This document shows positions 1-64,000 of a DNA stretch of 64,000 nt, piece after piece. Source of the stretch: an uncultured Bdellovibrio sp. (GTDB lineage Bacteria; Bdellovibrionota; UBA1018). The position numbers were made by a program, and so were the translations under genes. How positions within the stretch are numbered: position 1 is the stretch's first letter; every line of letters begins with the position of its first letter. Below the pieces are notes generated by a model. It had not been told where the DNA came from and searched no databases. It saw only the letters and a list, made by a program, of their open reading frames with translations. The stretch spans positions 1,192-65,191 of the forward strand of contig CAZBEI010000065.1 of NCBI GenBank assembly GCA_964490895.1. The letters run 5' to 3'.

Positions 1-1598
1 ATCAGTCTTGTATCCTCCGTGGGGTGACCAATAGTAAAATGATAGAGACTCTGGAATCCCTTATTTTTTAGCCCCAATATATCATGTACAGGATTATCGA
101 AAAAACACCCAATCCCAGTGGCTCGAATCCCAACTACCTCGGCATCAAGATAAAGGACTTGGCCTACAAGCCCGCTCTCCCAAAACAAACGAGGATAAAA
201 CCAGGGCCCATTTTCACGAATCGGTTTCTCATACTGGGTAATCATACCCAGACTAAAACAACCATCACTAGCAATATCCTGTGCGCAAGACACCGCTTTT
301 GCGGCCTCGCGCACATCACTACTCAAAAGAGAAAAAAGTGGGAGGTTATCAGGACAACCGTCTGGTTTACTCCAAGAAAATTCGGGACGAGAGTTTTCTT
401 TAAAATACGGCATGTGACTGAGATTTCGAAAGAAGAAATAGAGCCCTGGTTTCAATCCCTCAACGCGATGAATGAAAATGAGAAAATTAACTTTAGGTTC
501 CCAATCAAACACTTCAAAGGGAACTCTTCCTCTTGCAGGCAGTGTATTTTCTAGTATGGAATAGAAATTATTTGAGCTCATTGTTCCAACTCCATCAAAG
601 GCAATGGCACTACGCCTTTGATGAATCATTTTTCTAATTGGAGGGTCCATACTCCTAACCTTTATTGTTCGTTCATCATACTTAATCTGTTCCAATTTCT
701 GTTTTTCAAATGGCTTTTCTGTAAGTTCTGACATCTTTTCTACCCATTGCCAATTCACGTGTTCGGGACTGAGTTCATTTGGAGTCCCTTGCCACTCGAG
801 TAAATCAAACGCATTAAAGAGTGATTGGCTTTCCAAAATAGTATTGGGAGGTTCGTTATATTTTGGAATAATGACAAGACAACAATCAGGATGTTCCCTG
901 TCCGGTCCTGATTGGTTTCTAAGACCAAGCATAGATTCTAATTCCTTAGTTCCAATATGGGAGAGCAGTCGGGTCTCCCAACCCAAAACTGCAGCGGCAA
1001 CGGTGACAGCTCCAATGGCGTGCCCTACGTCATGATGGCAATATCGAAAAGCACGCTCTCCGTATTTCCACGCTTCTCTCCAATAGATGGAAGTGAGTGC
1101 AATAAAAAAAGTATTTTCAGGAAGATCTCTAATCATTTCTTTCCAGATAGAATTTGAGAAGCGAGCTCGCACTTCGAGCATATGTTCCTTAGGTGCATAG
1201 TGTGCCACGATGGGGCCATCGCTCATCTCTTTGATTGGACCACAAATCAAATAGCCTTCGGTGGGATGAAGGTTTCCACTTGAGGGATTTACCCTCAAGG
1301 GCCAAGCAGAGTCTTGAAAACTTTTCCAAGCAGAAAGGCCAAGGCAATCCTGAAAGAGTTGTGAAATCGTATTAAAAGTGGGGCGGCAAACAATTGTTTC
1401 AGAACGGCTCAGGACTTCCTCATAGTTTGGACCTAAATCTTCTGAGCTTAATTTAAGAGGAATTTCTTTTGCCCCCTGATACCTTCGAAAGGGGTTTGGT
1501 TGATTGGCCCAATCTAAATAACCTGGGCCGGGGGAGGATCGGTGGAATTGGTGTTTACTGAGTTCATGGTACTCAAAAACTTCCTCAATTTGATTCAT
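1..1598 (-). CDS. Nitroreductase-superfamily protein with two tandem nitroreductase-like halves (SagB/ThcOx-type dehydrogenase-like); partial, continues past the window start
   Basis: Open minus-strand frame from ATG at 1598 to the window edge (over 530 aa). Absent from the ORF track because no stop falls in the window. Translation shows nitroreductase-like segments (HYAPKEHMLEV..YWREAWKYGERAFRYCHHDVGHAIGAV, and a second half ending GIGCFFD). Confidence 0.55.
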   Translation of the reverse strand, partial: MNQIEEVFEYHELSKHQFHRSSPGPGYLDWANQPNPFRRYQGAKEIPLKLSSEDLGPNYEEVLSRSETIVCRPTFNTISQLFQDCLGLSAWKSFQDSAWPLRVNPSSGNLHPTEGYLICGPIKEMSDGPIVAHYAPKEHMLEVRARFSNSIWKEMIRDLPENTFFIALTSIYWREAWKYGERAFRYCHHDVGHAIGAVTVAAAVLGWETRLLSHIGTKELESMLGLRNQSGPDREHPDCCLVIIPKYNEPPNTILESQSLFNAFDLLEWQGTPNELSPEHVNWQWVEKMSELTEKPFEKQKLEQIKYDERTIKVRSMDPPIRKMIHQRRSAIAFDGVGTMSSNNFYSILENTLPARGRVPFEVFDWEPKVNFLIFIHRVEGLKPGLYFFFRNLSHMPYFKENSRPEFSWSKPDGCPDNLPLFSLLSSDVREAAKAVSCAQDIASDGCFSLGMITQYEKPIRENGPWFYPRLFWESGLVGQVLYLDAEVVGIRATGIGCFFDNPVHDILGLKNKGFQSLYHFTIGHPTEDTRL

Positions 1599-1639
1599 AG
1601 ACCTTACATAACATTACAACTACTCCTCAGCCACCACTC

Positions 1640-1800
1640 TTCGTGCCCAACCGGACCTCAACTATTCTTATCTTGTTCCAATTCCAGCTGCGCGAAGTTC
1701 TTTCTCGCTTACAGTTCCAGCTTTACAGCAATCAAGAAGCTTTCCGTCCACGACCACAGCGGGGACTCTTGTAATGCCGTACTGCTTTGCCTTATCGTGG
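1640..1800 (-). pseudogene. Fragment of a thioredoxin/glutaredoxin-like gene (and merT 5' end), decayed copy of the 46296-46568 locus
   Basis: About 80-85% nucleotide similarity to 46290-46470; no intact ORF. Confidence 0.4.
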
Positions 1801-2037
1801 CACTCGTTGGTATCAGGTTTTAGCCTGGATGAAATTCAAAGCCTTCTCAACCTCCGAGTCCGCTCCGTAAAACGTTGTAACCAGGTCAGATTCAAAGCTG
1901 AGCAAAAACTAAAGGATGTTCAACAAAAGATGGTGCACCTAAAAAAATTGGAACGTACTCTCAAGAGTCTCGTTTCAGACTGTGAAAATCGCGTGGTCTC
2001 TGATTGTTGCCCGATTATTGAAAAGATGGAGGTTTAG
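1774..2037 (+). pseudogene. MerR-family regulator C-terminal fragment; the N-terminal HTH is missing
   Basis: The translation GFSLDEIQSLLNLRVRSVKRCNQVRFKAEQKLKDVQQKMVHLKKLERTLKSLVSDCENRVVSDCCPIIEKMEV is about 85% identical to the C-terminal half of the intact MerR at 46675-47088. The DNA-binding half is absent. Confidence 0.55.
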
Positions 2038-2039
2038 AG

Positions 2040-2858
2040 ATGGCTGAGCTGAGGCTTATCTACTTTGAGGGATGCCCGAATGCTGAAAGAGTGAGAAGGA
2101 GTTTGGAAGGTACGGGTTATAAGTTTGATGAGGTGATTTTTGGAACGACCACTGGTTCAGAGGGCGGATGCTCATTGGAGATTCCAACGACTCAAGAGAT
2201 TCAAGCCAAGATAGTCGAGGCTGGTGTTAGGGAGACAAAGAAGGCAAAACTTCTTGCGCCAACAGGTTCCCTTGGTTCAATTATAACTGTCATTCTTTGC
2301 CCAGTTTGTAAACCCGCCATTGCGGCGCTCTTAGGATCAGTTGGTCTTGGTTTCGTTGTGAATGAATCAATCTTACAATCTGTTCTGGTTATATTCTTAG
2401 CTCTCACAATCGGCGGCCTGTTATGGTCTTTCTTGAAAGTACATCGCAATATCTGGCCTGTGATTCTTGGAGCAACAATGTCATTGGCGCTTTATCTGGG
2501 CCGCTATGTTTACTTTGGATATATGGAAAACAATGTTTTGACCTATGGAAGTATCGCTGGCCTCGTGGCAGTGAGCATTTGGAATTTCAGACTAAAAAAA
2601 AAAACACCTGTGGTTCGTGTACCAATACAGGTCCTTGAGTTGATTGGAGTAATGATGAGAAAAATTATTTTGACTTTATTGATGGCCATTCCTCTTCAGA
2701 TTTTGGCAGAGAAGTCAAAAACAACTTTTCTCGTGGAGGGGATGACATGCGCATCATGCGCAGGATCGATTGAAAAATCAGTTAGGAAAGTTCCTGAAGT
2801 AGATTCGGTGAACATTTCGGTAAAAGCAGGAAAAGTCACTGTCGGGGAATCAAAATAG
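2040..2858 (+). CDS. Mosaic ORF: thioredoxin-like N-terminus, membrane segment with CPVC motif (MerT-like) and a truncated C-terminal HMA domain (GMTCASC, MerP-like); possibly a fused or decayed MerT-MerP
   Basis: Single 272-aa frame. An internal signal-peptide-like MMRKIILTLLMAIPLQILA precedes the HMA motif. The HMA domain lacks its last ~20 aa. An A11 homopolymer lies at 2594-2604. Confidence 0.3.
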   Translation: MAELRLIYFEGCPNAERVRRSLEGTGYKFDEVIFGTTTGSEGGCSLEIPTTQEIQAKIVEAGVRETKKAKLLAPTGSLGSIITVILCPVCKPAIAALLGSVGLGFVVNESILQSVLVIFLALTIGGLLWSFLKVHRNIWPVILGATMSLALYLGRYVYFGYMENNVLTYGSIAGLVAVSIWNFRLKKKTPVVRVPIQVLELIGVMMRKIILTLLMAIPLQILAEKSKTTFLVEGMTCASCAGSIEKSVRKVPEVDSVNISVKAGKVTVGESK

Positions 2859-3261
2859 AAAGATGCGCCCGACCGATGGACCAAAGCGATTACGTCTCGG
2901 TTTTACTCTGACTTGACAGCAGGCTTGATAAGTCGAGTATTCTTAAGAAGCGCATGAAAGTTCAAATCCCATCCAATTCCGAAATACTTCGGTGGAAAAA
3001 CTCTGTCGTCATCTAAAGAAACCACTTTTTCCTGACAAATTGTGGAGTCTCGTCGTATCAACGGACAACCTAGACATGTGGTTTTGCTCACGTTGGGGAA
3101 TATCCTCGATCCCAATGTTCAGAAAATGCAAGGTCTCAAAAAATCCTGGGTTTGATCAAAAATTACAGGTAAATGTCAATTGACAGCCCAAAGCTCTTTC
3201 GAGGATATTTAACTTTACTTTTTGGATTCAATTATATAAAATAGATCCTATAAGTAAAAAT

Positions 3262-3834
3262 ATGAAGCTCAACAAATTGAAACAAAAAGGAAAAATGGTC
3301 TTTAATACTGAGGATGCACGAAAGATTGGAATTTCGCGACAACTCATTGCCCATTATCTCCATCAGGGATTGATTATACGACTTTCCCATGGTGTCTATC
3401 GTCTAGAAGGCACTGAGAGCATTGATTTTGAAGAACTGATTAAAGAGGTCCTAGCCGCTATTCCAAACTCCGTCATCGGTCTAAAAACGGCTCTAAGAAT
3501 CTATAACCTTACCGAAGAGCTGCCTTCCGAAATTGATATCATTGTGCCCAAAGAAAATGTTCCAAAAAGGAGGCTCGAAAACGTGCGTCTCTATCGCATC
3601 AAAGGGAATATTTATCGACACGATGTAAAACAAATCCATGGACTGCCCGTAACATCTCCTGAAAGAACAGTGATTGATCTTCTTAGATTCAATGAACCCA
3701 TGTCACTCATTTTGGAAGTCCTTGCTGAAGCGAAACAAAAAAGTATTGCCATTAGCATTCCTAAACTTAAAAAGATGAGTAAAATGTTTAGGGTTCAGGG
3801 AAAAATGAAGCAACTTCTTGAGGCGTGGGTATGA
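3262..3834 (+). CDS. AbiEi-family (type IV TA antitoxin-like) wHTH transcriptional regulator
   Basis: 190 aa. N-terminal wHTH (FNTEDARKIGISRQLIAHYLHQGLIIRLSHGVYRL) and a conserved C-terminal TSPERTVIDLL block typical of AbiEi. No AbiEii nucleotidyltransferase follows it. Confidence 0.5.
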   Translation: MKLNKLKQKGKMVFNTEDARKIGISRQLIAHYLHQGLIIRLSHGVYRLEGTESIDFEELIKEVLAAIPNSVIGLKTALRIYNLTEELPSEIDIIVPKENVPKRRLENVRLYRIKGNIYRHDVKQIHGLPVTSPERTVIDLLRFNEPMSLILEVLAEAKQKSIAISIPKLKKMSKMFRVQGKMKQLLEAWV

Positions 3835-3843
3835 CAAAGTGGA

Positions 3844-4074
3844 ATGAAAAGGATTTACGAACTCGTCTATCCACCATACTCCTCGACTTTGATGGTTGCA
3901 GAAGGACTAGACTTAAAAACAGTCAAAGAAATCTGTGGTCACAAAGATATCTCCACACCAATGACGGTTGTGCACTTGAGTTGCAGATTGTATTACAAAT
4001 GTTGCAAAAGTATTCGCAATAGTGCCTGCTGCAACATGTCCAAAGCTTCGTCTTGTCAGTTAGTTTTTGAGTGA
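3844..4074 (+). pseudogene. Tyrosine recombinase (phage-type integrase) C-terminal remnant, frameshifted
   Basis: LMVAEGLDLKTVKEICGHKDIST matches the integrase fragment at 62665-63024. A 1-nt indel destroys the catalytic Tyr region. Confidence 0.6.
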
Positions 4075-4101
4075 GGGCAGAGTTCTGAACATGGTTAGAC
4101 A
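3885..4101. repeat. Left copy of an ~215-bp imperfect direct repeat (integrase 3' end plus ~40 bp downstream)
   Basis: Aligns with 62848-63061 with ~10 mismatches and a 1-nt indel. The last ~100 bp are identical, then the flanks diverge sharply at 4102 / 63062. Confidence 0.7.
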
Positions 4102-4185
4102 TCCGTTAGACATCCAAAAAATTAAATTTTTAGTAGTATTATTTAGTTTTTTATACTATTTAAAACTACAAAGAGGTGAGTCACT

Positions 4186-4398
4186 ATGGGATTGCCCCAA
4201 ACAGTACGTTTTGATGATGATTTAGAAAAGAGAGTGAAAAAATATTTAGTTCAAAATAAGATAAAATTCCCCCAGCTTGTGAGGCTTGCTCTGGAGAAAT
4301 TTATTTCGGAGCCTCAGACATTAACTTTTATGCCAACAGAAAAAAGAGCTGACCCAGTCAAGCCAAAGTCTGTGCATAGAGGTCCAGGGAGAATTTAA
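4186..4398 (+). CDS. Small ribbon-helix-helix (CopG/Arc-like) DNA-binding protein
   Basis: Strong RBS AGAGGTGA 8 nt upstream. The N-terminus QTVRFDDDLEKRVKKYLVQNKIKFPQLVRLALEKFI fits a beta-strand plus two-helix RHH pattern. Confidence 0.45.
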   Translation: MGLPQTVRFDDDLEKRVKKYLVQNKIKFPQLVRLALEKFISEPQTLTFMPTEKRADPVKPKSVHRGPGRI

Positions 4399-4416
4399 CA
4401 AACTTAGGAGGTTTTT

Positions 4417-4638
4417 ATGTTTATGTCTAAGTTAATGTCATGGTTAATTACAGTTGCAATAATGCTCGCTTCAATTGGAGTTCTGGGGAAGGCGACTCTG
4501 TACCTAGCCATAAAAGCAGCAGAGTCTTGTCAATATGAACAGTTTAGTCTTGCAAAGTGGAATAGAGCTTTAGTGGGGCCCGATACTGTGGGTGCTCATT
4601 CAAAAAACAGGAATAAAGACGCTAAAGGCCACCATTAG
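4417..4638 (+). CDS. Small single-TM membrane protein
   Basis: RBS AGGAGG 7 nt upstream. Hydrophobic helix LMSWLITVAIMLASIGVLG. Paired with the RHH gene. Confidence 0.4.
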   Translation: MFMSKLMSWLITVAIMLASIGVLGKATLYLAIKAAESCQYEQFSLAKWNRALVGPDTVGAHSKNRNKDAKGHH

Positions 4639-4809
4639 AGAGAATTCTCCTTTCCAAATGCTTCGAGCCGTTTTTGAATGCAGTCTCTGATTTCTCTAAA
4701 TGAACGAAGACGGTCTTCCTTGGTGGTGCCACTTGACCCAGGATCAGAAAAGGGCCTTTATCTTGGCACTTCCTAGGATATTGCTGCACGCAAAAGCCCG
4801 TGTTTGTCG

Positions 4810-5154
4810 TCAACTTTGAGTAAAGAGCTGATAAAACGGTGGAAATGTTGTGAGCAATCCAAATAATACTAATCCAAATATGATTTTGAGCCAAAATGTT
4901 TCATCTAACTCTCTTTTTTTCATAAAGGTGTTCAAGATAAGCCACCCCATGAAATAGATGAGCACTGCTACACTGGTTTTGCCTGAAAGAGGGCCCACCG
5001 GATCGTAAAAATTTAGAGCAGGCTTAATCATTTTTGGACTTACCTCAGCTAAAATGGTGAGGATGCCCAGAGACGCGCTGCCCATTCCTGCAGCCATCAA
5101 AGCGGCGATCGGTTTTCCGTTTGGAACTAATTGATGTCGAGTAGAAGTCATCAT
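4810..5154 (-). CDS. Hypothetical integral membrane protein
   Basis: 114 aa, three hydrophobic segments. Last gene of the tightly packed minus-strand operon 4810-10012. Confidence 0.4.
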   Translation of the reverse strand: MMTSTRHQLVPNGKPIAALMAAGMGSASLGILTILAEVSPKMIKPALNFYDPVGPLSGKTSVAVLIYFMGWLILNTFMKKRELDETFWLKIIFGLVLFGLLTTFPPFYQLFTQS

Positions 5155-5169
5155 TTTATTCTCCTTTTA

Positions 5170-5700
5170 TTAACGAGTTGCAGCGACTTTGTTGATAAAA
5201 GCTCCAAATAGACCAGCCACTGCAGCAGATGCAAAGGTGATAATGAGAAGCCAAAACAGGGTGCGTCGCATGCGTGGGAAATCCTTAATTCGCTCCCCAT
5301 AATATTGAGCGCTATAGGCGATAGAGGTTAGAAGCATTGGAGCGATCCATGCCACATGCTCTTTCCATTCCATTCCAAACTCATGCCATTCTTTCGTGTT
5401 TGGTTTTGAAAGAAGAAAGTACCGAGGAAAATTAAACAGCTCAGTCCCAGCTACAGGTTTTGCCCGGTACCAGACATAGACAACCCAAGTACCCGTGATC
5501 ACCGTGCCCCAGGCAATGAGGGCCATAGCCCAAAGCCCAAGTTTCAGTCTTCGGCTGTTTTCCATAGCCCCTTCGGGGGTGATCCAGGAAGCCTTGAGTT
5601 CATATAGATCTGCAATAGCGCCGCCAAAAGCCAGCAGAAAGACTGCACCTAAAACCATTCCATGCAACACTGTCCAAATTTCTCGAATACTTAATTCCAT
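5170..5700 (-). CDS. Hypothetical integral membrane protein
   Basis: 176 aa, four predicted TM helices, Trp-rich loops. 16-bp gap to the downstream gene. Confidence 0.45.
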   Translation of the reverse strand: MELSIREIWTVLHGMVLGAVFLLAFGGAIADLYELKASWITPEGAMENSRRLKLGLWAMALIAWGTVITGTWVVYVWYRAKPVAGTELFNFPRYFLLSKPNTKEWHEFGMEWKEHVAWIAPMLLTSIAYSAQYYGERIKDFPRMRRTLFWLLIITFASAAVAGLFGAFINKVAATR

Positions 5701-5719
5701 GTGAGACCCCCTTTTAAAT

Positions 5720-6685
5720 TTATCTCAAATCAGTCACCACTTCTTTATTTTTGAGTATAAGTCGATAATGATATTGTGGATAGTTTTTGCTGAGAATTTT
5801 CTTGGCTTTTTCCTTATCCATAACAAAAGTTGCGGTGGACAAAATGTCACATACCATTGCAGATGGGCCGAGAATGGTTGTGTACAGAAATGCTTGTGCC
5901 GGTCTCAGTTTTTTTGGATCAATGAGATGGTGCCACTTTCCATCTTCAGAATAGCTCTCATTTTCTATGCCCGAAGAAGCAATGGATTCATTCTGAAGTT
6001 CGACCGGAAGGGTGCCCCGAGAGAGTGGATTATAAATCGCCACATTCCATTTTTTCCCATTTGCATGTTCTCCTTTGAGCTTTATATTACCTGAGAAATT
6101 AACCAGATAAGAAGTAATCCCTTGTTGCTCTAAGTAATTTGAAACCAGGTCAACGGCATAACCCTTAGCAATTCCGTCAAGTGTAATTGCCATCGCAGGA
6201 GTGGCAAAAGAAATCTGGTGTGCAGAGACTCTAATTTTACGATAATCAATAAGCAACTTGAGTCGGTCAAGAGATTTTTCGTCAATCAAACCAGAGCCAT
6301 TTTGAAAATGTTTTTTGATCTCCCGCAGGAGTGGCCAAACCGTGATATCAAAGTATCCGTCTGTCTTAGCTCCAGCTTCGATGGCGATTTGAATTATTTT
6401 TTTAAAATGAGTGGAGGGTTCTTCAATAAAGCCTTTCTCATTTAAACGAGAAATTTCGCTATCGATAAGGTAGAGGCTCATTGAGGCTTCTAGGTCATCC
6501 AGTATTTTTTTTATATCGAGCTGATGTTTTTTAGCTTCGGCTGACAAGCATGGATTTACGTACTGAATTTCGAAAACCGTACCCATGCTTGGAATGTGGA
6601 CTATGTGATCACAAAGTGGAGATGCCTGAAGTGGTATACCCATCAGTCCGAGCCAAAAAAAGTATACACTCCACTTAAATTTCAT
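5720..6685 (-). CDS. apbE: ApbE-family FAD:protein FMN transferase (flavin transferase) with signal peptide
   Basis: 321 aa with signal peptide. Contains the MAITLDGIAKGYAVD block matching the ApbE signature. Confidence 0.7.
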   Translation of the reverse strand: MKFKWSVYFFWLGLMGIPLQASPLCDHIVHIPSMGTVFEIQYVNPCLSAEAKKHQLDIKKILDDLEASMSLYLIDSEISRLNEKGFIEEPSTHFKKIIQIAIEAGAKTDGYFDITVWPLLREIKKHFQNGSGLIDEKSLDRLKLLIDYRKIRVSAHQISFATPAMAITLDGIAKGYAVDLVSNYLEQQGITSYLVNFSGNIKLKGEHANGKKWNVAIYNPLSRGTLPVELQNESIASSGIENESYSEDGKWHHLIDPKKLRPAQAFLYTTILGPSAMVCDILSTATFVMDKEKAKKILSKNYPQYHYRLILKNKEVVTDLR

Positions 6686-7130
6686 TTAATATCCATTCTT
6701 TTAGCATTAATAATTCGTCCATTCCGCTGGTCCAAATCTCTCCTCCATCATGGCCGGCACCTTTATTCTGGACTTTGATAAACATCAGACTCTTTTCAGG
6801 GTCTTTTGGCGTAATTTTCTTTAGACTCGACAAGTAATCTTTTTCGGCATCTCCAGTTAAATCAAAAGGCTCTCCCATTCCTTTGTGACACTCAAAACAC
6901 TTGGCTTGCATGTAGGGATAAACTTTTTTGATAAAAACCTGTTTCCCATTGGGAACGGGGGGCGGACTCTCAGTGTTTTTTGGTGCTTCTTTTGGTGAAC
7001 CTGTTTCGGGAGGCTTTGCAGGAGGATTATCAGTTGTCTTTGATGGAGCTGGCAGCCCACGCTTAAAGGGGTGGTCTGCACCACAGGAAAATAAAAACAG
7101 GACAGAAAAAAAAGGGATTAATTTATTCAT
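6675..7130 (-). CDS. Mono-heme c-type cytochrome lipoprotein
   Basis: Lipobox LFSC, a Pro-rich linker, and a single CFECH (CxxCH) haem-binding motif. Confidence 0.5.
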   Translation of the reverse strand: MNKLIPFFSVLFLFSCGADHPFKRGLPAPSKTTDNPPAKPPETGSPKEAPKNTESPPPVPNGKQVFIKKVYPYMQAKCFECHKGMGEPFDLTGDAEKDYLSSLKKITPKDPEKSLMFIKVQNKGAGHDGGEIWTSGMDELLMLKEWILNEI

Positions 7131-7138
7131 ATCAGCTC

Positions 7139-7684
7139 CTATTTTCTAGACTCCTCTTTTTTTAGTACAAAGGCATTAAAAGCAAAACTTGATTTCCTCA
7201 CAGCCTCTGATACGGCTCGAGAGGAGCGCGTAGCTCCTGAAACTGCATCAATGTCGCTTCCCACTTGAAATACCTCCGATGATTTTTTTCCTGAGAATTG
7301 TTTCAGGAACCGAAGTTCTTTTACGGGCTTGCCTCTTTCTTCGGAATATTCGATCACGCGAACAGATCTGATAATTCCGTCTGACTCAAAGCAAACTCCA
7401 ATGGTCATTGGGCCTTCTTTTCCTTCTTGAGGCACAACAGTACAGGCGACTTTTAGATGATCTTTTTCATCTTTTCCAAAATAAAATGTAAAAGAAGCAT
7501 CCGACGAAGTGTCTGCAAGTGTTTTTAGCTTTTTTAATTGTTCTGTGTTTAATACAAATGTCTCTTTAGTTTTTTTAGGAACGCTCGATAGAAATTCTTT
7601 TAGAAAATCTCTTGGTTCTTGCACTATCTCTCCTAAACAGAGGCAAGCAAAGAATGAAAATAAAATAAAGTGATAAAGTATCAT
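7139..7684 (-). CDS. FMN-binding domain protein (NqrC/RnfG/NosR-type FMN_bind), membrane-anchored
   Basis: N-terminal TM helix. C-terminal DAVSGATRSSRAVSEAV matches the FMN_bind flavinylation motif (Thr/Ser target of ApbE). Confidence 0.55.
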   Translation of the reverse strand: MILYHFILFSFFACLCLGEIVQEPRDFLKEFLSSVPKKTKETFVLNTEQLKKLKTLADTSSDASFTFYFGKDEKDHLKVACTVVPQEGKEGPMTIGVCFESDGIIRSVRVIEYSEERGKPVKELRFLKQFSGKKSSEVFQVGSDIDAVSGATRSSRAVSEAVRKSSFAFNAFVLKKEESRK

Positions 7685-8266
7685 CTATACCTCAACTGTG
7701 CCAAGGCTACGAATTTCAGGCCGTCGAAAGACTTCAAATAAAATGACAATCCAAAGCAAACCAAATGATACGGCCATCAGTGTTCCAGCTGCCGCCGTCA
7801 AATAGGCAAAAGACGGGCCTAGCAACCGAGTCACAATAAAACTTAAATTATCTAGTACAATGGTCAAATAAGGCACCCCAACTAAGGCTGTCTTAAATTT
7901 AGTCCCAACTCCTGTAAAAAGGGCCAACAACGTTAATCCAAAAAAGAAACTTGTCATCCCAAATAGATGGAAGTGTCCTTCGGCTACAAATTTTTTCATG
8001 CCCGGTTGCGAAACAGGAGGAGCCACCGTAGCTGTTTTAGCATCCAAGTCGAATGCTTCTTCCTTCTGTGCCACAACATTTGTTTTAATTTTTTCAGACG
8101 CTCCATAGTAATGAAGCGCGATTTGATCTGGTTTTAGACCTACGACCAGCGCAACATTGACGAGAGCGTAAATATATCCTGCAGTCAATGATAGCAAGTA
8201 TCCTAGAACAAGCGCTTTTAGAGGAAGAGGGGCATTTCTTAATTTAAATCTAAAAAATTCGTTCAC
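7685..8266 (-). CDS. Hypothetical integral membrane protein
   Basis: 193 aa, four or five hydrophobic helices. Abuts the FMN-binding gene with no gap. Confidence 0.45.
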   Translation of the reverse strand: MNEFFRFKLRNAPLPLKALVLGYLLSLTAGYIYALVNVALVVGLKPDQIALHYYGASEKIKTNVVAQKEEAFDLDAKTATVAPPVSQPGMKKFVAEGHFHLFGMTSFFFGLTLLALFTGVGTKFKTALVGVPYLTIVLDNLSFIVTRLLGPSFAYLTAAAGTLMAVSFGLLWIVILFEVFRRPEIRSLGTVEV

Positions 8267-8275
8267 TTTTTCTCC

Positions 8276-9316
8276 TTAAAAATCAAGCGCAAACATCAGA
8301 CGGAATAAATCATTGGGTTTTTCATCAAGTGCTTCGAGGTTCCATTGGTATTCGAGTATAAATTTCATAACGTCGATCGGAAATACAAAAGACAAATCAA
8401 AAGAGTGTGAATCTTGTTGGCTTTTTTGCTGTGAATTATTAATGTAAGTCCCATAGCGAATTCGAGGCTCAACAAAACCTAAAGCATTTGTTGCCAACTC
8501 AATATAATCTCCATATTTTCTAAAATTTCCTAATAATCCCTGAAAAATTTTAGCATCAGCAAAACCCAGTCCTAATTTTAGGTTTTTTAAAACCGGGAGA
8601 TTGACAAGATGATAATCAGTCCATAGGTCTCCTCCTAAAAGAACGAGAGGTTTTCCAATTTGCCACTGTGTGTAGTAACCCGATAGAATGAGTTTAATCT
8701 TTTCGAATGGAAATCCTGAGAGCCTGAGTCCCAGGGCCTGGGTGTTTGGGTCCGCGGGCAAGTTTAATTCTACGTCTTTGTCAGCTTTAGGTTCTCCAAA
8801 ACCATTGACGAGATAAGTATCTAAATTCCATTGATTTATCTCAAAGGTAAGTATGGCCCCATTTTCAGCCCAAATATTGGGAAACATCACTCCTTTTGCA
8901 GCAAATCCTTGTACACCCCCATAAAGATGATGGTAACGAGAAGTATCTCCAAAAGGGATCAGCACTTTTCCAAGATACGCTATTATTTTTTCAGTTGGCT
9001 TATAAATAATTTCTAAAAAACTTTTTGAGATGATTTCTCCTAAAAACGAAACTTTTTCTGAAGCATTGAGTTTTAAAAAAACTAAGAAATGATTATTTTT
9101 AAAGGTGTCATTTTGTCTGATCAGAGAAGGATTTTGATAGGGAGAAATTTCGTAAGACAAATCTAGTCTCCCTATCAATTTGAAAGGGATTTTTTCAGCT
9201 TGTGTGTTTACGTGTTTTGGAACTATTTCGGGAGAGTCTAGGTCTAAACTTTCCTCAGCCCATCCTTCAGAGAGCAGTAAAAAAACAAATAAGCTTAGTA
9301 AACCTATTTTTTTCAT
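8276..9316 (-). CDS. Putative outer-membrane beta-barrel protein
   Basis: Signal peptide, alternating amphipathic strands, C-terminal ..FALDF ending in Phe. Confidence 0.5.
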   Translation of the reverse strand: MKKIGLLSLFVFLLLSEGWAEESLDLDSPEIVPKHVNTQAEKIPFKLIGRLDLSYEISPYQNPSLIRQNDTFKNNHFLVFLKLNASEKVSFLGEIISKSFLEIIYKPTEKIIAYLGKVLIPFGDTSRYHHLYGGVQGFAAKGVMFPNIWAENGAILTFEINQWNLDTYLVNGFGEPKADKDVELNLPADPNTQALGLRLSGFPFEKIKLILSGYYTQWQIGKPLVLLGGDLWTDYHLVNLPVLKNLKLGLGFADAKIFQGLLGNFRKYGDYIELATNALGFVEPRIRYGTYINNSQQKSQQDSHSFDLSFVFPIDVMKFILEYQWNLEALDEKPNDLFRLMFALDF

Positions 9317-9325
9317 TCCGTACTC

Positions 9326-10012
9326 CTAAGGCTCTTTTTTGAGAAGAGTCTCACCCACTCTTTTCCAATCACCAGGGGCTGTAAATTTTAAAGTATTCAT
9401 TATTTTTTGTATGTTAGAAAGTATGTCGTTTGCCCTGTAAATAGTGACCTCATAGTTATCTCCTTGGTCTTTTGATATTCCAGTCCACACAAAAAACCAC
9501 TTGTGCGGTACTCCTTTTAGTTGATAGACAAAACTAATAAGGTGGGGGGATTGTGGGTCGTTTGGATTTTCTTGCCAGTCTCGACTCCATATTTGGCTGG
9601 ATTCGAACTCATTTTTTCCCATGATTTTTTGATCAGTATGAATCACTAATCGTTGCACGTCATTTTGTTCATAGTAAATATCTGCATTCCCTGTGATTTT
9701 AAAGGTGTGCCCTAGGGTCGGAGTGAGTTCAATTTTTTCAGTTTTAAATCTTAAAGTGGGATCAGGAGACATCACTTCGTCTACTTTTAGGTCATAGGCA
9801 CCTTCGAAAGAAGAAGCGAGCTTCAGATCTCGATCTGTGAGTATCCCAATTAATCGCCCCTCTTCTTGGACTGGAAGGTGTCGAATTCGATACTCCCTCA
9901 TCATCTCAAGTGCTTTTTTTAAACCGATATCATTCCCAATAGAATGTGGCATTGGGGTCATGTATGTTTGAATTTGAGGTATTTGTTTCATCTTTCTTTC
10001 TCCTTGAGTCAA
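9326..10012 (-). CDS. CBS-pair domain protein with uncharacterised C-terminal domain
   Basis: The N-terminal ~130 aa show two CBS motifs (HLPVQEEGRLIGILTDRDL). First gene of the minus-strand operon. Confidence 0.55.
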   Translation of the reverse strand: MTQGERKMKQIPQIQTYMTPMPHSIGNDIGLKKALEMMREYRIRHLPVQEEGRLIGILTDRDLKLASSFEGAYDLKVDEVMSPDPTLRFKTEKIELTPTLGHTFKITGNADIYYEQNDVQRLVIHTDQKIMGKNEFESSQIWSRDWQENPNDPQSPHLISFVYQLKGVPHKWFFVWTGISKDQGDNYEVTIYRANDILSNIQKIMNTLKFTAPGDWKRVGETLLKKEP

Positions 10013-10184
10013 ATCTTTAAATGATTCTTAAAGAGCATTAGCAAATTCTAGGCCATTCGATACAAGCTACAAAAAATTGAAATAAAAAATAGGACGGGAC
10101 ATTTTGGCGCAGAAGTTGTTTTTTATGTCCCATCTCAACTTTTAAAAGAAATCCATTTGGCCTTGTTTACTCTAGCCATATAAG

Positions 10185-10200
10185 TGGCATTGATTGTGCA
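10185..10200 (+). promoter_or_regulatory. Sigma-54 (-24/-12) promoter-like motif TGGCAT-N5-GTGCA upstream of uspA
   Basis: GG and GC separated by the canonical 10 nt. Lies 37 bp upstream of the ATG at 10237. Confidence 0.45.
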
Positions 10201-10236
10201 TACTCTTCTTAAAAATACGGGAGGTGTTAAGACAAT

Positions 10237-11152
10237 GAAAATTCTTTGGTGCTTAGATGTATTTGAAGAAAAAAATGATATTTACAATCGCACAATCAAT
10301 GTTTTAGAGAATATTACAAAAGAACACGCAAGCTCAATTGAACCAGTCTACCTATTGAGCCCAGAGCAATTCGAGCTGCCTGTTGAGTTTACTCCGTCTT
10401 GGGTAGAGCACTATCATCCAAAAGCAAAAAAAGCAGCCGAGAATAAACTTAAGGAGCATCCCCTGCCTGGTCTTTTGCCTATAAAAATTATAGGCCACGA
10501 AAAGCCCTCAATTTCGGGGTCCATTACTTCGTTGCTCAATTATGCTAAAAAAGAAAATGCGAACCTCATTGTAGTTGGATCCCACGGCAGAAGGGGGCTC
10601 TCAAGACTTTTCGTGGGGAGCTTTGCAGAGGCACTGCTCCTTCGGTCTCCTCTTCCTATTATGATTGTGGGACCCCACTCCATAAATGTTGACGGATTTA
10701 AAGAAATCCTATTCCCCACAGATTTGGGTGAAAATTTTTATGGTGTTTTTAGAGAAGTTTTAAAATTAGCTGGGCAATTAAAAACAAAGCTTACTTTACT
10801 TCATGTCATTCCTAACCCCATTGAGCCAGTGGTACAAAGTGGCGCTTTTTTATTAGGTGGAGGCTGGGTACCGATTTCAGGTTATCTGGAGAAAGAGGAG
10901 AAAAAGCAGAGAGAAATTGCTGAGCGTTGGATCAGAAAAGCAAAAAGCCATGGGATAGACGCTCAGTTTGTTTTAGATTATTCAAAACATGGGGTATTAT
11001 CTGCTATCCACGAGCATGCAAAAAACCATTGTTTTATTGCAATGGCTGCTCAAAGTGGGCCTCTTTCGGCTGCATTTTTAGGAAGTATCACCAGGCAAGT
11101 TGCAAGGTCAGCTTCTTGTCCAGTATGGTTAGTAAGAGAAAATGTGTTATAA
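10237..11152 (+). CDS. Universal stress protein, tandem UspA domains
   Basis: RBS GGGAGGTG 9 nt upstream of the ATG at 10237; the track ORF starts earlier at 10184. Two Usp domains with ATP-binding-like G-x2-G-x9-G(S) (VVGSHGRRGLSRLFVGS). Confidence 0.7.
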
Positions 11153-11162
11153 AGGATAGAGA

Positions 11163-12599
11163 ATGATTACTCCCACAAAAGGAAAGGTCCTCATAGTAGA
11201 CGACGACATGGAGATGAGATCACTTCTTGAGGATTATCTCAAGAGTGAAAACTTTCAAGTAAAAAGCTTTGCAAATGGCGTGGAGGCCCTTGAAGACTTA
11301 GAACTCCAGAGCTCTGAGACTGATTTAATTATTTCAGATATTAAGATGCCCCAAATGGATGGGTTAGAACTTACTTCAAAGCTCACGCACATTTTACCCA
11401 AAATTCCGATTCTATTAATCACTGCTTTTGGAAGCATCGAAACAGCACTTGAGGCCATGAAAAGAGGCGCATTTCATTATATTGTAAAACCTTTCAAACT
11501 TGCCGAAATGGCCGTGCATATTGAGAAGGCTTTAGAACATAGAAGACTTCAAAGAGATAACGAGGCTCTTCGAAAAGAGATAAAACAGTCCTGGGGTTTA
11601 GGAAATATCCTTGGAAAAAGCCAGGCCATGAAATCGGTCTTTGATTTAGTAACTCGTGTTTCTCAAACAACCGCGAATGTGCTCATCATGGGTGAAAGCG
11701 GGACAGGCAAAGAAATGGTAGCTCGCGCCATACACAAAACGGGCCCCAGGGCTCAAAAGCCTTTTGTTGCTATCAATTGCACGGCTATTCCCGAAACTCT
11801 TTTAGAGTCAGAGCTCTTTGGACATGCAAAAGGGTCTTTTACGGGAGCGCATCAAAGAAAACAGGGACTCTTCGAAGAGGCTGAGGGTGGGACTCTCTTT
11901 TTAGATGAGATTGGGGATATGGATGGCACTCTTCAATCTAAACTACTCAGAGTGATTCAAGAAAAGAAAGTCAGAGCTGTTGGAGACAACACGCTTCGAG
12001 ACATCAATGTAAGAATTATTGCAGCTACTCATAAAGACTTAAAAGCAGCGATGAAAGATGGCCGCTTTCGTGAAGATCTTTACTACCGCTTGAGCGTTAT
12101 TCCTATTTTGATTCCGCCCTTAAGGGAACGAAAAGAAGATATCCCATTATTGGCAGAGCATTTTTTAAAAAAATACTCTGCTACAAATAACACAAATGTG
12201 CGTGGATTCACAAAAAGCGCGATGAATAAACTCCTCACCCTGCGTTGGGAAGGGAACGTGCGCGAACTTGAAAATATTATTGAAAGGGCTGTTGTTTTGA
12301 GTTCTGGCACTTTCATTGACGAAAGGGACTTGCCCTCTCCAGAAACTCAAAATCCAGAACAGTTTTTTTCTTCTTCTACAGGAGACTTCCCTACGATCGA
12401 TCAACTCGAAAAAAGATACATGGGTCTCGTGCTCGAAAAATCAGGAGGCAGAAAAGACAAAGCAGCACAGATTTTAGGGATTAATAGAAGGACTCTCTAC
12501 CGCAAAGAAAGAGAATATGGCTTTATTACAGAGCAAGGCGATGAAATCCAAGAACAAAGTGATAAAATCCAAGAGGAGGAGGAGACTAAAAAACTTTAA
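11163..12599 (+). CDS. Sigma-54-dependent Fis-family response regulator (NtrC-like: REC + AAA+ sigma-54 activator + HTH)
   Basis: REC domain with phospho-acceptor Asp (LIISDIKMP). Walker A GESGTGKE. GAFTGA-type loop GSFTGA. C-terminal Fis-like HTH. 10-bp gap after uspA, so cotranscribed. Confidence 0.85.
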   Translation: MITPTKGKVLIVDDDMEMRSLLEDYLKSENFQVKSFANGVEALEDLELQSSETDLIISDIKMPQMDGLELTSKLTHILPKIPILLITAFGSIETALEAMKRGAFHYIVKPFKLAEMAVHIEKALEHRRLQRDNEALRKEIKQSWGLGNILGKSQAMKSVFDLVTRVSQTTANVLIMGESGTGKEMVARAIHKTGPRAQKPFVAINCTAIPETLLESELFGHAKGSFTGAHQRKQGLFEEAEGGTLFLDEIGDMDGTLQSKLLRVIQEKKVRAVGDNTLRDINVRIIAATHKDLKAAMKDGRFREDLYYRLSVIPILIPPLRERKEDIPLLAEHFLKKYSATNNTNVRGFTKSAMNKLLTLRWEGNVRELENIIERAVVLSSGTFIDERDLPSPETQNPEQFFSSSTGDFPTIDQLEKRYMGLVLEKSGGRKDKAAQILGINRRTLYRKEREYGFITEQGDEIQEQSDKIQEEEETKKL

Positions 12600-13776
12600 A
12601 CCAAATTGTAAAAACACTTCCCACTCCCAATTCACTCAGGACAGAAATTTCGCCACCCATTTCCTTTAGCAATTGAACAACAATTGCTAAACCCAAGCCT
12701 GTACCTTCTCCCACGTCTTTTGTAGTAAAAAAAGGTTTAAAAAGCTTATTTGTATTTTTTGGGTCAATCCCGCAACCGGTGTCCTTGATTTCAATGGCCA
12801 CTTTTTGCCCATGAACACTTGCTTTAATGTACAGTTGGTGTCCTGTTTTTCTTCCATCTCGAATCGCCTTATGAATGGCTTGAATCGCGTTCATCACTAA
12901 ATTTAAAATCGTTTGTTCTAAACGCCCATAATCTGCTTTTACTTTTATTTCGTCTGAGATGTCTGTCTTAATTTCTACTCCATCTTCTTTAAGATTTTGC
13001 CCTACGAGAGACAAAACCTCGTGCACAACTTGTGTAATGCTCACTTCTTCAATACGAAAATCACTAGTCCTTCGCCCCATTCTTAAGAGTGAACGAATGA
13101 GCTTAGAAATTTTATCAATTTGAGAAATAATAATTTCCAAATCTTTTTTAGGTAATTCGTCTTTGGACTGTAATATTAAAAACTCAGCTCTTCCACGAAT
13201 CACTCCAAGCGGGGTGCCCACTTCGTGCGCAAGACCACTCGAGAGCAACCCAATGGAGGCAAGTCGGTCTTGATGAAAAATTTTTGCCTCAAGTTCTTTT
13301 TTCTGAGTCATGTTTAGAGCCACACCCATGTAGCCTAAAATTTCGCCCATTTCTGACTTAAATGGAGTAATGGTCAAAAATACGGGCACATACGTTCCAT
13401 CTTTGGCACGATTGACGAGCTCGCCTTTCCAATGTGCAATTTTAGGGTCCCGAATTTTTGACCACATTTCTCTGTAAAACTCTTTGGATTGGAACCCAGA
13501 ATGCAAAAGTCCGGGAGTTTGCCCAATGGCTTCTGCATTAGAATAACCATAAGTTTGGCTCCAAGCAGGGTTGACGTAGACCAGATGACCGTCTTTGTCA
13601 CTAATCATGATGGTTTCATTGCTGTCTTCGACACATCTAAAAAAGATATTTTTGGGATCGAAATTAATCTCTAAGGGCATGAGTCCTTTTAACATCATTT
13701 CGACGTTCTTGACAGCACTTGTCTTATAAGGACGAGAAAAAATGTCCTTTTTTTTTGATTTTTGGGACAAAAACAC
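12586..13776 (-). CDS. Soluble PAS-domain sensor histidine kinase
   Basis: PAS domain (MISDKDGHLVYVNPAWSQTYGYS), HisKA H-box LAHEVGTPLG, and HATPase_c G-boxes (DTGCGI, GTGLGL). Its 3' end overlaps the response-regulator stop by 14 bp, convergent. Confidence 0.8.
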   Translation of the reverse strand: MFLSQKSKKKDIFSRPYKTSAVKNVEMMLKGLMPLEINFDPKNIFFRCVEDSNETIMISDKDGHLVYVNPAWSQTYGYSNAEAIGQTPGLLHSGFQSKEFYREMWSKIRDPKIAHWKGELVNRAKDGTYVPVFLTITPFKSEMGEILGYMGVALNMTQKKELEAKIFHQDRLASIGLLSSGLAHEVGTPLGVIRGRAEFLILQSKDELPKKDLEIIISQIDKISKLIRSLLRMGRRTSDFRIEEVSITQVVHEVLSLVGQNLKEDGVEIKTDISDEIKVKADYGRLEQTILNLVMNAIQAIHKAIRDGRKTGHQLYIKASVHGQKVAIEIKDTGCGIDPKNTNKLFKPFFTTKDVGEGTGLGLAIVVQLLKEMGGEISVLSELGVGSVFTIWFKVF

Positions 13777-13814
13777 CTCCCCCTGGTTTTCATGAAGCCT
13801 GAAACCGGGTCACT

Positions 13815-13830
13815 TGGTTTCACTTATGCA
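13815..13830 (+). promoter_or_regulatory. Sigma-54 promoter-like motif TGGTTT-N5-ATGCA upstream of cytochrome c
   Basis: GG..GC spacing is correct. Shares TTATGCA at -12 with the nirK motif. Lies 40 bp upstream of the ATG at 13870. Confidence 0.4.
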
Positions 13831-13869
13831 ACTTTGGTGCTAAAGTAAAAGTCTAATAGGAGATCAAAA

Positions 13870-14226
13870 ATGCACAAAATAAAATGCTTGGTTGGATTGG
13901 GTTTTATATTTTTGTATCAGGGAGCTTCGGCAGGTCCTCCAAAGTCTTCGCCCGAACTTATTGCAAAAGGAAAAGCCTCTTATGTGACCAACTGTTTGAC
14001 CTGTCATGGCGAAAATGGCGATGGCAATGGTCCTGCTGGACAGTACATGAATCCAAAACCTAGATCCTATACAAAAGATAAGTTTAAAAAGGGAGAGAAA
14101 CCTGAACAGGTTTTTAAAACCATTACAGCAGGGATTGATGGAACAGCAATGACTGGGTTTGGTCATTTGCCAGAAGACGAAAGATGGGGCCTTGTGTATT
14201 ACGTGCTTTCGTTTAAGAAAAAATAG
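13870..14226 (+). CDS. Class I c-type cytochrome (secreted, mono-heme), likely electron donor to NirK
   Basis: Signal peptide, CLTCH haem motif, distal Met region. RBS GGAG 9 nt upstream. Confidence 0.7.
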   Translation: MHKIKCLVGLGFIFLYQGASAGPPKSSPELIAKGKASYVTNCLTCHGENGDGNGPAGQYMNPKPRSYTKDKFKKGEKPEQVFKTITAGIDGTAMTGFGHLPEDERWGLVYYVLSFKKK

Positions 14227-14230
14227 CTAC

Positions 14231-14590
14231 TTACTCCAATTGTTTTATTTCTAGTTCGGGCATCTCTATCAAAAAAGCACGTGAAATCTCGCCAAAAGAA
14301 GTACCTTTTTGATAGACAAAGCTGGCCGCAGATTGTTCTGGAGCAAACCTCAAAGTTTTTGAATCCACAGCAGAAATTTTAGAAAACGCTTTCTTGAGGA
14401 GAGGAATTTGTTCTTTTGAGTGAAAGCCTTTGATTTCAATGACTACATAATGATTTCTAGTTTTTTCTGCCATTCTTTTATTTTTGTAAGAATAAACAGA
14501 AGCGGCCTTATCCCCCACACAAAAACCACAGGCAATGGCCTGAACGTGTGCCACTAAAAACAAAAACCCAGCCAAATAGATTATTTTCAT
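14231..14590 (-). CDS. Hypothetical small lipoprotein (CGFC motif)
   Basis: 119 aa, signal peptide with AIACGFC. No recognisable domain. Confidence 0.35.
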   Translation of the reverse strand: MKIIYLAGFLFLVAHVQAIACGFCVGDKAASVYSYKNKRMAEKTRNHYVVIEIKGFHSKEQIPLLKKAFSKISAVDSKTLRFAPEQSAASFVYQKGTSFGEISRAFLIEMPELEIKQLE

Positions 14591-14725
14591 ACCTCTCTCT
14601 TATTCATAAAATGGGCCAAGCAAAAAACCTAATTATTTTACTCTCTCAAGCTTAAAACAGAACCACAGATGGGACTAAATGTCACTCGCATGAGGCATAT
14701 TTTCTTCCTGCCGTGGCTTCTATTT

Positions 14726-14746
14726 TTTAAATCTAACGGATTTAAA
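14726..14746 (+). promoter_or_regulatory. Perfect 8-N5-8 palindrome TTTAAATC-taacg-GATTTAAA upstream of nirK (candidate regulator or IHF-type site)
   Basis: Seen directly in the sequence, 12 bp upstream of the -24 element of the nirK promoter motif. Confidence 0.3.
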
Positions 14747-14757
14747 GGGTTTTTTTT

Positions 14758-14773
14758 TGGCAAGGTTTATGCA
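14758..14773 (+). promoter_or_regulatory. Sigma-54 promoter-like motif TGGCAA-N5-ATGCA upstream of nirK
   Basis: Canonical GG/GC spacing, 31 bp upstream of the ATG at 14804. Confidence 0.45.
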
Positions 14774-14803
14774 TTTAATAAGACTTAATAGGAGGGTTTT
14801 ATC

Positions 14804-15829
14804 ATGCGTTTGGCCATTTGTTTTTTTGTGTTTATGTCTGGAAATTTATATGCGGGGGATAATCCTGACCCCTCAAAAATGATTTTTGGCCCACCCCCAG
14901 CCATTGTTCATAATAAAATTTTAGAAGGTCCTGTGATGCAGGGAGCAACGCTCCTTCCATTTGCTCCTAAACTCTCTGGTGAGCGAACCCTCAACGTTCG
15001 CTTGGATGTCACTCACAAAGTTCAAGAACTTGCAGATGGAGTTAAAATGATGGTTTGGACGTTTGGAGATTCTGTGCCAGGTCCAACTATTCGAGTCAGG
15101 CAGGGGGATCGAATTAAATTCACAATGGCAAATCGCAGCACTGAAACTGCAGCCATTACTCCTCCCATGCCTCATTCGATGGATTTTCATGCCTCTATGG
15201 TGAGCCCACAAGACAAATTTAGACCCATCTCACCGGGGCAAACATTAGAATTTGAATTCGTCGCAAATTATCCAGGGGTATACATGTACCACTGTGGAAC
15301 ACCCATGATTTTACATCACTTAGCAATGGGAATGTACGGCGCTGTCATTGTAGAACCCAAAGAAGGGTATCCCACAAAAGTAGACCGCGAGTATGTTCTT
15401 GTTCAGTCAGAATTTTATCCCCAAAAAAATGTGAATAAAAATGGAAAGAAAACAAGTGTGGTCGAATTAGACATGAACGCAGTTATCCACAAACAGGCCT
15501 CTATTGTTGCTTTTAATGGAAAGGCCTTTCGCCACCGTGACGAACCGCTCAAGGCAAAAGTAGGAGAAAGAGTGAGGCTCTTTGTGCTCAATGCAGGACC
15601 CAGTGGGACTTCGAGTTTTCATGTTGTTGGAACCATTTGGGACCGTGTTTGGCTTGAGGGAAATCCAAGCAATGAACTTCGAGGAGGTCAATCTGTGCTT
15701 TTAGGCGCAAGCAACTCAGCTATCGTTGAATTTATTATTCCAGAAAAAGGAAAATACATTATGGTCGATCATGAATTTGCTGACGCTAATGCAGGAGCAC
15801 TGGGATTAATTGATGCAACAGGAGATTAG
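14804..15829 (+). CDS. nirK: Copper-containing nitrite reductase NirK
   Basis: 341 aa with signal peptide. Cu-ligand blocks PHSMDFHA and YMYHCGTPMILHHLAMGMYGAVIVEP match the type 1 / type 2 copper sites of NirK. RBS AGGAGGG. Confidence 0.85.
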   Translation: MRLAICFFVFMSGNLYAGDNPDPSKMIFGPPPAIVHNKILEGPVMQGATLLPFAPKLSGERTLNVRLDVTHKVQELADGVKMMVWTFGDSVPGPTIRVRQGDRIKFTMANRSTETAAITPPMPHSMDFHASMVSPQDKFRPISPGQTLEFEFVANYPGVYMYHCGTPMILHHLAMGMYGAVIVEPKEGYPTKVDREYVLVQSEFYPQKNVNKNGKKTSVVELDMNAVIHKQASIVAFNGKAFRHRDEPLKAKVGERVRLFVLNAGPSGTSSFHVVGTIWDRVWLEGNPSNELRGGQSVLLGASNSAIVEFIIPEKGKYIMVDHEFADANAGALGLIDATGD

Positions 15830-15842
15830 CACAGAGTCAAAC

Positions 15843-16022
15843 GCAGCATGAGGGTTCTTCGGCTGCACTCTGTTCAACAGCACGGTGAATATAGTATTTA
15901 AAACACGGCTCACATCGTGCCGAGATTGCCCAGACCATCGCTGTGAGGATCTTAAATTTTTGAGGCGCTTCCCCATCAGAAAAAATAGCCCTCTTCCTCA
16001 TTTGGTCAATAGGCGTTGGTAG
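15843..16022 (-). pseudogene. Fragment of a second carboxymuconolactone-decarboxylase (CMD/AhpD-like) gene, in frame immediately after the stop of the upstream CMD gene
   Basis: Translates to LPTPIDQMRKRAIFSDGEAPQKFKILTAMVWAISARCEPCFKYYIHRAV-EQSAAEEPSCCV. This is about 90% identical to 45253-45627 but lacks the first ~24 codons and has a 39-codon internal in-frame deletion. Confidence 0.55.
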
Positions 16023-16619
16023 CTACTCTGGCTCTAAACGGGTCGGACAAAACCCCTGAGGTGGAATTTTTAGGGCCGCATTAAACTTACTCGAAAGGTT
16101 CTGATAAGCGATGAGAGCTGTCAACTCAATGATTTGGTTTTCATCAAAATGTATTTTTAAACGCTCAAAGAGTGTGTCCTCAATTTTTTTGTCAGATCGG
16201 GTCATTGCCTCCGTGTAAGCTAACGCTGCTCTTTCCTGTTCAGTATACGCAGGATCGCTTTCATAATTTGCTAAAGCCAGTATTTTTTCCATGGGCACCC
16301 CACGCTTCTGTAAAAGAGCACTATTAATATCAATACAAAAGGAGCAGTGATTAATCTGCGAAACACGCACAGTCACAAGCGATCTCAGTGCGGGATTTAG
16401 CGGAGAATTTTTTCTGTCGATTGCACTATAGAGAAATTGAAGCCCCATCAAAAGACGAGGCGAACGTCCCCAAAGTCGTGTAGGCTCAAGACTCGATCCA
16501 TACTTTTTTTTCTGTGCTCGAAAAATTAAACGCACCCAAAATGGGTACTCCCTTTCTGGTTTAGCTGCAATTCTCATAGGCTCCCCTTTCATTTCTGCAA
16601 GAATATCACTTTCTCTCAC
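16023..16619 (-). CDS. Carboxymuconolactone decarboxylase (CMD/AhpD-like) family protein
   Basis: 198 aa. HCSFCID CxxC-type motif and helical CMD-family pattern. Confidence 0.6.
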   Translation of the reverse strand: MRESDILAEMKGEPMRIAAKPEREYPFWVRLIFRAQKKKYGSSLEPTRLWGRSPRLLMGLQFLYSAIDRKNSPLNPALRSLVTVRVSQINHCSFCIDINSALLQKRGVPMEKILALANYESDPAYTEQERAALAYTEAMTRSDKKIEDTLFERLKIHFDENQIIELTALIAYQNLSSKFNAALKIPPQGFCPTRLEPE

Positions 16620-16738
16620 ACTTATATGTGCAAATATTTTTCAAGTCTCTTAATTATGGCGGGACATTTTGCCGCAAAATTTGTTTTTTTGTCTCATCAT
16701 GATTTTAAAAAACTCTTTTACTGCTTAAATAATTACAT

Positions 16739-16754
16739 GGCACTGATTATGCAT
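16739..16754 (+). promoter_or_regulatory. Sigma-54 promoter-like motif TGGCAC-N5-ATGCA upstream of the PLP-decarboxylase gene
   Basis: Near-consensus -24/-12. Lies inside a ~170-bp block duplicated from the uspA upstream region. Confidence 0.5.
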
Positions 16755-16821
16755 GTTAATCTTAAAAATAGGGGGCGAACATAACAAATTCTTTGGTACT
16801 TCATTCATTTGAAGCAAAAAA

Positions 16822-18546
16822 ATGACATCAAAGTGTAATACAAAAGACATTGCACTCAAGGGATTTTTCTTGGGCCCACAAGCTGAAAATGGCCCTTGGG
16901 TGTTAGAATTTATTCAAAGAGTTTTTGAGCGTTGGTTTAAGTGGAGAAGATCTCTTTATCCTGCAGATGGGAAAGGGATATCAAAATCAGATCAAAACAC
17001 CTCTGACTTTTTAGAAAGAAATCAGAATTTCAAGCTGCAGCTGGAGCGCCTCCTTTTACGTTTTGAAAACGAATTGCCAAAATTTTCTCCTCGGTACATG
17101 GGTCATATGTTTTCTGAAATTTCTCTCCCCGCACTGTTTGGACATATTGTGACCTTACTTCACAATCCCAATAATCTTTCTGGAGAATCTTCTCGAGTTG
17201 GGACTCAACTCGAAAACGAAGCCATCGGAATGTTAGCCCAAATGGTTGGTTATTCGGGAGCATGCAAAGGTCATTTTACTTCTGGGGGAACCCTTGCAAA
17301 CTTTGAAGCCATCATTCGCTCTCGAGCTCGTATTTTTTCTTGGCTTGAGCAGGGAGCCCTTGTTAAGCAAAACAACCTAAAAGAATTTGATCTTTTTTCT
17401 GCTTCACACATGGGTTGGGAATGTTTTGATCGATATCCTAAAACATTCGATGGACTCCATCTCTCTGAAAGTAATCCCTGGGAGCTTGCAAAAAAAATCG
17501 GATCTATTTTTCAGACTCCTTTTAGTGGCGGGGTCTTGCTCGTTCCAGAGAATAAACATTATTCGTGGAAAAAAGGAGTGTCTATTTTAGGACTAGGCGA
17601 TGAGGCTTTTTGGCCAATTTCATTAAACTCAGAAGGAAAACTTTGCACCCAGAGTCTCAATCAAAGAATCCATCAGGCAAGAAAAGAAAATCGGCCTATT
17701 TTTATGGTTGTCTCTGTCGCTGGAACTACGGAGCTTGGAGAAATTGACCCTGTTTCAGAAGTTCAGGAAATTTTAAATCATTGGAAAACAAACCATGGAG
17801 TTCATATTTGGCATCATGTGGATGCTGCTTATGGTGGATTTTTTTGCACACTCAAAAACCAGAACAAAAACCTCGCGGCACTTTCACAAGTAGACTCCAT
17901 TACGTTAGACCCACATAAATTAGGATATGTTCCGTTTTCATCGGGAGCTTTCTTAGTCAAAGAAAGGAGAAATTATTACATCAAGTCTTACGAAACTCCT
18001 TATCTCCAGTTTAATGAAAATGAAGACCCAGGTCCATTTACAATCGAAGGTTCTAGATCCGCAGCAGGAGCGGTGGCCACTTGGTTGACTGGGAAAACAA
18101 TTGGATTTGATGAAAATGGCTATGGACGAATTTTAGGTCGCACTTTGGACATTAAGCAAAATTTAGAAAAATTACTTCAAAAATCAAATTTGCCCATTCA
18201 AATCGCACCCCACACAGATACAAATATTCTTTGCTTTTGCGTGGTGGCCGCTCAAGGAGAACTCCTTTCGAAAACAAATGATAAAACCTTACACATCTAT
18301 GAGGCTCTTTCTGCAAAGGCAAGAGGCCCATTTATAGTCTCAAAAACAAAGCTTTATTTTAAGTCCTACAGACAGTACCTGGAGTCTTTTATTGGCTCAT
18401 GGCATGGAAAGATCGATCAGGACTCCCTTGTTTTAATCCGAATGTGCTTAATGAATCCCTTTTTTGATTCTGTAGAAATGGACGTCCAGTTTTCTCGAGA
18501 ATTTGTAGAGTGTATACGAAATTTGACTAAATATGAGGTAGGATAA
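16822..18546 (+). CDS. Pyridoxal-phosphate-dependent decarboxylase (group II, fold type I)
   Basis: 574 aa. Contains SGGTLANFEAI and DPHKLGYVP, the PLP-lysine block of group II decarboxylases. Confidence 0.7.
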   Translation: MTSKCNTKDIALKGFFLGPQAENGPWVLEFIQRVFERWFKWRRSLYPADGKGISKSDQNTSDFLERNQNFKLQLERLLLRFENELPKFSPRYMGHMFSEISLPALFGHIVTLLHNPNNLSGESSRVGTQLENEAIGMLAQMVGYSGACKGHFTSGGTLANFEAIIRSRARIFSWLEQGALVKQNNLKEFDLFSASHMGWECFDRYPKTFDGLHLSESNPWELAKKIGSIFQTPFSGGVLLVPENKHYSWKKGVSILGLGDEAFWPISLNSEGKLCTQSLNQRIHQARKENRPIFMVVSVAGTTELGEIDPVSEVQEILNHWKTNHGVHIWHHVDAAYGGFFCTLKNQNKNLAALSQVDSITLDPHKLGYVPFSSGAFLVKERRNYYIKSYETPYLQFNENEDPGPFTIEGSRSAAGAVATWLTGKTIGFDENGYGRILGRTLDIKQNLEKLLQKSNLPIQIAPHTDTNILCFCVVAAQGELLSKTNDKTLHIYEALSAKARGPFIVSKTKLYFKSYRQYLESFIGSWHGKIDQDSLVLIRMCLMNPFFDSVEMDVQFSREFVECIRNLTKYEVG

Positions 18547-18965
18547 AAGGGCCTCAAAAAGCAAAAAACTGCCACTCCAGAAACACACACATAAAGCCAC
18601 AGGCTCATTGCCCAGCGTGCGATCCTTCGATGGTGTGTATACCTTTTGGTCATCGCAAAGAACAAGCTAGTGACCACTAGTGGAGGAACCGCTGCTGCAA
18701 ATATTGTGTGTGTAAAAAGGATAGGGAAGTAGATGGACTTTATAACCCAACTCCCCTCAAAACCGACGTGTCCTACATGCATGTGGTAAATTCCATAGAG
18801 TCCGAGAAAAAGTAGAGATAAAACAAAGGCTGTGAGTACAAAAAACCGATGCACCATGGATCGTTTTTTTCGAATGAAAAAATATCCCAGTATAAGCAAA
18901 AGAGCGCTCGTTGAGTTCAGTCCTGCGTTGATGGAGGGTATGCTGTAAATGTTGATCTCACCCAT
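18417..18965 (-). CDS. DUF420-family membrane protein (accompanies caa3 oxidase clusters)
   Basis: Four TM helices. Start taken at MGEINIY with RBS AGAGGTGG; the track ORF extends to 19010. Its 3' end overlaps the convergent decarboxylase by 130 bp. Confidence 0.55.
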   Translation of the reverse strand: MGEINIYSIPSINAGLNSTSALLLILGYFFIRKKRSMVHRFFVLTAFVLSLLFLGLYGIYHMHVGHVGFEGSWVIKSIYFPILFTHTIFAAAVPPLVVTSLFFAMTKRYTHHRRIARWAMSLWLYVCVSGVAVFCFLRPFYPTSYLVKFRIHSTNSRENWTSISTESKKGFIKHIRIKTRES

Positions 18966-19142
18966 CGCCACCTCTTCCAAATTTTCTATATATCCAAAAA
19001 GCCAAGCCACACATCACCAGCGGCAGCACACTCAATAAGACTGTGACTAGAAAATAGGCATCCAAAGTGCGCCTGGGAAATCCTTGACCTGCACAAACAC
19101 TGCAAGCCCATGAGTCGTTCACTAGGACGTCCCAAAACAGAC

Positions 19143-19676
19143 TCATAAAAGATAAACCAATCCGTAAAGCAAGGGCCATAAACCAACCACAAAAAACCAA
19201 TACAAGCTTGTTGCATGGATAAAGTCTTCATTTTTAAATTCTACAAGAGCAATGCTGATTACAGCTAATCCAGCTAGCACATGAATCGCATGTGCTCCAA
19301 CAATCAGATAAAAGAAAGCGCCATAAATGCTTGAGGATGTTGTCAGCCCGTATCTCAGGAGACGCGCCCACTCGAATCCCTGAAAAGTTACAAAAAAAGA
19401 ACCCAATAAAATCGTAACGGCAAGCCAATGTCTCAACATCGTTTTTAATGCCAAGTACATCGTTACCGCACTCAATAAAAGAATCATTGTGTTAATAGCA
19501 GTTCTCTCAATCGGCAGACGTGGCTGATCAAAAGGTGGCCAGACAGCGGTGTTTGCTCGAGCAACGAGATAGGCGCTGATTAGGCCAGCAAAAAATAATG
19601 TCTCCGTTGCTAAGACCAAAAGCACTCCGAGGCTACTATTTGAAATTCTATACTTTTTTCTCACCAGGGTATTCAC
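19143..19676 (-). CDS. Second, short haem-copper oxidase subunit III-like protein
   Basis: 177 aa, five TM helices. HAIHVLAG, FEW and YWFF blocks shared with subunit III. Confidence 0.65.
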   Translation of the reverse strand: MNTLVRKKYRISNSSLGVLLVLATETLFFAGLISAYLVARANTAVWPPFDQPRLPIERTAINTMILLLSAVTMYLALKTMLRHWLAVTILLGSFFVTFQGFEWARLLRYGLTTSSSIYGAFFYLIVGAHAIHVLAGLAVISIALVEFKNEDFIHATSLYWFFVVGLWPLLYGLVYLL

Positions 19677-19682
19677 AATGAT

Positions 19683-19994
19683 TTACCTCGCTATTTTCAA
19701 ATCCACATAGACAATATCGGGTAGAACCCCGAAATACAGAAATACTAAGCACAGAGCTCCGAATCCCACGATTCCCCATACGATCTTTGGCTCCCACCGC
19801 AGATGCATGAAGTTTCCCAACACCAGCAATGTTTTTATGATGGCCAATGAAAAAATGCCTGCTACGGCCATTCTCTTGTTTCCCATAAATCCAATTGCTA
19901 GACTGACTGCCAAAAGCGCAACCAATACTGCCCAGACCATGATGTAGTTGGGATGTCCGTGGTAATTAGATTTCATATTTTCCTCCATTGCCAT
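19683..19994 (-). CDS. Cytochrome c oxidase subunit IV (prokaryotic caa3-type, CoxD/CtaF)
   Basis: 103 aa, three TM helices. Sits between the two subunit III genes; start abuts the coxC stop. Confidence 0.6.
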   Translation of the reverse strand: MAMEENMKSNYHGHPNYIMVWAVLVALLAVSLAIGFMGNKRMAVAGIFSLAIIKTLLVLGNFMHLRWEPKIVWGIVGFGALCLVFLYFGVLPDIVYVDLKIAR

Positions 19995-20579
19995 TCACTT
20001 CGCGATATAAAGAAGCGGAAATAGAAAAATCCAAACGATGTCGACGAAATGCCAGTAAAGGCCGACCATCTCAACCCGATGCAAATTCTCTCCTTTTGCT
20101 GCCTGTTTCATGATCACGAACATGGCAATCATTCCAGCCAACACGTGTGTTGCATGCAGGCCAGTCATTAGATAATAAAAACTCCAAAATAGATTTGATG
20201 TAAACGTAAACCCATGCGAAATTTCAGAGTTGTATTCGATCGCCTTAACAATCAAGAACAGAAGTCCCATGAGAATCGTAGCCGTCATATATTTTACAAC
20301 ACGTTTACGATTTCCATAAGTGGCGGCTTGGTGGGCAAGCACCACGCTTAGGCTACTCGTGAGCAAAACCAGTGTATTGAGCGCTCCCAGTGGAGTAGAC
20401 GTGTGCTCTGCATACTCACCCCAATGAGGAAATCTTGTACGGTATAATATATAGGTACAGATCAAACCTCCAAAAATGACGACTTCGGATGCGATCAACC
20501 ACCACATTGCAATTCTTCCATTGGGAACATCTGAAATCGTCGGATGGGGACTCACTTCGCTTGTGATTGCATCGCTCAT
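19995..20579 (-). CDS. coxC: Cytochrome c oxidase subunit III
   Basis: 194 aa. Conserved LHATHVLAG and YWHFVD motifs. Confidence 0.8.
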   Translation of the reverse strand: MSDAITSEVSPHPTISDVPNGRIAMWWLIASEVVIFGGLICTYILYRTRFPHWGEYAEHTSTPLGALNTLVLLTSSLSVVLAHQAATYGNRKRVVKYMTATILMGLLFLIVKAIEYNSEISHGFTFTSNLFWSFYYLMTGLHATHVLAGMIAMFVIMKQAAKGENLHRVEMVGLYWHFVDIVWIFLFPLLYIAK

Positions 20580-20594
20580 ATTTTTTTCCTCAAT

Positions 20595-22280
20595 TTAGCT
20601 GGGTACATTTTGAGGCCACCAGTCTTCGCTCCGGCCTGGCACACTGTACTCATATGCTCCTCGATAAATGCATGGAACCGTTTCGAAGTTTCCGTGTGGA
20701 GGTGGTGACGACACTGTCCACTCCAGCGTATTGGCTTGCCAAGGATTTTTACCCGCTTCTTTTCCTTTGAAGTAACTGACTATGAAATTGAATACAAAAA
20801 TCAACTGAGCTGTGATCATGCAGATCGCAGATATTGTTGCAATCTCCCGGTACCGACGAAGCTCAGGGGTCATCAGAGAAGGCCATGCCGAATAATCAAA
20901 GATGCGTCGATGTTCGCCTGCGAGACCCCCAAAAAATAAAGGCATGACCATGGTATTGAAGAAAATAGTCGTCAACCAGAAGTGAACCTTTCCCAAAGTT
21001 TCGGAGAGCATTTTTCCGGTAAACTTTGGATACCAATAATAAACAGCGGCAAATCCACCAAAAACGACAGTTGGGATCAAAGTATAATGAAAGTGCGCGA
21101 CTACAAAATAAGTGTCATGAGCGTAGATATCAAAAGCGCTCGATCCAAGGTATATCCCGGTTACTCCTCCAAGCAAAAACTCCCCGATAAAGCCAAGAGC
21201 AAATAACATGGGCGATGTAAACTGGATCGAGCCCTTCCATAATGTTGCAATACAAGAAAAGATAATCACAGCAAATGGAATCGAAATCATGATTGTAGTA
21301 ATACTAAAAAATGTGGCCATCCTCGGATCAATGCCTGCGACAAACTGATGGTGTGCCCAAACGATGAACGAAAGCACACCCGCGATCATCGTCGAATAAA
21401 TGATCATTTTATAACCAAAAATCGGTTTTCTCGAAAATGTTGAGAGAATTTCGGCGAGAAATCCAATAGCAGGGAGCAATAAAACATAGACCTCGGGATG
21501 CCCAAAAAACCAAAACAAATGTTGAAACAAAATGGGGTCGCCACCCACTGCTGGATTATAAAATCCTGTCCCTACAGTTCGATCAAGTAAAAGCATCACA
21601 GCGCCAGCAATCAAAGGTCCTACCGAAAACATAAAAATCAATATGGAGATAATGAACATCCAAATTACAACCGGCATTCGAAACCAACTCATGCCTGGCG
21701 CTCGCATGTTAAAGGAAGTCACAAGAAAATTGATTCCACCCATCAAAAAAGCGATGAACTCAAGGGCAACAGCGAGAATCCAAAGATTGCCACCCATCCC
21801 AGAAAAAAAATCAAGTCGTCCATTGTATCCACCAGCAGAAAGGGGTGGATAGGCAGTCCAACCCCCACCAAACGCTCCACCAGGAGCCAAAAATGACAGA
21901 GTTAGAATGACAGTGCTTAGAAAAAAAACCCAGTATGACATCATATTCAAAGTGGGAAATGCCATGTCTTCAGTACCAATCATGAGCGGAATGAGGAGAT
22001 TTCCGAAGCCCGCTAAAAGCAGTGGCATAGCCACCCAAAAAATCATAATCGTACCGTGCATTGTAACAAAAGTGTTGTACTGGCTAGCATCAAGCGAACC
22101 AAAACCCGGGATGGAGTGTCCTGGATACGCAAGTTGCATACGAAAAACATAAGACAAGTATCCACCGACAAATGCCATCACGAGCGCTGTGAGGATGTAC
22201 TGAGTACCGATTACTTTATGATCTGTAGAAAAAATATATTTTTTCCAGAAACTAGTGTGCGAAGTTGACATTCTAGACAT
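20595..22280 (-). CDS. coxA: Cytochrome c oxidase subunit I (haem-copper oxidase catalytic subunit)
   Basis: 561 aa, 12 TM helices. GHPEVY, WAHHMF-like HH pair and FFGHPEVY blocks. Confidence 0.9.
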   Translation of the reverse strand: MSRMSTSHTSFWKKYIFSTDHKVIGTQYILTALVMAFVGGYLSYVFRMQLAYPGHSIPGFGSLDASQYNTFVTMHGTIMIFWVAMPLLLAGFGNLLIPLMIGTEDMAFPTLNMMSYWVFFLSTVILTLSFLAPGGAFGGGWTAYPPLSAGGYNGRLDFFSGMGGNLWILAVALEFIAFLMGGINFLVTSFNMRAPGMSWFRMPVVIWMFIISILIFMFSVGPLIAGAVMLLLDRTVGTGFYNPAVGGDPILFQHLFWFFGHPEVYVLLLPAIGFLAEILSTFSRKPIFGYKMIIYSTMIAGVLSFIVWAHHQFVAGIDPRMATFFSITTIMISIPFAVIIFSCIATLWKGSIQFTSPMLFALGFIGEFLLGGVTGIYLGSSAFDIYAHDTYFVVAHFHYTLIPTVVFGGFAAVYYWYPKFTGKMLSETLGKVHFWLTTIFFNTMVMPLFFGGLAGEHRRIFDYSAWPSLMTPELRRYREIATISAICMITAQLIFVFNFIVSYFKGKEAGKNPWQANTLEWTVSSPPPHGNFETVPCIYRGAYEYSVPGRSEDWWPQNVPS

Positions 22281-22286
22281 TCTCCT

Positions 22287-23270
22287 TCATTTTACAGTCT
22301 TCAAATATTCCACGATAGCGTCTACCTCACCCTCAGTGAGGCCACCCCGCTGGGGTGGCATAAGGGGTTGGTATCCTTTTACGATGTCTACATTTGGTTC
22401 TAGAATCGATCGTCGGATATAGGCTTCGTCTGCAATAATTTCGTGTTCTTTTCCACCTGTGAGAACCACTGTTTTTCGTCCAAAAATTCCTTTATAGGAT
22501 GGACCCACAACTTTTGCTCCATCAACGCTGTGACAAGCGAGGCAGCCTTTTATTTTTACAAGCTGCATTCCTTTTGTTGCTGTTCCCAGACTGAGATTGT
22601 TCTCGTCAGGTAAATCAGGATTGTTGCGCCAACGGTCATAGTCTTCTTGCGACTCGACGATCAGTGTCCCACTCATTACGGTGTGTCCAACTCCACAAAT
22701 TTCAGCACAGGCAATCTCGTATTGTCCAATCTTATTGGCCACAAACCAGCCTGTGATGGTTCGGCCCGGCACAACATCTTGTTTGAGCCTCAGGCTGGGA
22801 ACCCAAAAACTATGCAGTACATCTTTAGATTCGAGATGAAAAACGATGGTCTTATTTACCGGCACGTGAAAGTCGTTTATTTTTTTTAGTTCGCCTTTGC
22901 TCTCAAACCTGCCGTTATTGTCAGGATAAGTAAAAAGCCACGAAAATTGTTGAGCAGTGACTCTTACAACAATGTCTCCTTTTGGAGTTGAGCCCTTAAT
23001 CTTTTCCCATGCATCAGTAGTCCGAAAGTCGATATAGAAATCCATTACAATGATAATAAGTACGGGAACAATAACCCATTTTACTTGGTGCCAAGAATTT
23101 CCAAGGATGTAGTTTGCTTTTTCTCCAGATTGCCTGCGAAATTTCACTAAAGAGTAAAAGAATATCGCTAGGACTACAAAAAGGCAGACTCCAACCAAGA
23201 TGGTGATCAAAATGGCAAGAGAGTCAATCTCAGAACCAAAACTTGATACATTTTCGGGCATGAACATCAT
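22287..23270 (-). CDS. coxB: Cytochrome c oxidase subunit II with fused C-terminal cytochrome c domain (caa3-type)
   Basis: CuA site H..CAEICGVGHTVM. C-terminal CLACH haem c motif. Confidence 0.85.
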   Translation of the reverse strand: MMFMPENVSSFGSEIDSLAILITILVGVCLFVVLAIFFYSLVKFRRQSGEKANYILGNSWHQVKWVIVPVLIIIVMDFYIDFRTTDAWEKIKGSTPKGDIVVRVTAQQFSWLFTYPDNNGRFESKGELKKINDFHVPVNKTIVFHLESKDVLHSFWVPSLRLKQDVVPGRTITGWFVANKIGQYEIACAEICGVGHTVMSGTLIVESQEDYDRWRNNPDLPDENNLSLGTATKGMQLVKIKGCLACHSVDGAKVVGPSYKGIFGRKTVVLTGGKEHEIIADEAYIRRSILEPNVDIVKGYQPLMPPQRGGLTEGEVDAIVEYLKTVK

Positions 23271-24004
23271 ACAATCTTTCTTTCAAATTCATCCAAAGAC
23301 CCATAAAGCTGACTTACATTTTCTAAAATAAAAATCCGATCTTGAAATCTATCGACTTGAAATTCCTGGTTTCGGATGATTTCTAAATTGAACGGAAGGA
23401 CTTCGGGTTCATCACTTAAGGCATAGCGACACTCAGCAAATGACGAAGCAATTCCCGCTCCAAAGATGCGTTTTCCTTTTGGAGTTTTGATCAATGCAAA
23501 TTCGACAGTGAACCAAAAGAGGCGTTCAAACTGACGAAGGATCTCAGGGTTATTTACAAATCGTGAGGCTCTTTCTCCAAACCTATGGCAGAAATCTGCA
23601 TAAGCAATGTCTGTAAAAAAAGGGAGATGTCCATAGAGATCATGAAATACGTCAGGTGCTGGCGTGTAGGACAAATCCTTTGGGTCACGAATAAAATTAC
23701 CTATCGGAAACTCCCGCCTTGCAAGCATGGGGAAAAAATCGATGGCATCTTCTAGTCCTTCGACTGGAACTCCTCTAAAGCCGGTTTTTTTTTGGAGAAT
23801 AAAATTTACTGTATCGAGGTCAGGAACGTGTTTAGAGCTGAGGCCTAAACTTTTCACTCCGTCTGAAAAAAGATCGACAATTTGCTCTGCTCTTTTTGGG
23901 GTCTGGCGTTCAAAGAGTAAGCTCCAGACCTGGTGCTCTTCGGGCGTAAACTTTCGAAAAACAACTCCACCCATATTACCGTTCTCCAGATTCGAACATT
24001 CCAC
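23267..24004 (-). CDS. phhA: Phenylalanine 4-hydroxylase (pterin-dependent aromatic amino-acid hydroxylase)
   Basis: PDVFHDLYGHLPFF, the iron-binding 2-His motif of the aromatic amino-acid hydroxylase family. About 245 aa, bacterial PhhA size. Confidence 0.75.
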   Translation of the reverse strand: MECSNLENGNMGGVVFRKFTPEEHQVWSLLFERQTPKRAEQIVDLFSDGVKSLGLSSKHVPDLDTVNFILQKKTGFRGVPVEGLEDAIDFFPMLARREFPIGNFIRDPKDLSYTPAPDVFHDLYGHLPFFTDIAYADFCHRFGERASRFVNNPEILRQFERLFWFTVEFALIKTPKGKRIFGAGIASSFAECRYALSDEPEVLPFNLEIIRNQEFQVDRFQDRIFILENVSQLYGSLDEFERKIV

Positions 24005-25067
24005 GCCTCATTTGATCGCGTTCGATAGATTTAAAGAGCGCTAGAAAGTTGCCCTCGCCAAATGAGAAATAATTTTTTCTCTGGATAATTTCAATGAAAA
24101 TAGGACCTATCAGGTTTTTAGTGAAAATTTGGAGAAGGTAGCCATTTTTATCTCCATCTACTAAGACGTTGTGGCTTTGGATACTTTTGTGGTCTTCGGT
24201 GACATTGGGGACACGGTTAAAAACTTCGCGATAATAGTCATCGTCAATATCTAGCATTTCTATAGAGGTCCCACTCAATCTATCAAGTGAGGCCAGAATA
24301 TCGCTGGTCAGAAAAGCAAGGTGTTGGATGCCTGGGCCATTATATTCTCTGAGATATTCGTTGATTTGTGATTTTTCTTCGTCTGCTTCGTTAATGGGAA
24401 TGCAAAACTTTCCACAAGGAGAGCGTAAAGCATAGGACTGAAGTCCAGTTTTCATCCCTCGGATATCAAAGTATCGGACTTCGGTGAAACCGAAGATCGT
24501 TTTATAAAACTCTGCCCACTCTCGCATCGTTCCTTTGGCTACATTGTTTGTAAGATGATCGATGGACAGAAATCCTTTGGACGGGACAAGATCGGGCTTA
24601 AAAAGATTTTCAAACTGTAGTTTTTCGTAAAGGTCTTGGTCATTGTAGTTTTCTATAAAATAAATGGGACTATCCCCAATCCCATAAATTGCAGGACACT
24701 CTATGCCTGCGGCGGTAATATAATCCCCGCCCCGGTAAACCCTTGCTCCTTTTGCGATGGCTGTATTCAAAGCGTGAGCAGCATTTTTCACTCGCCATCC
24801 CATAGAACAGATCGACGGTCCATGGACATGTCCAAAGCGAGTTCCAGAAGAGTCGGGCTCATTATTCAAAAGAAAACGGATGTCATTTTGTTGATAGTAG
24901 TCGATTTTTCTCGTCTCGTGGTGCTTGACTCTAGAAAAACCAAACTCTAAGAATAATTCGTGAAGTATGCCTGGATTTCGAGATGTAAATTCTACAAACT
25001 CAATTCCGTCTAATTCCAGTGGATTGCTTGTCACTGACTTCTCCTTTATTTCTGCCAGCTTTTCCAA
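23976..25067 (-). CDS. hppD: 4-hydroxyphenylpyruvate dioxygenase
   Basis: 363 aa, two vicinal-oxygen-chelate modules. C-terminal GPGIQHLAF and EIIQR..FGEGNF match the HPPD signature. Confidence 0.8.
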   Translation of the reverse strand: MEKLAEIKEKSVTSNPLELDGIEFVEFTSRNPGILHELFLEFGFSRVKHHETRKIDYYQQNDIRFLLNNEPDSSGTRFGHVHGPSICSMGWRVKNAAHALNTAIAKGARVYRGGDYITAAGIECPAIYGIGDSPIYFIENYNDQDLYEKLQFENLFKPDLVPSKGFLSIDHLTNNVAKGTMREWAEFYKTIFGFTEVRYFDIRGMKTGLQSYALRSPCGKFCIPINEADEEKSQINEYLREYNGPGIQHLAFLTSDILASLDRLSGTSIEMLDIDDDYYREVFNRVPNVTEDHKSIQSHNVLVDGDKNGYLLQIFTKNLIGPIFIEIIQRKNYFSFGEGNFLALFKSIERDQMRRGMFESGER

Positions 25068-26158
25068 TAGTCACTCAGTTCTACAGTTTCGGCGTGCGGG
25101 GTTTTCTTGAGAGTGTTTCGCGCATCAATCATGACCGCCACCTCATCAGTTCTCTGTATTTCTCTGGCTCTTTCGATTGCTTTTCGTTGTGGACCATGTT
25201 GAATACCTTGAGGATGAAAGGTGATCATCCCCTCCTTAATGCCCGCCCGACTGAAAAACTGGCCGCTGTGATAAAAAATCACTTCATCAAAGTCGATGTT
25301 GAGATGATAAAACGGCACTTTCATCGCTTGAGGATCCCCATTTTCAAGGGGCCGAGGAAGAAACGTGCAGATCACAAAATTGTTTGCAACAAATGTCGTG
25401 TGAGCAGAGGGTGGAAGGTGGTAACGGTCTGCAGATACAGGTCTAATGTCTCGAACATTAAGTTGCCATACTGATAATGTGCCTTTCCAACCTACTGCAT
25501 TGAGCGGATGAAAGGGATATAAAACGCGCGTGATCTCTCCGCAGTGTTGAATTCTGAGTTCATACTTTCCATTTGATTTATGCTCCATTTTTTCTGGCTC
25601 TGGTGTTGGAACACGAATCACTGCTGGATCAAATAGAGCGTGCTGTCCCAGCATCCCTTTTTCTGGAAAACAAACTTCGCTATAGGCTTCTATCAGTAGG
25701 GAGTGGGTTTCTTCCCGAGGATCAAATCGATAAACTGTACCTCTAGGAATAACAAGGTAGTCCCCAGGTTCGTAGACAAGAGGACCAAAGTCTGTTTCAA
25801 TTCGACCTTTGCCTGCATGGATGAAAAAAATTTCATCAGCGTCAGCATTTCTAAAGAAATACTGCATCTGGTTTTTTAGTCGGAAAAAAGAAATGCGAAC
25901 ATCGTCATTGTAGAGATAGCTTTGTCTGGCTTCAAGGTAATCTTGAGAAATATCCGTCACAGATCGAGCAAGATCGTAGGCTTGAGGCTTGAGGGGGCCT
26001 TCAATTTCAAGCCACTCAACAAGGGGTCGAGTACGGTAAAAGTGGGCGTACCTCCCTGAAAAACCATTTCTGGCATACTCCTCTTCGCTGGTTCCCTCTG
26101 GTATGCCCACATGAGCTTGATGAGCCACCTTCCCTTTGATGTGGGGGATTTGCATTAG
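25046..26158 (-). CDS. hmgA: Homogentisate 1,2-dioxygenase
   Basis: Cupin-fold HGO blocks (FFRNADADEIFFIHAGKG, FHPQGIQHGP). Start placed at MQIPHIKG with RBS GGAAAGAGGA. The longer track ORF (to 26290) would overlap the divergent LysR gene. Confidence 0.75.
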   Translation of the reverse strand, partial: LMQIPHIKGKVAHQAHVGIPEGTSEEEYARNGFSGRYAHFYRTRPLVEWLEIEGPLKPQAYDLARSVTDISQDYLEARQSYLYNDDVRISFFRLKNQMQYFFRNADADEIFFIHAGKGRIETDFGPLVYEPGDYLVIPRGTVYRFDPREETHSLLIEAYSEVCFPEKGMLGQHALFDPAVIRVPTPEPEKMEHKSNGKYELRIQHCGEITRVLYPFHPLNAVGWKGTLSVWQLNVRDIRPVSADRYHLPPSAHTTFVANNFVICTFLPRPLENGDPQAMKVPFYHLNIDFDEVIFYHSGQFFSRAGIKEGMITFHPQGIQHGPQRKAIERAREIQRTDEVAVMIDARNTLKKTPHAETVELSDYWKSWQK

Positions 26159-26261
26159 AATCCTCTTTCCTTTGGAAACAAGTATAGAAAATTTTCTGTA
26201 TATTAAAAGTATAGAAAACAGTGTAAGACTGTAAAAAAAACTCACAAAGAGGAAACTACCC

Positions 26262-27179
26262 GTGCATATCACTTTGGAAGAAGCCCGCACTTTGGATGCT
26301 GTTGTTCAGTTCGGAAGTTTTTCGAAAGCAGCACAAAATCTTCGCAAGAGTCATTCTGCTATCATCTATTCGCTGAAATCCTTAGAAACACAAACGGGTT
26401 TGCGCATTCTCGACAGAACGCAGTATCGAACCACGCTCACGCCCACAGGGAAACGCGTGTGGGAGCAGTGTAAAAAACTTTTGTCTTCTGAGCAAGATTT
26501 TACACACCTTTGCCGGAATCTTGGCTCTGGATGGGAGCCCTACCTAAAAATTGTGGTCGACGGACTCATTCCATTCGATTCCATTTTGCAGGCGCTCGAA
26601 AAACTAAGCCAACAGAAAGTTCCCACCAAAATCATGCTCTATGAGGAGTTTCTAGGTGGCGTGGAAAACAGTTTTATAGAAAATAGTGCGGATGTTATGA
26701 TCTCGGTGATTCCTCCAGAAAAAACTGTGCTTGAACCCATAAAACTTTGCCCGATCAGTAGCTACTTGGTCGTGAACAAGGAGCACTTCTTGGCTAAAAC
26801 ACGCAAGCGCCTGACGATTAGCCAGCTGCAAGAGTATCCCTTTCTCACCGTACGAGGATCGGATACAAGACTCAATCTCACAACCTCTGCCTTCGAGGAA
26901 TCATCGGCTTATCACCTGAACAATTTTCAGTCGAAGAAAGCAGCCATTCTCAAAGGGCTAGGTTTTGGTTGGCTACCGGAGTATTTGATCCATAAGGAAC
27001 TTGCAAAGAAAGAGCTTAAAATTGTTTACTGGGAGAAAAGCAGCGCGCACACTTACTTTCCTCATATCTATTGTCGAGGAACAAAGCATTTAGGTAAGGC
27101 TGGCTTGTCGTTTCTAAATGCATTGCTTTCATTTCAGCAGGTACCGAACTGTGAAGAATGTGCTCTTAAAACAAAATAA
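26262..27179 (+). CDS. LysR-family transcriptional regulator (divergent from hmgA-hppD-phhA)
   Basis: N-terminal HTH (LDAVVQFGSFSKAAQNLRKSHSAIIYSLKSLE). GTG start with RBS AAGAGGA. Confidence 0.8.
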   Translation: MHITLEEARTLDAVVQFGSFSKAAQNLRKSHSAIIYSLKSLETQTGLRILDRTQYRTTLTPTGKRVWEQCKKLLSSEQDFTHLCRNLGSGWEPYLKIVVDGLIPFDSILQALEKLSQQKVPTKIMLYEEFLGGVENSFIENSADVMISVIPPEKTVLEPIKLCPISSYLVVNKEHFLAKTRKRLTISQLQEYPFLTVRGSDTRLNLTTSAFEESSAYHLNNFQSKKAAILKGLGFGWLPEYLIHKELAKKELKIVYWEKSSAHTYFPHIYCRGTKHLGKAGLSFLNALLSFQQVPNCEECALKTK

Positions 27180-27267
27180 AAAAGCAAGATTGTGACAAAA
27201 AGGTATAATTAGAGAATTATTGTCTCATTTTTTTTCCAACATTAGAAACTTTATGCTTAATCCCACC

Positions 27268-27283
27268 TGGCATATTATTTGCA
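27268..27283 (+). promoter_or_regulatory. Sigma-54 promoter-like motif TGGCAT-N5-TTGCA (inside repeated element copy A)
   Basis: Near-consensus -24/-12. A TTGTGACAA palindrome lies ~75 bp upstream (27189-27197). Confidence 0.5.
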
Positions 27284-27301
27284 TCAGCACTGTACTTAAA
27301 A

Positions 27302-28057
27302 ATGCAAAAAAAAGTGGCCTCTAAAATTTTTGTAGTCAGTGCTATTTTTTTCCTAAGCGCCAATGCGACTGCACTCGAACAAACTGTCACACAAGGCATC
27401 AAGTCACTGGATTGCCAGAAAGAAATTTTAAGTCAACTCTCTCAGTGGGGAACCAAAAATGAGTGGATGACTCTGAAGCGTCCATTTGAAGACGAAAATT
27501 CCTACTTGAGTCCCACTCACGAAATCGGCGTTTGGGTCAAAATTCAATTTCAAACCCCACATGCACTTACCGCTTATCGAATGAATACAGAGCAAACAGA
27601 AAAAATCAATTGGGACAAAAAATGCCAAGCAACTTCTCAAATTCATGACACAAAAGGGGCGGAAGAAAAAAAAGACCCGGATTTATTGAGTGACAGTGAC
27701 TTAAAAGTCTTGATCAAAGATAATCCTTCTGGAATTTTATTTGTTTGGACCCCTCACACCCCTTGCTCGATCAAAGGGCTGAGAAATATCCAAATGGCTG
27801 CAAAAACACTCGGAGTTAAACTTTTTCCACTTTTACACCCCGCCTCCAACAGAAAGAGGGCTTGGCAAATGATCAGAGAGCTGCAACTTCCAGTCGATCA
27901 GTTGAGAGAAGTGGCGTCTTTAGAGCTTATTTTGAGAGGACTCATCAATCATGCTCCATCGATGATTGTGTTTTCGAAGGGAGAAATTAAAACTCCGATC
28001 TTGCGAGGCCCACACAGTTCTCTTAGATACCTCAACTTTGTAAAAGAAACCCTATGA
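27302..28057 (+). CDS. Secreted hypothetical protein
   Basis: Signal peptide; no recognised domain. Starts with MQKK, shared with the duplicated element. Confidence 0.45.
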   Translation: MQKKVASKIFVVSAIFFLSANATALEQTVTQGIKSLDCQKEILSQLSQWGTKNEWMTLKRPFEDENSYLSPTHEIGVWVKIQFQTPHALTAYRMNTEQTEKINWDKKCQATSQIHDTKGAEEKKDPDLLSDSDLKVLIKDNPSGILFVWTPHTPCSIKGLRNIQMAAKTLGVKLFPLLHPASNRKRAWQMIRELQLPVDQLREVASLELILRGLINHAPSMIVFSKGEIKTPILRGPHSSLRYLNFVKETL

Positions 28058-28067
28058 GGACAGGAAC

Positions 28068-29510
28068 TTGACAATGAAAAATATTCTCTCATGCTTGATA
28101 GTAGGGTTATTTTTTCTAAAACCCTCTCTAGCATCTTTGCCAAGCTATTGTTCTTTGCCTTCAGTGTATACAAAAATTTTACATACTTTTCCACGAGACG
28201 GTAAATTTTTAGACAATATTGCTTGGCTTTCAAATCCTGTCCCCAATTCTGTAGGACTTCCCTATCTCATTAGTTTTAGTCAGTTCATGGAAGATGGCAA
28301 AGACAAAAACTATATTCTCAATTTAGCCTCTGGAAAAACAGTCACTATTCCGGGTCAAGGAGATCCTGTGGTCACTCCAGACGGAAAATTTTTGACTATT
28401 CCAGGAGCTCACTCTGGAGAAAGCCAACTCCTTATTTTTTTAACTAAAACTGTTTTGAGGACTTTATTAAAAAAAGAGGCCGGCATTAATAGTCTCGAAA
28501 AAATAAAGCCCCTTTTTGTAGATCCAAAAGTCGAGGGGTATTGCCAGTCCTTTGGAGTATTGCCAAGCAAAAAAGGCACAATCCGATACAGACTCCTACA
28601 CACAGAAGGAGGCGGGCCCTTTCAGCTCACGGAGTACGAAGTTCATGAAAAAAACGGAAAATTTGAATTTAAAAATCTCGGGGCCATGCAGGTCTGTAGC
28701 AACATGCCGAATTCAGTCCACGACAATGGTACCGCGATTCTCTCAAAAGATGGACGCTATGTCTCTCTCTATGACTCTCAAGCACAGTCTACAAAGATTT
28801 TTGAACTCGAAGTAGCACAGGGAAAATGCTCTTGCAAAGAAGCCGTGGACTTCGGGTTTCCAACAGGAAGAGTGGATTTTAGCTACGATGGGAAAAAAAT
28901 TACTTTTCATGTCAATTTCTTAGGTATTGATTATGCAGACAATTATGTTTTAAAAGTCCCAGCATCTAAAATAAAAGACGTTTTTGTGGCCGAGCTTGAT
29001 TATAAAAATGGAAAAATAACCGGCATCAAAAAAATGGCGCGCTTGACAGCTTCTCAAAAAATGGGCGAAGGCTCTTATTTTCCGACTTTTTTGCCCAATG
29101 GAAAAATCTTTTATGTCTATCAAGACAACAGTGACCAACAGGACCGAAAATATCGACTTGAAGTCGTAGACTCTCGAAGTGCTAAGTATGAGGAAAATTT
29201 ATTTTCAAAACTCGACTCAGAAAAAGAGCAGGCTCGGTTTTTATCCAAAGTAGCATTGGGAAGACTTTGGTCCAAAGCCTGCGAACAAAAAATACTCACC
29301 CCCATTCAGTCAGCTCTGTACGCCATGAGTTTAGATACAAAATCCTGTCAATCTGTTGTGCGAGGTTCTTGGTCAAAATATAAATCTCAGATTTTAGTTG
29401 AGTTAACAGCTAACCGGAATGAAACGAGCTCAAGACTTAAAAAAATCAAGGACTCTGTTTTTAGACGTAAGATTTTTCAAGAGACACTCTTGGCGGCTTG
29501 TAGGCAATGA
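28068..29510 (+). CDS. Secreted protein with TolB/WD40-like beta-propeller repeats
   Basis: Signal peptide. Repeated DG-hydrophobic blades (TPDGKFLTIPG, SKDGRYVSLYD, SYDGKKITFHV, LPNGKIFYVYQD). Confidence 0.5.
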   Translation: MTMKNILSCLIVGLFFLKPSLASLPSYCSLPSVYTKILHTFPRDGKFLDNIAWLSNPVPNSVGLPYLISFSQFMEDGKDKNYILNLASGKTVTIPGQGDPVVTPDGKFLTIPGAHSGESQLLIFLTKTVLRTLLKKEAGINSLEKIKPLFVDPKVEGYCQSFGVLPSKKGTIRYRLLHTEGGGPFQLTEYEVHEKNGKFEFKNLGAMQVCSNMPNSVHDNGTAILSKDGRYVSLYDSQAQSTKIFELEVAQGKCSCKEAVDFGFPTGRVDFSYDGKKITFHVNFLGIDYADNYVLKVPASKIKDVFVAELDYKNGKITGIKKMARLTASQKMGEGSYFPTFLPNGKIFYVYQDNSDQQDRKYRLEVVDSRSAKYEENLFSKLDSEKEQARFLSKVALGRLWSKACEQKILTPIQSALYAMSLDTKSCQSVVRGSWSKYKSQILVELTANRNETSSRLKKIKDSVFRRKIFQETLLAACRQ

Positions 29511-29624
29511 GTGTGCTCAAAACACTATCCATATAAAAAGCAAGATTGTGACAAAAAAGCATTTTTTTGAGAATTATTGTCCCGTTTTTTTAAAACGTTA
29601 GAAACTTTAATGCTTAACATTGCC

Positions 29625-29640
29625 TGGCCTATTACTTGCA
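29625..29640 (+). promoter_or_regulatory. Sigma-54 promoter-like motif TGGCCT-N5-TTGCA (inside repeated element copy B) upstream of the Mo-enzyme operon
   Basis: Near-consensus -24/-12, 17 bp upstream of the ATG at 29657. The TTGTGACAA palindrome lies ~75 bp upstream (29544-29552). Confidence 0.5.
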
Positions 29641-29656
29641 CCAATAAAGACTACAA

Positions 29657-30466
29657 ATGCAAAAAAGAGGGGCTGAGAGCCAAGAAATTGACTTCGACTG
29701 TGTAGATTTTCATCGCCGATGGGAAAGAGCACGTATTTCTGCTCTTAAAAAAGCATTAGATTTTATCCCACAGGCTCTAGATACGGAAAAAGAGTTTCAA
29801 CTTCTCACACTGGTAAGACCAGAATCTGAAAACCTTGTGTTAAAGCTTGTGTTTGACCATAGTTTTCAACTTGGAAAAAGTTTATCCCTGTTTTTGAAAC
29901 GCCCCATCACACTGAAAGAAATCAAAAAAATCATAACCTCATCAAACCAATCTTGTCACCAGGGAGTTTGGCAAGATAAAGGCTTTGCTTTTGTATTAGA
30001 ACGAGAGGGATGTGATTCACAAAAGAAAACAGGAAAGTTTTACTGCCAGTACTCTAGGGAAGCTATGGATGGTTTGACTATGGGGGCGTGCAAAGACGAG
30101 GGGTATGCACGCCACAAAAGCGTAGGGCATGGAGATGAAAACTGTGTTGATGTTTTCTACAGTGAAAATGCGAGATCCAATCAGTTTGGAGGCATTGCAA
30201 AAGAAATATCTGAAAAACTAGAGTTTCTGCAAGAAGAGTTTGAAAAAATGAACTTGAACCTCGTTTTTGATGGAATTCGAGAAGGTACGTTATTTTACCA
30301 ACTTACCTCTAAAAATAGCTCTCTGTGTGGAAGTTCTGAAGACTTATTTCACCGTACCATTCAAGAAAGAATTAAAAAAGAATTCCCACTCCTTATCGTT
30401 CAAAATAGAACACCAAAATCTGTATTGGCAAAAAACAAAAATCACGAGGTGTATCCCCATGCCTAA
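29657..30466 (+). CDS. Hypothetical Cys/His-rich cytoplasmic protein translationally coupled to the molybdoenzyme alpha subunit
   Basis: 269 aa, no signal peptide. Its stop overlaps the alpha start (ATGCCTAA). Start codon uncertain. Confidence 0.4.
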   Translation: MQKRGAESQEIDFDCVDFHRRWERARISALKKALDFIPQALDTEKEFQLLTLVRPESENLVLKLVFDHSFQLGKSLSLFLKRPITLKEIKKIITSSNQSCHQGVWQDKGFAFVLEREGCDSQKKTGKFYCQYSREAMDGLTMGACKDEGYARHKSVGHGDENCVDVFYSENARSNQFGGIAKEISEKLEFLQEEFEKMNLNLVFDGIREGTLFYQLTSKNSSLCGSSEDLFHRTIQERIKKEFPLLIVQNRTPKSVLAKNKNHEVYPHA

Positions 30467-33400
30467 CGCAATTAAAAGAAGAGATTTTCTAAAAGGAATG
30501 GCTTATGTGGGCTCTTGGGGAGTGGCTTCGTCATGGATGCTCTCCCATAAACTCATGGCTGCTCCCATTCGTTACTTTAAACCCACCCACATCGAAAATC
30601 CTCTCGCTTTTTATCCGAATCGAGACTGGGAAAAAGTCTATCGTAATATTTTTGAACCAGACTCCTCTTTTGTTTTTTTATGCGCCCCCAATGACACCCA
30701 CAACTGCCTCCTAAAAGCTTATGTAAAAAATGGAGTCATTATCCGAATTGGACCCAGTTATGGTTATGGAAAAGCAACGGACCTCTATGGCAATCAGGCT
30801 TCTCATCGGTGGGATCCGAGAATTTGTCAAAAGGGGCTCGCTCTTGTTCGCAGAATATATGGAGACCGTAGAGTAAAAGCTCCCATGGTGAGGCGAGGGT
30901 TTAAGCAGTGGGTAGAAGACGGATTTCCAAGAGATCCATTGACTGGAAAACCAGATCCTAAATATTTCGAGCGCGGAAAAGACAAGTGGTTAAGGATCGA
31001 CTGGGAGGGAGCCTATGATTTGTCAGCTCGTACGATTGAGAATATCAGCAAAACTTATTCTGGAGAAAGTGGAGCAAAATTGCTTAAAGCACAAGGATAT
31101 GACCCCAGCATGATTGAGGCAACAGAAGGTGCGGGGACTCAGACTATTAAGCTTCGGGGTGGGATGGCATTCTTGGGTGCAACACGGATTTTTGGGCTTT
31201 ATCGATTTGCCAATATGCTCGCACTCATGGATGCAAAACAGCGTGGAGTTTCGCCTGATCAAGCCATCGGTGCAAGAGGTTGGGACAGTTATAGCTGGCA
31301 CACGGATCTCCCTCCTGGGCATCCCATGGTTACAGGGGCACAGACCAATGACTTTGATCTTTTTTCTACAGAATATTCAAAATTAATCATTGCCTGGGGA
31401 ATGAATTGGATCACCACTAAAATGCCAGACTCCCATTGGCTAACAGAGGCGCGGTTGAAGGGAGCAAAGACTGTTGCTGTAACGGTAGAATACAGTGCTA
31501 CGGGATCAAAGTGTGACGATGTCATTATTATCCGTCCTGGAACAGATCCTGCATTTGCCCTGGGAGTTGCGCAAGTTATTATTTCTAAAAAATTGTATGA
31601 CGAAGACTTTGTGCAAAAAAATACGGATTTACCTTTTTTAATTCGCTTAGACACGCTCCAACCTCTCCGCCCAGAAGAAGTGTTTGCAAACTATAAAGCC
31701 ACTCCTATCGAAACCATGAGCTTTATCAAGAAAGGCGAAAAAACATTACCAGGGAATTTACAAAAAAATCAATTTGCAAATGAGAACATGCAAAAAGATT
31801 TTAGTCCGTACGTTATTTTTGATAAAAAAATAAAAAAATTAGTCCCGGTAACACGAGACCAATGGGGACAGACATTCTCTCAAACCGAAATGAAGCCAGA
31901 CCTAAGAGCCCATCGAAAAATAAAACTCATTAACGGCAATGAAGTCGAAGTCAGAACGGTTTTCCATTTGACAGAGGAATATCTCAATAAAAACTTTACA
32001 CCCAAACTCACCGCTCTTGTCACAGGAACCCCAGAAAAAACCATCGTCAATCTTGCACTGGATATTGCAAAAAATAAGGAAAAAACTCTTTTTGCCTGCG
32101 GAATGGGCCCCAATCAGTTTTTTAACTCAGATCTAAAAGACAGGGCTATTTTTTTAGTGGCTGCTCTGACTCGAAATGTTGGCTTTCCGGGTGGAAACGT
32201 GGGGAGCTATGCCGGAAATTATAGAGCGGCACTTTTTGGAGGGATACCACAATTTGCAACAGAAGATCCCTTTCACCTCCAACTTGAAAAAGGAGGCAAA
32301 ATTACAGTAAAAAAATATCTCCATTATGAGTCACTCCATTATTTTAACTATGGAGACAGACCCTTAAGACTTGGCAACAAACTTTTTACAGGACATGGCC
32401 ACTTGCCCACTCCTACAAAAATGATGTGGTTAAATAACTCTAACTCAGTGATCGGTAACATTAAATGGCATTTCGATGTCGTCAATAATACTCTTCCAAA
32501 GCTAGAGTTTATTGCTTACTCAGATTGGTGGTGGACTGGATCCTGCGAGTACTCAGACATTGTATATGGTGTAGATAGTTGGGCTGAGTTCAAGGTTCCA
32601 GACATGTGTGGCTCTTGCACGAACCCTTTTGTTCAGATTTATCCGAGAACTCCCGTTCCAAGAATTTTTAATACCAAAAGTGATATTGAAGTGATTGCTG
32701 GTGTATCCAAACGATTGGGCGAGATTTTGAACGAACCTCGCATGAAAGACATGTGGAAGTTTGTTTCCGATGGTGACGTCGACGAATATCTGCAGAGAGT
32801 GATTGATCATTCGTTTACGCTAAAAGGATATGACTTTAAAACTCTAGAAAAAAATGCCAAAGAAGGGATTCCAGCTTTACTCAATACAAGGACTTACCCG
32901 AGAGTTTCCTCCTTTGAGCAAGCAAAAAACGAACAACCTTGGCACACAAAATCTGGTCGGCTAGAGTTTTATCGATTCGAATCGGACTTCATTGATAGCG
33001 GAGAAAACATGGTTGTTTACCGAGAGCCCATTGACTCCACTCATTATGAACCTAACGTGATTGTAGCTCATCCTCATACAGCCATTCGGCCAAAAACTCC
33101 AAAAGATTATGGACTCGATCCAAAGGATCTTTCGGTGGAGGCAAGACAGGTCAGAAATGTTCTGAAAACGCCAGAAGAGTTGATTCGATCTCAACATCCG
33201 CTGAAATTAAAATTATACTCTCACGTTTACCACACTCCTAAGTACCGACATGGAGCTCATTCGACCCCTGTCGATACTGATTATACTTCGGTTTGGTTTG
33301 GTCCATTTGGGGACGTGTATCGACACGACAAGAGAATGCCTGCCAACTCTGAAGGCTACGTTGACATCAATCCGCTCGATGCAAAGGCTTTAGGCGTAGA

Positions 33401-33941
33401 AGATGGAGATTATGTCTATATTGACGCTGACCCAGAAGATCGGCCTTTTAGGGGTTGGAAAGAAAATACACTGGAGTACAAAGTCGCACGGCTGCTTTTG
33501 AGAGCTCGTTATTACCCGGGCACACCCCGTGGAATCGCGCGCACTTGGCACAACATGTATGGTGCGACGTTGGGCAGCGTAAAAGCTCACGAAACGAGGC
33601 CAGACGGTTTGGCAAAAAATACTGAAACCAACTATCAGTCTATGTACCGTTATGGGAGCCATCAAAGTGCCACACGAGCATGGCTCAGGCCCACTCTCAT
33701 GACAGAATCCCTTGTCCACAAGGGCATGTTTGGCCAAGGAATTGAAAAGGGTTTTGCTCCTGATATTCATTGCCCAGTGGGTGCTCCCAGAGAAGCTTTT
33801 GTGAAAATCACTAAAGCAGAATTAGGGGGTATGGATGGAAAGGGAATGTGGAGGCCCGCCTCACTTGGCTTCAGACCTACCTACGAAAACAAAGCAATGA
33901 AAGAGTATCTAAAGGGTCATTTCTTAAAGAAAAAATCTTAG
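30459..33941 (+). CDS. Type II DMSO-reductase-family molybdoenzyme alpha subunit, periplasmic nitrate reductase / nitrite oxidoreductase-like (NarG/NxrA-type), Tat-exported
   Basis: Start at MPNAIKRRDFLKG (twin-arginine motif) with RBS GAGGTG; the track ORF begins upstream at 30267. About 1160 aa. The first Fe-S (FS0) motif C-x3-D-x3-C aligns to NarG H-x3-C-x3-C next to YVKNG. The Mo-ligand Asp region TTKMPDSHWLTEARLKGAKTVAV parallels NarG. Confidence 0.85.
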   Translation: MPNAIKRRDFLKGMAYVGSWGVASSWMLSHKLMAAPIRYFKPTHIENPLAFYPNRDWEKVYRNIFEPDSSFVFLCAPNDTHNCLLKAYVKNGVIIRIGPSYGYGKATDLYGNQASHRWDPRICQKGLALVRRIYGDRRVKAPMVRRGFKQWVEDGFPRDPLTGKPDPKYFERGKDKWLRIDWEGAYDLSARTIENISKTYSGESGAKLLKAQGYDPSMIEATEGAGTQTIKLRGGMAFLGATRIFGLYRFANMLALMDAKQRGVSPDQAIGARGWDSYSWHTDLPPGHPMVTGAQTNDFDLFSTEYSKLIIAWGMNWITTKMPDSHWLTEARLKGAKTVAVTVEYSATGSKCDDVIIIRPGTDPAFALGVAQVIISKKLYDEDFVQKNTDLPFLIRLDTLQPLRPEEVFANYKATPIETMSFIKKGEKTLPGNLQKNQFANENMQKDFSPYVIFDKKIKKLVPVTRDQWGQTFSQTEMKPDLRAHRKIKLINGNEVEVRTVFHLTEEYLNKNFTPKLTALVTGTPEKTIVNLALDIAKNKEKTLFACGMGPNQFFNSDLKDRAIFLVAALTRNVGFPGGNVGSYAGNYRAALFGGIPQFATEDPFHLQLEKGGKITVKKYLHYESLHYFNYGDRPLRLGNKLFTGHGHLPTPTKMMWLNNSNSVIGNIKWHFDVVNNTLPKLEFIAYSDWWWTGSCEYSDIVYGVDSWAEFKVPDMCGSCTNPFVQIYPRTPVPRIFNTKSDIEVIAGVSKRLGEILNEPRMKDMWKFVSDGDVDEYLQRVIDHSFTLKGYDFKTLEKNAKEGIPALLNTRTYPRVSSFEQAKNEQPWHTKSGRLEFYRFESDFIDSGENMVVYREPIDSTHYEPNVIVAHPHTAIRPKTPKDYGLDPKDLSVEARQVRNVLKTPEELIRSQHPLKLKLYSHVYHTPKYRHGAHSTPVDTDYTSVWFGPFGDVYRHDKRMPANSEGYVDINPLDAKALGVEDGDYVYIDADPEDRPFRGWKENTLEYKVARLLLRARYYPGTPRGIARTWHNMYGATLGSVKAHETRPDGLAKNTETNYQSMYRYGSHQSATRAWLRPTLMTESLVHKGMFGQGIEKGFAPDIHCPVGAPREAFVKITKAELGGMDGKGMWRPASLGFRPTYENKAMKEYLKGHFLKKKS

Positions 33942-33949
33942 GAGAGTTT

Positions 33950-35080
33950 ATGTCAAAAGTAAAAAATTGGCACTTGGGACGTGAGATGGAATATGTTTAC
34001 GAAGAACATCGCCCCAAAAAACAATGGTCCATAGTATTCGATTTGAATAAATGCATTGCCTGCCAAACTTGTACACTGGCTTGTAAAACCACCTGGACGA
34101 GTGGAAAAGGCCAGGAATACATGTTTTGGAATAATGTCGAAACAAAGCCCTATGGGAGCTATCCACTGGCATGGGATGTGCGAGTTTTAGAAAAACTAGG
34201 TCAACAAGAGTGGGGGAAAAAAGAACCTTATTACGGGAAGACGATTTTTGAGGGAGCCCTGCCGACCGAAAGGGCCGTACACTTTCATCCCAAAGACGAA
34301 GACTGGATGTATCCCAATCAGGGCGAAGATGATTGCTTAGGAAATGTAACAAGGGGTGACTCTATTACTCTTCCGCACGACAAGTGGTTTTTTTATTTAC
34401 CTAGAACTTGTGCTCATTGTACTTATCCCGCTTGTCTCGCTGCATGCCCCAGAAAAGCAATTTATAAAAGAGACGAAGACGGAATTGTTTTGATCGATCA
34501 ATCCAGGTGCAAAGGCTATGGAGAATGCGTTCGAGCCTGCCCATACAAAAAATCAATGTACAACCCTTATACAAGAGTGAGCGAAAAATGTATCGGTTGC
34601 TATCCCGCAGTTGAGAAGGGCTATCAACCCATGTGTGTGCAAAACTGTATTGGGAAAATTAGAATCATGGGGTTTGTAAACCCTCCCTGGAAAGTGAGAG
34701 AGAATAATCCAATTGATTATTTGATTCACAAAAAAGAATTAGCCCTGCCTTACTATCCACAACTGGGATTAGAGCCTAATATCTATTACATCCCACCCAT
34801 CCATGCTGATAAAACATACCTCACTCAAATGTTTGGACCCAATGTCGAACACTCAATAGAACAATATAAAAAAATAAAGAACGACATTACAACACAGGGT
34901 CTTTTGGTTTTGATGGGTAGTACGGATCGAATTATTCATAGTTTTGAAGTTAAAAACAATACGGCCTATGGATATGACGAAAAGGGAGACGAAATTGTCC
35001 ATGTTCCTATCACAGAACCACTTTATGAGAGAGAAAGCTTTGATGCCAAACGTCAGGTTGTCAGGAACAATACGCCCTAA
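33950..35080 (+). CDS. Molybdoenzyme beta subunit (four Fe-S clusters; NarH/NxrB-like)
   Basis: Start at MSKVKNW with RBS GGAGAG. Cys clusters CIACQTCTLAC, CAHCTYPACLAACP, CKGYGECVRACP, CIGCYP..C. Confidence 0.8.
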   Translation: MSKVKNWHLGREMEYVYEEHRPKKQWSIVFDLNKCIACQTCTLACKTTWTSGKGQEYMFWNNVETKPYGSYPLAWDVRVLEKLGQQEWGKKEPYYGKTIFEGALPTERAVHFHPKDEDWMYPNQGEDDCLGNVTRGDSITLPHDKWFFYLPRTCAHCTYPACLAACPRKAIYKRDEDGIVLIDQSRCKGYGECVRACPYKKSMYNPYTRVSEKCIGCYPAVEKGYQPMCVQNCIGKIRIMGFVNPPWKVRENNPIDYLIHKKELALPYYPQLGLEPNIYYIPPIHADKTYLTQMFGPNVEHSIEQYKKIKNDITTQGLLVLMGSTDRIIHSFEVKNNTAYGYDEKGDEIVHVPITEPLYERESFDAKRQVVRNNTP

Positions 35081-35093
35081 CTAAGGAGTAAAC

Positions 35094-35954
35094 ATGAAAA
35101 TAAAAAGAAACTTATTTTTACTTTTTTTTATATTAAATTTATGTCCCTCAATTGATGCAGCCGAACTTATTTCTAAGTTTGTGAAGGCAGACTTCTCCCA
35201 TTTTCCAATGGGCGATGACATCTGGAAGGGAGCACGCGAAGAAACAATTAAACTCATGGCTCAACCCATGGCCATCCCAAGACCCAAAGAAACAAACACA
35301 TCCGAAATTTATGTCAAAACCTTAAATGATGGAAAATGGATTGCCTTTCGAATCAGGTGGAAAGACACAGAGAAAAACGAAGCAGGTAGGTTGGGTCAGT
35401 TTTCGGATGCACTTGCTCTTGAGTTTCCAGTCAAAAGTAACCTTTCTCCACCTCCGATTTTCATGGGTGCCAAAGATAACCCTGTTCATGTTTTTCATTG
35501 GCGCGCTCAGTATCAGGCAGACAAAGAACGCGGAAAACCCACGATGAAGGATCTTTATCCCAATATGAATGTCGACATTTATCCTATGGAATTTCAGGAC
35601 CAAGGCTACCTCATGGGATTAACCGAAGAAAAAAGAGAAGTCTTCTCACATGGGATGGCAGCAGGAAATCCTCAGTCGTACAGAAAAATCCATGGTGTGG
35701 ATGAGATTTTTGCTGAAGGTTTTGGGAGTAGCTCCGTCATTGAAAACGTTGAGTCAATTGCACAGGGGGCTTGGAAAAATAATGAATGGGATCTCGTTTT
35801 GTCTAGATCGCTTAAGCGCGAAAACGGATCTATTTTAGAGTCTGGAAAAGGGAGCTTTGTAGGTTTTGCTGTTTGGCAGGGAGGCAAAGACGAAGTGGGA
35901 TCTAGAAAATCAGTCACCATGAATTGGACACCCCTTAAGATTCAAGCAGAATAG
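35094..35954 (+). CDS. Gamma subunit, EbdC/NxrC-like periplasmic haem-b protein (ethylbenzene-dehydrogenase gamma family)
   Basis: Signal peptide, 286 aa. Conserved FPMGDDIWKGA..W.A.Y pattern of type II gamma subunits. Gene order matches alpha-beta-gamma-delta. Confidence 0.7.
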   Translation: MKIKRNLFLLFFILNLCPSIDAAELISKFVKADFSHFPMGDDIWKGAREETIKLMAQPMAIPRPKETNTSEIYVKTLNDGKWIAFRIRWKDTEKNEAGRLGQFSDALALEFPVKSNLSPPPIFMGAKDNPVHVFHWRAQYQADKERGKPTMKDLYPNMNVDIYPMEFQDQGYLMGLTEEKREVFSHGMAAGNPQSYRKIHGVDEIFAEGFGSSSVIENVESIAQGAWKNNEWDLVLSRSLKRENGSILESGKGSFVGFAVWQGGKDEVGSRKSVTMNWTPLKIQAE

Positions 35955-35965
35955 GAGTACTTATT

Positions 35966-36649
35966 ATGGAAAATAATTTTGCAAATAAAGTCTCACAGTT
36001 TGTCTTGGCTTCACTTATTACGTCTTACCCAGACACAGCTTTTCCCGATCATCTGTCAAAAATATCTCAAACTGAGCTTGATTGTAGTGAACTCATGGCA
36101 ATGCTCCACTCCTATTGCGAAAGCCAAATCAAATTAGATAACCTCAGGTCTGATTATATTGACATTTTTGATCGAGGAAAAAATCTAAACCCTCTTTATG
36201 AAACAGAATATGAGAGAGAGCGAACACAAGTAAAAGCCACAACGCTTTCAGATATTGCTGGATTTTATAAGGCGTTTGGATTTGACTTCGATGGCACAAG
36301 CTATCCAGAAATGGTGGACCATGTGTCTGTTGAGCTTGAGTTTTATGCCTTGTTGCTCATGAAACAAGCTTATCTTGAAGAAAATAAAACGACAGAGGGT
36401 GTGTCCATAACATTAGATGCTAGGAAAAAATTTCTAAAAGATCACTTGGGTCGCTTTGTTGGTTCCATTGCTGAACGGCCAGGGGTCAAAGAAAACCATT
36501 TTTATTCTCGTGTTTTTGATTGGTGTAAAGATTTGATTCAAACAGAATGCCAAGAACTTGGGGTCAAAGTGATTCCAGCCCAGTGGTTTTCAGTATCACA
36601 AAAGCCGCAAGATTCTGGCGAAATGTGCTGCGGGGATCATAAAAATTGA
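35966..36649 (+). CDS. TorD/NarJ-family redox-enzyme maturation chaperone (delta subunit)
   Basis: 227 aa, all-helical. The DIFDRG..YETEYE..EL.FY..L pattern is typical of the NarJ/TorD family. Confidence 0.65.
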   Translation: MENNFANKVSQFVLASLITSYPDTAFPDHLSKISQTELDCSELMAMLHSYCESQIKLDNLRSDYIDIFDRGKNLNPLYETEYERERTQVKATTLSDIAGFYKAFGFDFDGTSYPEMVDHVSVELEFYALLLMKQAYLEENKTTEGVSITLDARKKFLKDHLGRFVGSIAERPGVKENHFYSRVFDWCKDLIQTECQELGVKVIPAQWFSVSQKPQDSGEMCCGDHKN

Positions 36650-37629
36650 CAAAATTACAAGATCCTTTTGATAGGAAATTTTCTTATCTCCGACTTTCTG
36701 TTACAGATGTCTGTAATTTTAGGTGCGTTTATTGCCTCCCCAAGGGCTATCAAAAACCAAAAAAATCTTTTACTCCTTTAACATTAGTTGAAATCAAAAA
36801 TCTCGTGCTCGCATTTTCTGAGCTAGGTATCACCAAAGTGAGGCTGACCGGTGGAGAGCCCACAACAAGACATGACATTGTCGAAATAGCTCGAGTGATT
36901 TCAGAAATCCAAGGAATAAAAAAAATCGCACTGACCACCAATGGTTATCGTTTAAGTGAACTCGTTCCCCACCTTAAAGCAACGGGTCTGTCCTCCCTCA
37001 ATGTCAGTGTGGACAGCTTAGATCCTGAAAATTTTTCTAGTATTACGGGCAAGCCCTTGCTTCATAAAGTTCTCGACGGGATAAGTCGCGCAATTCAAGT
37101 CGGAATAGCATCAGTAAAAATAAACGTAGTTTATTTGAAAAAAATAAATAGCGCAGAACTTGAGCGATTTTTAGACTGGGCCAAAGAAACCCCTGTCGCT
37201 ATTCGCTTTATTGAGCTCATGGAGACTGGAAAAAATAAAGTATTATTTCAATCCCATCACCTCTCATTAGGAGAAATTCAATTTTACCTTTTAAAGTCGG
37301 GCTGGAGTTTAATCCCAAAAGAAACTGACAGTGGGCCCGCCTGGGAGTACTGCCACCCAGAGTATAGGGGTCAAATTGGAGTCATTGCTCCCTACTCAAA
37401 AGATTTTTGCCAGTCTTGCAACCGGCTACGCATTTCTTCTCAAGGCGAACTCAAACTCTGTCTTTTTGGTGAAAAAAATTACTCTTTGCGCCACCTCCTC
37501 CAATCGCAAAAATATAAAGAAGAGCTCAAATCAACAATCCAACATTTGATCTATCAGAAACCCATTTCACATTTCTTACACGAGGGAAAATATGGAAACA
37601 CATGGAATCTATCCTCCATCGGAGGATAA
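36646..37629 (+). CDS. moaA: GTP 3',8-cyclase MoaA (radical SAM)
   Basis: CNFRCVYC radical-SAM motif and a C-terminal CQSCNRLR..G cluster. Confidence 0.85.
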   Translation: MTKLQDPFDRKFSYLRLSVTDVCNFRCVYCLPKGYQKPKKSFTPLTLVEIKNLVLAFSELGITKVRLTGGEPTTRHDIVEIARVISEIQGIKKIALTTNGYRLSELVPHLKATGLSSLNVSVDSLDPENFSSITGKPLLHKVLDGISRAIQVGIASVKINVVYLKKINSAELERFLDWAKETPVAIRFIELMETGKNKVLFQSHHLSLGEIQFYLLKSGWSLIPKETDSGPAWEYCHPEYRGQIGVIAPYSKDFCQSCNRLRISSQGELKLCLFGEKNYSLRHLLQSQKYKEELKSTIQHLIYQKPISHFLHEGKYGNTWNLSSIGG

Positions 37630-38602
37630 CTCTTCGCAAATGGTGGATGTTAGCTCAAAAGACATCACCTTACGCAAAGCGCGTGCAACAGGAAGAATTC
37701 AAGTTTCTCTAGAAATCATAGAAAAAATCAAATCAAACACAATTCCAAAGGGAGATGTTTTTAGAGTGGCAGAAGTCGCTGGCATTCTTGCTGCCAAAAA
37801 AACTCCAGAGATCATCCCCCTTTGCCATCCCATCCTTATTGAGTCTGTTCGAATCCATTGCGAAATAAAAACGCCACATGCGATAGAAGTGACCTCCGAA
37901 GTCATAGCCCAAGCCAAAACAGGTGTTGAAATGGAAGCTTTGGTGGCCGTGCAAGCGGCACTGCTGTGCATTTATGACATGACAAAGGGGCTTTATCCCT
38001 ACGCTACCATCGAAGACGTTCATGTTGTATCTAAAACGGGTGGAAAATCGGAACATTGGCCAAACCCTAAAAACAACACACAACAATTAGATATAAAAGT
38101 TGGGATCCTGACCGTGAGTGACCGTTGTTCAAAAGGCAAACAAGAAGACAAATCCGGAAAAACAATTGAGTGTTTTTTTACTGAAACAAACTCTACTCTC
38201 ATCGGGAGTCTCATCGTACCAGACGATGTGGGCAAAATTCAAAGTGCCATCAAAAATTTAGCATTTGAGGAAAAAGCAGACCTCATTATCACAACAGGTG
38301 GGACTGGACTCGGCCCTCGAGATCAAACTCCTTTAGCGCTACAGACGCTTTGGACAAAGCCCTTGCCAGGAGTTGGAGAACTCTTAAGGAGTAAAGGTTC
38401 GCTACACACTCCACTTTCTTGGCTGAGCCAAATGGAGGCTGGATTGATCGAAAATACCCTGGTGGTCTCCCTACCAGGCAGCCCAAAGGCTGTAAAAGAG
38501 TCCCTAGATATTTTGAGCCCCTTACTGGTGCATATTTTTGACATGATTCGCGGAGAGAATCATGAAGGTAAAATGATTCGCGGAGAGAATCATGAAACTT
38601 AA
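37592..38602 (+). CDS. moaC: Bifunctional MoaC (cyclic pyranopterin monophosphate synthase) and MogA/MoaB-like molybdopterin adenylyltransferase fusion
   Basis: N-terminal half has MVDVSSKDITLRKARA..EIIPLCHP (MoaC). C-terminal half has GILTVSDR..IITTGGTGLGPRD (MogA/MoaB). Confidence 0.75.
   Translation: METHGIYPPSEDNSSQMVDVSSKDITLRKARATGRIQVSLEIIEKIKSNTIPKGDVFRVAEVAGILAAKKTPEIIPLCHPILIESVRIHCEIKTPHAIEVTSEVIAQAKTGVEMEALVAVQAALLCIYDMTKGLYPYATIEDVHVVSKTGGKSEHWPNPKNNTQQLDIKVGILTVSDRCSKGKQEDKSGKTIECFFTETNSTLIGSLIVPDDVGKIQSAIKNLAFEEKADLIITTGGTGLGPRDQTPLALQTLWTKPLPGVGELLRSKGSLHTPLSWLSQMEAGLIENTLVVSLPGSPKAVKESLDILSPLLVHIFDMIRGENHEGKMIRGENHET
38543..38602. repeat. 30-bp tandem duplication (atgattcgcggagagaatcatgaa + 6 nt) at the moaC-mogA / transporter junction
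   Basis: Two adjacent 30-bp units with 26/30 identity. Each carries GGAGAG-N4-ATG. The first gives the mini-ORF MKVK; the second is the transporter start. Confidence 0.8.
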
Positions 38603-39683
38603 ATGGCTATCCAATCAATTTCTTGGAGCCTTTTCTGACGGAGCGATTTTGATTCCTATGATCGCTGTGCTCTCTGCAAAGTCTGGATATAATATTAAAA
38701 CTCTACTCTTCAGTGCAGGGATTATTTATTGTGTGAGTGGAGCTTATTTTAAAATCCCAATGGCTGTGCAACCTCTAAAATCACTGGTGATCACGGCTCT
38801 TGCAATTCAAGCAAGTCTCACCGAAATTAGGCTAGTGGGAGCATTGATTGGACTACTTTGCCTGTTTTTGACTCTCTTTGATGCCAATGCACTTGCTAAA
38901 AAAGTACCCATTGAGCTGATACACGGGCTCCAAGTAGCATTGGGTGTTTTACTTATTTTACAAGGGTTTAGAGCTATCCACACAGAAGTGCTTGTTGTTT
39001 TAGTTGTTTTAGTTATTATTTACTATTTCTTCGAATTTCCGATTTTAGGCGTATTGGCTTGCCTTGGAATTTTATTCTCTTTCACACGCACACTACCCAT
39101 CCCTGGCAGCACAATCAATATAAACGGAAGTGAGTTTAGATTTTCAGTTATTATTTCACTTTTACTTCCGCAAATAATTCTGACACTCAGCAATTCAGTC
39201 ATTGGAACGTATCACGTTTCACAGTACTATTTTCCAAAAGGGGCAAGCAAAGTAACTCCCAAACGACTTTTAACTTCGATTGGGATTGGAAACATTTTGA
39301 CAGCCTTATTTGCGGGTCTCCCCTTTTGTCATGGCTCTGGTGGAATTACGGCACATTACTTGGGTGGAGCCAGACATTACATTTCAAACTTTATTGTAGG
39401 CTTTTTTCTAATTGGAGTATTCATTTTTCTCCAATTTTCTAAAAATTATTTTACCTTTCACTATCCTCCCATTCTTTTGTCAAGCTTGCTCATATCAGTA
39501 GGAGTTTTTCATATCAAATTAGCAAAAGAGACTTGGATTAAAAAAGAAAATGGCAAACCAACCCTCATGCTGATGGCTCTTACTGCACTGACAACACAAA
39601 ACTTACTCTACGCACTGGGGATTGGAATATTTCTAGAACTCATCAGTAAACGGATCTATAAATTGACAGGAGCACGCTCATGA
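38592..39683 (+). CDS. Polytopic membrane transporter embedded in the Moco cluster (possible molybdate/sulfate-family permease)
   Basis: 363 aa, about 10 TM helices. Position between mogA and moeA suggests molybdate uptake; family not securely identified. Confidence 0.5.
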   Translation: MKLKWLSNQFLGAFSDGAILIPMIAVLSAKSGYNIKTLLFSAGIIYCVSGAYFKIPMAVQPLKSLVITALAIQASLTEIRLVGALIGLLCLFLTLFDANALAKKVPIELIHGLQVALGVLLILQGFRAIHTEVLVVLVVLVIIYYFFEFPILGVLACLGILFSFTRTLPIPGSTININGSEFRFSVIISLLLPQIILTLSNSVIGTYHVSQYYFPKGASKVTPKRLLTSIGIGNILTALFAGLPFCHGSGGITAHYLGGARHYISNFIVGFFLIGVFIFLQFSKNYFTFHYPPILLSSLLISVGVFHIKLAKETWIKKENGKPTLMLMALTALTTQNLLYALGIGIFLELISKRIYKLTGARS

Positions 39684-40939
39684 TCACTTATGCACAAGCT
39701 TTAGAGATCATCTATGAAGCTGGAAATAAAAAAATATTAGGAACAGAAAAAATTTCAATAGAACTATCCATCGGAAGAGTCTTAGCGGAATCCATTTATA
39801 GCCCAGAGGATCTGCCAGGATTTGACAACTCAGCGATGGATGGTTTTTGTGTTGTCTCAAAAGAGACTCTCACCGCAAGTCAAGCTCACCCCATTGAGCT
39901 TTCAATTTTAGATACAATTGCAGCAGGGGACTCCAAGAAATTTGATCCAAGCACATTGGCTGAAAATCTTATCTGCTTCGAAATCATGACCGGAGCTCCT
40001 CTTCCTCATACGCAGTTTGATGCAGTGGTTAAGGTAGAAGATGTAAAGCGGTTGGGAAATAAAATCATATTGACCCGACCCATTCTCAGCAAAGAAAATG
40101 TTCGACATCAAGGTTCCGATACTCAGATGGGAACTTTAATCCTTGGATCTGGGACTCCACTCTCGCACCAACACTTACTCATGCTCGCAGCACTGGGCAT
40201 AAGCGAAGTTTCTGTATTTAAAAAGCTAAAACTAGCCCTTATTTCAACTGGAAAAGAACTGGCTCATTATACCGAAAAGGAGTTAAAACCAGGACAAATT
40301 AGAAATTCTACAGCGCCCTATTTATTGAGCCTACTAAACTCTCTGGGGTTTAACGTGACCTATATAGGAAACATCCAAGATGATCCGGGTTACTTCAAAA
40401 AAAAATGTGACAAAATTATTTTTGATGATTTTGATATTCTTCTTACAACGGGTGCTGTCTCTGTAGGGAAATTTGATTTCATCAAAGAAGTATTAACTCA
40501 AATGAAGACAGAAATTCTATTTCACAAATCTGCTATTCGACCTGGCAAGCCTATTCTGTTTGGCGAATTTTGCCACCTTGCCAGTCATCACTCTGTGTTT
40601 TTTGGGATGCCTGGAAATCCAATCTCAACGGCAGTTGGGGTGAGGTTTTTTTTAATTCCCTACCTGCGTTGTATCACAAAACAACCCATGGAGGCGCCTC
40701 TTTTGATTGAGCTTGAAAACGAAGTGAGAAAACCCAAAGACCTGCGCTGTTTTTATAAAGCTAAACTCACTATTGTCTCCTCAAAAGCTAAGGTGACTGT
40801 TTTACCTGGACAGGCCTCGTTTATGGTCAGCCCACTCTTAGAGTCAAGCGCTTGGGCTGTTCTTCCAGATAGCAAAGAGGTGTTCGAGCCTGGAGAAAAA
40901 ATCGATGTTTATCCATTATTACCCCAAACCTATTTTTAA
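39680..40939 (+). CDS. moeA: Molybdopterin molybdotransferase MoeA
   Basis: 419 aa. PGFDNSAMDGFCV and GGVSVG blocks. Confidence 0.85.
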   Translation: MITYAQALEIIYEAGNKKILGTEKISIELSIGRVLAESIYSPEDLPGFDNSAMDGFCVVSKETLTASQAHPIELSILDTIAAGDSKKFDPSTLAENLICFEIMTGAPLPHTQFDAVVKVEDVKRLGNKIILTRPILSKENVRHQGSDTQMGTLILGSGTPLSHQHLLMLAALGISEVSVFKKLKLALISTGKELAHYTEKELKPGQIRNSTAPYLLSLLNSLGFNVTYIGNIQDDPGYFKKKCDKIIFDDFDILLTTGAVSVGKFDFIKEVLTQMKTEILFHKSAIRPGKPILFGEFCHLASHHSVFFGMPGNPISTAVGVRFFLIPYLRCITKQPMEAPLLIELENEVRKPKDLRCFYKAKLTIVSSKAKVTVLPGQASFMVSPLLESSAWAVLPDSKEVFEPGEKIDVYPLLPQTYF

Positions 40940-40959
40940 ATTAAGCCAAGGAAAATAAA

Positions 40960-41226
40960 ATGATTAAAATAAAATTTCAATTTTTTGGTCTGTTAAAAAA
41001 GCAAATTCCAGCTCCTTTTATCGAAATGGAAGTCGAAGAAGGAATAAAACTAAACCAACTCGTCACAAGGCTTCTCAATGTATTAAAAAACGAAGGACAC
41101 TGCTTACTCAATATCTCTACTCTTGACGAGTGCGCTATTGCCAACGAATCAAGAGTACTAGATAAAAATGAAGCAATCCATGAGAGCTGCACTCTTTCAC
41201 TTTTGCCGCCAGTTTGTGGAGGTTAA
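40960..41226 (+). CDS. moaD: Molybdopterin synthase sulfur-carrier subunit MoaD-like
   Basis: 88 aa ending in Gly-Gly (VCGG). Confidence 0.65.
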   Translation: MIKIKFQFFGLLKKQIPAPFIEMEVEEGIKLNQLVTRLLNVLKNEGHCLLNISTLDECAIANESRVLDKNEAIHESCTLSLLPPVCGG

Positions 41227-41273
41227 GTATTTTGTTTAAATATAAAATAAAAATAACAAAAAAGCCGATAGAA

Positions 41274-41732
41274 ATGAGTAAAATCCTAGAGGAACTTCAA
41301 GACCCACGGAGTGGGGCCTCGACGCTCTTTGTTGGCTCTGTTCGCAATCAGAATCTCGGGCGAGTTGTAAAATCCGTTCACTACGAAGCTTTTGTTCCAC
41401 TTGCACTTAAAACCCTTGTTTTGATTTGTAAAAATGCAAAAAAACAGTTTAGCCCCAATAAAGAACTTCTTAAAATCGCCATCGTTCATCGGTTAGGAAA
41501 ACTCAGTGTTGGTGAAATGAGTGTCGCAATTGGCGTGGCAACGAAACATCGCGACGAGTCGTACAAAATATCGAGATTCATTATTGAAGAACTAAAAAAA
41601 CAGGTCCCCATTTGGAAAAAAGAACATTATGTAGACGGAGAAAGCGAGTGGCTTAAAGGACATGCACTTTGCAACAAAAACCATCGGCGTCGTGCTCATG
41701 GGCGGTCAATCGAGCAGAATGAAGTCTCCTAA
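41274..41732 (+). CDS. moaE: Molybdopterin synthase catalytic subunit MoaE
   Basis: Start taken at MSKILEEL; the track ORF starts at 41214. GASTLFVGSVRN and VAIGVATKHR blocks. Confidence 0.7.
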   Translation: MSKILEELQDPRSGASTLFVGSVRNQNLGRVVKSVHYEAFVPLALKTLVLICKNAKKQFSPNKELLKIAIVHRLGKLSVGEMSVAIGVATKHRDESYKISRFIIEELKKQVPIWKKEHYVDGESEWLKGHALCNKNHRRRAHGRSIEQNEVS

Positions 41733-42270
41733 GGAGGATCTCATCTTTCAAGGAAAAAAATGGATTGACCACCAACTCAGCACTCTTACAAAGACCCTCA
41801 AAGGGATTCCATCCTTTGTCGTTGTCAGTGGCAAACCAAAAGGCTACCCCTCAGTCAAAGATATCAAAAAAAACCTGGGACCGCTGGGTGGGATATATTC
41901 TGTGCTCAGAAATTTTTACCCTATTCTAAAGAATAGCTCTATTCTCTTTATTCCAATTGACATGCCATTTCTTTCCGAAAAATCACTCAAAAAATTAATT
42001 CAAGCTCCTGTGACTCAAAATATTGATTACATAGGTTTTAAATCATACGAACTTCCTTTTTTATTAAAAATATCTGAAAAAACAGTCAAATTGGCACAGT
42101 CCTTTTGTGATGACTCAATCTGCTCTCGCGATCGCTCGATCAAAAAATTTCTGGCGTGTTTGAATTCGCGTATCATTGGTGTTCCAAAACAACTGCAGTT
42201 TGAGTTCTGCAATATCAACACTCCCGAGGAATGGAAGCTACTTTATGAACATTCGATTATCTCCGAATGA
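41662..42270 (+). CDS. mobA: Molybdenum cofactor guanylyltransferase MobA
   Basis: N-terminal GVVLMGGQSSRM nucleotide-binding motif. Confidence 0.7.
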   Translation: MHFATKTIGVVLMGGQSSRMKSPKEDLIFQGKKWIDHQLSTLTKTLKGIPSFVVVSGKPKGYPSVKDIKKNLGPLGGIYSVLRNFYPILKNSSILFIPIDMPFLSEKSLKKLIQAPVTQNIDYIGFKSYELPFLLKISEKTVKLAQSFCDDSICSRDRSIKKFLACLNSRIIGVPKQLQFEFCNINTPEEWKLLYEHSIISE

Positions 42271-42619
42271 AATTCGATTTCGTTTTAAAAAAAATGAGCT
42301 TGAGAATCTATTAAAAACAGAAAAAATCGAAGAGACTCTCTTCTTTTCCAGAGAAATGGGTTTTAGTTACTGTGTTTTAATGAAACGAAATATTTCAGAA
42401 ATGGAGCTTTGTTTGTACCCCAATCAATTTGTATTGCATATCCATCCTCATCAGATAGAAACGTTATTAAACCAAGATCTAAGAAAAAACTCAGGTCTGT
42501 TTCAGGAAATTTATAGGGACGAAACAAATGTGTTAAAACTAAAAGTCGAGATTGATTTAGATCCTCACCCTTTTTCGAGGGGGCCTTTCCAGGCCGAAAA
42601 GCCGCCCTCAAGCGAATAG
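42245..42619 (+). CDS. Hypothetical small protein at the end of the Moco operon
   Basis: About 124 aa from MNIRLSPN. No recognised domain. Its 3' end overlaps the convergent moeB by 55 bp. Confidence 0.3.
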   Translation: MNIRLSPNEIRFRFKKNELENLLKTEKIEETLFFSREMGFSYCVLMKRNISEMELCLYPNQFVLHIHPHQIETLLNQDLRKNSGLFQEIYRDETNVLKLKVEIDLDPHPFSRGPFQAEKPPSSE

Positions 42620-43668
42620 ACATCTAGAATTCCCTTATTTTTTATGTCTAAAACAAGTTTTTTTGAGCTATTCCCTACTCCACAATAAAAGACATATTTT
42701 TTACCTAAATAGTGTATATTTTTAAGTTGCTCGTCATTGAGACAGAGAGACCCTGGGATACGACCCAACTTCCATTCGAGAGGACTTCTGAGATCAATCA
42801 AGACCAGGTGTTCTGTTTGCATGAGTGCAGTCAATTCTTTTTGTGCCAGTTCAAGGTTTTGAGTCTGAAATACCTCCAAAGGACTCTGCATTTTGCTTTG
42901 ACCTATATTTTGAAAAGAACAAGTCGTACAATTTGAATTTTTTTGAGTTTTAAAAATTGAAAAATTCATAGTTTGAGTGTCCATCACAAGAAGCTTATTT
43001 AATAATAATTCAAAAGGTGCTGGAGGACTGTCTTGAGACAAAATCCATTTTAAAGTTTCCAGGGCTAGTATAGATCCTAGGATACCTGCCACAGGACCTA
43101 AAATTCCAGTTTCAGAGCAATTAGGGACCCCTTCCTTTGGAGGCTCTGGGTAAAGACAACGGTAACAATTTCCTTTTCCGCCTCCTTTTTCTGGCCAAAA
43201 CAGCGACGCTCTCACCTCAAATTGGGAGAGAGCGCCGAAAACCCAAGGGGTATTCATTTTTGTGCAATAGTCATTGATTAAATATTTAGTGTCAAAGTTA
43301 TCTGTGCCATCAATAACAATATCATAACCAGAAAAGACATCCGCTACATTTTGTGAACTCAGCAAGTCCGGGTAAGTTTGAATTTCGACTTTAGAGTTGA
43401 GTTGAGTGAGTTTTTCTTTTGCAACCTCAGTTTTTAATTCTCCCTGATCTGATTCAGAATATAAAACTTGTCGATTTAAGTTTGATCTATCCACACGATC
43501 AAAATCTACTAGACCTATTTTTCCAATACCTGCTGCAACTAAATATTGAGATGCGGGCACGCCTAAGCCACCCACCCCAACACAAAGTACTTTAGCTTTC
43601 GAAATTTTTTCCTGGCCTTTTTCTCCTACCTCTTTGAGTAGAATTTGTTTTATGTAGCGCTGATCCAT
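42565..43668 (-). CDS. moeB: MoeB/ThiF-type adenylyltransferase with C-terminal rhodanese domain (MoeZ-like)
   Basis: GVGGLGVPASQYLVAAGIG nucleotide-binding fold, CxxC pairs, and a C-terminal rhodanese-like region with active-site Cys (YCGVGN). Confidence 0.75.
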   Translation of the reverse strand: MDQRYIKQILLKEVGEKGQEKISKAKVLCVGVGGLGVPASQYLVAAGIGKIGLVDFDRVDRSNLNRQVLYSESDQGELKTEVAKEKLTQLNSKVEIQTYPDLLSSQNVADVFSGYDIVIDGTDNFDTKYLINDYCTKMNTPWVFGALSQFEVRASLFWPEKGGGKGNCYRCLYPEPPKEGVPNCSETGILGPVAGILGSILALETLKWILSQDSPPAPFELLLNKLLVMDTQTMNFSIFKTQKNSNCTTCSFQNIGQSKMQSPLEVFQTQNLELAQKELTALMQTEHLVLIDLRSPLEWKLGRIPGSLCLNDEQLKNIHYLGKKYVFYCGVGNSSKKLVLDIKNKGILDVYSLEGGFSAWKGPLEKG

Positions 43669-43674
43669 ACTTTT

Positions 43675-45132
43675 TCAGCTTGTCTGGCCGCTTAAATAAG
43701 AAATTACATGGTGTGCCGTGTAAGATTGCTGTCCATGGGGAAGAAATTGCTTTAACTGAAGCAAATCATCCCCTGCAGTAAGAAGAGGTAGCTCTTGATA
43801 ACCATTTTTTTGAATTTGCCCAAGTCCGATGTTTGACATGAGTGCATTACACAAGCACTTCCGACCGACGGTGTCTTCGATCTTGCCGCCCTTGTGAACA
43901 TAGTCGTCAATAGGTTCTGCCGGGCAGCGATAGATCATACTTCCATCTGGACGATTTACGATTTGCCTGAGATAGCCGAGATCACACTTCCGAGAACGTG
44001 CTTGATACAAAGCACTTTCTGACAACGTCCCTTCTAGTGGAGCAATCTTAAACGGAAACCCCGTGGGTGATGCAAAAGGATCAGTAAAGACAGCCTCGGG
44101 TTTGGTAGGATTATTAAAACACCACTTTTCGATCACTGCTTTTCGTAAATGCTCCGACAAACCCGACTCGTTGCAAAACGCAAATGCGGTGCCAACCTGT
44201 ATGCCAGTTGCACCGACACTGAGCGCTTGCTGGAGTTTATCTGGAGATCCAAATGATCCTGCAAGCCAGAATGGAAGACCGATCTTTCGAATTGCCTCCA
44301 AGTCAGCTTCGTCCTTTGCACTGTAAATGGGTTCACCTCGTTCATTGAGTTGCAGAGGTCCTCTAGGTGGGGCGTTATGTCCTCCCGCCAAAGGACCTTC
44401 GATTATGAAACCATCTACCTTACCTGTAGATTTTCGAGCCAGATGTAGAGCTAGTGTAGCTGACGAAATAATCGCTAAAAACTTTGGCCTTATTAAGGAA
44501 GACCGAGCCATTTTTGGAAATACGTGCATCGGATCAAAGCTGATTCGAATGTCTGTGTCAGGATTAGACTCGGCAACTACGATCTTAATCGAGGCTTCAT
44601 TTTGCTCTGAAAATCTGTCCAAGACGCCAGGAATTTCGCGAGGAACACCTGCTCCCATGAGTACGTAATCTACCCCAGCAAGCATTGCACCATAGATACC
44701 AGGAAGATTCGAAGTTTGAAGTTTTTCTAGAAAGTTGATCCCAATAACTCCGTCGTGGCCTTCTTTTGCGAGAAAAACTTCAACAAAACTAGCAACCACA
44801 CTCAACTGCTGTAAAAAAAGAGGTGCACTCACCGAAGGAAGTGGGATCCTCTTATAGCCTTTTCCAAGAGAGCGGCCATTTTGCAGCCAAAAAGAGGAAA
44901 GAACCTGTTCGATAAGAACGCCATCAGGAAAGTGAGCAAGTGCCCGCCGCACGTGTCCTTCGGCGTCACTATCTTGAAGTCTGCGGATCAAAATCGTATT
45001 GATGCCTGTCCCAGATACCACTCCCAGTTGTCCGAGCGTAGAGACGGCCTTTGCTAGTCTCCAATCAGATACTCCGACACCCATGCCTCCTTGAATAATC
45101 AGCGGTAGACTCATATCCTTCCCATAACACAT
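43675..45132 (-). CDS. Nitronate monooxygenase / 2-nitropropane dioxygenase family flavoprotein (long form)
   Basis: N-terminal IIQGGMGVGVS motif and a TIM-barrel FMN-binding pattern. 485 aa. Confidence 0.7.
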   Translation of the reverse strand: MCYGKDMSLPLIIQGGMGVGVSDWRLAKAVSTLGQLGVVSGTGINTILIRRLQDSDAEGHVRRALAHFPDGVLIEQVLSSFWLQNGRSLGKGYKRIPLPSVSAPLFLQQLSVVASFVEVFLAKEGHDGVIGINFLEKLQTSNLPGIYGAMLAGVDYVLMGAGVPREIPGVLDRFSEQNEASIKIVVAESNPDTDIRISFDPMHVFPKMARSSLIRPKFLAIISSATLALHLARKSTGKVDGFIIEGPLAGGHNAPPRGPLQLNERGEPIYSAKDEADLEAIRKIGLPFWLAGSFGSPDKLQQALSVGATGIQVGTAFAFCNESGLSEHLRKAVIEKWCFNNPTKPEAVFTDPFASPTGFPFKIAPLEGTLSESALYQARSRKCDLGYLRQIVNRPDGSMIYRCPAEPIDDYVHKGGKIEDTVGRKCLCNALMSNIGLGQIQKNGYQELPLLTAGDDLLQLKQFLPHGQQSYTAHHVISYLSGQTS

Positions 45133-45252
45133 TTTTACCCACTCAAGGGTTCAAAATTGAGAGATTCCACCATCCCGCGGATGCTGAAATTTGGGTTTGG
45201 TTTTCCGAAGGAGCCGAGCCTAGCCATCGCTAAAACTGAAAAACATTAGTAG

Positions 45253-45627
45253 TCAAGCACAGCATGAAGGCTCTTCTGCTGAAGCACTTTGCCCAGATAC
45301 CGCTTCTTTATATGCTTTAAATGCTTTAATAGCCCACATTTCACCCACACAGCCACCCATAGTAGAGGCAATAGCTAAAAACTCACCAAGTTCTATTTCT
45401 GTAGTGCCAACTGCTACTGCGCGATGGATATAGTATTTAAAACATGGCTCACATCGAGCCGAGATAGCCCAAACCATCGCAGTGAGAATTTTAAATTTCT
45501 GAGGTACCTCACCATCTGAAAAGATTGCCTTCTTCCTCATTTGATCAATCAGTGCTGGGATTCCACTTGTGATTTTAGAAAAGTCCTTCATTAAGTTTAA
45601 GGCAGGATCAATTTTATTATAATCCAT
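45253..45627 (-). CDS. Carboxymuconolactone decarboxylase (CMD/AhpD-like) family protein
   Basis: 124 aa. CEPC redox motif. Last gene of the mer-like operon. Confidence 0.65.
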   Translation of the reverse strand: MDYNKIDPALNLMKDFSKITSGIPALIDQMRKKAIFSDGEVPQKFKILTAMVWAISARCEPCFKYYIHRAVAVGTTEIELGEFLAIASTMGGCVGEMWAIKAFKAYKEAVSGQSASAEEPSCCA

Positions 45628-45637
45628 AAGTCCTCCA

Positions 45638-45931
45638 TTAGTTTTCTATTTTTTTGCATTCTTGAGACGTTGCTTTATATCCCACATCGTTAATTGCTTT
45701 CTTAATAGCTTCTGCATTCGTTTGTGCGGGATCAAATTGAACAACTGCATTTTTCTTTTCAACAAAGACTTTGGCTACTTCAACGCCCTTAATCTTCTTC
45801 ACGGCAGCTTTCACCGTGATGCCACAGGTAGCGCAGGTCATCCCTTGTACATTATAACAAGCCTGCTCTGCCCTGGCTAAGCTTGCTACGTTGAGCATGC
45901 TTATAAAAACCAAGTATATTATTTTTCTCAT
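45638..45931 (-). CDS. merP: Periplasmic heavy-metal-binding protein, MerP-like (signal peptide + HMA domain)
   Basis: Start at MRKIIYLVF with RBS AAGGAGGGAG. GMTCATCGITV metal-binding loop. The track ORF extends upstream to 46012. Confidence 0.65.
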   Translation of the reverse strand: MRKIIYLVFISMLNVASLARAEQACYNVQGMTCATCGITVKAAVKKIKGVEVAKVFVEKKNAVVQFDPAQTNAEAIKKAINDVGYKATSQECKKIEN

Positions 45932-45942
45932 TTCTCCCTCCT

Positions 45943-46299
45943 TTAGGAAAAAAACCAGACAACCCACTGTGGGGAGGTTATTCCCAAGACAGCAACTGAA
46001 ACTCCAATCCAATAAAATATAACCATCTTTCTATATTTTTTGGGATCGGCACAAATGGACCCTGGTTCACAACTGTTACGTCTTCGATAAAGTGTAAAAC
46101 CAGCAACTCCAAAAAGCACTAAGACTAAAATTAACATGGGTACGCGGATCACATCAAATTTTGCCAGAGCTGCTGCACCAGATACTCCAAGAATTGTCAA
46201 AATGAGAGGACCTACACAACATAAAGGGACTAGCATAGAAGCAATAATTCCAGTTGTCACAAGCCATCCAGATTTATTTCCGACTTTGCTCTTGTTCAT
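45943..46299 (-). CDS. merT: MerT-like metal transport membrane protein
   Basis: TM1 Cys pair LVPLCCVGPL and cytoplasmic loop Cys pair SCEPGSIC as in MerT. About 118 aa from MNKSKVG. Confidence 0.6.
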   Translation of the reverse strand: MNKSKVGNKSGWLVTTGIIASMLVPLCCVGPLILTILGVSGAAALAKFDVIRVPMLILVLVLFGVAGFTLYRRRNSCEPGSICADPKKYRKMVIFYWIGVSVAVLGITSPQWVVWFFS

Positions 46300-46568
46300 C
46301 TCGTTCCAACTCCCGCTGCTCGCAGTTCCTTTTCGCTCACGGTACCACTTATACAGCAATCAAGAAGTCTACCGTCTACAACGATAGCAGGAACTTTTGT
46401 AATGCCATATTTTTTTGCTTTATCTCTACACTCATTGGTGGCACATCCAGCATTAAGGTCGTAGATTACGACATTGCATGATGAACATGCTATTTTTTTA
46501 ACTAGGGCCACAACGGGCTCACAAACCGGACAGCCAGAAGTGAAAACCTCAATTTTTCTATTAGCCAT
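46296..46568 (-). CDS. Thioredoxin/glutaredoxin-like small redox protein
   Basis: 90 aa. N-terminal CPVC motif. First gene after the merR-divergent promoter. Confidence 0.55.
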   Translation of the reverse strand: MANRKIEVFTSGCPVCEPVVALVKKIACSSCNVVIYDLNAGCATNECRDKAKKYGITKVPAIVVDGRLLDCCISGTVSEKELRAAGVGTR

Positions 46569-46674
46569 AATTTAGGACTCCTTCTATCATCAGCTTAACC
46601 CCTATACCCAAGTATAGGGTCAATAGAAATTATTTTCTTGGCCTTGTACCTATATATAGGGTTAGAATATAAGC

Positions 46675-47088
46675 ATGAGAAACGGTGTGTCTAAAACTTT
46701 AACTATTGGTCAACTAGCGAAGGCTGCTGATGTTAACATTCAAACCGTTCGTTTTTATGAAAGAAAAGGAATTTTAAAACCCCAAACACGACTAGAATCA
46801 GGCTATCGTATTTACAACGAAGACAGTCTTAGACGTCTTCGTTTTATTCGTCACGCAAAGGATTTGGGTTTTAGTCTTAATGAGATTCAAAGTCTCCTCA
46901 ATCTCAGGGTGCGTTCAGTAGAAAGTTGCAATCAAGTTAAATTGAAGGCTGAGCAAAAGCTGAAAGATGTTCAGCAAAAGATCGTCCAACTCAGAACGTT
47001 AGAACGAACCCTCAAGGGTCTCGTTTCTGATTGTGAAAATCGTGTCGTTTCAGACTGTTGCCCAATAATTAAAAAAATGGAAATCTAA
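46675..47088 (+). CDS. MerR-family metal-responsive transcriptional regulator
   Basis: N-terminal HTH (LTIGQLAKAADVNIQTVRFYERKGIL), coiled coil, and C-terminal Cys cluster CENRVVSDCCPI. Confidence 0.8.
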   Translation: MRNGVSKTLTIGQLAKAADVNIQTVRFYERKGILKPQTRLESGYRIYNEDSLRRLRFIRHAKDLGFSLNEIQSLLNLRVRSVESCNQVKLKAEQKLKDVQQKIVQLRTLERTLKGLVSDCENRVVSDCCPIIKKMEI

Positions 47089-47262
47089 ACTATTCTGTTA
47101 AAGCTTGTTTCGGGGGCCATTGCCGCCACAGCTTTAGTGTTTTCATACAGCAATTTTGAAGGGTTCCCAAATGCTCCATGTAAGGCTGGCTAATCTTGAA
47201 AAATATAAAAAAATGACGGTAGAGCAGGTTTGTAATATATTTACTATATTCATATTGTTTAT

Positions 47263-50200
47263 TTAATTAGCCCTTGGCATCACTACCGAAGAAGAGGGAA
47301 CTACAGTTCCCTCTTTCATTTCAAACTTCCACTTCCAGATAAAGTAGATCGCTGGGTACACAAGAAGTTCTAGAGCGAAACTCGTTACGAGCCCTCCCAC
47401 CATGGGGGCAGCAATACGTCTCATCACGTCGCTGCCTGCTCCTGCAGCCCACATAATGGGTAGTAACCCCATAAATGCTGCCATGACCGTCATCATCTTT
47501 GGGCGTATCCTCTTGACGGCACCGTGTATGATAGCGTCACAGAGGTCTTCTTTTGTTTTCATTTGCCCAGCCTTAACTTTTTCTTCGTAAGCCAGATCGA
47601 GATAAAGGAGCATAAAGACTCCTGTCTCAGCATCCAAACCCATCAGAGCAATCATGCCCACCCATACGGCAATCGAAATATTGTATCCAAGCAAAAAAAG
47701 AAGCCACACACTCCCAATAACAGAAAAAGGTACCGCGAGCATTACAATGCCAGTTTTTATAATAGATTTTGTATTCATGTAGAGCAAAAGAGCAATCAGA
47801 AAAAGAGTCAGAGGTATGACAACCTTGAGGCGCTCCTTTACGCGAATCATATTTTCGAACTGTCCGCTCCAGACGAGATTATATCCTGTGGGCACTTTTA
47901 CTTTTTGTTCGACAACTTGCTTAGCTTCTTCTACATAACCGCCGATGTCTCTCCCAGCCATATCAACATAGACAAAACCAGCAAGAAGTCCGTTTTCGTT
48001 TCTGATCATCGATGGCCCTTCGACCATCTTAATGTCTGCAATCTGAGCCATTGGGATTTGAACTCCATTTGCTGCAGGAACAAGAACCCGCTTAAGTGCG
48101 TTGATATTATCTCTGAATTCTCTGGCGTATCGAATATTGATAGGATATCGCTCTCGACCCTCTATGGTTGAGGTGATGTTTTCACCTCCAACGGCAGAAC
48201 TGATAACCATTTGAGCTTCGTTGACAGAAATGCCGTATCTCGCAAGCTCATCACGATTTAAAACAAAATCTAAATAATATCCCCCTGCGGCTCTCTCAGC
48301 ATAAACGTTTCGAGTTCCACGAATCCCTCTGACCGCGGCTTCAATTTGTTCACTGGTGGCTTGTATGACTTTAAGATCAGGTCCCATGACTTTAATGCCG
48401 ATCGGGGTTCTGATTCCTGTAGAGAGCATGTCGATGCGGTTTTTGATGGGCATTGTCCAAATATTAGGGATTCCCGCAAATTTTAGTTTTTCATTCATTT
48501 CATTCTGGAGCTCATCAAATGTTTTATGAGGTGGAGTAGTCCAAGAAAAGAGTGGATACATAAATTGAGGGAGCCACGTGTACCATCGCTTGACGTGAGG
48601 CCATTCTGCTACAGGCTTCAGAACAACAGTCGTTTCGACCATCGAAAAAGGAGCAGGATCTGTAGGTGTTTCAGCACGTCCTGCTTTACCAAAAACACTT
48701 TTGACTTCTCCAAATTCTTTAATGAGCTTGTCTTGAATTTGCAAAATACGCTCGGCTTCTGTAACAGACATTCCGGGAAATGCTGTTGGCATATAAAGAA
48801 AAGCTCCCTCATTGAGAGGCGGCATGAACTCTGAGCCTAACTTCATGTAAATTGGTATCGTGGACAAAACTAGAATCACTGCTGCGGTAATTACTTGTTT
48901 GGGATACTTGAGAACAAAGTGAACTGCCGGTTCATAATATTTGAAAAGAACCCGGCTAATAGGATGCTTTTCTTCGGGGTAGTATTTGCCAACGAGGATC
49001 TGATTACCCAGCCAAATGATTTTTTTTCTTAAAAATTCGACCTGGTGATAAAACTTTGGGAGAACTCTAGTCAATGGTGAGTAGACAAAATAATCCATTC
49101 TTGTGAACATCATGCGAAGGGCAGGGTCAACCGTTACGGCAAGAAGAGCTGCTAAAGCCATTGCCAAAGTTTTTGAAAAAGCAAGCGGAGTAAAGAGTCT
49201 TCCCTCTTGATCTACCAAAGTAAAAACAGGCAAAAACGAAACAGCGATAACAAGGAGAGAAAAAAATACAGAGGGCCCTACTTGTTTAAGAGCATTTAAG
49301 CGAACTTCGTGAAAATCGCCCTTTCTTCCTGTAGAATTCCACTCCTCAAGTTTCTTATAAGCATTTTCGACTTCCACTATGGCCCCATCCACCAAAACAC
49401 CAATAGAAATAGCAATTCCAGCCAAAGACATGATGTTAGTCGTAAGCCCCAAGAAGTACATGGGGATAAAGGCTAGGAAAACTGAAATCGGAATGGTAAC
49501 AATAGGGACTGTTGCCGAAGGGATATGCCACAAAAAAAGAAGTATGACAAAGCTCACAATGATTACCTCAAGCTTTAGTTCATGCTTGAGAGTGTCGATG
49601 GCTCTTGTGATCAGATCAGAACGGTCATAGACAGGAACGATTTTTAATCCCGGAGGAAGACTTGGTTTTATTTCTTCGAGTTTTTCTTTTACTCGATTGA
49701 TAACATTAAGAGCATTTTCTCCTTGGCGCATGACAACGATGCCACCAACAGCGTCTCCCATCCCATTGAGATCAGTGACACCTCTCCTGATATCAGGACC
49801 TAGTTCCACGTTGGCTAAGTGTTTAACCAGTATAGGAACACCTGTTTTGGGATCATGTCCCACTACGACTTTTTCAATATCACTTTTTTGCTTAATATAT
49901 CCACGGCCACGAACCATGTATTCGGTGCCAGCAAATTCGAGCACCCTTCCACCCGTATCGCTATTGCCCTTTCGGACGGAGTCCACAAGCTGTGTGAGAG
50001 TCATCCCATAAGAAATAAGACGGTTGGGATCTACGTTAATTTGGTACTGTTTTACAAATCCTCCCACAGAGGCCACCTCCGCAACTCCGGGAACAGATTG
50101 CAGGTGGAATTTTAGCTGCCAATCTTGGATACTTTTCATTTGAGCAAGATTGAGATGATCTGACTCATCAATAAGGGCGTATTGGTAGACCCAACCCACA

Positions 50201-50601
50201 CTTGTGGCATCAGGGCCAATTTCTGTTTTGACCCCTTCGGGAAGTCTTGGCAGGATTTTACTTAGATATTCTATAACGCGTGACCTTGCCCAATAGAGAT
50301 CAGTTCTGTCTTCAAAAATAACATAGACATAGGAGTATCCAAAATCTGATAACCCTCGAACAGTTTTTATTTTTGGTGCGCCCAAAAGAGCTGTAACAAT
50401 GGGATAAGTGACTTGATCTTCGAGTATGTCTGGTGACCTATCCCATCTTGAATAAATAATGACCTGCGTATCAGATAAATCTGGAATCGCATCCAGAGGG
50501 ATATGTCTCACACACCACCACGCTCCTACCATGGCTACACCAGTGAGGATAAAAACGAGCAATTTATTTTTTGCACTCCACTCAATGAGGTTTTCAATCA
50601 T
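47263..50601 (-). CDS. cusA: Heavy-metal efflux RND transporter, CusA/CzcA family
   Basis: 1112 aa, 12 TM helices, two large periplasmic loops. HME-RND family. Confidence 0.9.
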   Translation of the reverse strand: MIENLIEWSAKNKLLVFILTGVAMVGAWWCVRHIPLDAIPDLSDTQVIIYSRWDRSPDILEDQVTYPIVTALLGAPKIKTVRGLSDFGYSYVYVIFEDRTDLYWARSRVIEYLSKILPRLPEGVKTEIGPDATSVGWVYQYALIDESDHLNLAQMKSIQDWQLKFHLQSVPGVAEVASVGGFVKQYQINVDPNRLISYGMTLTQLVDSVRKGNSDTGGRVLEFAGTEYMVRGRGYIKQKSDIEKVVVGHDPKTGVPILVKHLANVELGPDIRRGVTDLNGMGDAVGGIVVMRQGENALNVINRVKEKLEEIKPSLPPGLKIVPVYDRSDLITRAIDTLKHELKLEVIIVSFVILLFLWHIPSATVPIVTIPISVFLAFIPMYFLGLTTNIMSLAGIAISIGVLVDGAIVEVENAYKKLEEWNSTGRKGDFHEVRLNALKQVGPSVFFSLLVIAVSFLPVFTLVDQEGRLFTPLAFSKTLAMALAALLAVTVDPALRMMFTRMDYFVYSPLTRVLPKFYHQVEFLRKKIIWLGNQILVGKYYPEEKHPISRVLFKYYEPAVHFVLKYPKQVITAAVILVLSTIPIYMKLGSEFMPPLNEGAFLYMPTAFPGMSVTEAERILQIQDKLIKEFGEVKSVFGKAGRAETPTDPAPFSMVETTVVLKPVAEWPHVKRWYTWLPQFMYPLFSWTTPPHKTFDELQNEMNEKLKFAGIPNIWTMPIKNRIDMLSTGIRTPIGIKVMGPDLKVIQATSEQIEAAVRGIRGTRNVYAERAAGGYYLDFVLNRDELARYGISVNEAQMVISSAVGGENITSTIEGRERYPINIRYAREFRDNINALKRVLVPAANGVQIPMAQIADIKMVEGPSMIRNENGLLAGFVYVDMAGRDIGGYVEEAKQVVEQKVKVPTGYNLVWSGQFENMIRVKERLKVVIPLTLFLIALLLYMNTKSIIKTGIVMLAVPFSVIGSVWLLFLLGYNISIAVWVGMIALMGLDAETGVFMLLYLDLAYEEKVKAGQMKTKEDLCDAIIHGAVKRIRPKMMTVMAAFMGLLPIMWAAGAGSDVMRRIAAPMVGGLVTSFALELLVYPAIYFIWKWKFEMKEGTVVPSSSVVMPRAN

Positions 50602-51806
50602 TTTAGTTTTTGCAGTACCCCACGTAATTTTGATTCAGAATCAATGAGAAAATTGGCCGATGTGACAACCACATCACTCTCCTTAAGCCCTGAGAGTACT
50701 TCGTAATAATCATCTGTTCTAACGCCAACTTTTATGGGCTGGGGCTCGAAACGTCCCTTGTCATTGACAAGAAAAACAAAAGATTGTTGTTCAGAATGCA
50801 TCACTGAGTTTTCAGGCACTACAAGTCGTTTACCTAAATCCACTTTGATCCTGACATTCAAGAAGGTATCTGGCCTGAGCAGACCTTCTGTGTCGGGAAC
50901 TAGGGCTCTGAGACGAACAGTTCTTGTTGGAGAATTTACAACCGGGCTTATGCTTGAGATTTTACCGTGAAATGTTTTACCGGGAATGGATGGGGACTCG
51001 GCCTCTACTTCTGCCGAAGCACTTAGCCCCGCGACTTCATATTCGAAAACTTCTGCGTATACCCACACAGAACCGCTGGGTAAAAGCAGGTTGAGTGAAT
51101 TACTCCCTCCCTTCGAAAGACCACGGATTTGAGTGTCTCCTAACCCCAGCAGCCGGAGCTTTGTTTTAGCAGATGTGATGAGTTCATTGGCTTGCTTTTG
51201 CAGTCCAGGATAAGAATTTCCCTCCATCTGAGACCTTGCAGTCACAGCCTGTTGATATTCTTCGATTGCTATGTATAAATCAGGATCAAAAGCAACTCGC
51301 CCGCTAGCCTTTACCTCACGATTTAATTGCTTAAACTCCACTTTTGCTTTTGTTACACCAATGAGCTGCTGTCTTTCGGATGATAATGTAAAACTCCCTC
51401 GGCCCTCCACTTGAGTTGATCCATTTTCCTCAACCTCGTCCGAATAGACAGCTACATAATCCATTCCCATATTGTCCTTAGTTGGTGCGGGCGAAGTAAC
51501 TTTTGGATCCATAGGATTTCTGTAATAGAGAACCTTTCTTTCGTTTTTGTCAGAAGGTTTGTCAGAAGGTTTGTCAGAAGGTGTGTCAGCTGTGGCCCCA
51601 TCGTCTACTTTTTGTAAATCCATGTGACAAACTGGGCATTGATCTGGATGATCCGAAATTACCGAAGGATGCATGGGGCAACTGTAAACTGTTTTTGGAG
51701 CTCTTCCGTGTCCAGCTGACTCCTGGAATTTTTTTTTGGCAATGATATAACCACCCATACCAAAAACAAGGGCAAAGGACGTACATAAAGCCAAAATTTT
51801 TTTCAT
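50598..51806 (-). CDS. cusB: RND efflux periplasmic adaptor (CusB/CzcB-like) with N-terminal metal-binding CPMHP..CPVCHM motif
   Basis: Signal/TM anchor, a YSCPMHPSV....CPVCHMDL finger-like motif, beta-barrel/lipoyl membrane-fusion-protein domains. Contains a (PSDK)x3 repeat. Confidence 0.8.
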   Translation of the reverse strand: MKKILALCTSFALVFGMGGYIIAKKKFQESAGHGRAPKTVYSCPMHPSVISDHPDQCPVCHMDLQKVDDGATADTPSDKPSDKPSDKNERKVLYYRNPMDPKVTSPAPTKDNMGMDYVAVYSDEVEENGSTQVEGRGSFTLSSERQQLIGVTKAKVEFKQLNREVKASGRVAFDPDLYIAIEEYQQAVTARSQMEGNSYPGLQKQANELITSAKTKLRLLGLGDTQIRGLSKGGSNSLNLLLPSGSVWVYAEVFEYEVAGLSASAEVEAESPSIPGKTFHGKISSISPVVNSPTRTVRLRALVPDTEGLLRPDTFLNVRIKVDLGKRLVVPENSVMHSEQQSFVFLVNDKGRFEPQPIKVGVRTDDYYEVLSGLKESDVVVTSANFLIDSESKLRGVLQKLK

Positions 51807-53122
51807 TTTAGACTCTCTCCTAGTGGCTCGCCCAACAAGGCTTCTAGTTCAGCAATTTTAGATTCATAGTTTACCAGTGCTTCGTAATAGGACAACTCTG
51901 TTTGAAAACGAGTTTTTATGAGATTAAGGAGAGACGCATACTCAATTTTACCTGTAGAATAAGCTAATTTGCCACTCTGTGTAGACTGCTCAGCAAGGGG
52001 TAGCAGTCCCCCACCAAATAAACTCAGTCGTTTGTTAGCTTCTTGTAGTTCTGAAAAAATCGTGTGAACGCTATGAAGAATATGGTTTCTTTCTTCGTTT
52101 AACAGGGCGTCAGACTTTGCTTCTTGAGCTCTTGCGCCTTTAACCTCCTCTGATTGCTTGCTAAAGGTCCAAATAGGAAGTGACATAAAAACTCCACCTG
52201 AGACAAGACTTACACCTCGATCACCAGGACTTGGCTGTCTCTTTGTGTAGGAAACTTTGAATTCAAAATCAGGAAGATAGTTCCACTTTGCATAAGAGAG
52301 TTTAGTTTCAGCAGACTCAAGCAGAGCTCTCGCTGATTTGATACTAGGATTTTTAGAAATAATTTTTTCTGCTAAAATTTTCTCATTTATTGCTGAAAAA
52401 TTAATGGAGGTTTTTTTGATTTCTTCAGGTTTACCAATTTCATGATGACTGGGTCTTCCTAAGATATGATTTAAATCCCCGGTTTTAGTTTGAATCAGTC
52501 TTTCAGCACTAAACAAATGATCTGTAAACGCGGCCTCCTCAAGCTGTACACTGAGAAGCTCAGCTAGAGTGATTTTGCCAAGAGAATTTCGACTGCGAGT
52601 CACTGCAACCATCTGTTTCATCACTCCCAATTGTTCGTGAGTGATGTCTTCCCTTTTATATGCTAAAAATAACTCATAGTAGGCAAGCCGCACATCTTTA
52701 ATGAGTTGCAATTGTTGATTATTAAAATTTTCTTTTTTGGAGTTGTATTCGTGGGTTGTGGCTCTGCTCAACTTTGTGAGCTTTCCCGGAAATGGTATTT
52801 TCTGAGTAATACTCAGCTGGTTCCCAGTCATTCCAAACTCTCTTGAACTCAAAGTATCGGCTGGATAATTCATTGCCTCAAATCCAATCATTGGATCCTC
52901 ATAAGCACCTCTCGGCCCTATCTCCGCTTCCTTGGAAAGAGCTTCATATTTTGATGCCTTAAGTAGTAGATTATTATCTAAAGCTTCTTGAATAACGTCT
53001 TTGAGTCTTATAGAGTCTTGGGCCAGGCCTTTGACCGATGGTAAAGCAGCCCCAAAAAGAAAACAACCAAAAAGAAAACAATAAGATAGCCAAAATAAAT
53101 TAAACCGGGTGTTAAATACCAT
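51803..53122 (-). CDS. cusC: Outer-membrane efflux protein (TolC/CusC family)
   Basis: 439 aa, signal peptide, two coiled-coil repeats. Overlaps cusB by 4 nt. Confidence 0.8.
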   Translation of the reverse strand: MVFNTRFNLFWLSYCFLFGCFLFGAALPSVKGLAQDSIRLKDVIQEALDNNLLLKASKYEALSKEAEIGPRGAYEDPMIGFEAMNYPADTLSSREFGMTGNQLSITQKIPFPGKLTKLSRATTHEYNSKKENFNNQQLQLIKDVRLAYYELFLAYKREDITHEQLGVMKQMVAVTRSRNSLGKITLAELLSVQLEEAAFTDHLFSAERLIQTKTGDLNHILGRPSHHEIGKPEEIKKTSINFSAINEKILAEKIISKNPSIKSARALLESAETKLSYAKWNYLPDFEFKVSYTKRQPSPGDRGVSLVSGGVFMSLPIWTFSKQSEEVKGARAQEAKSDALLNEERNHILHSVHTIFSELQEANKRLSLFGGGLLPLAEQSTQSGKLAYSTGKIEYASLLNLIKTRFQTELSYYEALVNYESKIAELEALLGEPLGESLK

Positions 53123-53227
53123 GTTTTACATCTTTCCCCGTTAATTAATACGCGCCACTATACATTTTTGTGACATTCAAACTTAAATTTTGTCATATCT
53201 AAAACCTGTAATATTCCTGGCGTCACA

Positions 53228-53932
53228 CTACAAACTAGTCACAATACCTAGCAAAAAAGAATGACCAGAGAAATTCTCGCCAGTGACTGGAGAAAATATG
53301 TGACGATAATCAACCATCAATTGAGTTTTATCCGTACCCATCCAAGCAAGGTTATGGCGGATACCGAGCGTCGCATGATAAGCCAACGAACCTCCTCGTC
53401 TCTGAGCTCCGTCAAGGTCTGAAGACTGTAAATAGGTGTAATATCCCACCCCAAGTTCAACGACTGGCATCGCCCATTTCATTATTGGAGCATAGTCTCC
53501 CAAGTAGACTAACCCAAAAGTCAGCGGTAACAGTGAGAGCCGACTGGGGCCTGCGGGTATGCCATCTGCGAAGCTTGCGTTGCCTATGTGTGAACTGTAA
53601 CCCAAGTCTACCCGTACACCCCAGCTTCCGAGAAATGTAATCGGAGTCGTTTCCCAGCCGATTTCTAAAGCAAACGCGGAATCATTTTTAGGATAATAAA
53701 AATTATAAGCGTCTCCAGTTAAGGTTGTTCCATTGAGCGATCTTGTTCCGATTTGAAATTGTAAGGTAGAAAAATGACTTGAGTCAGCTGAGGACAATTG
53801 CTCTAGGTAAACGACGTTTTGAGAGGACTTCGAAGCTCCTGGATCTAGAAGTAGGGGCAATTTTTCATTCCCAGCAGCCAATGACCCAGCAGCCGATAGA
53901 GCAACAAAACTCATTACGAGAACCCGATTCAC
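53228..53932 (-). CDS. Small outer-membrane beta-barrel protein
   Basis: Signal peptide, eight or more amphipathic strands, aromatic-rich C-terminus. Confidence 0.45.
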   Translation of the reverse strand: MNRVLVMSFVALSAAGSLAAGNEKLPLLLDPGASKSSQNVVYLEQLSSADSSHFSTLQFQIGTRSLNGTTLTGDAYNFYYPKNDSAFALEIGWETTPITFLGSWGVRVDLGYSSHIGNASFADGIPAGPSRLSLLPLTFGLVYLGDYAPIMKWAMPVVELGVGYYTYLQSSDLDGAQRRGGSLAYHATLGIRHNLAWMGTDKTQLMVDYRHIFSPVTGENFSGHSFLLGIVTSL

Positions 53933-55266
53933 TTTGCCACCTTCAGATTAGCAATCTCGCCAAGGCCCTCGTGAAAAATTAAGCCTTCGATATTTTTACC
54001 GGCATGAAGCCCCTTTAATGTTAGGGGATAGGCACCGGCCGTTTGAGCGACCAATCGGCGTGTATAAATATTAAATTCAACACGAGAAAATGGGAGTTCC
54101 ACGTACTCAGTCGAGCCAAAAGCACCAAAATACAATCTCATGTTTCCGGTAATTGAAATCCCGTCAGGTTGAGAAAGATCCTCTGAGCTAATGAAATTCG
54201 CCGTGACCCTTTCGGGCAAATGGGATTGAGTATTCGTATTTTCAAGTTTCCCCTGGTAGATCCCAGCCAGAGACTGAATTTTTTCGTATCCAAGAGGAAA
54301 TAAGGGATAAGATGATCCGACTGAAAAAATAACTTCTCCTGTTTCTCCCATAAAACGGTTACTCCAGTGTCCTCGCATGTCTGCGCCCACAAACTGTCCA
54401 AAGAGTGAGACATTGAGACCCTCTTGTCTCAGAGTGAGTTGCCCACTGATCGGGTTAAAGGACACATCATCGTAGGAATAAGTCGTTTGCTCTGTGGAGT
54501 TATCATCCCCAAAAATCAATCTCAATGTCGCTCTCACGTTGATAGCGTCAGGAAGTTTGACTGACGTACTCAGAGCCAACTTCGCCAATTGGAGTTGGTT
54601 TGATTTATCCCAAAGGGCAAGGCCTCTGTATTCGCCCTTAATATGATGGAGGGGGTGATCAGAAATTTTGCCTGTTCCACCCGATGATACCGAGCGAACG
54701 AGTTCCAGGCTCCCCTGCTCGGAAGCACTAGGAGCAGACCAAGTTCCATGCAAGACCGCTCTGTTAGTAGAAACATCAAGATAGATGAAAATGTCTTTAT
54801 ATTGGCTATTATTCACAACCAAGTTCATCTTTGCAGTATTCAGATCAAAATCACCCTTACCAACAGAGAAACTCACAAACTCAGAGCTAGAGTCATTTGG
54901 CAAATTTGGCGGCGAATTTGGAGCCGCTTCTGAAAAATTAAAGCGAATGAACCCCGACAATGTTGGAACAAGAATGGGATCCACCTGTCCATCTTGAGTT
55001 TCAGGAACATTTTTAATTTCTAAATTCAAGGTTATATTTTCTTGAGTTCCGGCAGATCGTATAAACTTTCCGTGGTATTCCCCAGCGACTTGCTGGAGCT
55101 CTTTAGTTTTTGTCTGCGTTTTGAGCTGATTTCGCTCTCTTAAACTTTCTCTTTCGCTTTTGTTATTGGTCCCACATGAAACAAAAAAGACAATAGAAAT
55201 GCTTATTAGGACGCAGTGAAGCACAGATTGGATGATACTTGCTTTTACTTTCATACTTATGGCCAT
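53929..55266 (-). CDS. Lipoprotein with two copies of a novel ~100-aa module (paralog 1 of 3)
   Basis: Lipobox FVSC. Repeated blocks LRLIFGDDNSTEQTTYSYDDVSFNPISGQLTL and MRLYFGAFGSTEYVELPFSRVEFNIYTRRLVAQT. Confidence 0.5.
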   Translation of the reverse strand: MAISMKVKASIIQSVLHCVLISISIVFFVSCGTNNKSERESLRERNQLKTQTKTKELQQVAGEYHGKFIRSAGTQENITLNLEIKNVPETQDGQVDPILVPTLSGFIRFNFSEAAPNSPPNLPNDSSSEFVSFSVGKGDFDLNTAKMNLVVNNSQYKDIFIYLDVSTNRAVLHGTWSAPSASEQGSLELVRSVSSGGTGKISDHPLHHIKGEYRGLALWDKSNQLQLAKLALSTSVKLPDAINVRATLRLIFGDDNSTEQTTYSYDDVSFNPISGQLTLRQEGLNVSLFGQFVGADMRGHWSNRFMGETGEVIFSVGSSYPLFPLGYEKIQSLAGIYQGKLENTNTQSHLPERVTANFISSEDLSQPDGISITGNMRLYFGAFGSTEYVELPFSRVEFNIYTRRLVAQTAGAYPLTLKGLHAGKNIEGLIFHEGLGEIANLKVAK

Positions 55267-56087
55267 TTCTGCATTGTGACTCGTCCCACTTTTCCGAGTC
55301 CATCGGTATACAAGTCTCCCTCCGCTGTTGCATCGTAGGACATATACCCCTTAAAAGTAAGACCGTAGTTTTCGGTTTTAGCGGTCAAAAACCGACTGTA
55401 AGAATTAAACTGTACGTCCGTAAATTTTATTTCTATGTATTCTAGAGAATTGAAACTTCCAAGATACAATCTCAAATTTCCATTAATTGCTAACTTCGGT
55501 GTAGGGCCAGAGAGATCTTGGGTTGCAACAAATGACATTGTCAATCTTTCCGGAAGACTGGATTGGGGATTTGTGTTTGCAAGTATACCACGATAATATC
55601 CAGACAACTCTTTGACGTTTGTTGATGCAAGCGGTGGAACAGGAAAGTTGTCTTTTGTTGCTATAAATTTTCCAACCCGACCGACAATCGAAGAATACCA
55701 GTCCCCCTCAATTTGGCCCCCCTTAAGAATGGCTACGGCACTCACATCGCTTCCGTCGTTGGTAAATACCAGTTGTCCAGTGATGGGATTAAGGGGCACG
55801 TTCGCAAATTCGTAAGTTAGAAACTCATTCGAATCGGCTGCGCCAAAGATAATCCTCATATTAGCAGAAATTTTGAATTCTCCGCTCGGATTTGTTGTTT
55901 TTAAGGTGATCAGTCCGAACTGATAATAGTTAGTACCTTCATGCTGAAAGATAACCTTATAAAGTCCCGCAACTGAACTCACGTCCTGCGAGATAGCATA
56001 TTGAGAAAAGACAAGGGCAACCAAAAAAGTCGCTGAAAAAATTAAACGAGCCAAAGCTGAGCGTGACACTAATATAAAACGAAACAT
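55257..56087 (-). CDS. Secreted protein with two copies of the same novel module (paralog 2 of 3)
   Basis: Start at MFRFIL with RBS GAAGGGGGG. Blocks MRIIFGAADSNEFLTYEFANVPLNPITGQLVFT and LRLYLGSFNSLEYIEIKFTDVQFNSYSRFLTAKT. Confidence 0.5.
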   Translation of the reverse strand: MFRFILVSRSALARLIFSATFLVALVFSQYAISQDVSSVAGLYKVIFQHEGTNYYQFGLITLKTTNPSGEFKISANMRIIFGAADSNEFLTYEFANVPLNPITGQLVFTNDGSDVSAVAILKGGQIEGDWYSSIVGRVGKFIATKDNFPVPPLASTNVKELSGYYRGILANTNPQSSLPERLTMSFVATQDLSGPTPKLAINGNLRLYLGSFNSLEYIEIKFTDVQFNSYSRFLTAKTENYGLTFKGYMSYDATAEGDLYTDGLGKVGRVTMQKWP

Positions 56088-56194
56088 AGAACCCCCCTTC
56101 GCATGCATTCACCCTTGACGTATACCTATCTTGGGGTATATGTCAAGGCTAAGAAAAAATGCTGTAAAAAGAGAAAAACTAGGGGGGGTTTTAA

Positions 56195-56644
56195 ATGAAA
56201 TTTAAAAAATTAAGTGATTTGATCTCTGGGGTCTTTATTGTGGGAATACTGAGTTTAAGTATTTCAGCCTTAGCAGCTGATCTCCATTGCAGTATTTGTA
56301 GCATGAAAATCCCACAGAGTTCAAAAAACCATCTTGTCCTAAAAAACTTGGATCCCAAGAAACCATCTCTTCATGCTTGCTCACTATCTTGTGCGACTAA
56401 GGCCAGAAAATATGACCCAAAATACGCTCAAATAGAGGTTTCTAATTTTAATCATCCTGACGAATTTCTCTCTGGTGAAAAAGCTTTTTTTCTCATGAAG
56501 AGTGAAAAAATTCAGGCCGATCTTGGCCCAATGGCGATGCTCCCTTATTTTGGTGCTTTTAGTACAAAAGCAGAAGCAGAGGCAGCTCAAAAAAAATATG
56601 GGGACGGAGTCATTGTCCAAGGATTTGAGGGTGCTTTAAAATGA
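56195..56644 (+). CDS. nosL: NosL-family copper-binding lipoprotein (Cu chaperone)
   Basis: Signal peptide. CSICSM aligns to the NosL CxxCxM motif. C-terminal A.LGPMAMLPYFGAF..AEA.AAQKKYGG..V.F resembles NosL. Confidence 0.55.
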   Translation: MKFKKLSDLISGVFIVGILSLSISALAADLHCSICSMKIPQSSKNHLVLKNLDPKKPSLHACSLSCATKARKYDPKYAQIEVSNFNHPDEFLSGEKAFFLMKSEKIQADLGPMAMLPYFGAFSTKAEAEAAQKKYGDGVIVQGFEGALK

Positions 56645-57120
56645 GAACCCGCACACTTTTTTCGGCGGTTTTTTTGGGTCTGTTATTGGGTTGTGGTCCT
56701 ATGAATTCTCCCAAAAAAATAAACTCAGATGATCAAAATAAAAAAAAATCTTCTCCTACCGCCTCTGGAGCTACTCGAGTTTCAAAAAATAACCAGTTCT
56801 ATGTTTATGCAACACCTGTAAATCCATCTGCGTCTAATATACCAAGCTCCACGCGTCTAGAGATAGGCGAAAATACTTATCTCTTTCGGTTTTCGCATTG
56901 CGAAGATCTAAAAAATCCATCTGATCAAGCGACCCTCAAAATTACTTATTGGATGCCAGAGATGCCAGACATGGGCAAATCTGATGGAGTGGCCGTTCGT
57001 CAAACAGATGGATCTTATACATCGACACTTTTCTTTGGGATGCCAGGCCATTGGGAAATCACACTCAAAATGCAAGATGGAAATATACAGGATGATTATG
57101 TCTTTGATGAAAATTTCTGA
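56641..57120 (+). CDS. YtkA/FixH-like Met-rich copper-binding lipoprotein
   Basis: Lipobox LLGC. WMPEMPDMG Met motif and GMPGHWEITL block. Confidence 0.5.
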   Translation: MRTRTLFSAVFLGLLLGCGPMNSPKKINSDDQNKKKSSPTASGATRVSKNNQFYVYATPVNPSASNIPSSTRLEIGENTYLFRFSHCEDLKNPSDQATLKITYWMPEMPDMGKSDGVAVRQTDGSYTSTLFFGMPGHWEITLKMQDGNIQDDYVFDENF

Positions 57121-58057
57121 TATTTCGAAAAGCACTCTTTTGTTTTCATTTGTTTTCATTTGTTTTTCTGTACCTTCCTACGCTTCAAGCTGTTGTGCTG
57201 GAAGTGGAGGGCAAAGTCTTTGTGTTTTACCTTCGGAACAAAGCTACCAATTGGGGGCATCCAGTGCTTACCGGTCTATCGAAGGGCGCTTTGATCCTTA
57301 TGGACAATATACTGCCAATAAAGAGGGTGATCGCATTCGCTCCATTGTCACAGTTCTTGGAGCTGCCTATCGCCTTAATCATGATTGGCAGTTGGGTCTG
57401 AGTGTCCCCATTACAAGTAATCAGCAAAGTTTTTCTGGAAAAAACCATGGGGCAACCTCTCTGGGAGACCCTGCCTTTGAAGCGAGGTATACTTTTTTGG
57501 AGGACCTAAGCTTTCTCACATTTCGACCCGGACTTACTTTCTATGGAGGAGTTCGTTTGCCTGTTGGAAAATCTATTTATAATTCGACAGACCCTTACAA
57601 TGCAGATGCTGTGGGTGATGGAACAACGACTTTTCATATGGGGCTGAATGCCTCAAAAATCTATAGCCCAATAAAACTCACTTTTGATAGTGCATTTTTT
57701 TATCCGTTCAGTAAGAAAGTTACCGAAATGCGGGGAGACCCTGTTTCATCCCCCTACCCACTTAAAAGTGGAAACAAAGTGCAACTTCTAGAGAGCGCTG
57801 GTTATCTGGTCAATGAACACTGGAGTGGCACTTTAGGTGTAAAGCAGCTTTGGATTTTCGAAAGCTCTCTCAATTCAGAGCCTGTATTGGGCTCTGCGGG
57901 GCGTCTTTTTTCGAGTCTCATCACACTTAATTATTTTCACAACGCTTCTTTAGGTTTGGGTCTCACTTATGAAACAGCATTTCCATTTTACCATTACCTA
58001 GCGAATCAGCCCTATGTCCAACAAATTTCTTTGGCCGCAACTTATGGAGGATTTTAA
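57107..58057 (+). CDS. Outer-membrane beta-barrel channel protein
   Basis: Start at MKISDISKS with signal peptide; the track ORF starts at 56984. Amphipathic strands. Ends ..AATYGGF. Confidence 0.5.
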   Translation: MKISDISKSTLLFSFVFICFSVPSYASSCCAGSGGQSLCVLPSEQSYQLGASSAYRSIEGRFDPYGQYTANKEGDRIRSIVTVLGAAYRLNHDWQLGLSVPITSNQQSFSGKNHGATSLGDPAFEARYTFLEDLSFLTFRPGLTFYGGVRLPVGKSIYNSTDPYNADAVGDGTTTFHMGLNASKIYSPIKLTFDSAFFYPFSKKVTEMRGDPVSSPYPLKSGNKVQLLESAGYLVNEHWSGTLGVKQLWIFESSLNSEPVLGSAGRLFSSLITLNYFHNASLGLGLTYETAFPFYHYLANQPYVQQISLAATYGGF

Positions 58058-58495
58058 ATGAAACAATCAACACTGAATGTCTTTGGGCTTAGTAACTGGT
58101 TAGCAGTTACTCTAATTTTTGGAATTTTCAGTCTGGGATCCAACTCTGGCTGGACTGACTCAAATCCTATAAAGTTTGATCCTGCAGAGCCAAGTGCGGG
58201 TGGGAACTATCAAGTTTCAGGCAATTGGTTAGAACTCAAGCGGGGCTGGAATGTCTTAACTCTTCAAATTGTAGATTCTAACTCCAATCCTGTCACTGGG
58301 GCAGAGCTAAAAGTTATCTACGACATGGTTGGAATGCCCATGAATCCTCCCAATAAGCCAGTAGAGGAAAAGGGGGAGGGTCGTTACAATAAACAGGTTT
58401 TTTTAGGGATGCGAGGTCAATGGAAATTTGATCTGACGATCCACAAAGACACTGTAGAAGACACGCTCTCACACATTGAAAACGTTAAAAATTAG
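58058..58495 (+). CDS. Second YtkA/FixH-like Met-rich lipoprotein (paralog of 56641-57120)
   Basis: YDMVGMPMNPP and GMRGQWKFDLTI blocks parallel the first copy. Confidence 0.5.
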   Translation: MKQSTLNVFGLSNWLAVTLIFGIFSLGSNSGWTDSNPIKFDPAEPSAGGNYQVSGNWLELKRGWNVLTLQIVDSNSNPVTGAELKVIYDMVGMPMNPPNKPVEEKGEGRYNKQVFLGMRGQWKFDLTIHKDTVEDTLSHIENVKN

Positions 58496-58532
58496 AAATA
58501 TTGAGAGTGAGTATTGGTTCTAAGGAGGTTTT

Positions 58533-60131
58533 ATGAAAGTTCTCTATTTTTTATTTTTGCAGCTTTTACTGTCCACTATAATTGCACCCACAAATGCACA
58601 GACTAGCGAAGGCTCCGTATTTGGAAGATATCTGGGTGTTCTTGAACACGAAAGAACGGGAGAACAGCAGTTAGCTAAACTTGATTTTATACTGGACCGA
58701 AATGAGGGTTCAACGCTTGCTTTGAAAGCAATTCTGACATTGCATTTTGGAGATTATACAAGCCAAGAATACGCTGCATTTCATTTTAATCAGGTTCAAT
58801 TCAATCTGCTGACTTCTAGTCTTGTCTTTGATCAGCCTGATCAAGACGTGAGAGTTGTTGTAGAGCGATTCGAGGGTGGAGTGCTTTCGGGCACGTTAAA
58901 ATCAAATATTTTTGGAACCGTAGGAAAAATAAAATTACAAAGAGATGAGGGCCAGAGTGCTGTTCTAAGCTCACTCCCTTTGATTGAACCCGTGCAGGGC
59001 GAATACAAGGGTAAATGCAATAACAAAGAGTCCTGGTTAAGACTCTTTACCTATCGAGCTACCGAAGATATTACTAAAACTGGAAACCCATTTGGGGCCT
59101 ATGAAATAGTGGGTCACATTGCCCAATATGATTTTGCTCTTTGCGGGCCAGACCCTGAAAGACCTTGTGTTTTAGCAGAGTATAATGCAGGTTCTTATGA
59201 TTATTTTTCGCAGGAGCTTAAGCTGATCGGAAGACTGAGCCGACTAAAATGTAAAAAAATAGGATCACAGTTGAATTGTGATTCTTGTCAATTTCAAAGA
59301 GTTTCGAATGAAAACGAATTAAAAAACCTACACCCACCCACATCAGTACCAGAACTTTTTGTATTAAGCTCTGATAGTTCTCCTCACCCATCACAACCGA
59401 TGTCTATCAGTGGCGAATACGAAGGATATTTGTATCATGAGTATTTGAACACCTATCAAAAAGCACGAATTGATCTTTCAACTTTTCAAACAATAGAAAA
59501 TGGAGAAAGTCACTTCAAAGTATCGGCAGCCGCACGGCTTATTTTTGGCAATGGCAATAAAGAAGCCGAGGAGATTTTGAGTTACCGCTTTGATAATGTG
59601 GACTACCCAAACCCAACCCGACCTTTTCAACTTGTATTTGCTCGTTCCTCAGCTGATGTGGATGCTATCATTCGGATTTCGTCTTTTAAGGATGGAGTGA
59701 TTAAAGGCGAATGGTTTTCTCTCATGTTTGGCCGAGTGGGTGCTTTTGAACTCCGGAAAAAAGAGTTAGAGCAGCTACCCACCCCAAAACAACTCATGAC
59801 AGGTCTTACAGGTGAGTATAAAAACAGCACGTGGTTCATTAGTCTTGCTGCTCGATTAGGAAGAACACCTATTAATACAGATAATCCATTTTTCCCTTTG
59901 CAGTTGGAAGGGTTTGTTGGTCCTAATAATAGATTTTTTAGAAAAGATGACATCCAAAGAGGAAGTTATGATTTTTACACTGGAAAATTTGCATTACTCT
60001 ATGACAATAATTATTTACTAACCGGAACTCGATTTCAAGATGGAAATTTTTCCCTTTCTTACGTTGCCAATAAGTTTGCTGTATTGGCTCAGAATTTTTA
60101 TCCAGATCTTTATAAAAAAATAAATGAATAG
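58533..60131 (+). CDS. Secreted protein with two copies of the novel module plus a Cys-rich insert (paralog 3 of 3)
   Basis: RBS AAGGAGG. Blocks LTLHFGDYTSQEYAAFHFNQVQFNLLTSSLVFDQ and ARLIFGNGNKEAEEILSYRFDNVDYPNPTRPFQLVF. Confidence 0.5.
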   Translation: MKVLYFLFLQLLLSTIIAPTNAQTSEGSVFGRYLGVLEHERTGEQQLAKLDFILDRNEGSTLALKAILTLHFGDYTSQEYAAFHFNQVQFNLLTSSLVFDQPDQDVRVVVERFEGGVLSGTLKSNIFGTVGKIKLQRDEGQSAVLSSLPLIEPVQGEYKGKCNNKESWLRLFTYRATEDITKTGNPFGAYEIVGHIAQYDFALCGPDPERPCVLAEYNAGSYDYFSQELKLIGRLSRLKCKKIGSQLNCDSCQFQRVSNENELKNLHPPTSVPELFVLSSDSSPHPSQPMSISGEYEGYLYHEYLNTYQKARIDLSTFQTIENGESHFKVSAAARLIFGNGNKEAEEILSYRFDNVDYPNPTRPFQLVFARSSADVDAIIRISSFKDGVIKGEWFSLMFGRVGAFELRKKELEQLPTPKQLMTGLTGEYKNSTWFISLAARLGRTPINTDNPFFPLQLEGFVGPNNRFFRKDDIQRGSYDFYTGKFALLYDNNYLLTGTRFQDGNFSLSYVANKFAVLAQNFYPDLYKKINE

Positions 60132-60141
60132 GAGAGTCGAT

Positions 60142-61152
60142 ATGAGGTTTAAATTTTTTGAAAATGCTATTGCCTTTACAGTAAGCTGCGTTTTTATCCT
60201 ATTATTGTCTCAAGAAGGGTTTACTTACCCCAGCATAAGAACATACCTTGGAAAAAGCTTTCTTGGAAAATCAGCCGAAAATAAAAAGCAGTGCGAAGAC
60301 CTTTTGCCAAAATTAGTTGCAACAATCGATCATGTTAAAGAATCAGGGATTAAAGTGGTTCATAGTCAATGTAGGGAAAATGAAAATTCCTATCAAATAG
60401 AGATTGATTATGGATATCAGCTCTCGGATCCACTCTATTCTGATATTCTTACACCCAAATCTCAAAATTCATGCTCCACAGATGTTCTAGATGTTAGACA
60501 AAGGCTATCGGAGGCAAAAAACAGTCTTTATTTACTAGATGTGTATTGCAAACCTGATGGAGAAAACGAAAGAATTCAAATCGATTACTTTAATCCAGAA
60601 CATTTAGTTTTAGTTCAAATAGAATATCCATTGCAGTTTTCTAAGCATAGTGACTGCGAAGCAGAGTCCTCTCGTCTATTCAAATCTATTTCTAGTAGCG
60701 TGATTTTCGCACTTCGAAACTATTGCAGAAGGGTCACCTATAGTACCACCGGAGAGATTTCGTTTCGCTCTATCGTTGATTATTATAAGCCTATCTACAA
60801 ATCCATTAGAACTGAAATCGTGCTAAGCACAACGGACAAAACCGAATGTGTCCACCAGTTAGAGGTTGTGAAGGCAAAATTCAATCAGCATAAGTTCACA
60901 GATATTTTTTTGGCTTGCACTTTAGAAGGTGGTTTGTTTATGGGGGTTTTGGCTTTTGTAGAAACTACGGATAGAAGTTTAAGCTTTGTTTCGCCTGAGC
61001 ATTTTTATGACAAGAAGACTTGCGAACAAAAAGGAGAACTCATGTCACGGTACTATGAAAAATTAAACACACCTGTTGTGCATTGGAGTTGTACACAGCA
61101 GTACGTCAATGGCTCATATGATCTATTGTTTTTTTATTACTATCAAATTTAA
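60142..61152 (+). CDS. Secreted hypothetical protein (Cys-rich)
   Basis: Start at MRFKFF with RBS AGGAGAG; the track ORF starts at 60124. Signal/TM anchor. No recognised domain. Confidence 0.4.
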   Translation: MRFKFFENAIAFTVSCVFILLLSQEGFTYPSIRTYLGKSFLGKSAENKKQCEDLLPKLVATIDHVKESGIKVVHSQCRENENSYQIEIDYGYQLSDPLYSDILTPKSQNSCSTDVLDVRQRLSEAKNSLYLLDVYCKPDGENERIQIDYFNPEHLVLVQIEYPLQFSKHSDCEAESSRLFKSISSSVIFALRNYCRRVTYSTTGEISFRSIVDYYKPIYKSIRTEIVLSTTDKTECVHQLEVVKAKFNQHKFTDIFLACTLEGGLFMGVLAFVETTDRSLSFVSPEHFYDKKTCEQKGELMSRYYEKLNTPVVHWSCTQQYVNGSYDLLFFYYYQI

Positions 61153-61213
61153 ATAGGGAGAAAAATAGGGTCTGATCTAAAATAGTTAGGAGTGGACTAC
61201 AATCAATAAATGT

Positions 61214-61729
61214 TCAATTAAGAGCCCCCTCTTTTTTTAGAAACTTTGATCTATTTATAGCAGTTAAAATATTGCCTATGGCAACTTTTCCACTCCAACT
61301 GCCAACAAGATTTCTTTCGCGATTAAACAGAAAAATTTGTGGAACTGATTTTATTTCACCAGAAAGCGTCTTTGATGCGTCTTTACTTGGAATCCATTGT
61401 TCATATTGAGGCTGAAAATGTGAGACAAACGCTTCTATTTCTTTTTTTCTAGATTGAATAGGAATCCCTAAAATAAAAAGCCGCTTTTCTTCATGGTTGA
61501 TACTTTTTAGGAGTGCGTTTAACTCTTGAACCTCTTGGCCACATGGGGCACAAAATGGGCTCCAGAATTGAAGCAACACAAAATCTTCTTTGATCTTGTG
61601 GAGTTGGGTTCTGATTTCTGGTTGCTCATTGATTTTAATTGGGCTGTCTTGCACAGATGCCTTTAGTTCTAAAGCTGAAAAAACAATTAAACCACAAGTA
61701 AGGCTCATCACTAGATTTTGAAATCTCAC
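61214..61729 (-). CDS. TlpA/ResA-like periplasmic thiol-disulfide oxidoreductase
   Basis: Signal peptide and FWSPFCAPCGQE CxxC thioredoxin-fold motif. Confidence 0.65.
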   Translation of the reverse strand: MRFQNLVMSLTCGLIVFSALELKASVQDSPIKINEQPEIRTQLHKIKEDFVLLQFWSPFCAPCGQEVQELNALLKSINHEEKRLFILGIPIQSRKKEIEAFVSHFQPQYEQWIPSKDASKTLSGEIKSVPQIFLFNRERNLVGSWSGKVAIGNILTAINRSKFLKKEGALN

Positions 61730-61916
61730 ATGGTTTTTTATCTGGGTTATAGAAGTTTGTAAAGTTCAATACTTTACGCATTATTTGGGGATAAAAAATG
61801 GGCATTCCTCAAAAACAGAAACAATATTTGCTATCAGCTCAATCAACGCATCCAGGGCCCCTGCCAGGGGTGGGCCTTGAAACTCTGGATTTCCTGCTAA
61901 GGAAGATTATTATCTA

Positions 61917-62270
61917 TCAAAAACTAATTCCAAATTTTTTGAGCAATGAAATATAACACATGTATCCAATTAACATGAGAACACAAGAAAGGGTCATTGC
62001 CCATTCAAATCGAACACCATTTCTCAGCAAAATAGGAAGACTTAATAAAAATAAAAATGACGGGAGAATTGCCCAAAAAATATTTATGGAAAGATCGGCT
62101 ACTTTTCCAGTGTCTTTGGTATCTGAGTAAAGCCATAACATGGTCATGAGCGAAGTCATTGGTAAAGCTGCTAAAATCGCAGCAAAAGCGGATGACCTTT
62201 TTCCAATTTCAGAAACTGCCGAAATAATTAAAGCTGAAATGACAGTTTTAAGAATAAATCTCATTAACAA
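61917..62270 (-). CDS. Hypothetical small membrane protein
   Basis: 117 aa, three or four TM helices. Confidence 0.4.
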   Translation of the reverse strand: MLMRFILKTVISALIISAVSEIGKRSSAFAAILAALPMTSLMTMLWLYSDTKDTGKVADLSINIFWAILPSFLFLLSLPILLRNGVRFEWAMTLSCVLMLIGYMCYISLLKKFGISF

Positions 62271-62311
62271 TACCTCCCCTGTTTCTTTTTTTTCACATGA
62301 ACCTCCTCGAC

Positions 62312-62641
62312 CTAAAAATGATGAGCATAAATTAGTCCTGTCTCCTCCAGCTTCAAAAGGAGGTCCCTTCTTTGTTGAGCAAGATTTTTTAGACGTTGCC
62401 TTTTGTATGGATGGATCTTGGCAATATCAAAAACGACTAACGCCAGTTCTGTAACTTTTGGATCTGGAGAAGTCTTGAGCAGTTCAAGCCACTTGATATT
62501 TTTCAAGGAGATGTGGGACTGCTTTAAAAACCCAAAGATCTCATCTTTCTGCTCGATAGTGTCACGTATCTCAATAGGCATCCGATTGCAATCTTTACAA
62601 ATATGATTCCTGTGACCACCACCCAAAGGGGAAAAGGTCAA
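62312..62641 (-). CDS. Hypothetical protein
   Basis: 109-aa ORF. Has a CKDC motif; no recognised domain. Confidence 0.3.
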   Translation of the reverse strand: MTFSPLGGGHRNHICKDCNRMPIEIRDTIEQKDEIFGFLKQSHISLKNIKWLELLKTSPDPKVTELALVVFDIAKIHPYKRQRLKNLAQQRRDLLLKLEETGLIYAHHF

Positions 62642-62664
62642 GGTATGTCCCTTGTAACCCCTTT

Positions 62665-63024
62665 TTGTATGCTGAACTAAGCCAGCTGATTCAAGCTAAA
62701 AGGCTTTTGCCAGAGCAAACCTTATTCAGCTCTGAAAAGGGGACTCCGATTGATCATGATAATTTTGTGGGCCGATATTTTGAAAAAGACCTCAAAGATG
62801 CGGGGTTAAAAAAAATTCGGTTTCATGACTTGCGACATACGGGAGTGACTTTGATGGTTGCAGAAGGACTAGACTTAAAAACAGTCAAAGAAATCTGCGG
62901 TCACAAAGATATCTCTACAACAATGAAGTATGTGCACTTAGTAGCAGATTGTATTAAAAATGTTGCAAAAGTATTCGCAATAGTGCCTGCTGCAGCATGT
63001 CCAAAGCTTCGTCTTGTCAGTTAG
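62665..63024 (+). pseudogene. Tyrosine recombinase/integrase C-terminal fragment (N-terminally truncated)
   Basis: Catalytic-domain blocks RFHDLRHTGVTLMVAEG and GHKDISTTMKYVHL (active-site Arg, His and Tyr). Only ~119 aa, with an upstream in-frame stop. Confidence 0.7.
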
Positions 63025-63061
63025 TTTTTGAGTGAGGGCAGAGTTCTGAGCATGGTTAGAC
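62848..63061. repeat. Right copy of the ~215-bp direct repeat
   Basis: Aligns with 3885-4101. Confidence 0.7.
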
Positions 63062-63091
63062 AAGCATGACTTGCTAAGCCCTTGAAATCAT

Positions 63092-63141
63092 TGGAGCCGA
63101 CGGCCGGAATCGAACCGGCGACCTACGCTTTACGAAAGCAT
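63092..63141 (-). tRNA. tRNA-Thr(CGT) 3' fragment (anticodon arm, variable loop, T-arm, acceptor 3' strand, CCA); no D-arm or 5' acceptor strand, att-site-like remnant
   Basis: The reverse complement reads ATGCTTTCGTAAAGCGTAGGTCGCCGGTTCGATTCCGGCCGTCGGCTCCA. T-arm GCCGG/TTCGATT/CCGGC, anticodon loop TTCGTAA. The upstream sequence cannot form a D-arm. Confidence 0.5.
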
Positions 63142-63416
63142 GCGATAGACTTAGACGTAAGTGTTCAAAAAGATTCAAAAAAATACCTTCAAAACCACTC
63201 TTTTGTAGCTCAAATCATGGCGAAACTCGCCGAAAAAATCCTAATCATTCTGCGGGCTGCCACAAGTCCTTGCTACACCGGTGCTACACAAACTTTTACA
63301 GAGCCATCTGACCCAGTAGAAGCGAAGCAGGCATTAGATTCTAAAAACAAAATTTCAAATCCAATAAATCAAAAAAGAAAGCGGGGAAAAAATTCTATGG
63401 ACCCGCCATAAATAAA

Positions 63417-63452
63417 AAAGCCCGGCGGGTTCTCCGACGGGCTTTTCGAAAC
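63417..63452. terminator. Bidirectional rho-independent terminator-like hairpin (A-run / GC stem / T-run)
   Basis: aaaaaGCCCGGCGGgttctCCGACGGGCttttcg: 9-bp GC-rich stem with one mismatch, flanked by A6 and T4. Confidence 0.6.
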
Positions 63453-63605
63453 TTAGTTGTCGTCAGTGTTTGGTTGCCACCGATGCTGACGGCTATCACT
63501 TTTTAATCGGAACTGCTTTTACGAGCGGTTCCTGAATATGGATACGAACGGACATCTCCATTGTTACGGGGATGTCGTTGATCCGTCAACATTTGGAGAA
63601 AATAT

Positions 63606-64000
63606 ATGGAATTACGGACAAGCCCGATCATTGCAGTCTGCACGCAAAAGGGCGGGGTGGGAAAAACTACTACCGCTATCAATCTTGCTCAAGCTCTTGC
63701 TCTTCACGATTTGAAAATTTTGCTCGTTGATCTAGATCCCCAGGGAAATGCCACTTGTGGAGTGGGTATCAAGCTCGAATCAATTCAGACTTCTGTTGCG
63801 GATTTAATTCGCGACCGGGATTTACTGGCTGAGAAAGCCATCTACAAAGGAGATGGGCTAGATATAATCCCAGCCACTCCCTATCTCGCGCGAGTGGAGC
63901 GAGAGATGGTTGGCATGACCAATAGTGAGCTTAGGCTTATGCGAAAACTCGCTCAAGTACGTGAAAAATATTCAGCAATTATTTTGGATACTCCCCCAAC
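63606..64000 (+). CDS. parA: ParA/Soj-family partitioning ATPase (5' part, continues past the window end)
   Basis: RBS GGAG. Deviant Walker A KGGVGKTTTAINLA, then DLDPQGNAT. Confidence 0.8.
   Translation, partial: MELRTSPIIAVCTQKGGVGKTTTAINLAQALALHDLKILLVDLDPQGNATCGVGIKLESIQTSVADLIRDRDLLAEKAIYKGDGLDIIPATPYLARVEREMVGMTNSELRLMRKLAQVREKYSAIILDTPP

What the first reader, a model, noticed from the sequence alone, without database searches (positions are those of the whole stretch)
10091..16824. uspA 5' region (promoter plus first codons) duplicated in front of the PLP-decarboxylase gene
Blocks ~10091-10278 and ~16659-16824 share GGGACATTTTGSCGCA..TTGTTTTTT..TGTCyCATC, a sigma-54 motif (TGGCAT-tgatt-GTGCA versus TGGCAC-tgatt-ATGCA), and the uspA start region (gacaATGAAAATTCTTTGGTGCTTAG versus aacaaATTCTTTGGTACTTCAT). 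In the second copy the uspA ATG is deleted, and the decarboxylase ATG falls in another frame of the ancestral uspA codons. This is a second case of a transplanted sigma-54 control region. The GGGACAT..ATGTCCC inverted repeat 60-90 bp upstream of the -24 element is a candidate upstream activator sequence distinct from TTGTGACAA.
Basis: seen in the sequence. Interest (0 to 1): 0.55.

Follow-up and report, generated by a model that had tools for sequence, protein, structure and literature searches.

The report
Copied sigma-54 promoter drives a decarboxylase
About 195 bases carrying the activator site, sigma-54 promoter, ribosome site and first 15 codons of a stress-protein gene were copied in front of an unrelated decarboxylase gene 6.5 kb away, which now starts at an ATG made from the old codons; this is a clear but ordinary case of bacterial promoter reuse.

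Summary
Window 10087-10281 aligns in the same order with 16652-16828 at 144/197 identity (Smith-Waterman 106; shuffles 20.6±2.5). Three blocks are each significant alone: the activator site, the -24/-12 promoter through the ribosome site, and usp codons 2-16. The spacer between site and promoter is not significant.

The direction is usp to decarboxylase. The copied codons encode the K-I-L-W-x-x-D-x-F-E N-terminus conserved across this tandem-USP family. In addition, 25 of 48 USP orthologues carry a sense-strand TGGCA-N8-GC 10-120 nt upstream. Orthologues with the same divergent CBS gene and a ~70%-identical NtrC-type activator carry TGTCYC repeats spaced 21 nt apart upstream of it.

Similarity ends at ATGAYAT, one or two codons before the first conserved decarboxylase residues. 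The decarboxylase therefore uses an out-of-frame usp ATG with its own GAAG-A7 ribosome site.

Most likely mechanism (inferred): the activator encoded directly after usp, paired with the adjacent PAS kinase, activates both promoters. The closest characterised analogue is the Myxococcus NmpR hypoxia regulon.

The pair fits the published class of "putative mobile promoters": a new member of a known kind. A second, independent duplicated sigma-54 region lies at 27.2/29.5 kb. Interest is moderate (0.4).

The parts
10087..10281 (+). Copy 1 (source): the usp control region plus usp codons 1-16. This is the full extent of similarity to copy 2.
10096..10135 (+). Upstream activator site, copy 1: GGGACATTTTGGCGCAGAAGTTGTTTTTTATGTCCCATC. 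It has an inverted GGGACA arm (10096-10101), a degenerate distal half-site TGGCGC (10105-10110) and a proximal half-site TGTCCC (10126-10131) 21 nt later. It lies 89-54 nt upstream of the -24 element.
   Evidence: related sites in orthologous loci
10185..10200 (+). Sigma-54-type -24/-12 element TGGCATTGATTGTGCA (GG-N10-GC). The predicted transcription start is about 10211 (inferred from the -12 position).
   Evidence: the same element class is upstream of 25/48 USP orthologues
10207..10224 (+). Conserved start-site-proximal block TCTTAAAAATA plus the Shine-Dalgarno sequence GGGAGG of usp.
   Evidence: (D4)
10235..11152 (+). Tandem universal-stress-protein gene (305 aa, two Usp domains). Codons 2-12 encode the family-conserved K-I-L-W-x-x-D-x-F-E-E.
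10265..10277 (+). Cryptic out-of-frame translation-initiation region inside usp (GAAG-A7-ATG; ATG at 10275-10277, frame +1). It is the counterpart of the decarboxylase start.
   Evidence: direct reading
11163..12599 (+). NtrC-type enhancer-binding response regulator (REC, sigma-54 AAA+ with a GSFTGA loop, HTH_8). It lies 10 nt after usp and is the only such activator in the window. It is the proposed binder of both upstream sites.
   Evidence: ~70% orthologues next to USP/CBS in L012, L017, L028
12586..13776 (-). PAS histidine kinase, convergent with and overlapping the activator gene by 14 nt. It is the presumed cognate sensor.
16652..16828 (+). Copy 2 (derived): it fills almost the whole intergenic region between the CMD-family gene and the decarboxylase gene.
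16661..16698 (+). Upstream activator site, copy 2: GGGACATTTTGCCGCAAAATTTGTTTTTTTGTCTCATC. Half-sites are TGCCGC (16670-16675) and TGTCTC (16690-16695), spaced 20 nt apart. It lies 77-43 nt upstream of the -24 element.
16738..16753 (+). Sigma-54-type -24/-12 element TGGCACTGATTATGCA. The predicted transcription start is about 16764 (inferred).
16760..16775 (+). Conserved TCTTAAAAATA block plus an orphaned Shine-Dalgarno-like GGGGG. No canonical start codon follows at a working distance.
16786..16821 (+). Leader derived from usp codons 2-14. It is now non-coding, with two 1-nt indels. Its 3' end (GAAG-C-A7) serves as the decarboxylase ribosome-binding region.
16822..18546 (+). Group II PLP-dependent decarboxylase (574 aa). 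M-T-S are followed by the first family-conserved residues KCNTKDIALKGFFLGPQAEN. The ATG and the next 4 nt lie inside the usp-derived similarity.
14671..14773 (+). Probable further regulon member, not a sequence copy: GGGAC-TAAAT-GTCAC (14671-14685) lies 73 nt upstream of TGGCAAGGTTTATGCA (14758-14773), before the NirK-like copper nitrite reductase gene (14804-15829).
   Evidence: the tile scan shows no extended similarity to the two copies

Best explanation
The two blocks are paralogous sigma-54 control regions produced by a duplication within this genome. About 195 nt of the tandem-USP gene's 5' region was copied or recombined directly onto the 5' end of a PLP-dependent decarboxylase gene 6.5 kb downstream. 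The copied segment carries:
- the enhancer (UAS);
- the -24/-12 promoter;
- the transcription-start region;
- the Shine-Dalgarno sequence;
- the first ~15 codons.

The copy replaced the decarboxylase's own upstream region and its variable N-terminal codons. The usp ATG was lost from the copy. The decarboxylase is translated from an ATG that pre-exists, out of frame, inside usp (AAT GAT read as A-ATG-AT) with its own GAAG-A7 ribosome site. The former usp codons therefore now form a ~58-nt leader.

How it works (inferred, not shown):
1. The NtrC-type response regulator encoded immediately after usp is phosphorylated by the adjacent PAS histidine kinase.
2. It binds the TTTGTCYC-type half-sites of both UASs and oligomerises.
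3. It drives open-complex formation by sigma-54 RNA polymerase at TGGCAY-TGATT-RTGCA.

This would give positive autoregulation of the usp-regulator operon and co-induction of the decarboxylase. The NirK-like gene and the 27.2/29.5-kb genes would probably be co-induced too. The signal is probably low oxygen or N-oxide stress, judged from gene content and from the Myxococcus NmpR analogue.
For: Shown by computation:
1. The similarity keeps the same order and is far above chance, overall and in three separate blocks. It includes positions with no role in sigma-54 or activator recognition: the TGATT spacer, TCTTAAAAATA and 37/44 positions of usp codons. These positions vary freely among orthologous USP promoters.
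2. Direction. About 45 USP orthologues (35-50% identity) begin ..K(I/V)(I/L)W(A/S)(I/V)D(A/V)F(E/D).., so the copied codons are native to usp. A TGGCA-N8-GC element lies on the sense strand 10-120 nt upstream of 25/48 orthologues. That compares with 1 on the antisense strand and 0.3 expected from the hit rate in coding sequence.
3. The tandem TGTCYC-N14-16-TGTCYC occurs 13 times in 480 kb of fetched loci, against 0-2 in shuffles. In L012, L027/28, L033, L037 and L064 it lies 100-155 nt upstream of the USP start, upstream of the -24/-12 element.
4. Every locus sharing the window's divergent CBS-USP arrangement has this tandem or a relaxed form of it. L012, L017 and L028 also carry a ~70%-identical activator with an identical HTH, GGRKDKAAQILGINRRTLYRKE.
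5. Both window copies share the same departures from that family consensus: a distal half-site TG[G/C]CGC and the spacer TTGTTTTTT. This argues for common descent of the two copies.
6. Junction. Decarboxylase homologues have a variable 2-24-residue N-terminal extension followed by conserved KC(D/N)P(K)(D/E)(I/V)ALKSFFLGPQAEN. The window protein is M-T-S-KCNTKDIALK. Similarity to usp ends within codon 3, and an in-frame TGA at 16810 excludes a longer ORF.
7. The flanking genes are unrelated: Usp versus PLP decarboxylase, and CBS versus CMD.
8. An independent assembly (L007) reproduces the CBS-usp-activator-kinase locus with the same site-to-promoter spacing.

From the literature: NtrC-like NmpR of M. 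xanthus binds paired sites upstream of sigma-54 promoters. It autoregulates and controls a CBS-protein gene, a USP gene and a P-type ATPase/cbb3 operon under hypoxia (PMC11841059). In L006 a near-identical UAS precedes a P-type ATPase gene next to a PAS kinase.
Against: - Nothing is experimental. The transcription starts, sigma-54 dependence and the identity of the binding protein are all inferred.
- rpoN is not in the 64-kb window, and the rest of the genome could not be searched.
- The nearest relatives are only ~50% identical at protein level. The event therefore cannot be dated, and no intermediate state was seen.
- Copy 2's half-sites are weaker than the family consensus (TGCCGC, 20-nt spacing).
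- The site-to-promoter distance differs by 11-12 nt between the copies. It ranges from 47 to 70 nt among relatives, so no strict helical phasing supports the model.
- Two of five decarboxylase orthologue loci already show sigma-54-like promoters with a related motif (L008, L009). The event may therefore not have created a new regulatory link.
- A one-step insertion cannot be told apart from duplication of a whole usp gene followed by deletion.
Confidence: 0.8

Rival explanations
1. The remnant comes from a duplicated gene rather than a promoter-only copy. A whole second usp gene with its promoter once sat upstream of the decarboxylase as a usp'-decarboxylase operon. A later deletion removed everything from usp' codon ~16 to the decarboxylase start and fused them.
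For: USP paralogues do occur side by side in this family: L012 has Usp-PLD-Usp in one operon. The copy includes coding sequence, as expected for a gene duplicate. In the published survey, over 60% of promoter pre-clusters were really promoter-plus-gene duplications (PMC3488235).
Against: No USP-like sequence remains beyond codon ~16. The decarboxylase aligns with its orthologues from residue 4. No decarboxylase orthologue locus examined has a USP gene upstream (L008-L011, L066, L067). This route needs two events with a deletion endpoint placed exactly at a usable ATG. The end state and function are the same as in the best explanation.
Confidence: 0.2
2. There was no duplication. The two regions look alike only because both are bound by the same activator and by sigma-54 polymerase, so the similarity is convergence on shared regulatory motifs within one regulon.
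For: The UAS and -24/-12 blocks are exactly the parts expected to be constrained. The spacer between them is not significantly similar. The nirK promoter shares motif-level features without extended similarity.
Against: - The similarity covers non-recognition positions: the -24/-12 spacer TGATT, TCTTAAAAATA around the start site, and 37/44 positions of usp coding sequence (0/2000 shuffles for that block alone).
- Orthologous USP promoters under the same kind of control differ freely at all these positions.
- The two copies share the same departures from the family half-site consensus.
- Convergence cannot explain usp codons appearing in a non-coding leader.
Confidence: 0.03
3. The ~195-nt unit is a small mobile or repeated element, such as a MITE-like or REP-like promoter cassette, that spreads through the genome. 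The two blocks are two of many insertions.
For: It has an inverted repeat (GGGACA..TGTCCC). A second pair of duplicated sigma-54 regions exists in the same 64 kb. Published mobile-promoter families include IS ends and MITEs (PMC3488235).
Against: - There are only two copies in 64 kb, and no third tile scores above background.
- The inverted repeat is internal rather than terminal, and it is conserved at orthologous USP loci in distant relatives as a regulatory site.
- One end of the unit is usp coding sequence.
- No flanking direct repeats were seen on reading the ends.
- A scan of 185,579 representative genomes for the UAS found no multi-copy genome.
Confidence: 0.04
4. The shared sequence downstream of the promoter is a structured cis-regulatory RNA (riboswitch, thermometer or sRNA target). 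It would be kept in both mRNAs for post-transcriptional control, which would explain its conservation in the non-coding copy.
For: AAATTCTTTGGT[G/A]CTT is 15/16 identical even though it is non-coding in copy 2. In copy 2, UUCUUUGG can pair with AUCAAAG just after the decarboxylase AUG.
Against: The minimum-free-energy z-scores are -0.9 and 0.0 for the short leader folds (-1.0 and +0.6 for the longer ones), so they are not distinguishable from shuffles. The predicted pairings differ between the two copies. There is no Rfam match at gathering threshold, or at E<=1 apart from a 19-bit chance hit. With only two sequences, covariation cannot be assessed.
Confidence: 0.08

Closest known systems
Putative mobile promoters / promoter propagation (Matus-Garcia, Nijveen & van Passel, NAR 2012, PMC3488235)
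   Same: Homologous promoter-region sequence lies upstream of non-homologous genes within one genome. The pair meets the published operational criteria: at least 50 nt at 80% identity or more, with unrelated upstream and downstream CDSs. Two-member families are the commonest class in that survey (68%).
   Different: - This pair is older and more diverged: 73% overall, against a mean of 92% for published pairs.
- It is a sigma-54 enhancer-plus-promoter unit rather than an unspecified promoter.
- Its direction can be assigned.
- It carries 15 source-gene codons, one of which supplies the recipient's start codon.
NmpRSTU / NmpR oxygen-utilisation regulon of Myxococcus xanthus (J Bacteriol 2025, PMC11841059)
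   Same: An NtrC-like response regulator acts from paired upstream sites at sigma-54 promoters and is autoregulated. Its targets include a CBS-domain protein gene at the head of the regulator operon, a USP gene and a P-type ATPase/cbb3 oxidase operon. Here the activator sits with CBS and USP genes. A near-identical UAS precedes a P-type ATPase gene in L006, and the neighbourhood is respiratory (NirK, cytochrome c, cox).
   Different: - NmpR's recognition sequence is GCGCA-N5-TGCGC. The sites here are TTTGTCYC repeats, with GGGAC-N5-GTCNC in some. Only a GCGCA half-site occurs, in copy 1.
- The kinase here is a single PAS kinase, not the protoglobin NmpU/NmpS/NmpT relay.
- Orthology to NmpR was not tested.
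- The phylum differs: the window's best hits are Bdellovibrionota-like.
Classical NtrC-type enhancer/sigma-54 promoters (e.g. glnAp2; established knowledge)
   Same: A GG-N10-GC promoter with activator sites roughly 50-150 bp upstream and multiple half-sites. The activator has REC, AAA+ (GAFTGA-type loop, here GSFTGA) and HTH_8 domains.
   Different: No NCBIfam equivalog cut-off is reached. AtoC, NtrC and ZraR are the best hits and all fall below their cut-offs. The site sequence is different, and no IHF site could be established.
Horizontal regulatory transfer / regulatory-region switching (Oren et al., PNAS 2014; from my own knowledge, paper not read here)
   Same: A regulatory region is replaced independently of the gene it controls.
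   Different: That work concerns exchange between strains by homologous recombination at the same locus. Here the donor is a different locus of the same genome, and the event created a new 5' end for the recipient ORF.

Membership tests
Sigma-54-dependent promoter with enhancer | -24 GG and -12 GC separated by 10 nt, close to TGGCAC-N5-TTGCA | tested here: met
   TGGCATTGATTGTGCA (10185) matches 9/11 consensus positions and TGGCACTGATTATGCA (16738) matches 10/11. Both lie in intergenic DNA on the sense strand, 50 and 84 nt before the start codons.
Sigma-54-dependent promoter with enhancer | A bacterial enhancer-binding protein (AAA+ with a GAFTGA-type loop) is encoded in the genome | tested here: met
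   11163-12599 has REC, Sigma54_activat (E 6e-73) and HTH_8 domains, with GESGTGK, ESELFGH and GSFTGA motifs.
Sigma-54-dependent promoter with enhancer | rpoN (sigma-54) is present in the genome | not testable with these tools
   No RpoN-box ORF occurs in the 64-kb window. The rest of the MAG is not available: the exact-protein look-up failed, and the genome is not among the GTDB representatives scanned.
Sigma-54-dependent promoter with enhancer | Activator-binding sites within ~50-150 bp upstream, conserved in orthologous promoters | tested here: met
   The UAS lies at -89..-54 (copy 1) and -77..-43 (copy 2) relative to the -24 element. Tandem TGTCYC sites lie upstream of the sigma-54 element in L012, L027/28, L033, L037 and L064: 13 hits in the fetched loci against 0-2 in shuffles.
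Sigma-54-dependent promoter with enhancer | Transcription start ~12 nt after the -12 GC, dependent on activator and RpoN | not testable with these tools
   This needs RNA-end mapping and genetics. Only the predicted starts (~10211, ~16764) can be given.
Putative mobile promoter (PMP; PMC3488235) | Promoter-region alignment of at least 50 nt with at least 80% identity within one genome | tested here: met
   The best 50-column stretch is 41/50 (82%) and the best 60-column stretch is 49/60 (81.7%). The criteria are quoted from the paper.
Putative mobile promoter (PMP; PMC3488235) | Downstream CDSs are not homologous | tested here: met
   Usp (PF00582) versus Pyridoxal_deC (PF00282). BLASTP best E-value is 0.16.
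Putative mobile promoter (PMP; PMC3488235) | Upstream CDSs are not homologous | tested here: met
   CBS (PF00571) versus CMD (PF02627). BLASTP best E-value is 0.34.
NmpR-type hypoxia regulon (PMC11841059) | NtrC-like regulator whose targets include CBS-domain and USP genes, with autoregulation | tested here: inconclusive
   CBS and USP flank the UAS, and the regulator is co-oriented 10 nt after usp. The same module occurs in L012, L017 and L028. Regulation itself is inferred, not shown.
NmpR-type hypoxia regulon (PMC11841059) | Binding consensus GCGCA-N5-TGCGC in two sites 14-15 nt apart | tested here: not met
   Copy 1 has GCGCA-GAAGT-TGTTT and copy 2 has CCGCA-AAATT-TGTTT, so only one half-site is present. 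The element conserved in relatives is TTTGTCYC.
NmpR-type hypoxia regulon (PMC11841059) | Multi-kinase relay with protoglobin sensor NmpU, and orthology of the regulator to NmpR | not tested
   Only one PAS kinase is adjacent. No NmpR or NmpU sequence was available for comparison.
MITE / IS-derived repeat | Terminal inverted repeats, target-site duplication and many copies | tested here: not met
   There are two copies in 64 kb. The inverted repeat is internal. One end is usp coding sequence, and no flanking direct repeats are seen. The genome-wide count is not testable.
Known cis-regulatory RNA (Rfam) | Match to a covariance model, or a fold more stable than shuffles and conserved between the copies | tested here: not met
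   No match at gathering threshold. With E<=1 the only hit is an 18.7-bit Ocean-V match (gathering score 75). Fold z-scores run from -1.0 to +0.6, and the predicted structures differ between the copies.

The most novel reading that the evidence does not exclude
In this lineage, copying of whole enhancer-plus-sigma-54-promoter cassettes would be a recurrent way of recruiting genes to one NtrC-type hypoxia/N-oxide regulon. Two independent pairs occur in 64 kb, all four sharing a TTGTCYC half-site, with a single activator gene in the window. In addition, the usp-derived leader of the decarboxylase mRNA (AAAUUCUUUGGUACUU, 15/16 conserved although non-coding) would be kept because it is functional. 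It could act as a short upstream ORF whose stop overlaps the decarboxylase AUG (ATGA). Alternatively, it could be a shared target for a trans-acting RNA or protein that co-regulates usp and the decarboxylase after transcription.
Probability: 0.15. Interest if true: 0.6.

Novelty: new member of a known kind. Interest (0 to 1): 0.4.

Why it matters
The pair is an unusually legible example of how a bacterial regulon changes its membership. The donor, the recipient, the direction and the junction, which falls within codon 3 (1-2 codons before the first conserved residues), can all be read from sequence. It also shows that a cryptic out-of-frame start site inside a gene can be recruited as the start codon of another gene.

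The comparative work additionally defines a conserved, previously undescribed module in Bdellovibrionota-like bacteria. The module consists of a divergent CBS gene, a tandem USP gene and an NtrC-type activator, together with a sigma-54 promoter and TTTGTCYC repeats at 21-nt spacing. It parallels the experimentally characterised NmpR hypoxia regulon of Myxococcus.

This gives a testable prediction for what controls a decarboxylase family that sits beside nirK, nosZ and nnrS genes in many genomes. It does not reveal a new kind of mechanism.

Tried and rejected
1. Looking for the organism's own genome and further copies.
   - Exact-protein look-ups of the decarboxylase failed.
   - The scan of GTDB representatives for the UAS found neither window copy, so the genome-wide copy number is unknown. 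The contig is an NCBI record of 66,762 nt.
   - L007 is the same organism from a read-level assembly and adds no divergence.
2. Closer relatives for dating the event. None exists in the protein collection. The next decarboxylase is 54% identical and the next USP 50%.
3. RNA-element hypothesis. Rfam at gathering threshold and at E<=1, and folding with shuffles, gave nothing.
4. tRNA or mobile-element context. There are no tRNA genes in the window.
5. Helical phasing of the UAS relative to the promoter. The 11-12-nt difference between the copies is suggestive, but relatives range from 54 to 70 nt, so no claim is made.
6. IHF site in the spacer. Only 2-mismatch matches to WATCAANNNNTTR were seen by eye in AT-rich DNA, so this was not pursued.
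7. A sigma-54 promoter for the kinase gene. The candidate TAGCACCAAAGTTGCA (13842-13827, minus strand) lacks the invariant GG and is discounted.
8. Reverse direction (decarboxylase to usp). Rejected because of the conserved USP N-terminus and the ancestral sigma-54 element at USP orthologues.
9. Longer or alternative decarboxylase start. Excluded by the in-frame TGA at 16810 and by conservation starting at residue 4.
10. Zoogloea hits of the UAS scan. I first took these for chance. They are a perfect palindrome upstream of a sigma-54 promoter, but the local activator has a different HTH. They are therefore not used as evidence for this regulon.
11. Literature search for this decarboxylase family in denitrification clusters. 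Nothing relevant was found.

Full report
OBSERVATION

The two blocks exist as described. The repeat finder reports three direct-repeat families in the same order, with offsets 6565, 6553 and 6547:
- 10087-10124 / 16652-16689, 84% identical;
- 10185-10221 / 16738-16774, 81% identical;
- 10239-10281 / 16786-16828, 72% ungapped.

A Smith-Waterman alignment of the two intergenic regions plus their first codons scores 106. Five hundred dinucleotide-preserving shuffles give 20.6±2.5, with a maximum of 29. I tiled the whole window on both strands against either copy. Nothing outside the two loci scored above 33, so there are exactly two copies in 64 kb.

A global alignment of 10087-10281 with 16652-16828 has 144 identical columns out of 197 (73%). 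The best 50-column stretch is 82% identical.

Taken separately, the UAS block, the promoter-to-Shine-Dalgarno block and the usp-codon block each beat all 2000 shuffles. The usp-codon block is 37/44 identical with two single-base indels. The 38-49-nt spacer between UAS and promoter is at background.

GENES

Pfam assignments:
- 9326-10012 (-): CBS-domain protein.
- 10235-11152 (+): protein with two Usp domains (305 aa, the same start as in the NCBI record).
- 11163-12599 (+): REC / sigma-54 AAA+ / HTH_8 response regulator.
- 12586-13776 (-): PAS histidine kinase.
- 13870-14226 (+): cytochrome c.
- 14804-15829 (+): copper nitrite reductase-like protein (TIGR02376 at 197 bits, below its cut-off).
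- 16023-16619 (-): CMD/AhpD-like protein.
- 16822-18546 (+): group II PLP decarboxylase.
- 18417-19010 (-): DUF420 protein. The ORFs that follow look like cytochrome oxidase subunit genes (read from the translations; no family search was run on them).

The regulator is AtoC/NtrC/ZraR-like but reaches no NCBIfam equivalog cut-off. It is the only sigma-54 activator in the window, and no rpoN is present there. The flanking genes of the two copies are unrelated.

ORGANISM

The contig is an NCBI metagenome-assembled record of 66,762 nt. The nearest decarboxylase homologue is 54% identical and the nearest USP 50%. The hits that carry names are mostly Bdellovibrio, Pseudobdellovibrionaceae and Bdellovibrionota, plus one Bradymonadaceae/Lujinxingiaceae record and one labelled Deltaproteobacteria. 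I treat the affiliation as a deep Bdellovibrionota-like lineage. This is inferred from best hits and is not established.

An independent read-level assembly (L007) reproduces the CBS-usp-regulator-kinase locus, with an identical regulator and identical UAS-to-promoter spacing. The feature is therefore not an assembly artefact. Two copies that differ at 27% of positions could not be one in any case.

DIRECTION OF THE COPY

About 45 orthologues of the tandem USP begin with ..K(I/V)(I/L)W(A/S)(I/V)D(A/V)F(E/D)... The window's codons AAA ATT CTT TGG TGC TTA GAT GTA TTT GAA GAA encode exactly this motif. In copy 2 the same bases carry two frame-breaking indels and encode nothing. Copy 1 is therefore the source.

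I fetched 51 metagenomic USP loci plus two from genomes. A TGGCA-N8-GC element lies on the sense strand 10-120 nt before the start codon in 25 of 48 loci. That compares with 1 on the antisense strand and 0.3 expected from the hit rate in coding sequence. Sigma-54 control is thus ancestral for this USP family.

THE UPSTREAM SITE

Aligning the orthologous promoters at the -24 element shows repeated TTTGTC(C/T)C half-sites, typically two with a G-to-G distance of 21 nt.

The strict pattern TGTCYC-N14-16-TGTCYC occurs 13 times in 480 kb of fetched DNA, against 0-2 in block shuffles. In L012, L027/28, L033, L037 and L064 it lies 100-155 nt before the USP start, upstream of the sigma-54 element.

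All loci that share the window's divergent CBS-USP arrangement have this pattern or a relaxed form of it (L012, L025, L027/28, L033, L064). L012, L017 and L028 also encode a ~70%-identical regulator whose HTH is identical to the window's, GGRKDKAAQILGINRRTLYRKE. In L017 the CBS-regulator intergenic region contains AGTTGTTTTTTAT, a 13-mer identical to the window UAS, together with CATTTTGTCTC.

Several sites add an inverted GGGAC 5 nt upstream of the first half-site:
- window usp and decarboxylase: GGGAC-ATTTT-G[G/C]CGC;
- window nirK: GGGAC-TAAAT-GTCAC;
- L006: GGGAC-ATTTT-GTCAT;
- L008: GGGGC-ATTTT-GTCAC.

Both window copies share the same degenerate distal half-site (TGGCGC / TGCCGC instead of TGTCYC) and the same TTGTTTTTT filler. 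These are shared derived states that again indicate descent of one copy from the other.

That the adjacent regulator binds these sites is an inference. It rests on co-occurrence and on the general behaviour of NtrC-type regulators.

THE JUNCTION

Decarboxylase homologues have a variable 2-24-residue N-terminal extension followed by conserved KC(D/N)P(K)(D/E)(I/V)ALKSFFLGPQAEN. The window protein reads M-T-S-KCNTKDIALKGFFLGPQAEN. An in-frame TGA at 16810 rules out a longer ORF.

Similarity to usp runs through ATGA[T/C]AT and stops, which is within decarboxylase codon 3. In usp, the corresponding ATG (10275-10277) straddles codons N14/D15 in frame +1. It is preceded by GAAG and seven A residues, which amounts to a cryptic ribosome-binding region.

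The simplest reading is that recombination placed the decarboxylase ORF in frame with this pre-existing cryptic start, discarding the gene's own 5' end.

The usp ATG itself is absent from copy 2. It falls in a patch that is 17 nt in copy 1 and 11 nt in copy 2, so deletion and substitution cannot be distinguished. The old GGGGG Shine-Dalgarno sequence is left without a canonical start codon at working distance.

Counting 12 nt from the -12 GC gives predicted transcription starts at ~10211 and ~16764. The leaders would then be ~24 and ~58 nt long (inference).

WAS THE DECARBOXYLASE NEWLY RECRUITED?

Orthologue loci place this decarboxylase beside other respiratory and N-oxide genes:
- nosZ/nosD, cytochrome c and nnrS (L008);
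- a PAS kinase (39% identical to the window's) and a NirK-cytochrome c fusion (L009);
- a hemerythrin-PAS protein in B. bacteriovorus (L011);
- NirK-cytochrome c and nnrS (L066);
- a molybdopterin oxidoreductase (L067).

L008 has TGGCAAGATCCATGCA 24 nt before the ATG, with CGGGGCATTTTGTCAC nearby. L009 has TGGCACGTGAATCGCA before the kinase-decarboxylase pair and a TGTCCC-N15-TGTCTC tandem. L011, L066 and L067 show no sigma-54 element.

Regulation of this gene is therefore variable between lineages. The event here may have replaced a promoter within an existing regulon rather than creating a new link. No orthologue has a USP gene upstream.

ALTERNATIVES

- Convergence on shared motifs cannot explain the similarity at non-recognition positions or in usp codons.
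- A mobile element is unlikely. There are two copies, the inverted repeat is internal rather than terminal, one end is coding sequence, and the site is conserved at orthologous loci. The genome-wide copy number is nevertheless unknown.
- A structured RNA is unsupported.
- Duplication of a whole usp gene followed by deletion remains possible and would give the same end state.

One point is unexplained. AAATTCTTTGGT[G/A]CTT is 15/16 identical although it is non-coding in copy 2, while the UAS-promoter spacer has decayed. Possible reasons are listed in the notebook: short upstream ORFs, one ending in an ATGA overlap with the decarboxylase start; pairing with decarboxylase codons 3-5; or a more recent conversion tract.

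COMPARISON WITH WHAT IS KNOWN

The pair meets the operational definition of a putative mobile promoter: at least 50 nt at 80% identity or more, upstream of non-homologous genes, with non-homologous upstream genes too (PMC3488235). Two-member families are the commonest class in that survey. It is therefore a new member of a known kind. It is more diverged than typical published pairs, and it is unusual in that direction and junction can be read and a start codon was captured.

Functionally, the closest characterised system is NmpRSTU of Myxococcus xanthus. There an NtrC-like regulator binds paired sites upstream of sigma-54 promoters and autoregulates. Under hypoxia it induces a CBS-protein gene, a USP gene, a P-type ATPase/cbb3 operon and hemN-hemerythrin (PMC11841059).

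The parallels are as follows:
- CBS and USP genes lie at the regulator locus.
- A near-identical UAS precedes a P-type ATPase gene in L006.
- A hemerythrin-PAS gene lies next to the B. bacteriovorus decarboxylase.

Together they make 'works like NmpR' plausible. Membership fails on the one defining feature I could test, because the GCGCA-N5-TGCGC consensus is absent. Orthology was not tested.

VERDICT

The mechanism rests on strong comparative evidence but is experimentally untested. Novelty: new member of a known kind. Interest: 0.4.

Noticed in passing
window 27150-27320 and 29506-29680: This is a second, independent pair of homologous sigma-54 control regions (78% column identity). Each has TTGTGACAA (27190 / 29546), ATTATTGTC[T/C]C about 30 nt later, and TGGCATATTATTTGCA (27268) or TGGCCTATTACTTGCA (29625). 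The similarity runs into the ATGCAAAAAA start codons (27302 / 29657). The downstream proteins (251 and 269 aa, no Pfam hit) are not similar to each other. The second is followed by a 1224-aa molybdopterin oxidoreductase-like ORF. The TTGTCYC element is shared with the usp/decarboxylase UAS.
   Followed up: partly
window 14671-14773: The NirK-like nitrite reductase gene (14804-15829) has its own sigma-54-type element TGGCAAGGTTTATGCA. A site GGGAC-TAAAT-GTCAC lies 73 nt upstream of it. The gene is probably in the same regulon, but the region is not a sequence copy of the usp region.
   Followed up: partly
window 16822-18546; loci L008, L009, L011, L066, L067: This PLP-decarboxylase family is tyrosine-decarboxylase-like and falls below every NCBIfam cut-off. 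It is repeatedly found next to denitrification or NO-related genes: nosZ/nosD, NirK-cytochrome c fusions, nnrS, PAS kinases, hemerythrin-PAS and radical SAM genes. A literature search found no description of this association, and its substrate and role are unknown.
   Followed up: partly
L001 1278-1315 (also L002, L004; Zoogloea MAGs): A perfect palindrome, GGGACATTTTGTCCA-TGGGC-TGGACAAAATGTCCC, lies about 60-90 nt upstream of a minus-strand sigma-54 element (TGGCTCGGAGCTTGCA). That element precedes a Tat-signal, selenocysteine-containing formate dehydrogenase alpha subunit gene (..NQARV*HGPTV..). The site lies next to a kinase and an NtrC-type activator that is 40% identical to the window's but has a different HTH. 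It looks like a real enhancer of an unrelated regulon that happens to share the half-site.
   Followed up: partly
L006 2545-2583 (Bdellovibrionota MAG185): GGGACATTTTGTCATATTGACGCAAGAAGTTGTCCCATC has the same length and ends as the window UAS, and its half-sites are 21 nt apart. It lies upstream of a P-type ATPase gene and beside a PAS kinase 31% identical to the window's. No sigma-54 element passed my scan there; only a weak cGGCAT-N6-TTGAT was seen by eye. The arrangement parallels the NmpR-controlled P-type ATPase of Myxococcus.
   Followed up: partly
window 13763-13842: The 5' end of the PAS kinase gene (minus strand, GTG at 13776) reads GTGTTTTTGTCCCAA, which contains the TTTGTCCC half-site. 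A sigma-54-like TAGCACCAAAGTTGCA lies 50 nt upstream on the same strand, but it has AG in place of the invariant GG. L009 has a similar GTTTTGTCCC at the start of its kinase gene.
   Followed up: no
window 10265-10307: Inside usp, the cryptic GAAG-A7-ATG (ATG at 10275) opens a 10-codon out-of-frame ORF (ATG ATA TTT ACA ATC GCA CAA TCA ATG TTT TAG). There is no evidence that it is used, but it shows that the captured start site pre-existed in the donor.
   Followed up: no
L066 about 3430-3450: The decarboxylase orthologue in L066 lacks a sigma-54 element but has TGATCTGGGTCATAA upstream, which resembles an FNR/CRP-family box (TTGAT-N4-ATCAA). This suggests that regulation of this gene differs between lineages.
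   Followed up: no

Follow-up and report, generated by a model that had tools for sequence, protein, structure and literature searches.

A predicted sigma-54 regulon controlled by a resident PAS kinase and NtrC-type activator in an uncultured Bdellovibrio sp.

The window, that is, the whole 64-kb stretch of DNA analysed, encodes an NtrC-family response-regulator enhancer-binding protein (EBP; 11163..12599, plus strand; assigned by Pfam and sequence) comprising a REC domain (D59), an AAA+ domain with the Walker A motif GESGTGKE and a GSFTGA loop, and a C-terminal HTH_8 domain. As the initial annotation had stated, this activator is the sole EBP in the window and is paired with a soluble PAS-HisKA-HATPase histidine kinase, the presumed cognate sensor, whose gene adjoins it (12586..13698, minus strand; Pfam; likely start ATG 13698). 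The solved PAS domains closest to that of the kinase are those of the FAD-binding MmoS (3ewk) and NifL (2gj3). The first gene of the activator operon encodes a tandem-domain universal stress protein (10235..11152, plus strand; Pfam Usp), whose start we moved to the ATG at 10235, after the SD sequence GGGAGG. Divergently, a CBS-led operon (4810..9991, minus strand; Pfam; extent judged from tightly packed same-strand ORFs) contains genes for a CBS protein (true ATG at 9991, after the SD sequence AAGGAG), unknown proteins, FMN_bind (7139-7684) and ApbE (5720-6685).

Further along the plus strand lie genes for a cytochrome c (13870-14226), a NirK-like copper protein (14804-15829; 197 bits, under the NCBIfam cutoff of 296 bits for NirK) and a PLP-dependent decarboxylase (16822-18546), followed by a two-gene operon, 27302-28057 (with a signal peptide) and 28068-29510, whose products have no Pfam or NCBIfam match. 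A LysR gene is located directly upstream of the promoter site of this operon. The molybdoenzyme operon (29657..41226, plus strand; Pfam, NCBIfam; extent judged from gene packing) starts with a 269-aa unknown protein and continues with the alpha (30456-33941; Tat signal KRRDFLK), beta (33950-35080) and heme-b gamma (35094-35954) subunits of an NXR-like enzyme, a NarJ-like chaperone, and then moaA, moaC-mog, a MOT1 transporter, moeA and moaD. The alpha subunit matches Kuenenia NxrA (7b04) with 917 bits (E 2e-274) and PcrA (4ydd) with 181 bits.

Candidate -24/-12 sites were scored with two positional weight matrices (PWMs), one built from the published sigma-54 consensus with weights that we set ourselves, the other (off-window) trained solely on promoters of other genomes. 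All six GG-N10-GC motifs of the initial annotation are present, the one given at 16739 truly starting at 16738, and a seventh site, absent from that list, was found on the minus strand. The plus-strand sites are P1 TGGCATTGATTGTGCA before the usp-EBP operon (10185..10200; 12.6 bits with the published-consensus PWM), P2 TGGTTTCACTTATGCA before the cytochrome c gene (13815..13830; 8.7 bits), P3 TGGCAAGGTTTATGCA before the nirK-like gene (14758..14773; 16.5 bits, the top match of the window with the published-consensus PWM), P4 TGGCACTGATTATGCA before the decarboxylase gene (16738..16753; 15.4 bits), P5 TGGCATATTATTTGCA before the two-gene operon (27268..27283; 16.3 bits) and P6 TGGCCTATTACTTGCA before the molybdoenzyme operon (29625..29640; 13.1 bits). 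The new site ATGGCCTAGAATTTGCT (10040..10056, minus strand; 12.4 bits) precedes the CBS operon, its predicted target. The distance from the motif end to the likely start codon is 34 (usp), 39 (cytochrome c), 30 (nirK-like), 68 (decarboxylase), 18 (27302 gene) and 16 (29657 gene) bp.

The published-consensus PWM places five of the initial sites (12.6-16.5 bits) within the top 8 of ~128,000 positions. With the off-window PWM (128k positions), P6, P5 and the new site rank 1, 2 and 4, respectively, followed by P3 (36), P4 (48) and P1 (83), the lower rank of these three being due to A/G in place of T at -14, and by the 13815 site (466). Hence the proposal that the six motifs are sigma-54 promoters applies to five clear matches, the 13815 site being weak, with TGGTTT standing for TGGCAY, although it still has the top score in its own intergenic region. 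The strict pattern TGGC-N8-TGCA occurs 6 times vs 1.98 expected (128 kb, both strands), and five of these matches are initially listed sites, each located between genes and pointing towards the gene that follows. Among the 20 promoter-bearing intergenic regions of the window, only those of the six sites reach at least 8.7 bits on the correct strand. The loose consensus with three mismatches allowed is not above chance (286 seen vs 267 expected), so that the comparison with chance suggested at the outset favours the sites for the strict pattern and the PWMs only. Sites 1 and 4 are paralogous copies (74% identity over ~200 bp), as are sites 5 and 6 (82% over ~200 bp), so the six sites represent four independent origins. 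In both pairs the -24/-12 element and the upstream motif described below are kept, while the spacer between them has diverged, with an indel. No rpoN gene is encoded in the 64-kb window; genomes of BALOs, the Bdellovibrio-and-like predatory group, encode sigma-54 (PMC13147790).

A search for a common upstream activating sequence (UAS), advised in the initial annotation, revealed the half-site TGTCYC/GRGACA upstream of all seven promoters. The half-sites are paired, 12, 21 or 29-30 bp apart, which is roughly whole helical turns, and located 45-90 bp before the -24 GG. One UAS (10096..10131, GGGACA-N24-TGTCCC) is common to the divergent usp and CBS promoters; that of the decarboxylase (16661..16695, GGGACA-N23-TGTCTC) is paralogous to it. 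Likewise, the P6 UAS (29548..29583, GTGACA-N24-TGTCCC) is paralogous to that of P5 (27192..27226, GTGACA-N23-TGTCTC). The nirK-like gene has the palindrome TGTCAC-N6-GAGGCA (14680..14697), with one mismatch to TGTCNC-N6-GNGACA, 78 bp before the GG, a distance also seen in loci L088 and L090 of other genomes. The pair before the cytochrome c gene (13743..13769, TGTCCT-N15-GGGACA, 21 bp start to start) is less certain, as its left half also forms a terminator-like hairpin. Thus, the arrangement varies within the window: everted N23-24 in four cases, inverted N6 in one and N15 in one. Exactly four copies of the dyad GNGACA-N23/24-TGTCNC are present in the 64 kb, where 500 shuffles predict 0.078, and the start of each copy lies 76-89 bp upstream of a -24 GG. 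With poly-A set aside, TGTCCC leads the 6-mers upstream of the six initial sites (5 vs 0.24 expected), and TGTCNC/GNGACA is present in 6/6 site regions vs 2/14 other promoter-bearing intergenic regions (Fisher p ~7e-4, hand calculation).

Orthologues of the activator form more than 100 clusters in Bdellovibrionota/Oligoflexia (69-75% identity), and in all of them the DNA-binding HTH GRKDKAAQILGINRRTLYRK is invariant. Upstream of the intergenic sigma-54 sites in three orthologue loci (L166, L167, L168), the strongest 6-mer enrichment is that of GTCTCA (13 occurrences vs 0.78 expected, p 3e-12), and across orthologue loci the half-sites are mostly direct, 21-22 bp apart. Composite elements, each comprising a sigma-54 site and a phased half-site pair (dyad), occur 12 times within 114 kb of orthologue loci, including two in L001, a copy of the locus described here, as against once in 1.22 Mb of loci with non-orthologous EBPs and four times in 1.15 Mb of NXR loci; they are thus ~100 times denser around activator orthologues than in control loci. 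The pattern of half-site and sigma-54 site recurs independently in unrelated genomes of 46-58% GC. The composite elements precede genes for Usp, CBS and P-type ATPase and the operon of the activator itself, in neighbourhoods containing Usp, CBS, cbb3 oxidase, P-type ATPase, HSP20 and PfkB. In L167 and L168 the divergent CBS-Usp pair likewise has two sigma-54 sites and one common UAS, the Usp orthologues (40%) lying behind such promoters. The suggested autoregulation is conserved: L002, L003, L167 and L168 also have sigma-54 sites before the activator gene or the operon containing it.

For the nitrogen-related targets the conservation is narrower. A sigma-54 site equivalent to P6 occupies the same place in eight loci (L082, L088, L090, L092, L103, L108, L109, L115), and among orthologous NXR-like operons no more than roughly one in three carries a sigma-54 site. 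In L088 and L090 the palindrome TGTCTC-N6-GRGACA is situated 78-79 bp before strong sites (18.3 and 16.2 bits). L092, L121 and L082 have the cytochrome c orthologue inside the NXR operon or next to it, and in L082 a sigma-54-like site precedes this orthologue. Orthologues of the NirK-like protein and the decarboxylase in other genomes are without such promoters, hence membership of these two genes in the regulon rests on the present genome.

Since promoter type and enhancer motif are common to all, the seven gene clusters are most likely co-activated by the neighbouring two-component activator, and we regard the region as a sigma-54 regulon controlled by the resident kinase (12586-13698) and activator (11163-12599) with a probability of roughly 0.7. 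The single autoregulated regulon proposed initially holds in its core, as the UAS is tied comparatively to activator orthologues and palindromes occur at NXR-like operons. The motifs, with their statistics, their conservation and their link to activator orthologues, are read directly from the sequences, whereas we infer the binding of the activator to the TGTCYC motif, the inducing signal, the operon extents and the RpoN dependence. The phosphorylated activator would assemble on half-site pairs 45-90 bp upstream of the -24 GG and, using ATP, open closed complexes of RNA polymerase-sigma-54 at seven promoters. The targets would be its own usp-EBP operon (positive autoregulation), the divergent CBS/FMN_bind/ApbE operon, the nirK-like and decarboxylase genes, the operon of two unknown secreted proteins, the operon of the NXR-like molybdoenzyme and Moco biosynthesis and, probably, the c-type cytochrome gene. 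The regulon probably grew partly by copying of a ~200-bp cassette of UAS, promoter and first codons before new genes.

Several observations count against a single resident activator. Its loop is GSFTGA, the canonical one being GAFTGA, and the half-site arrangements are too varied for a rigid dimeric HTH to bind them all alike, so the variable geometry could mean more than one binding protein. Real sigma-54 promoters with their common UAS could be served by an EBP encoded elsewhere, the resident activator being confined to its Usp/CBS neighbourhood or controlling something different: the activator-UAS link is drawn from nearness and co-occurrence, there are several EBPs in Bdellovibrionota genomes (two paralogues of 44-47% identity in L013), and L013, without a close activator orthologue, has a perfect TGTCAC-N6-GGGACA palindrome. 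We consider this unlikely, given the ~100-fold enrichment of the motif around activator orthologues relative to loci with other EBPs, its position before the activator's own operon both here and in L168, and the invariant HTH.

Slightly less probable still is a regulon of fewer promoters, in which P5, P6, the CBS promoter and perhaps P1, P3 and P4 work as sigma-54 promoters, while the cytochrome c site and possibly some duplicates are decayed or fortuitous and their genes are transcribed from sigma-70 promoters, possibly under the neighbouring LysR or an FNR-type regulator. The low score of the 13815 site would fit, as would the LysR gene upstream of P5, the use of other regulators by orthologous NXR-like operons in other lineages (a Crp/FNR gene beside L085, no sigma-54 site in L083-L087), and weak sigma-70-like matches in several of the intergenic regions; GTGACA-N17/18-AATTAT in P5 and P6 can alternatively be read as a weak sigma-70 promoter (-35/-10 in the P5 UAS, 9/12 matches). 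Such matches are, however, only modestly above shuffles (49 vs 36 +/- 6.5), with none above 9-10 of 12, while the half-site is found in every site region and the duplicates retain UAS and -24/-12 as the spacer decays. Chance matches in AT-rich intergenic DNA, with the apparent UAS a by-product of recent duplication, are strongly disfavoured and very improbable: the loose consensus is at chance level and duplication accounts for two of the four dyads, but the strict-pattern and PWM enrichment is concentrated in co-oriented intergenic positions, four dyads stand against 0.078 expected, and the pattern recurs independently in unrelated genomes.

The regulon under the resident activator joins a known class of sigma-54 wiring, so it is not unusual, as had been supposed; the precedents are Myxococcus NmpR (PMC11841059) and PcrR/RpoN (PMC3884062). 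Myxococcus xanthus NmpR is an NtrC-like response-regulator EBP that acts at sigma-54 promoters through pairs of upstream sites, is hypoxia-induced, and is positively autoregulated from an operon starting with a CBS or USP gene, with CBS, USP and cbb3 genes in its regulon (PMC11841059). The likeness to the described NmpRSTU oxygen-utilisation regulon extends to the CBS and USP genes here, to cbb3 oxidase and P-type ATPase in orthologue loci, and to a PAS kinase, single REC protein and hybrid REC-kinase in L166 and L167, ordered in L167 as nmpU-T-S. The half-sites differ (TGTCYC here, GCGCA-N5-TGCGC in NmpR, with no such pair in the 64-kb window), as do the soluble kinase with a flavin-type PAS compared to a protoglobin kinase feeding a phosphorelay, the window without a hybrid kinase or additional REC protein, and the targets (NXR-like enzyme and Moco genes, NirK-like protein, cytochrome c, decarboxylase). 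In Azospira suillum PS, PcrR/PcrS/PcrP and RpoN control pcrABCD, whose expression needs the activator, the sensor kinase and sigma-54, the pcr operon having an RpoN-type promoter; shared features are a REC-AAA+-HTH_8 activator, a sensor kinase, sigma-54 and a periplasmic type II DMSO-reductase-family enzyme (PMC3884062). Here, by contrast, the enzyme is NXR-like by the above bit scores, a chlorite dismutase gene is absent, the kinase is soluble, where the Pcr system has a membrane sensor with periplasmic domains, and 17 kb separate the enzyme from the regulator, which serves many other operons.

GlrR (QseF) binds TGTC-N10-GACA sites at the glmY sigma-54 promoter (PMC3045617). TGTCTC-N6-GAGACA (L088, L090, L003) and the nirK-like palindrome here fit this pattern, and in both systems several sites precede a sigma-54 promoter. 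Here, however, non-palindromic pairs predominate, and the target genes are unrelated. The activator scores 410 bits as a GlrR equivalog, under the cutoff of 763, and was rejected as such.

The initial framing as an island-borne N-oxide module is not retained: GC content is flat (0.36-0.445), there is no tRNA or Rfam match, and both the activator and the NXR-like operon are phylum-wide. The conserved core comprises Usp/CBS-type stress genes, to which the N-oxide genes look like lineage-specific additions. DosR of the Mycobacterium tuberculosis DosS/DosT-DosR dormancy regulon is a NarL/LuxR-type regulator acting at sigma-70 promoters. Its regulon has a link to USPs (PMC11841059, PMC2682197), and the predicted regulon of the orthologue loci resembles it in content and logic only, with no sequence relationship: tandem USPs, a CBS protein, HSP20, PfkB, a cation P-type ATPase and nitrate-related genes, and sensors that, like DosS/DosT, would respond to redox state or oxygen. 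The regulon is probably induced when oxygen is scarce or the redox state is reduced, given a PAS domain closest to FAD-binding redox sensors and orthologue neighbourhoods that parallel the hypoxia-induced NmpR regulon (PMC11841059).

The sigma-54 promoters of the window probably constitute a single autoregulated regulon under the resident activator (an enhancer-binding protein, EBP, encoded at 11163-12599 on the plus strand); we assign this reading, predicted from sequence, a probability of about 0.7. All six GG-N10-GC motifs listed in the initial annotation are present, all on the plus strand: P1 (10185, upstream of usp and the activator), P2 (13815, cytochrome c), P3 (14758, NirK-like protein), P4 (16738, PLP decarboxylase), P5 (27268, an operon of unknown secreted proteins) and P6 (29625, the Mo-enzyme/Moco operon). 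The set was incomplete, as an additional minus-strand site, ATGGCCTAGAATTTGCT, lies at 10040-10056, approximately 50 bp upstream of the ATG (9991, with the Shine-Dalgarno sequence AAGGAG) of a divergent CBS-domain gene. At all seven sites the GG and GC of the -24/-12 elements are exactly 10 bp apart, and the sites are intergenic, co-oriented with the downstream gene and located 16-68 bp from the start codons. Six of the seven fit the extended consensus YTGGCACG-N4-TTGCW well above the genome background, the exception being P2 (8.7 bits), which is weak because TGGTTT stands in place of TGGCAY.

The proposed scoring of the six motifs against background singles out five of them, which fall within the top eight of approximately 128,000 positions with a consensus-derived positional weight matrix (PWM) whose weights are our own and approximate. 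A second PWM, trained on 20 promoters, all from other genomes, ranked P6 first, P5 second and the minus-strand site fourth, followed by P3 (36), P4 (48), P1 (83) and P2 (466); P1, P3 and P4 score lower here because they have A or G, not T, at position -14. Among the 20 promoter-bearing intergenic regions of the window, just the six regions noted initially contain a site of at least 8.7 bits on the correct strand. The pattern TGGC-N8-TGCA has six matches on both strands, compared to 1.98 expected, and five of these are sites from the initial annotation, while a very loose consensus (three mismatches) is uninformative, its count not exceeding chance. In P5 and P6, GTGACA-N17/18-AATTAT could alternatively represent a weak sigma-70 promoter. 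No rpoN gene is found in the 64-kb window; sigma-54 is reported as encoded in BALO genomes (PMC13147790).

The nearest relatives of the window are metagenome-assembled genomes of Bdellovibrionota/Oligoflexia, and its GC content is 41%. The initial gene calls agree with Pfam and NCBIfam, except for three starts. The usp gene begins at ATG 10235, behind the Shine-Dalgarno sequence GGGAGG, and not at the mechanically called GTG 10184, which overlaps the promoter motif; the kinase gene most likely begins at ATG 13698, and the gene of the Mo-enzyme alpha subunit, at ATG 30456. The CBS-domain gene leads a run of minus-strand genes (4810-9991), several of them without a Pfam match, that includes an FMN_bind protein (7139-7684, minus strand) and an ApbE flavin transferase (5720-6685, minus strand), which suggests that this operon is a flavinylated extracytoplasmic redox module. 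No sigma-54 site was found in the long minus-strand block between P4 and P5 (18417-26290; DUF420, aa3-type cytochrome oxidase, phenylalanine hydroxylase, HPPD and a homogentisate dioxygenase-like gene), and this block is apparently outside the regulon.

The shared upstream enhancer (UAS) that the initial annotation suggested looking for was found, as pairs of TGTCYC/GRGACA half-sites are present at all sigma-54 sites of the window. The element GNGACA-N23/24-TGTCNC occurs in exactly four copies, whereas the mean in 500 dinucleotide shuffles is 0.078, and these copies start 76-89 bp upstream of the GG at P1, P4, P5 and P6; at P3 the half-sites are arranged as TGTCAC-N6-GAGGCA, 78 bp before the GG, and at P2, as TGTCCT-N15-GGGACA. 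In an unbiased count, TGTCCC is the top non-poly-A 6-mer upstream of the six sites (5 observed vs. 0.24 expected), and the half-site occurs in 6/6 promoter regions compared to 2/14 other promoter-bearing intergenic regions (Fisher p ~7e-4, computed by hand). When the window was scanned with the half-site PWM only, 30 of the 40 top matches fell in coding sequence; the half-site alone is too short to be specific, and is informative only in combination with a sigma-54 site. The half-sites vary in orientation: pairs 12 bp apart are inverted, those at 21-22 bp are direct or inverted, and those at 29-30 bp are everted. These distances are close to one, two and three turns of the helix. This suggests either same-face binding by flexibly tethered DNA-binding domains, or separate dimers each using one strong half-site.

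The activator is the only EBP in the window, and its description as an NtrC-like protein with a GSFTGA loop, accompanied by a soluble PAS histidine kinase (12586-13698, minus strand), agrees with both Pfam and the sequence. It has the composition of an NtrC-family response regulator, with a REC domain (PF00072) carrying the phospho-acceptor D59, an AAA+ domain (PF00158) with Walker A/B motifs (Walker A GESGTGKE; DEIGD) and a Fis-type HTH (HTH_8, PF02954); the nearest solved structures are Aquifex NtrC4 and NtrC1. The orthologue group comprises more than 100 clusters of Bdellovibrionota/Oligoflexia at 69-75% identity, the recognition region GRKDKAAQILGINRRTLYRK being invariant across the group and the loop, a variant of GAFTGA, in all aligned orthologues. 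The kinase has a single PAS domain; among solved structures, this is closest to the FAD-binding PAS domains of MmoS (3ewk) and NifL (2gj3, 9qq6). The two genes are convergent, with a tail-to-tail overlap of 14 bp (12586-12599). The kinase is closest (40-46%) to hybrid REC-kinases of two activator orthologue loci, L166 and L167 (L-numbers denote loci fetched from other genomes), the stand-alone PAS kinases of these loci being at 27-31%.

The assignment of the promoters to the resident activator has computational support from orthologue loci, three of which (L166, L167 and L168) were taken with long flanks. These three contain many intergenic sigma-54 sites of 12-20 bits, often as divergent pairs with one common UAS, upstream of genes encoding Usp, CBS, PfkB and P-type ATPase proteins and of the activator's own operon. 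The most enriched 6-mer upstream of these sites is GTCTCA (13 observed vs. 0.78 expected, p 3e-12), and the half-site consensus from the orthologue loci is wTGTCYCA, with pairs mostly 21-22 bp apart. We counted over all loci composite elements, that is, a sigma-54 site of at least 11.5 bits together with a phased half-site pair: the activator orthologue loci have 12 in 114 kb (two of them in L001, a copy of the window's own locus), compared to one in 1.22 Mb of loci with non-orthologous EBPs; the NXR-like loci have four in 1.15 Mb. The divergent arrangement of the CBS and usp genes recurs in L167 and L168, with Usp orthologues being 40% identical. In L002, L003, L167 and L168 the activator or its operon is preceded by sigma-54 sites, which is evidence that positive autoregulation is conserved, in line with the initial suggestion. 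As judged by comparison of the loci, the Usp/CBS core of the predicted regulon is conserved, whereas the N-oxide genes appear to have been recruited in particular lineages. L003 holds a 69% activator orthologue; at 3109-3208 of this locus, a perfect palindrome TGTCTC-N6-GTGACA is followed 83 bp later by a TGGTCT-N5-TTTGCT site that fronts a gene for GTP-dependent PEP carboxykinase.

The promoters themselves are partly paralogous. P1 and P4 are 74% identical over approximately 200 bp (10060-10260 vs. 16625-16850), and P5 and P6 are 82% identical, again over approximately 200 bp (27150-27330 vs. 29500-29690), and thus the six sites represent four origins. In both pairs the similarity extends into the first codons of the downstream ORF, and the proteins behind P5 and P6 are unrelated to each other. 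The UAS half-sites and the -24/-12 elements are retained in both pairs, as is the ribosome-binding region in the P1/P4 pair, whereas the spacer between the UAS and the promoter in the latter pair has diverged and contains an 11-bp indel, which is the pattern expected of functional elements. The predicted regulon has hence grown through copying of an enhancer-promoter cassette, and, if this is correct, it provides a clean example of such growth. In the decarboxylase cassette, a remnant of the usp 5' end persists but has lost its start codon.

The label "NXR/pNAR-like" given initially to the Mo enzyme is right, because the alpha subunit is similar over its full length to Kuenenia nitrite oxidoreductase NxrA (7b04, E 2e-274), being far closer to it than to perchlorate reductase or NarG. 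The operon fits a periplasmic NXR/type II DMSO-reductase enzyme, with a Tat alpha subunit (signal KRRDFLK), a four-cluster beta subunit, an EB_dh heme-b gamma subunit and a NarJ-like chaperone; the subunit scores are below the NCBIfam subfamily cutoffs. The predicted activity may be nitrate reduction or nitrite oxidation. The nirK label holds in part, as the product, at 197 bits compared to the NCBIfam cutoff of 296, is better named NirK-like. More than 100 homologues of the alpha subunit, with 70-80% identity, occur in Bdellovibrionota/Oligoflexia, and the operon is conserved in over 100 protein clusters of this group; some matches to the operon are labelled Myxococcota, Planctomycetota or Sericytochromatia. 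Over L082-L165 it encodes an unknown 266-aa protein and the alpha, beta, gamma and delta subunits, with Moco genes usually located behind them.

We examined 84 NXR-like loci. In approximately one third of those with enough upstream sequence, a sigma-54 site lies directly ahead of the first gene (L082, L088, L090/091, L092/093, L103, L108, L109, L115), which is orthologous to the gene of the unknown 269-aa protein at 29657. In L088 and L090 the sites, of 18.3 and 16.2 bits, are preceded at 78-79 bp by a perfect palindrome, TGTCTC-N6-GRGACA, which matches the nirK promoter of the window in both half-site and distance. No sigma-54 site precedes the operon in L083-L087; a Crp/FNR gene adjoins it in L085, and a hybrid kinase, in L082. 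NXR-like operons in other lineages use other regulators. No sigma-54 promoter was found ahead of the decarboxylase and NirK-like orthologues in other loci, and among the cytochrome c orthologues only that of L082 has a candidate site (10.9 bits). The cytochrome c orthologue is part of, or adjacent to, the NXR-like operon in L092, L121 and L082, which functionally supports its co-regulation in the window despite the weakness of P2.

The wiring was initially considered unusual, but it is not categorically new. The functionally closest system is NmpRSTU of Myxococcus xanthus, where NmpR is hypoxia-induced, autoregulated and sigma-54-dependent (PMC11841059), and the predicted regulon of the window and orthologue loci closely parallels the NmpR regulon in content: the window has P1, whose usp-EBP operon is predicted to be autoregulated, and the divergent CBS operon, and in the orthologue loci predicted sigma-54 sites with a UAS precede Usp, CBS and P-type ATPase genes and the EBP operon. 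In L167, a cbb3 oxidase cluster is situated close to the activator orthologue, but no sigma-54 promoter with a UAS was found at this cluster. The paired NmpR site GCGCA-N5-TGCGC was rejected as the UAS of the window, since it is absent there, the enriched motif being TGTCYC. The sensory parts also differ: in NmpRSTU the heme/protoglobin kinase NmpU, the hybrid kinase NmpS and NmpT constitute a phosphorelay to the EBP, whereas the window has one soluble PAS kinase. In L166/L167 a PAS kinase occurs together with a hybrid REC-kinase, not always accompanied by a single REC protein, and no globin domain is present. The best Myxococcota relatives of the activator are only 40-41% identical, which is the generic level for the family; we suggest by analogy that the activator would work like NmpR, and do not claim identity with it. 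In L106, from a relative with 69% GC, two GCA-N5-TGC sites 5 bp apart precede a sigma-54-like site fronting the NXR-like operon (9036-9126), which hints at an NmpR-type activator there, although in GC-rich DNA this could also be due to chance.

Two other known systems resemble parts of the regulon. The alpha-beta-gamma-delta order next to a sigma-54 regulator prompted us to consider a perchlorate-reductase island, and PcrR/PcrS/PcrP with RpoN do provide a genetic precedent for sigma-54/EBP control of an enzyme of the type II DMSO-reductase family (PMC3884062); however, we rejected such an island, because the alpha subunit is NxrA-like, the kinase is soluble whereas PcrS/PcrP are membrane sensors, and no chlorite dismutase gene (cld) is found among the annotated ORFs of the window. 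The palindromic version of the UAS coincides with the GlrR consensus TGTC-N10-GACA (PMC3045617), but the activator is not a GlrR/QseF equivalog (410 bits vs. the NCBIfam cutoff of 763). Nor is there a single palindrome TGTCNC-N6-GNGACA common to the window, as this is restricted to the nirK promoter, where it has one mismatch, and the remaining sites are non-palindromic (everted or N15) pairs. The regulon under the resident activator is best seen as an addition to the known class of sigma-54 two-component hypoxia/respiratory regulons. Our literature searches returned no described Bdellovibrionota regulon of this kind, and none for Bdellovibrio sigma-54, hypoxia or NXR.

Given the likeness of the PAS domain to the FAD-binding domains of MmoS and NifL and the NmpR-like content of the regulon, we infer that the signal could be low oxygen or reduced redox, an analogy with about even chances. 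The predicted regulon of the window covers a tandem Usp, CBS, the NirK-like protein and the NXR-type enzyme, and the orthologue loci add a P-type ATPase and PfkB, with cbb3 oxidase and HSP20 genes nearby. Bdellovibrionota/Oligoflexia are known mainly for aerobic predators. The joint reading of these data, which we hold only tentatively and consider rather unlikely as a whole, would be a phylum-wide sigma-54 programme of low-oxygen/dormancy type in this group, whose activator would recognise individual TGTCYC half-sites irrespective of orientation, as long as these are phased by whole turns at 12, 21 or 30 bp, unlike the classical fixed NtrC dyad; some lineages would have captured N-oxide respiration genes (the NXR-type enzyme, the NirK-like protein and cytochrome c) via copying of the cassette of approximately 200 bp. 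If correct, oxygen limitation would induce in some Bdellovibrionota Usp/CBS and the NXR-type enzyme with its cofactor pathway and the NirK-like protein, and hence a capacity to respire or survive without oxygen that, to our knowledge, is not usually ascribed to them. This would also yield a testable regulatory map for a poorly studied phylum, consisting of one kinase, one activator, a half-site and the target operons, and the half-site motif could be used at once for regulon prediction in hundreds of metagenome-assembled genomes (MAGs).

The module was also initially described as island-borne, which the data do not support. The GC content of the window is flat at 0.36-0.445, tRNA and Rfam searches of it gave no match, and the regulator and the enzyme operon are each widely distributed in the phylum by vertical descent. 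The flanks (2040-2858, 3262-3834 and 45943-53122; MerC-HMA, MerT and MerR genes, a Cus-like RND efflux system of OEP, HlyD and AcrB families, and an AbiEi antitoxin) have a metal-resistance, mobile flavour without a compositional or tRNA signature of an island.

Several further sites were observed. A sigma-54-like site of 14.6 bits lies inside the alpha-subunit gene (31537-31553, plus strand), and one of 16.0 bits, inside an NMO-like gene (44179-44195, minus strand), 511 bp upstream of moeB/ThiF, with no half-site pair seen upstream of it. As L082 has a 14.9-bit site (22834-22850, minus strand) directly ahead of the moeB orthologue, the 44179-44195 site might be a real internal promoter. The P2 region is overlapped by a near-consensus minus-strand site, TTAGCACCAAAGTTGCA (13827-13843), spoiled by AG instead of GG. 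The left half-site of the P2 UAS is overlapped by AAGGAC-N8-GTCCTT followed by a T-run (13728-13760, plus strand), which resembles a terminator, with no plus-strand gene to terminate.
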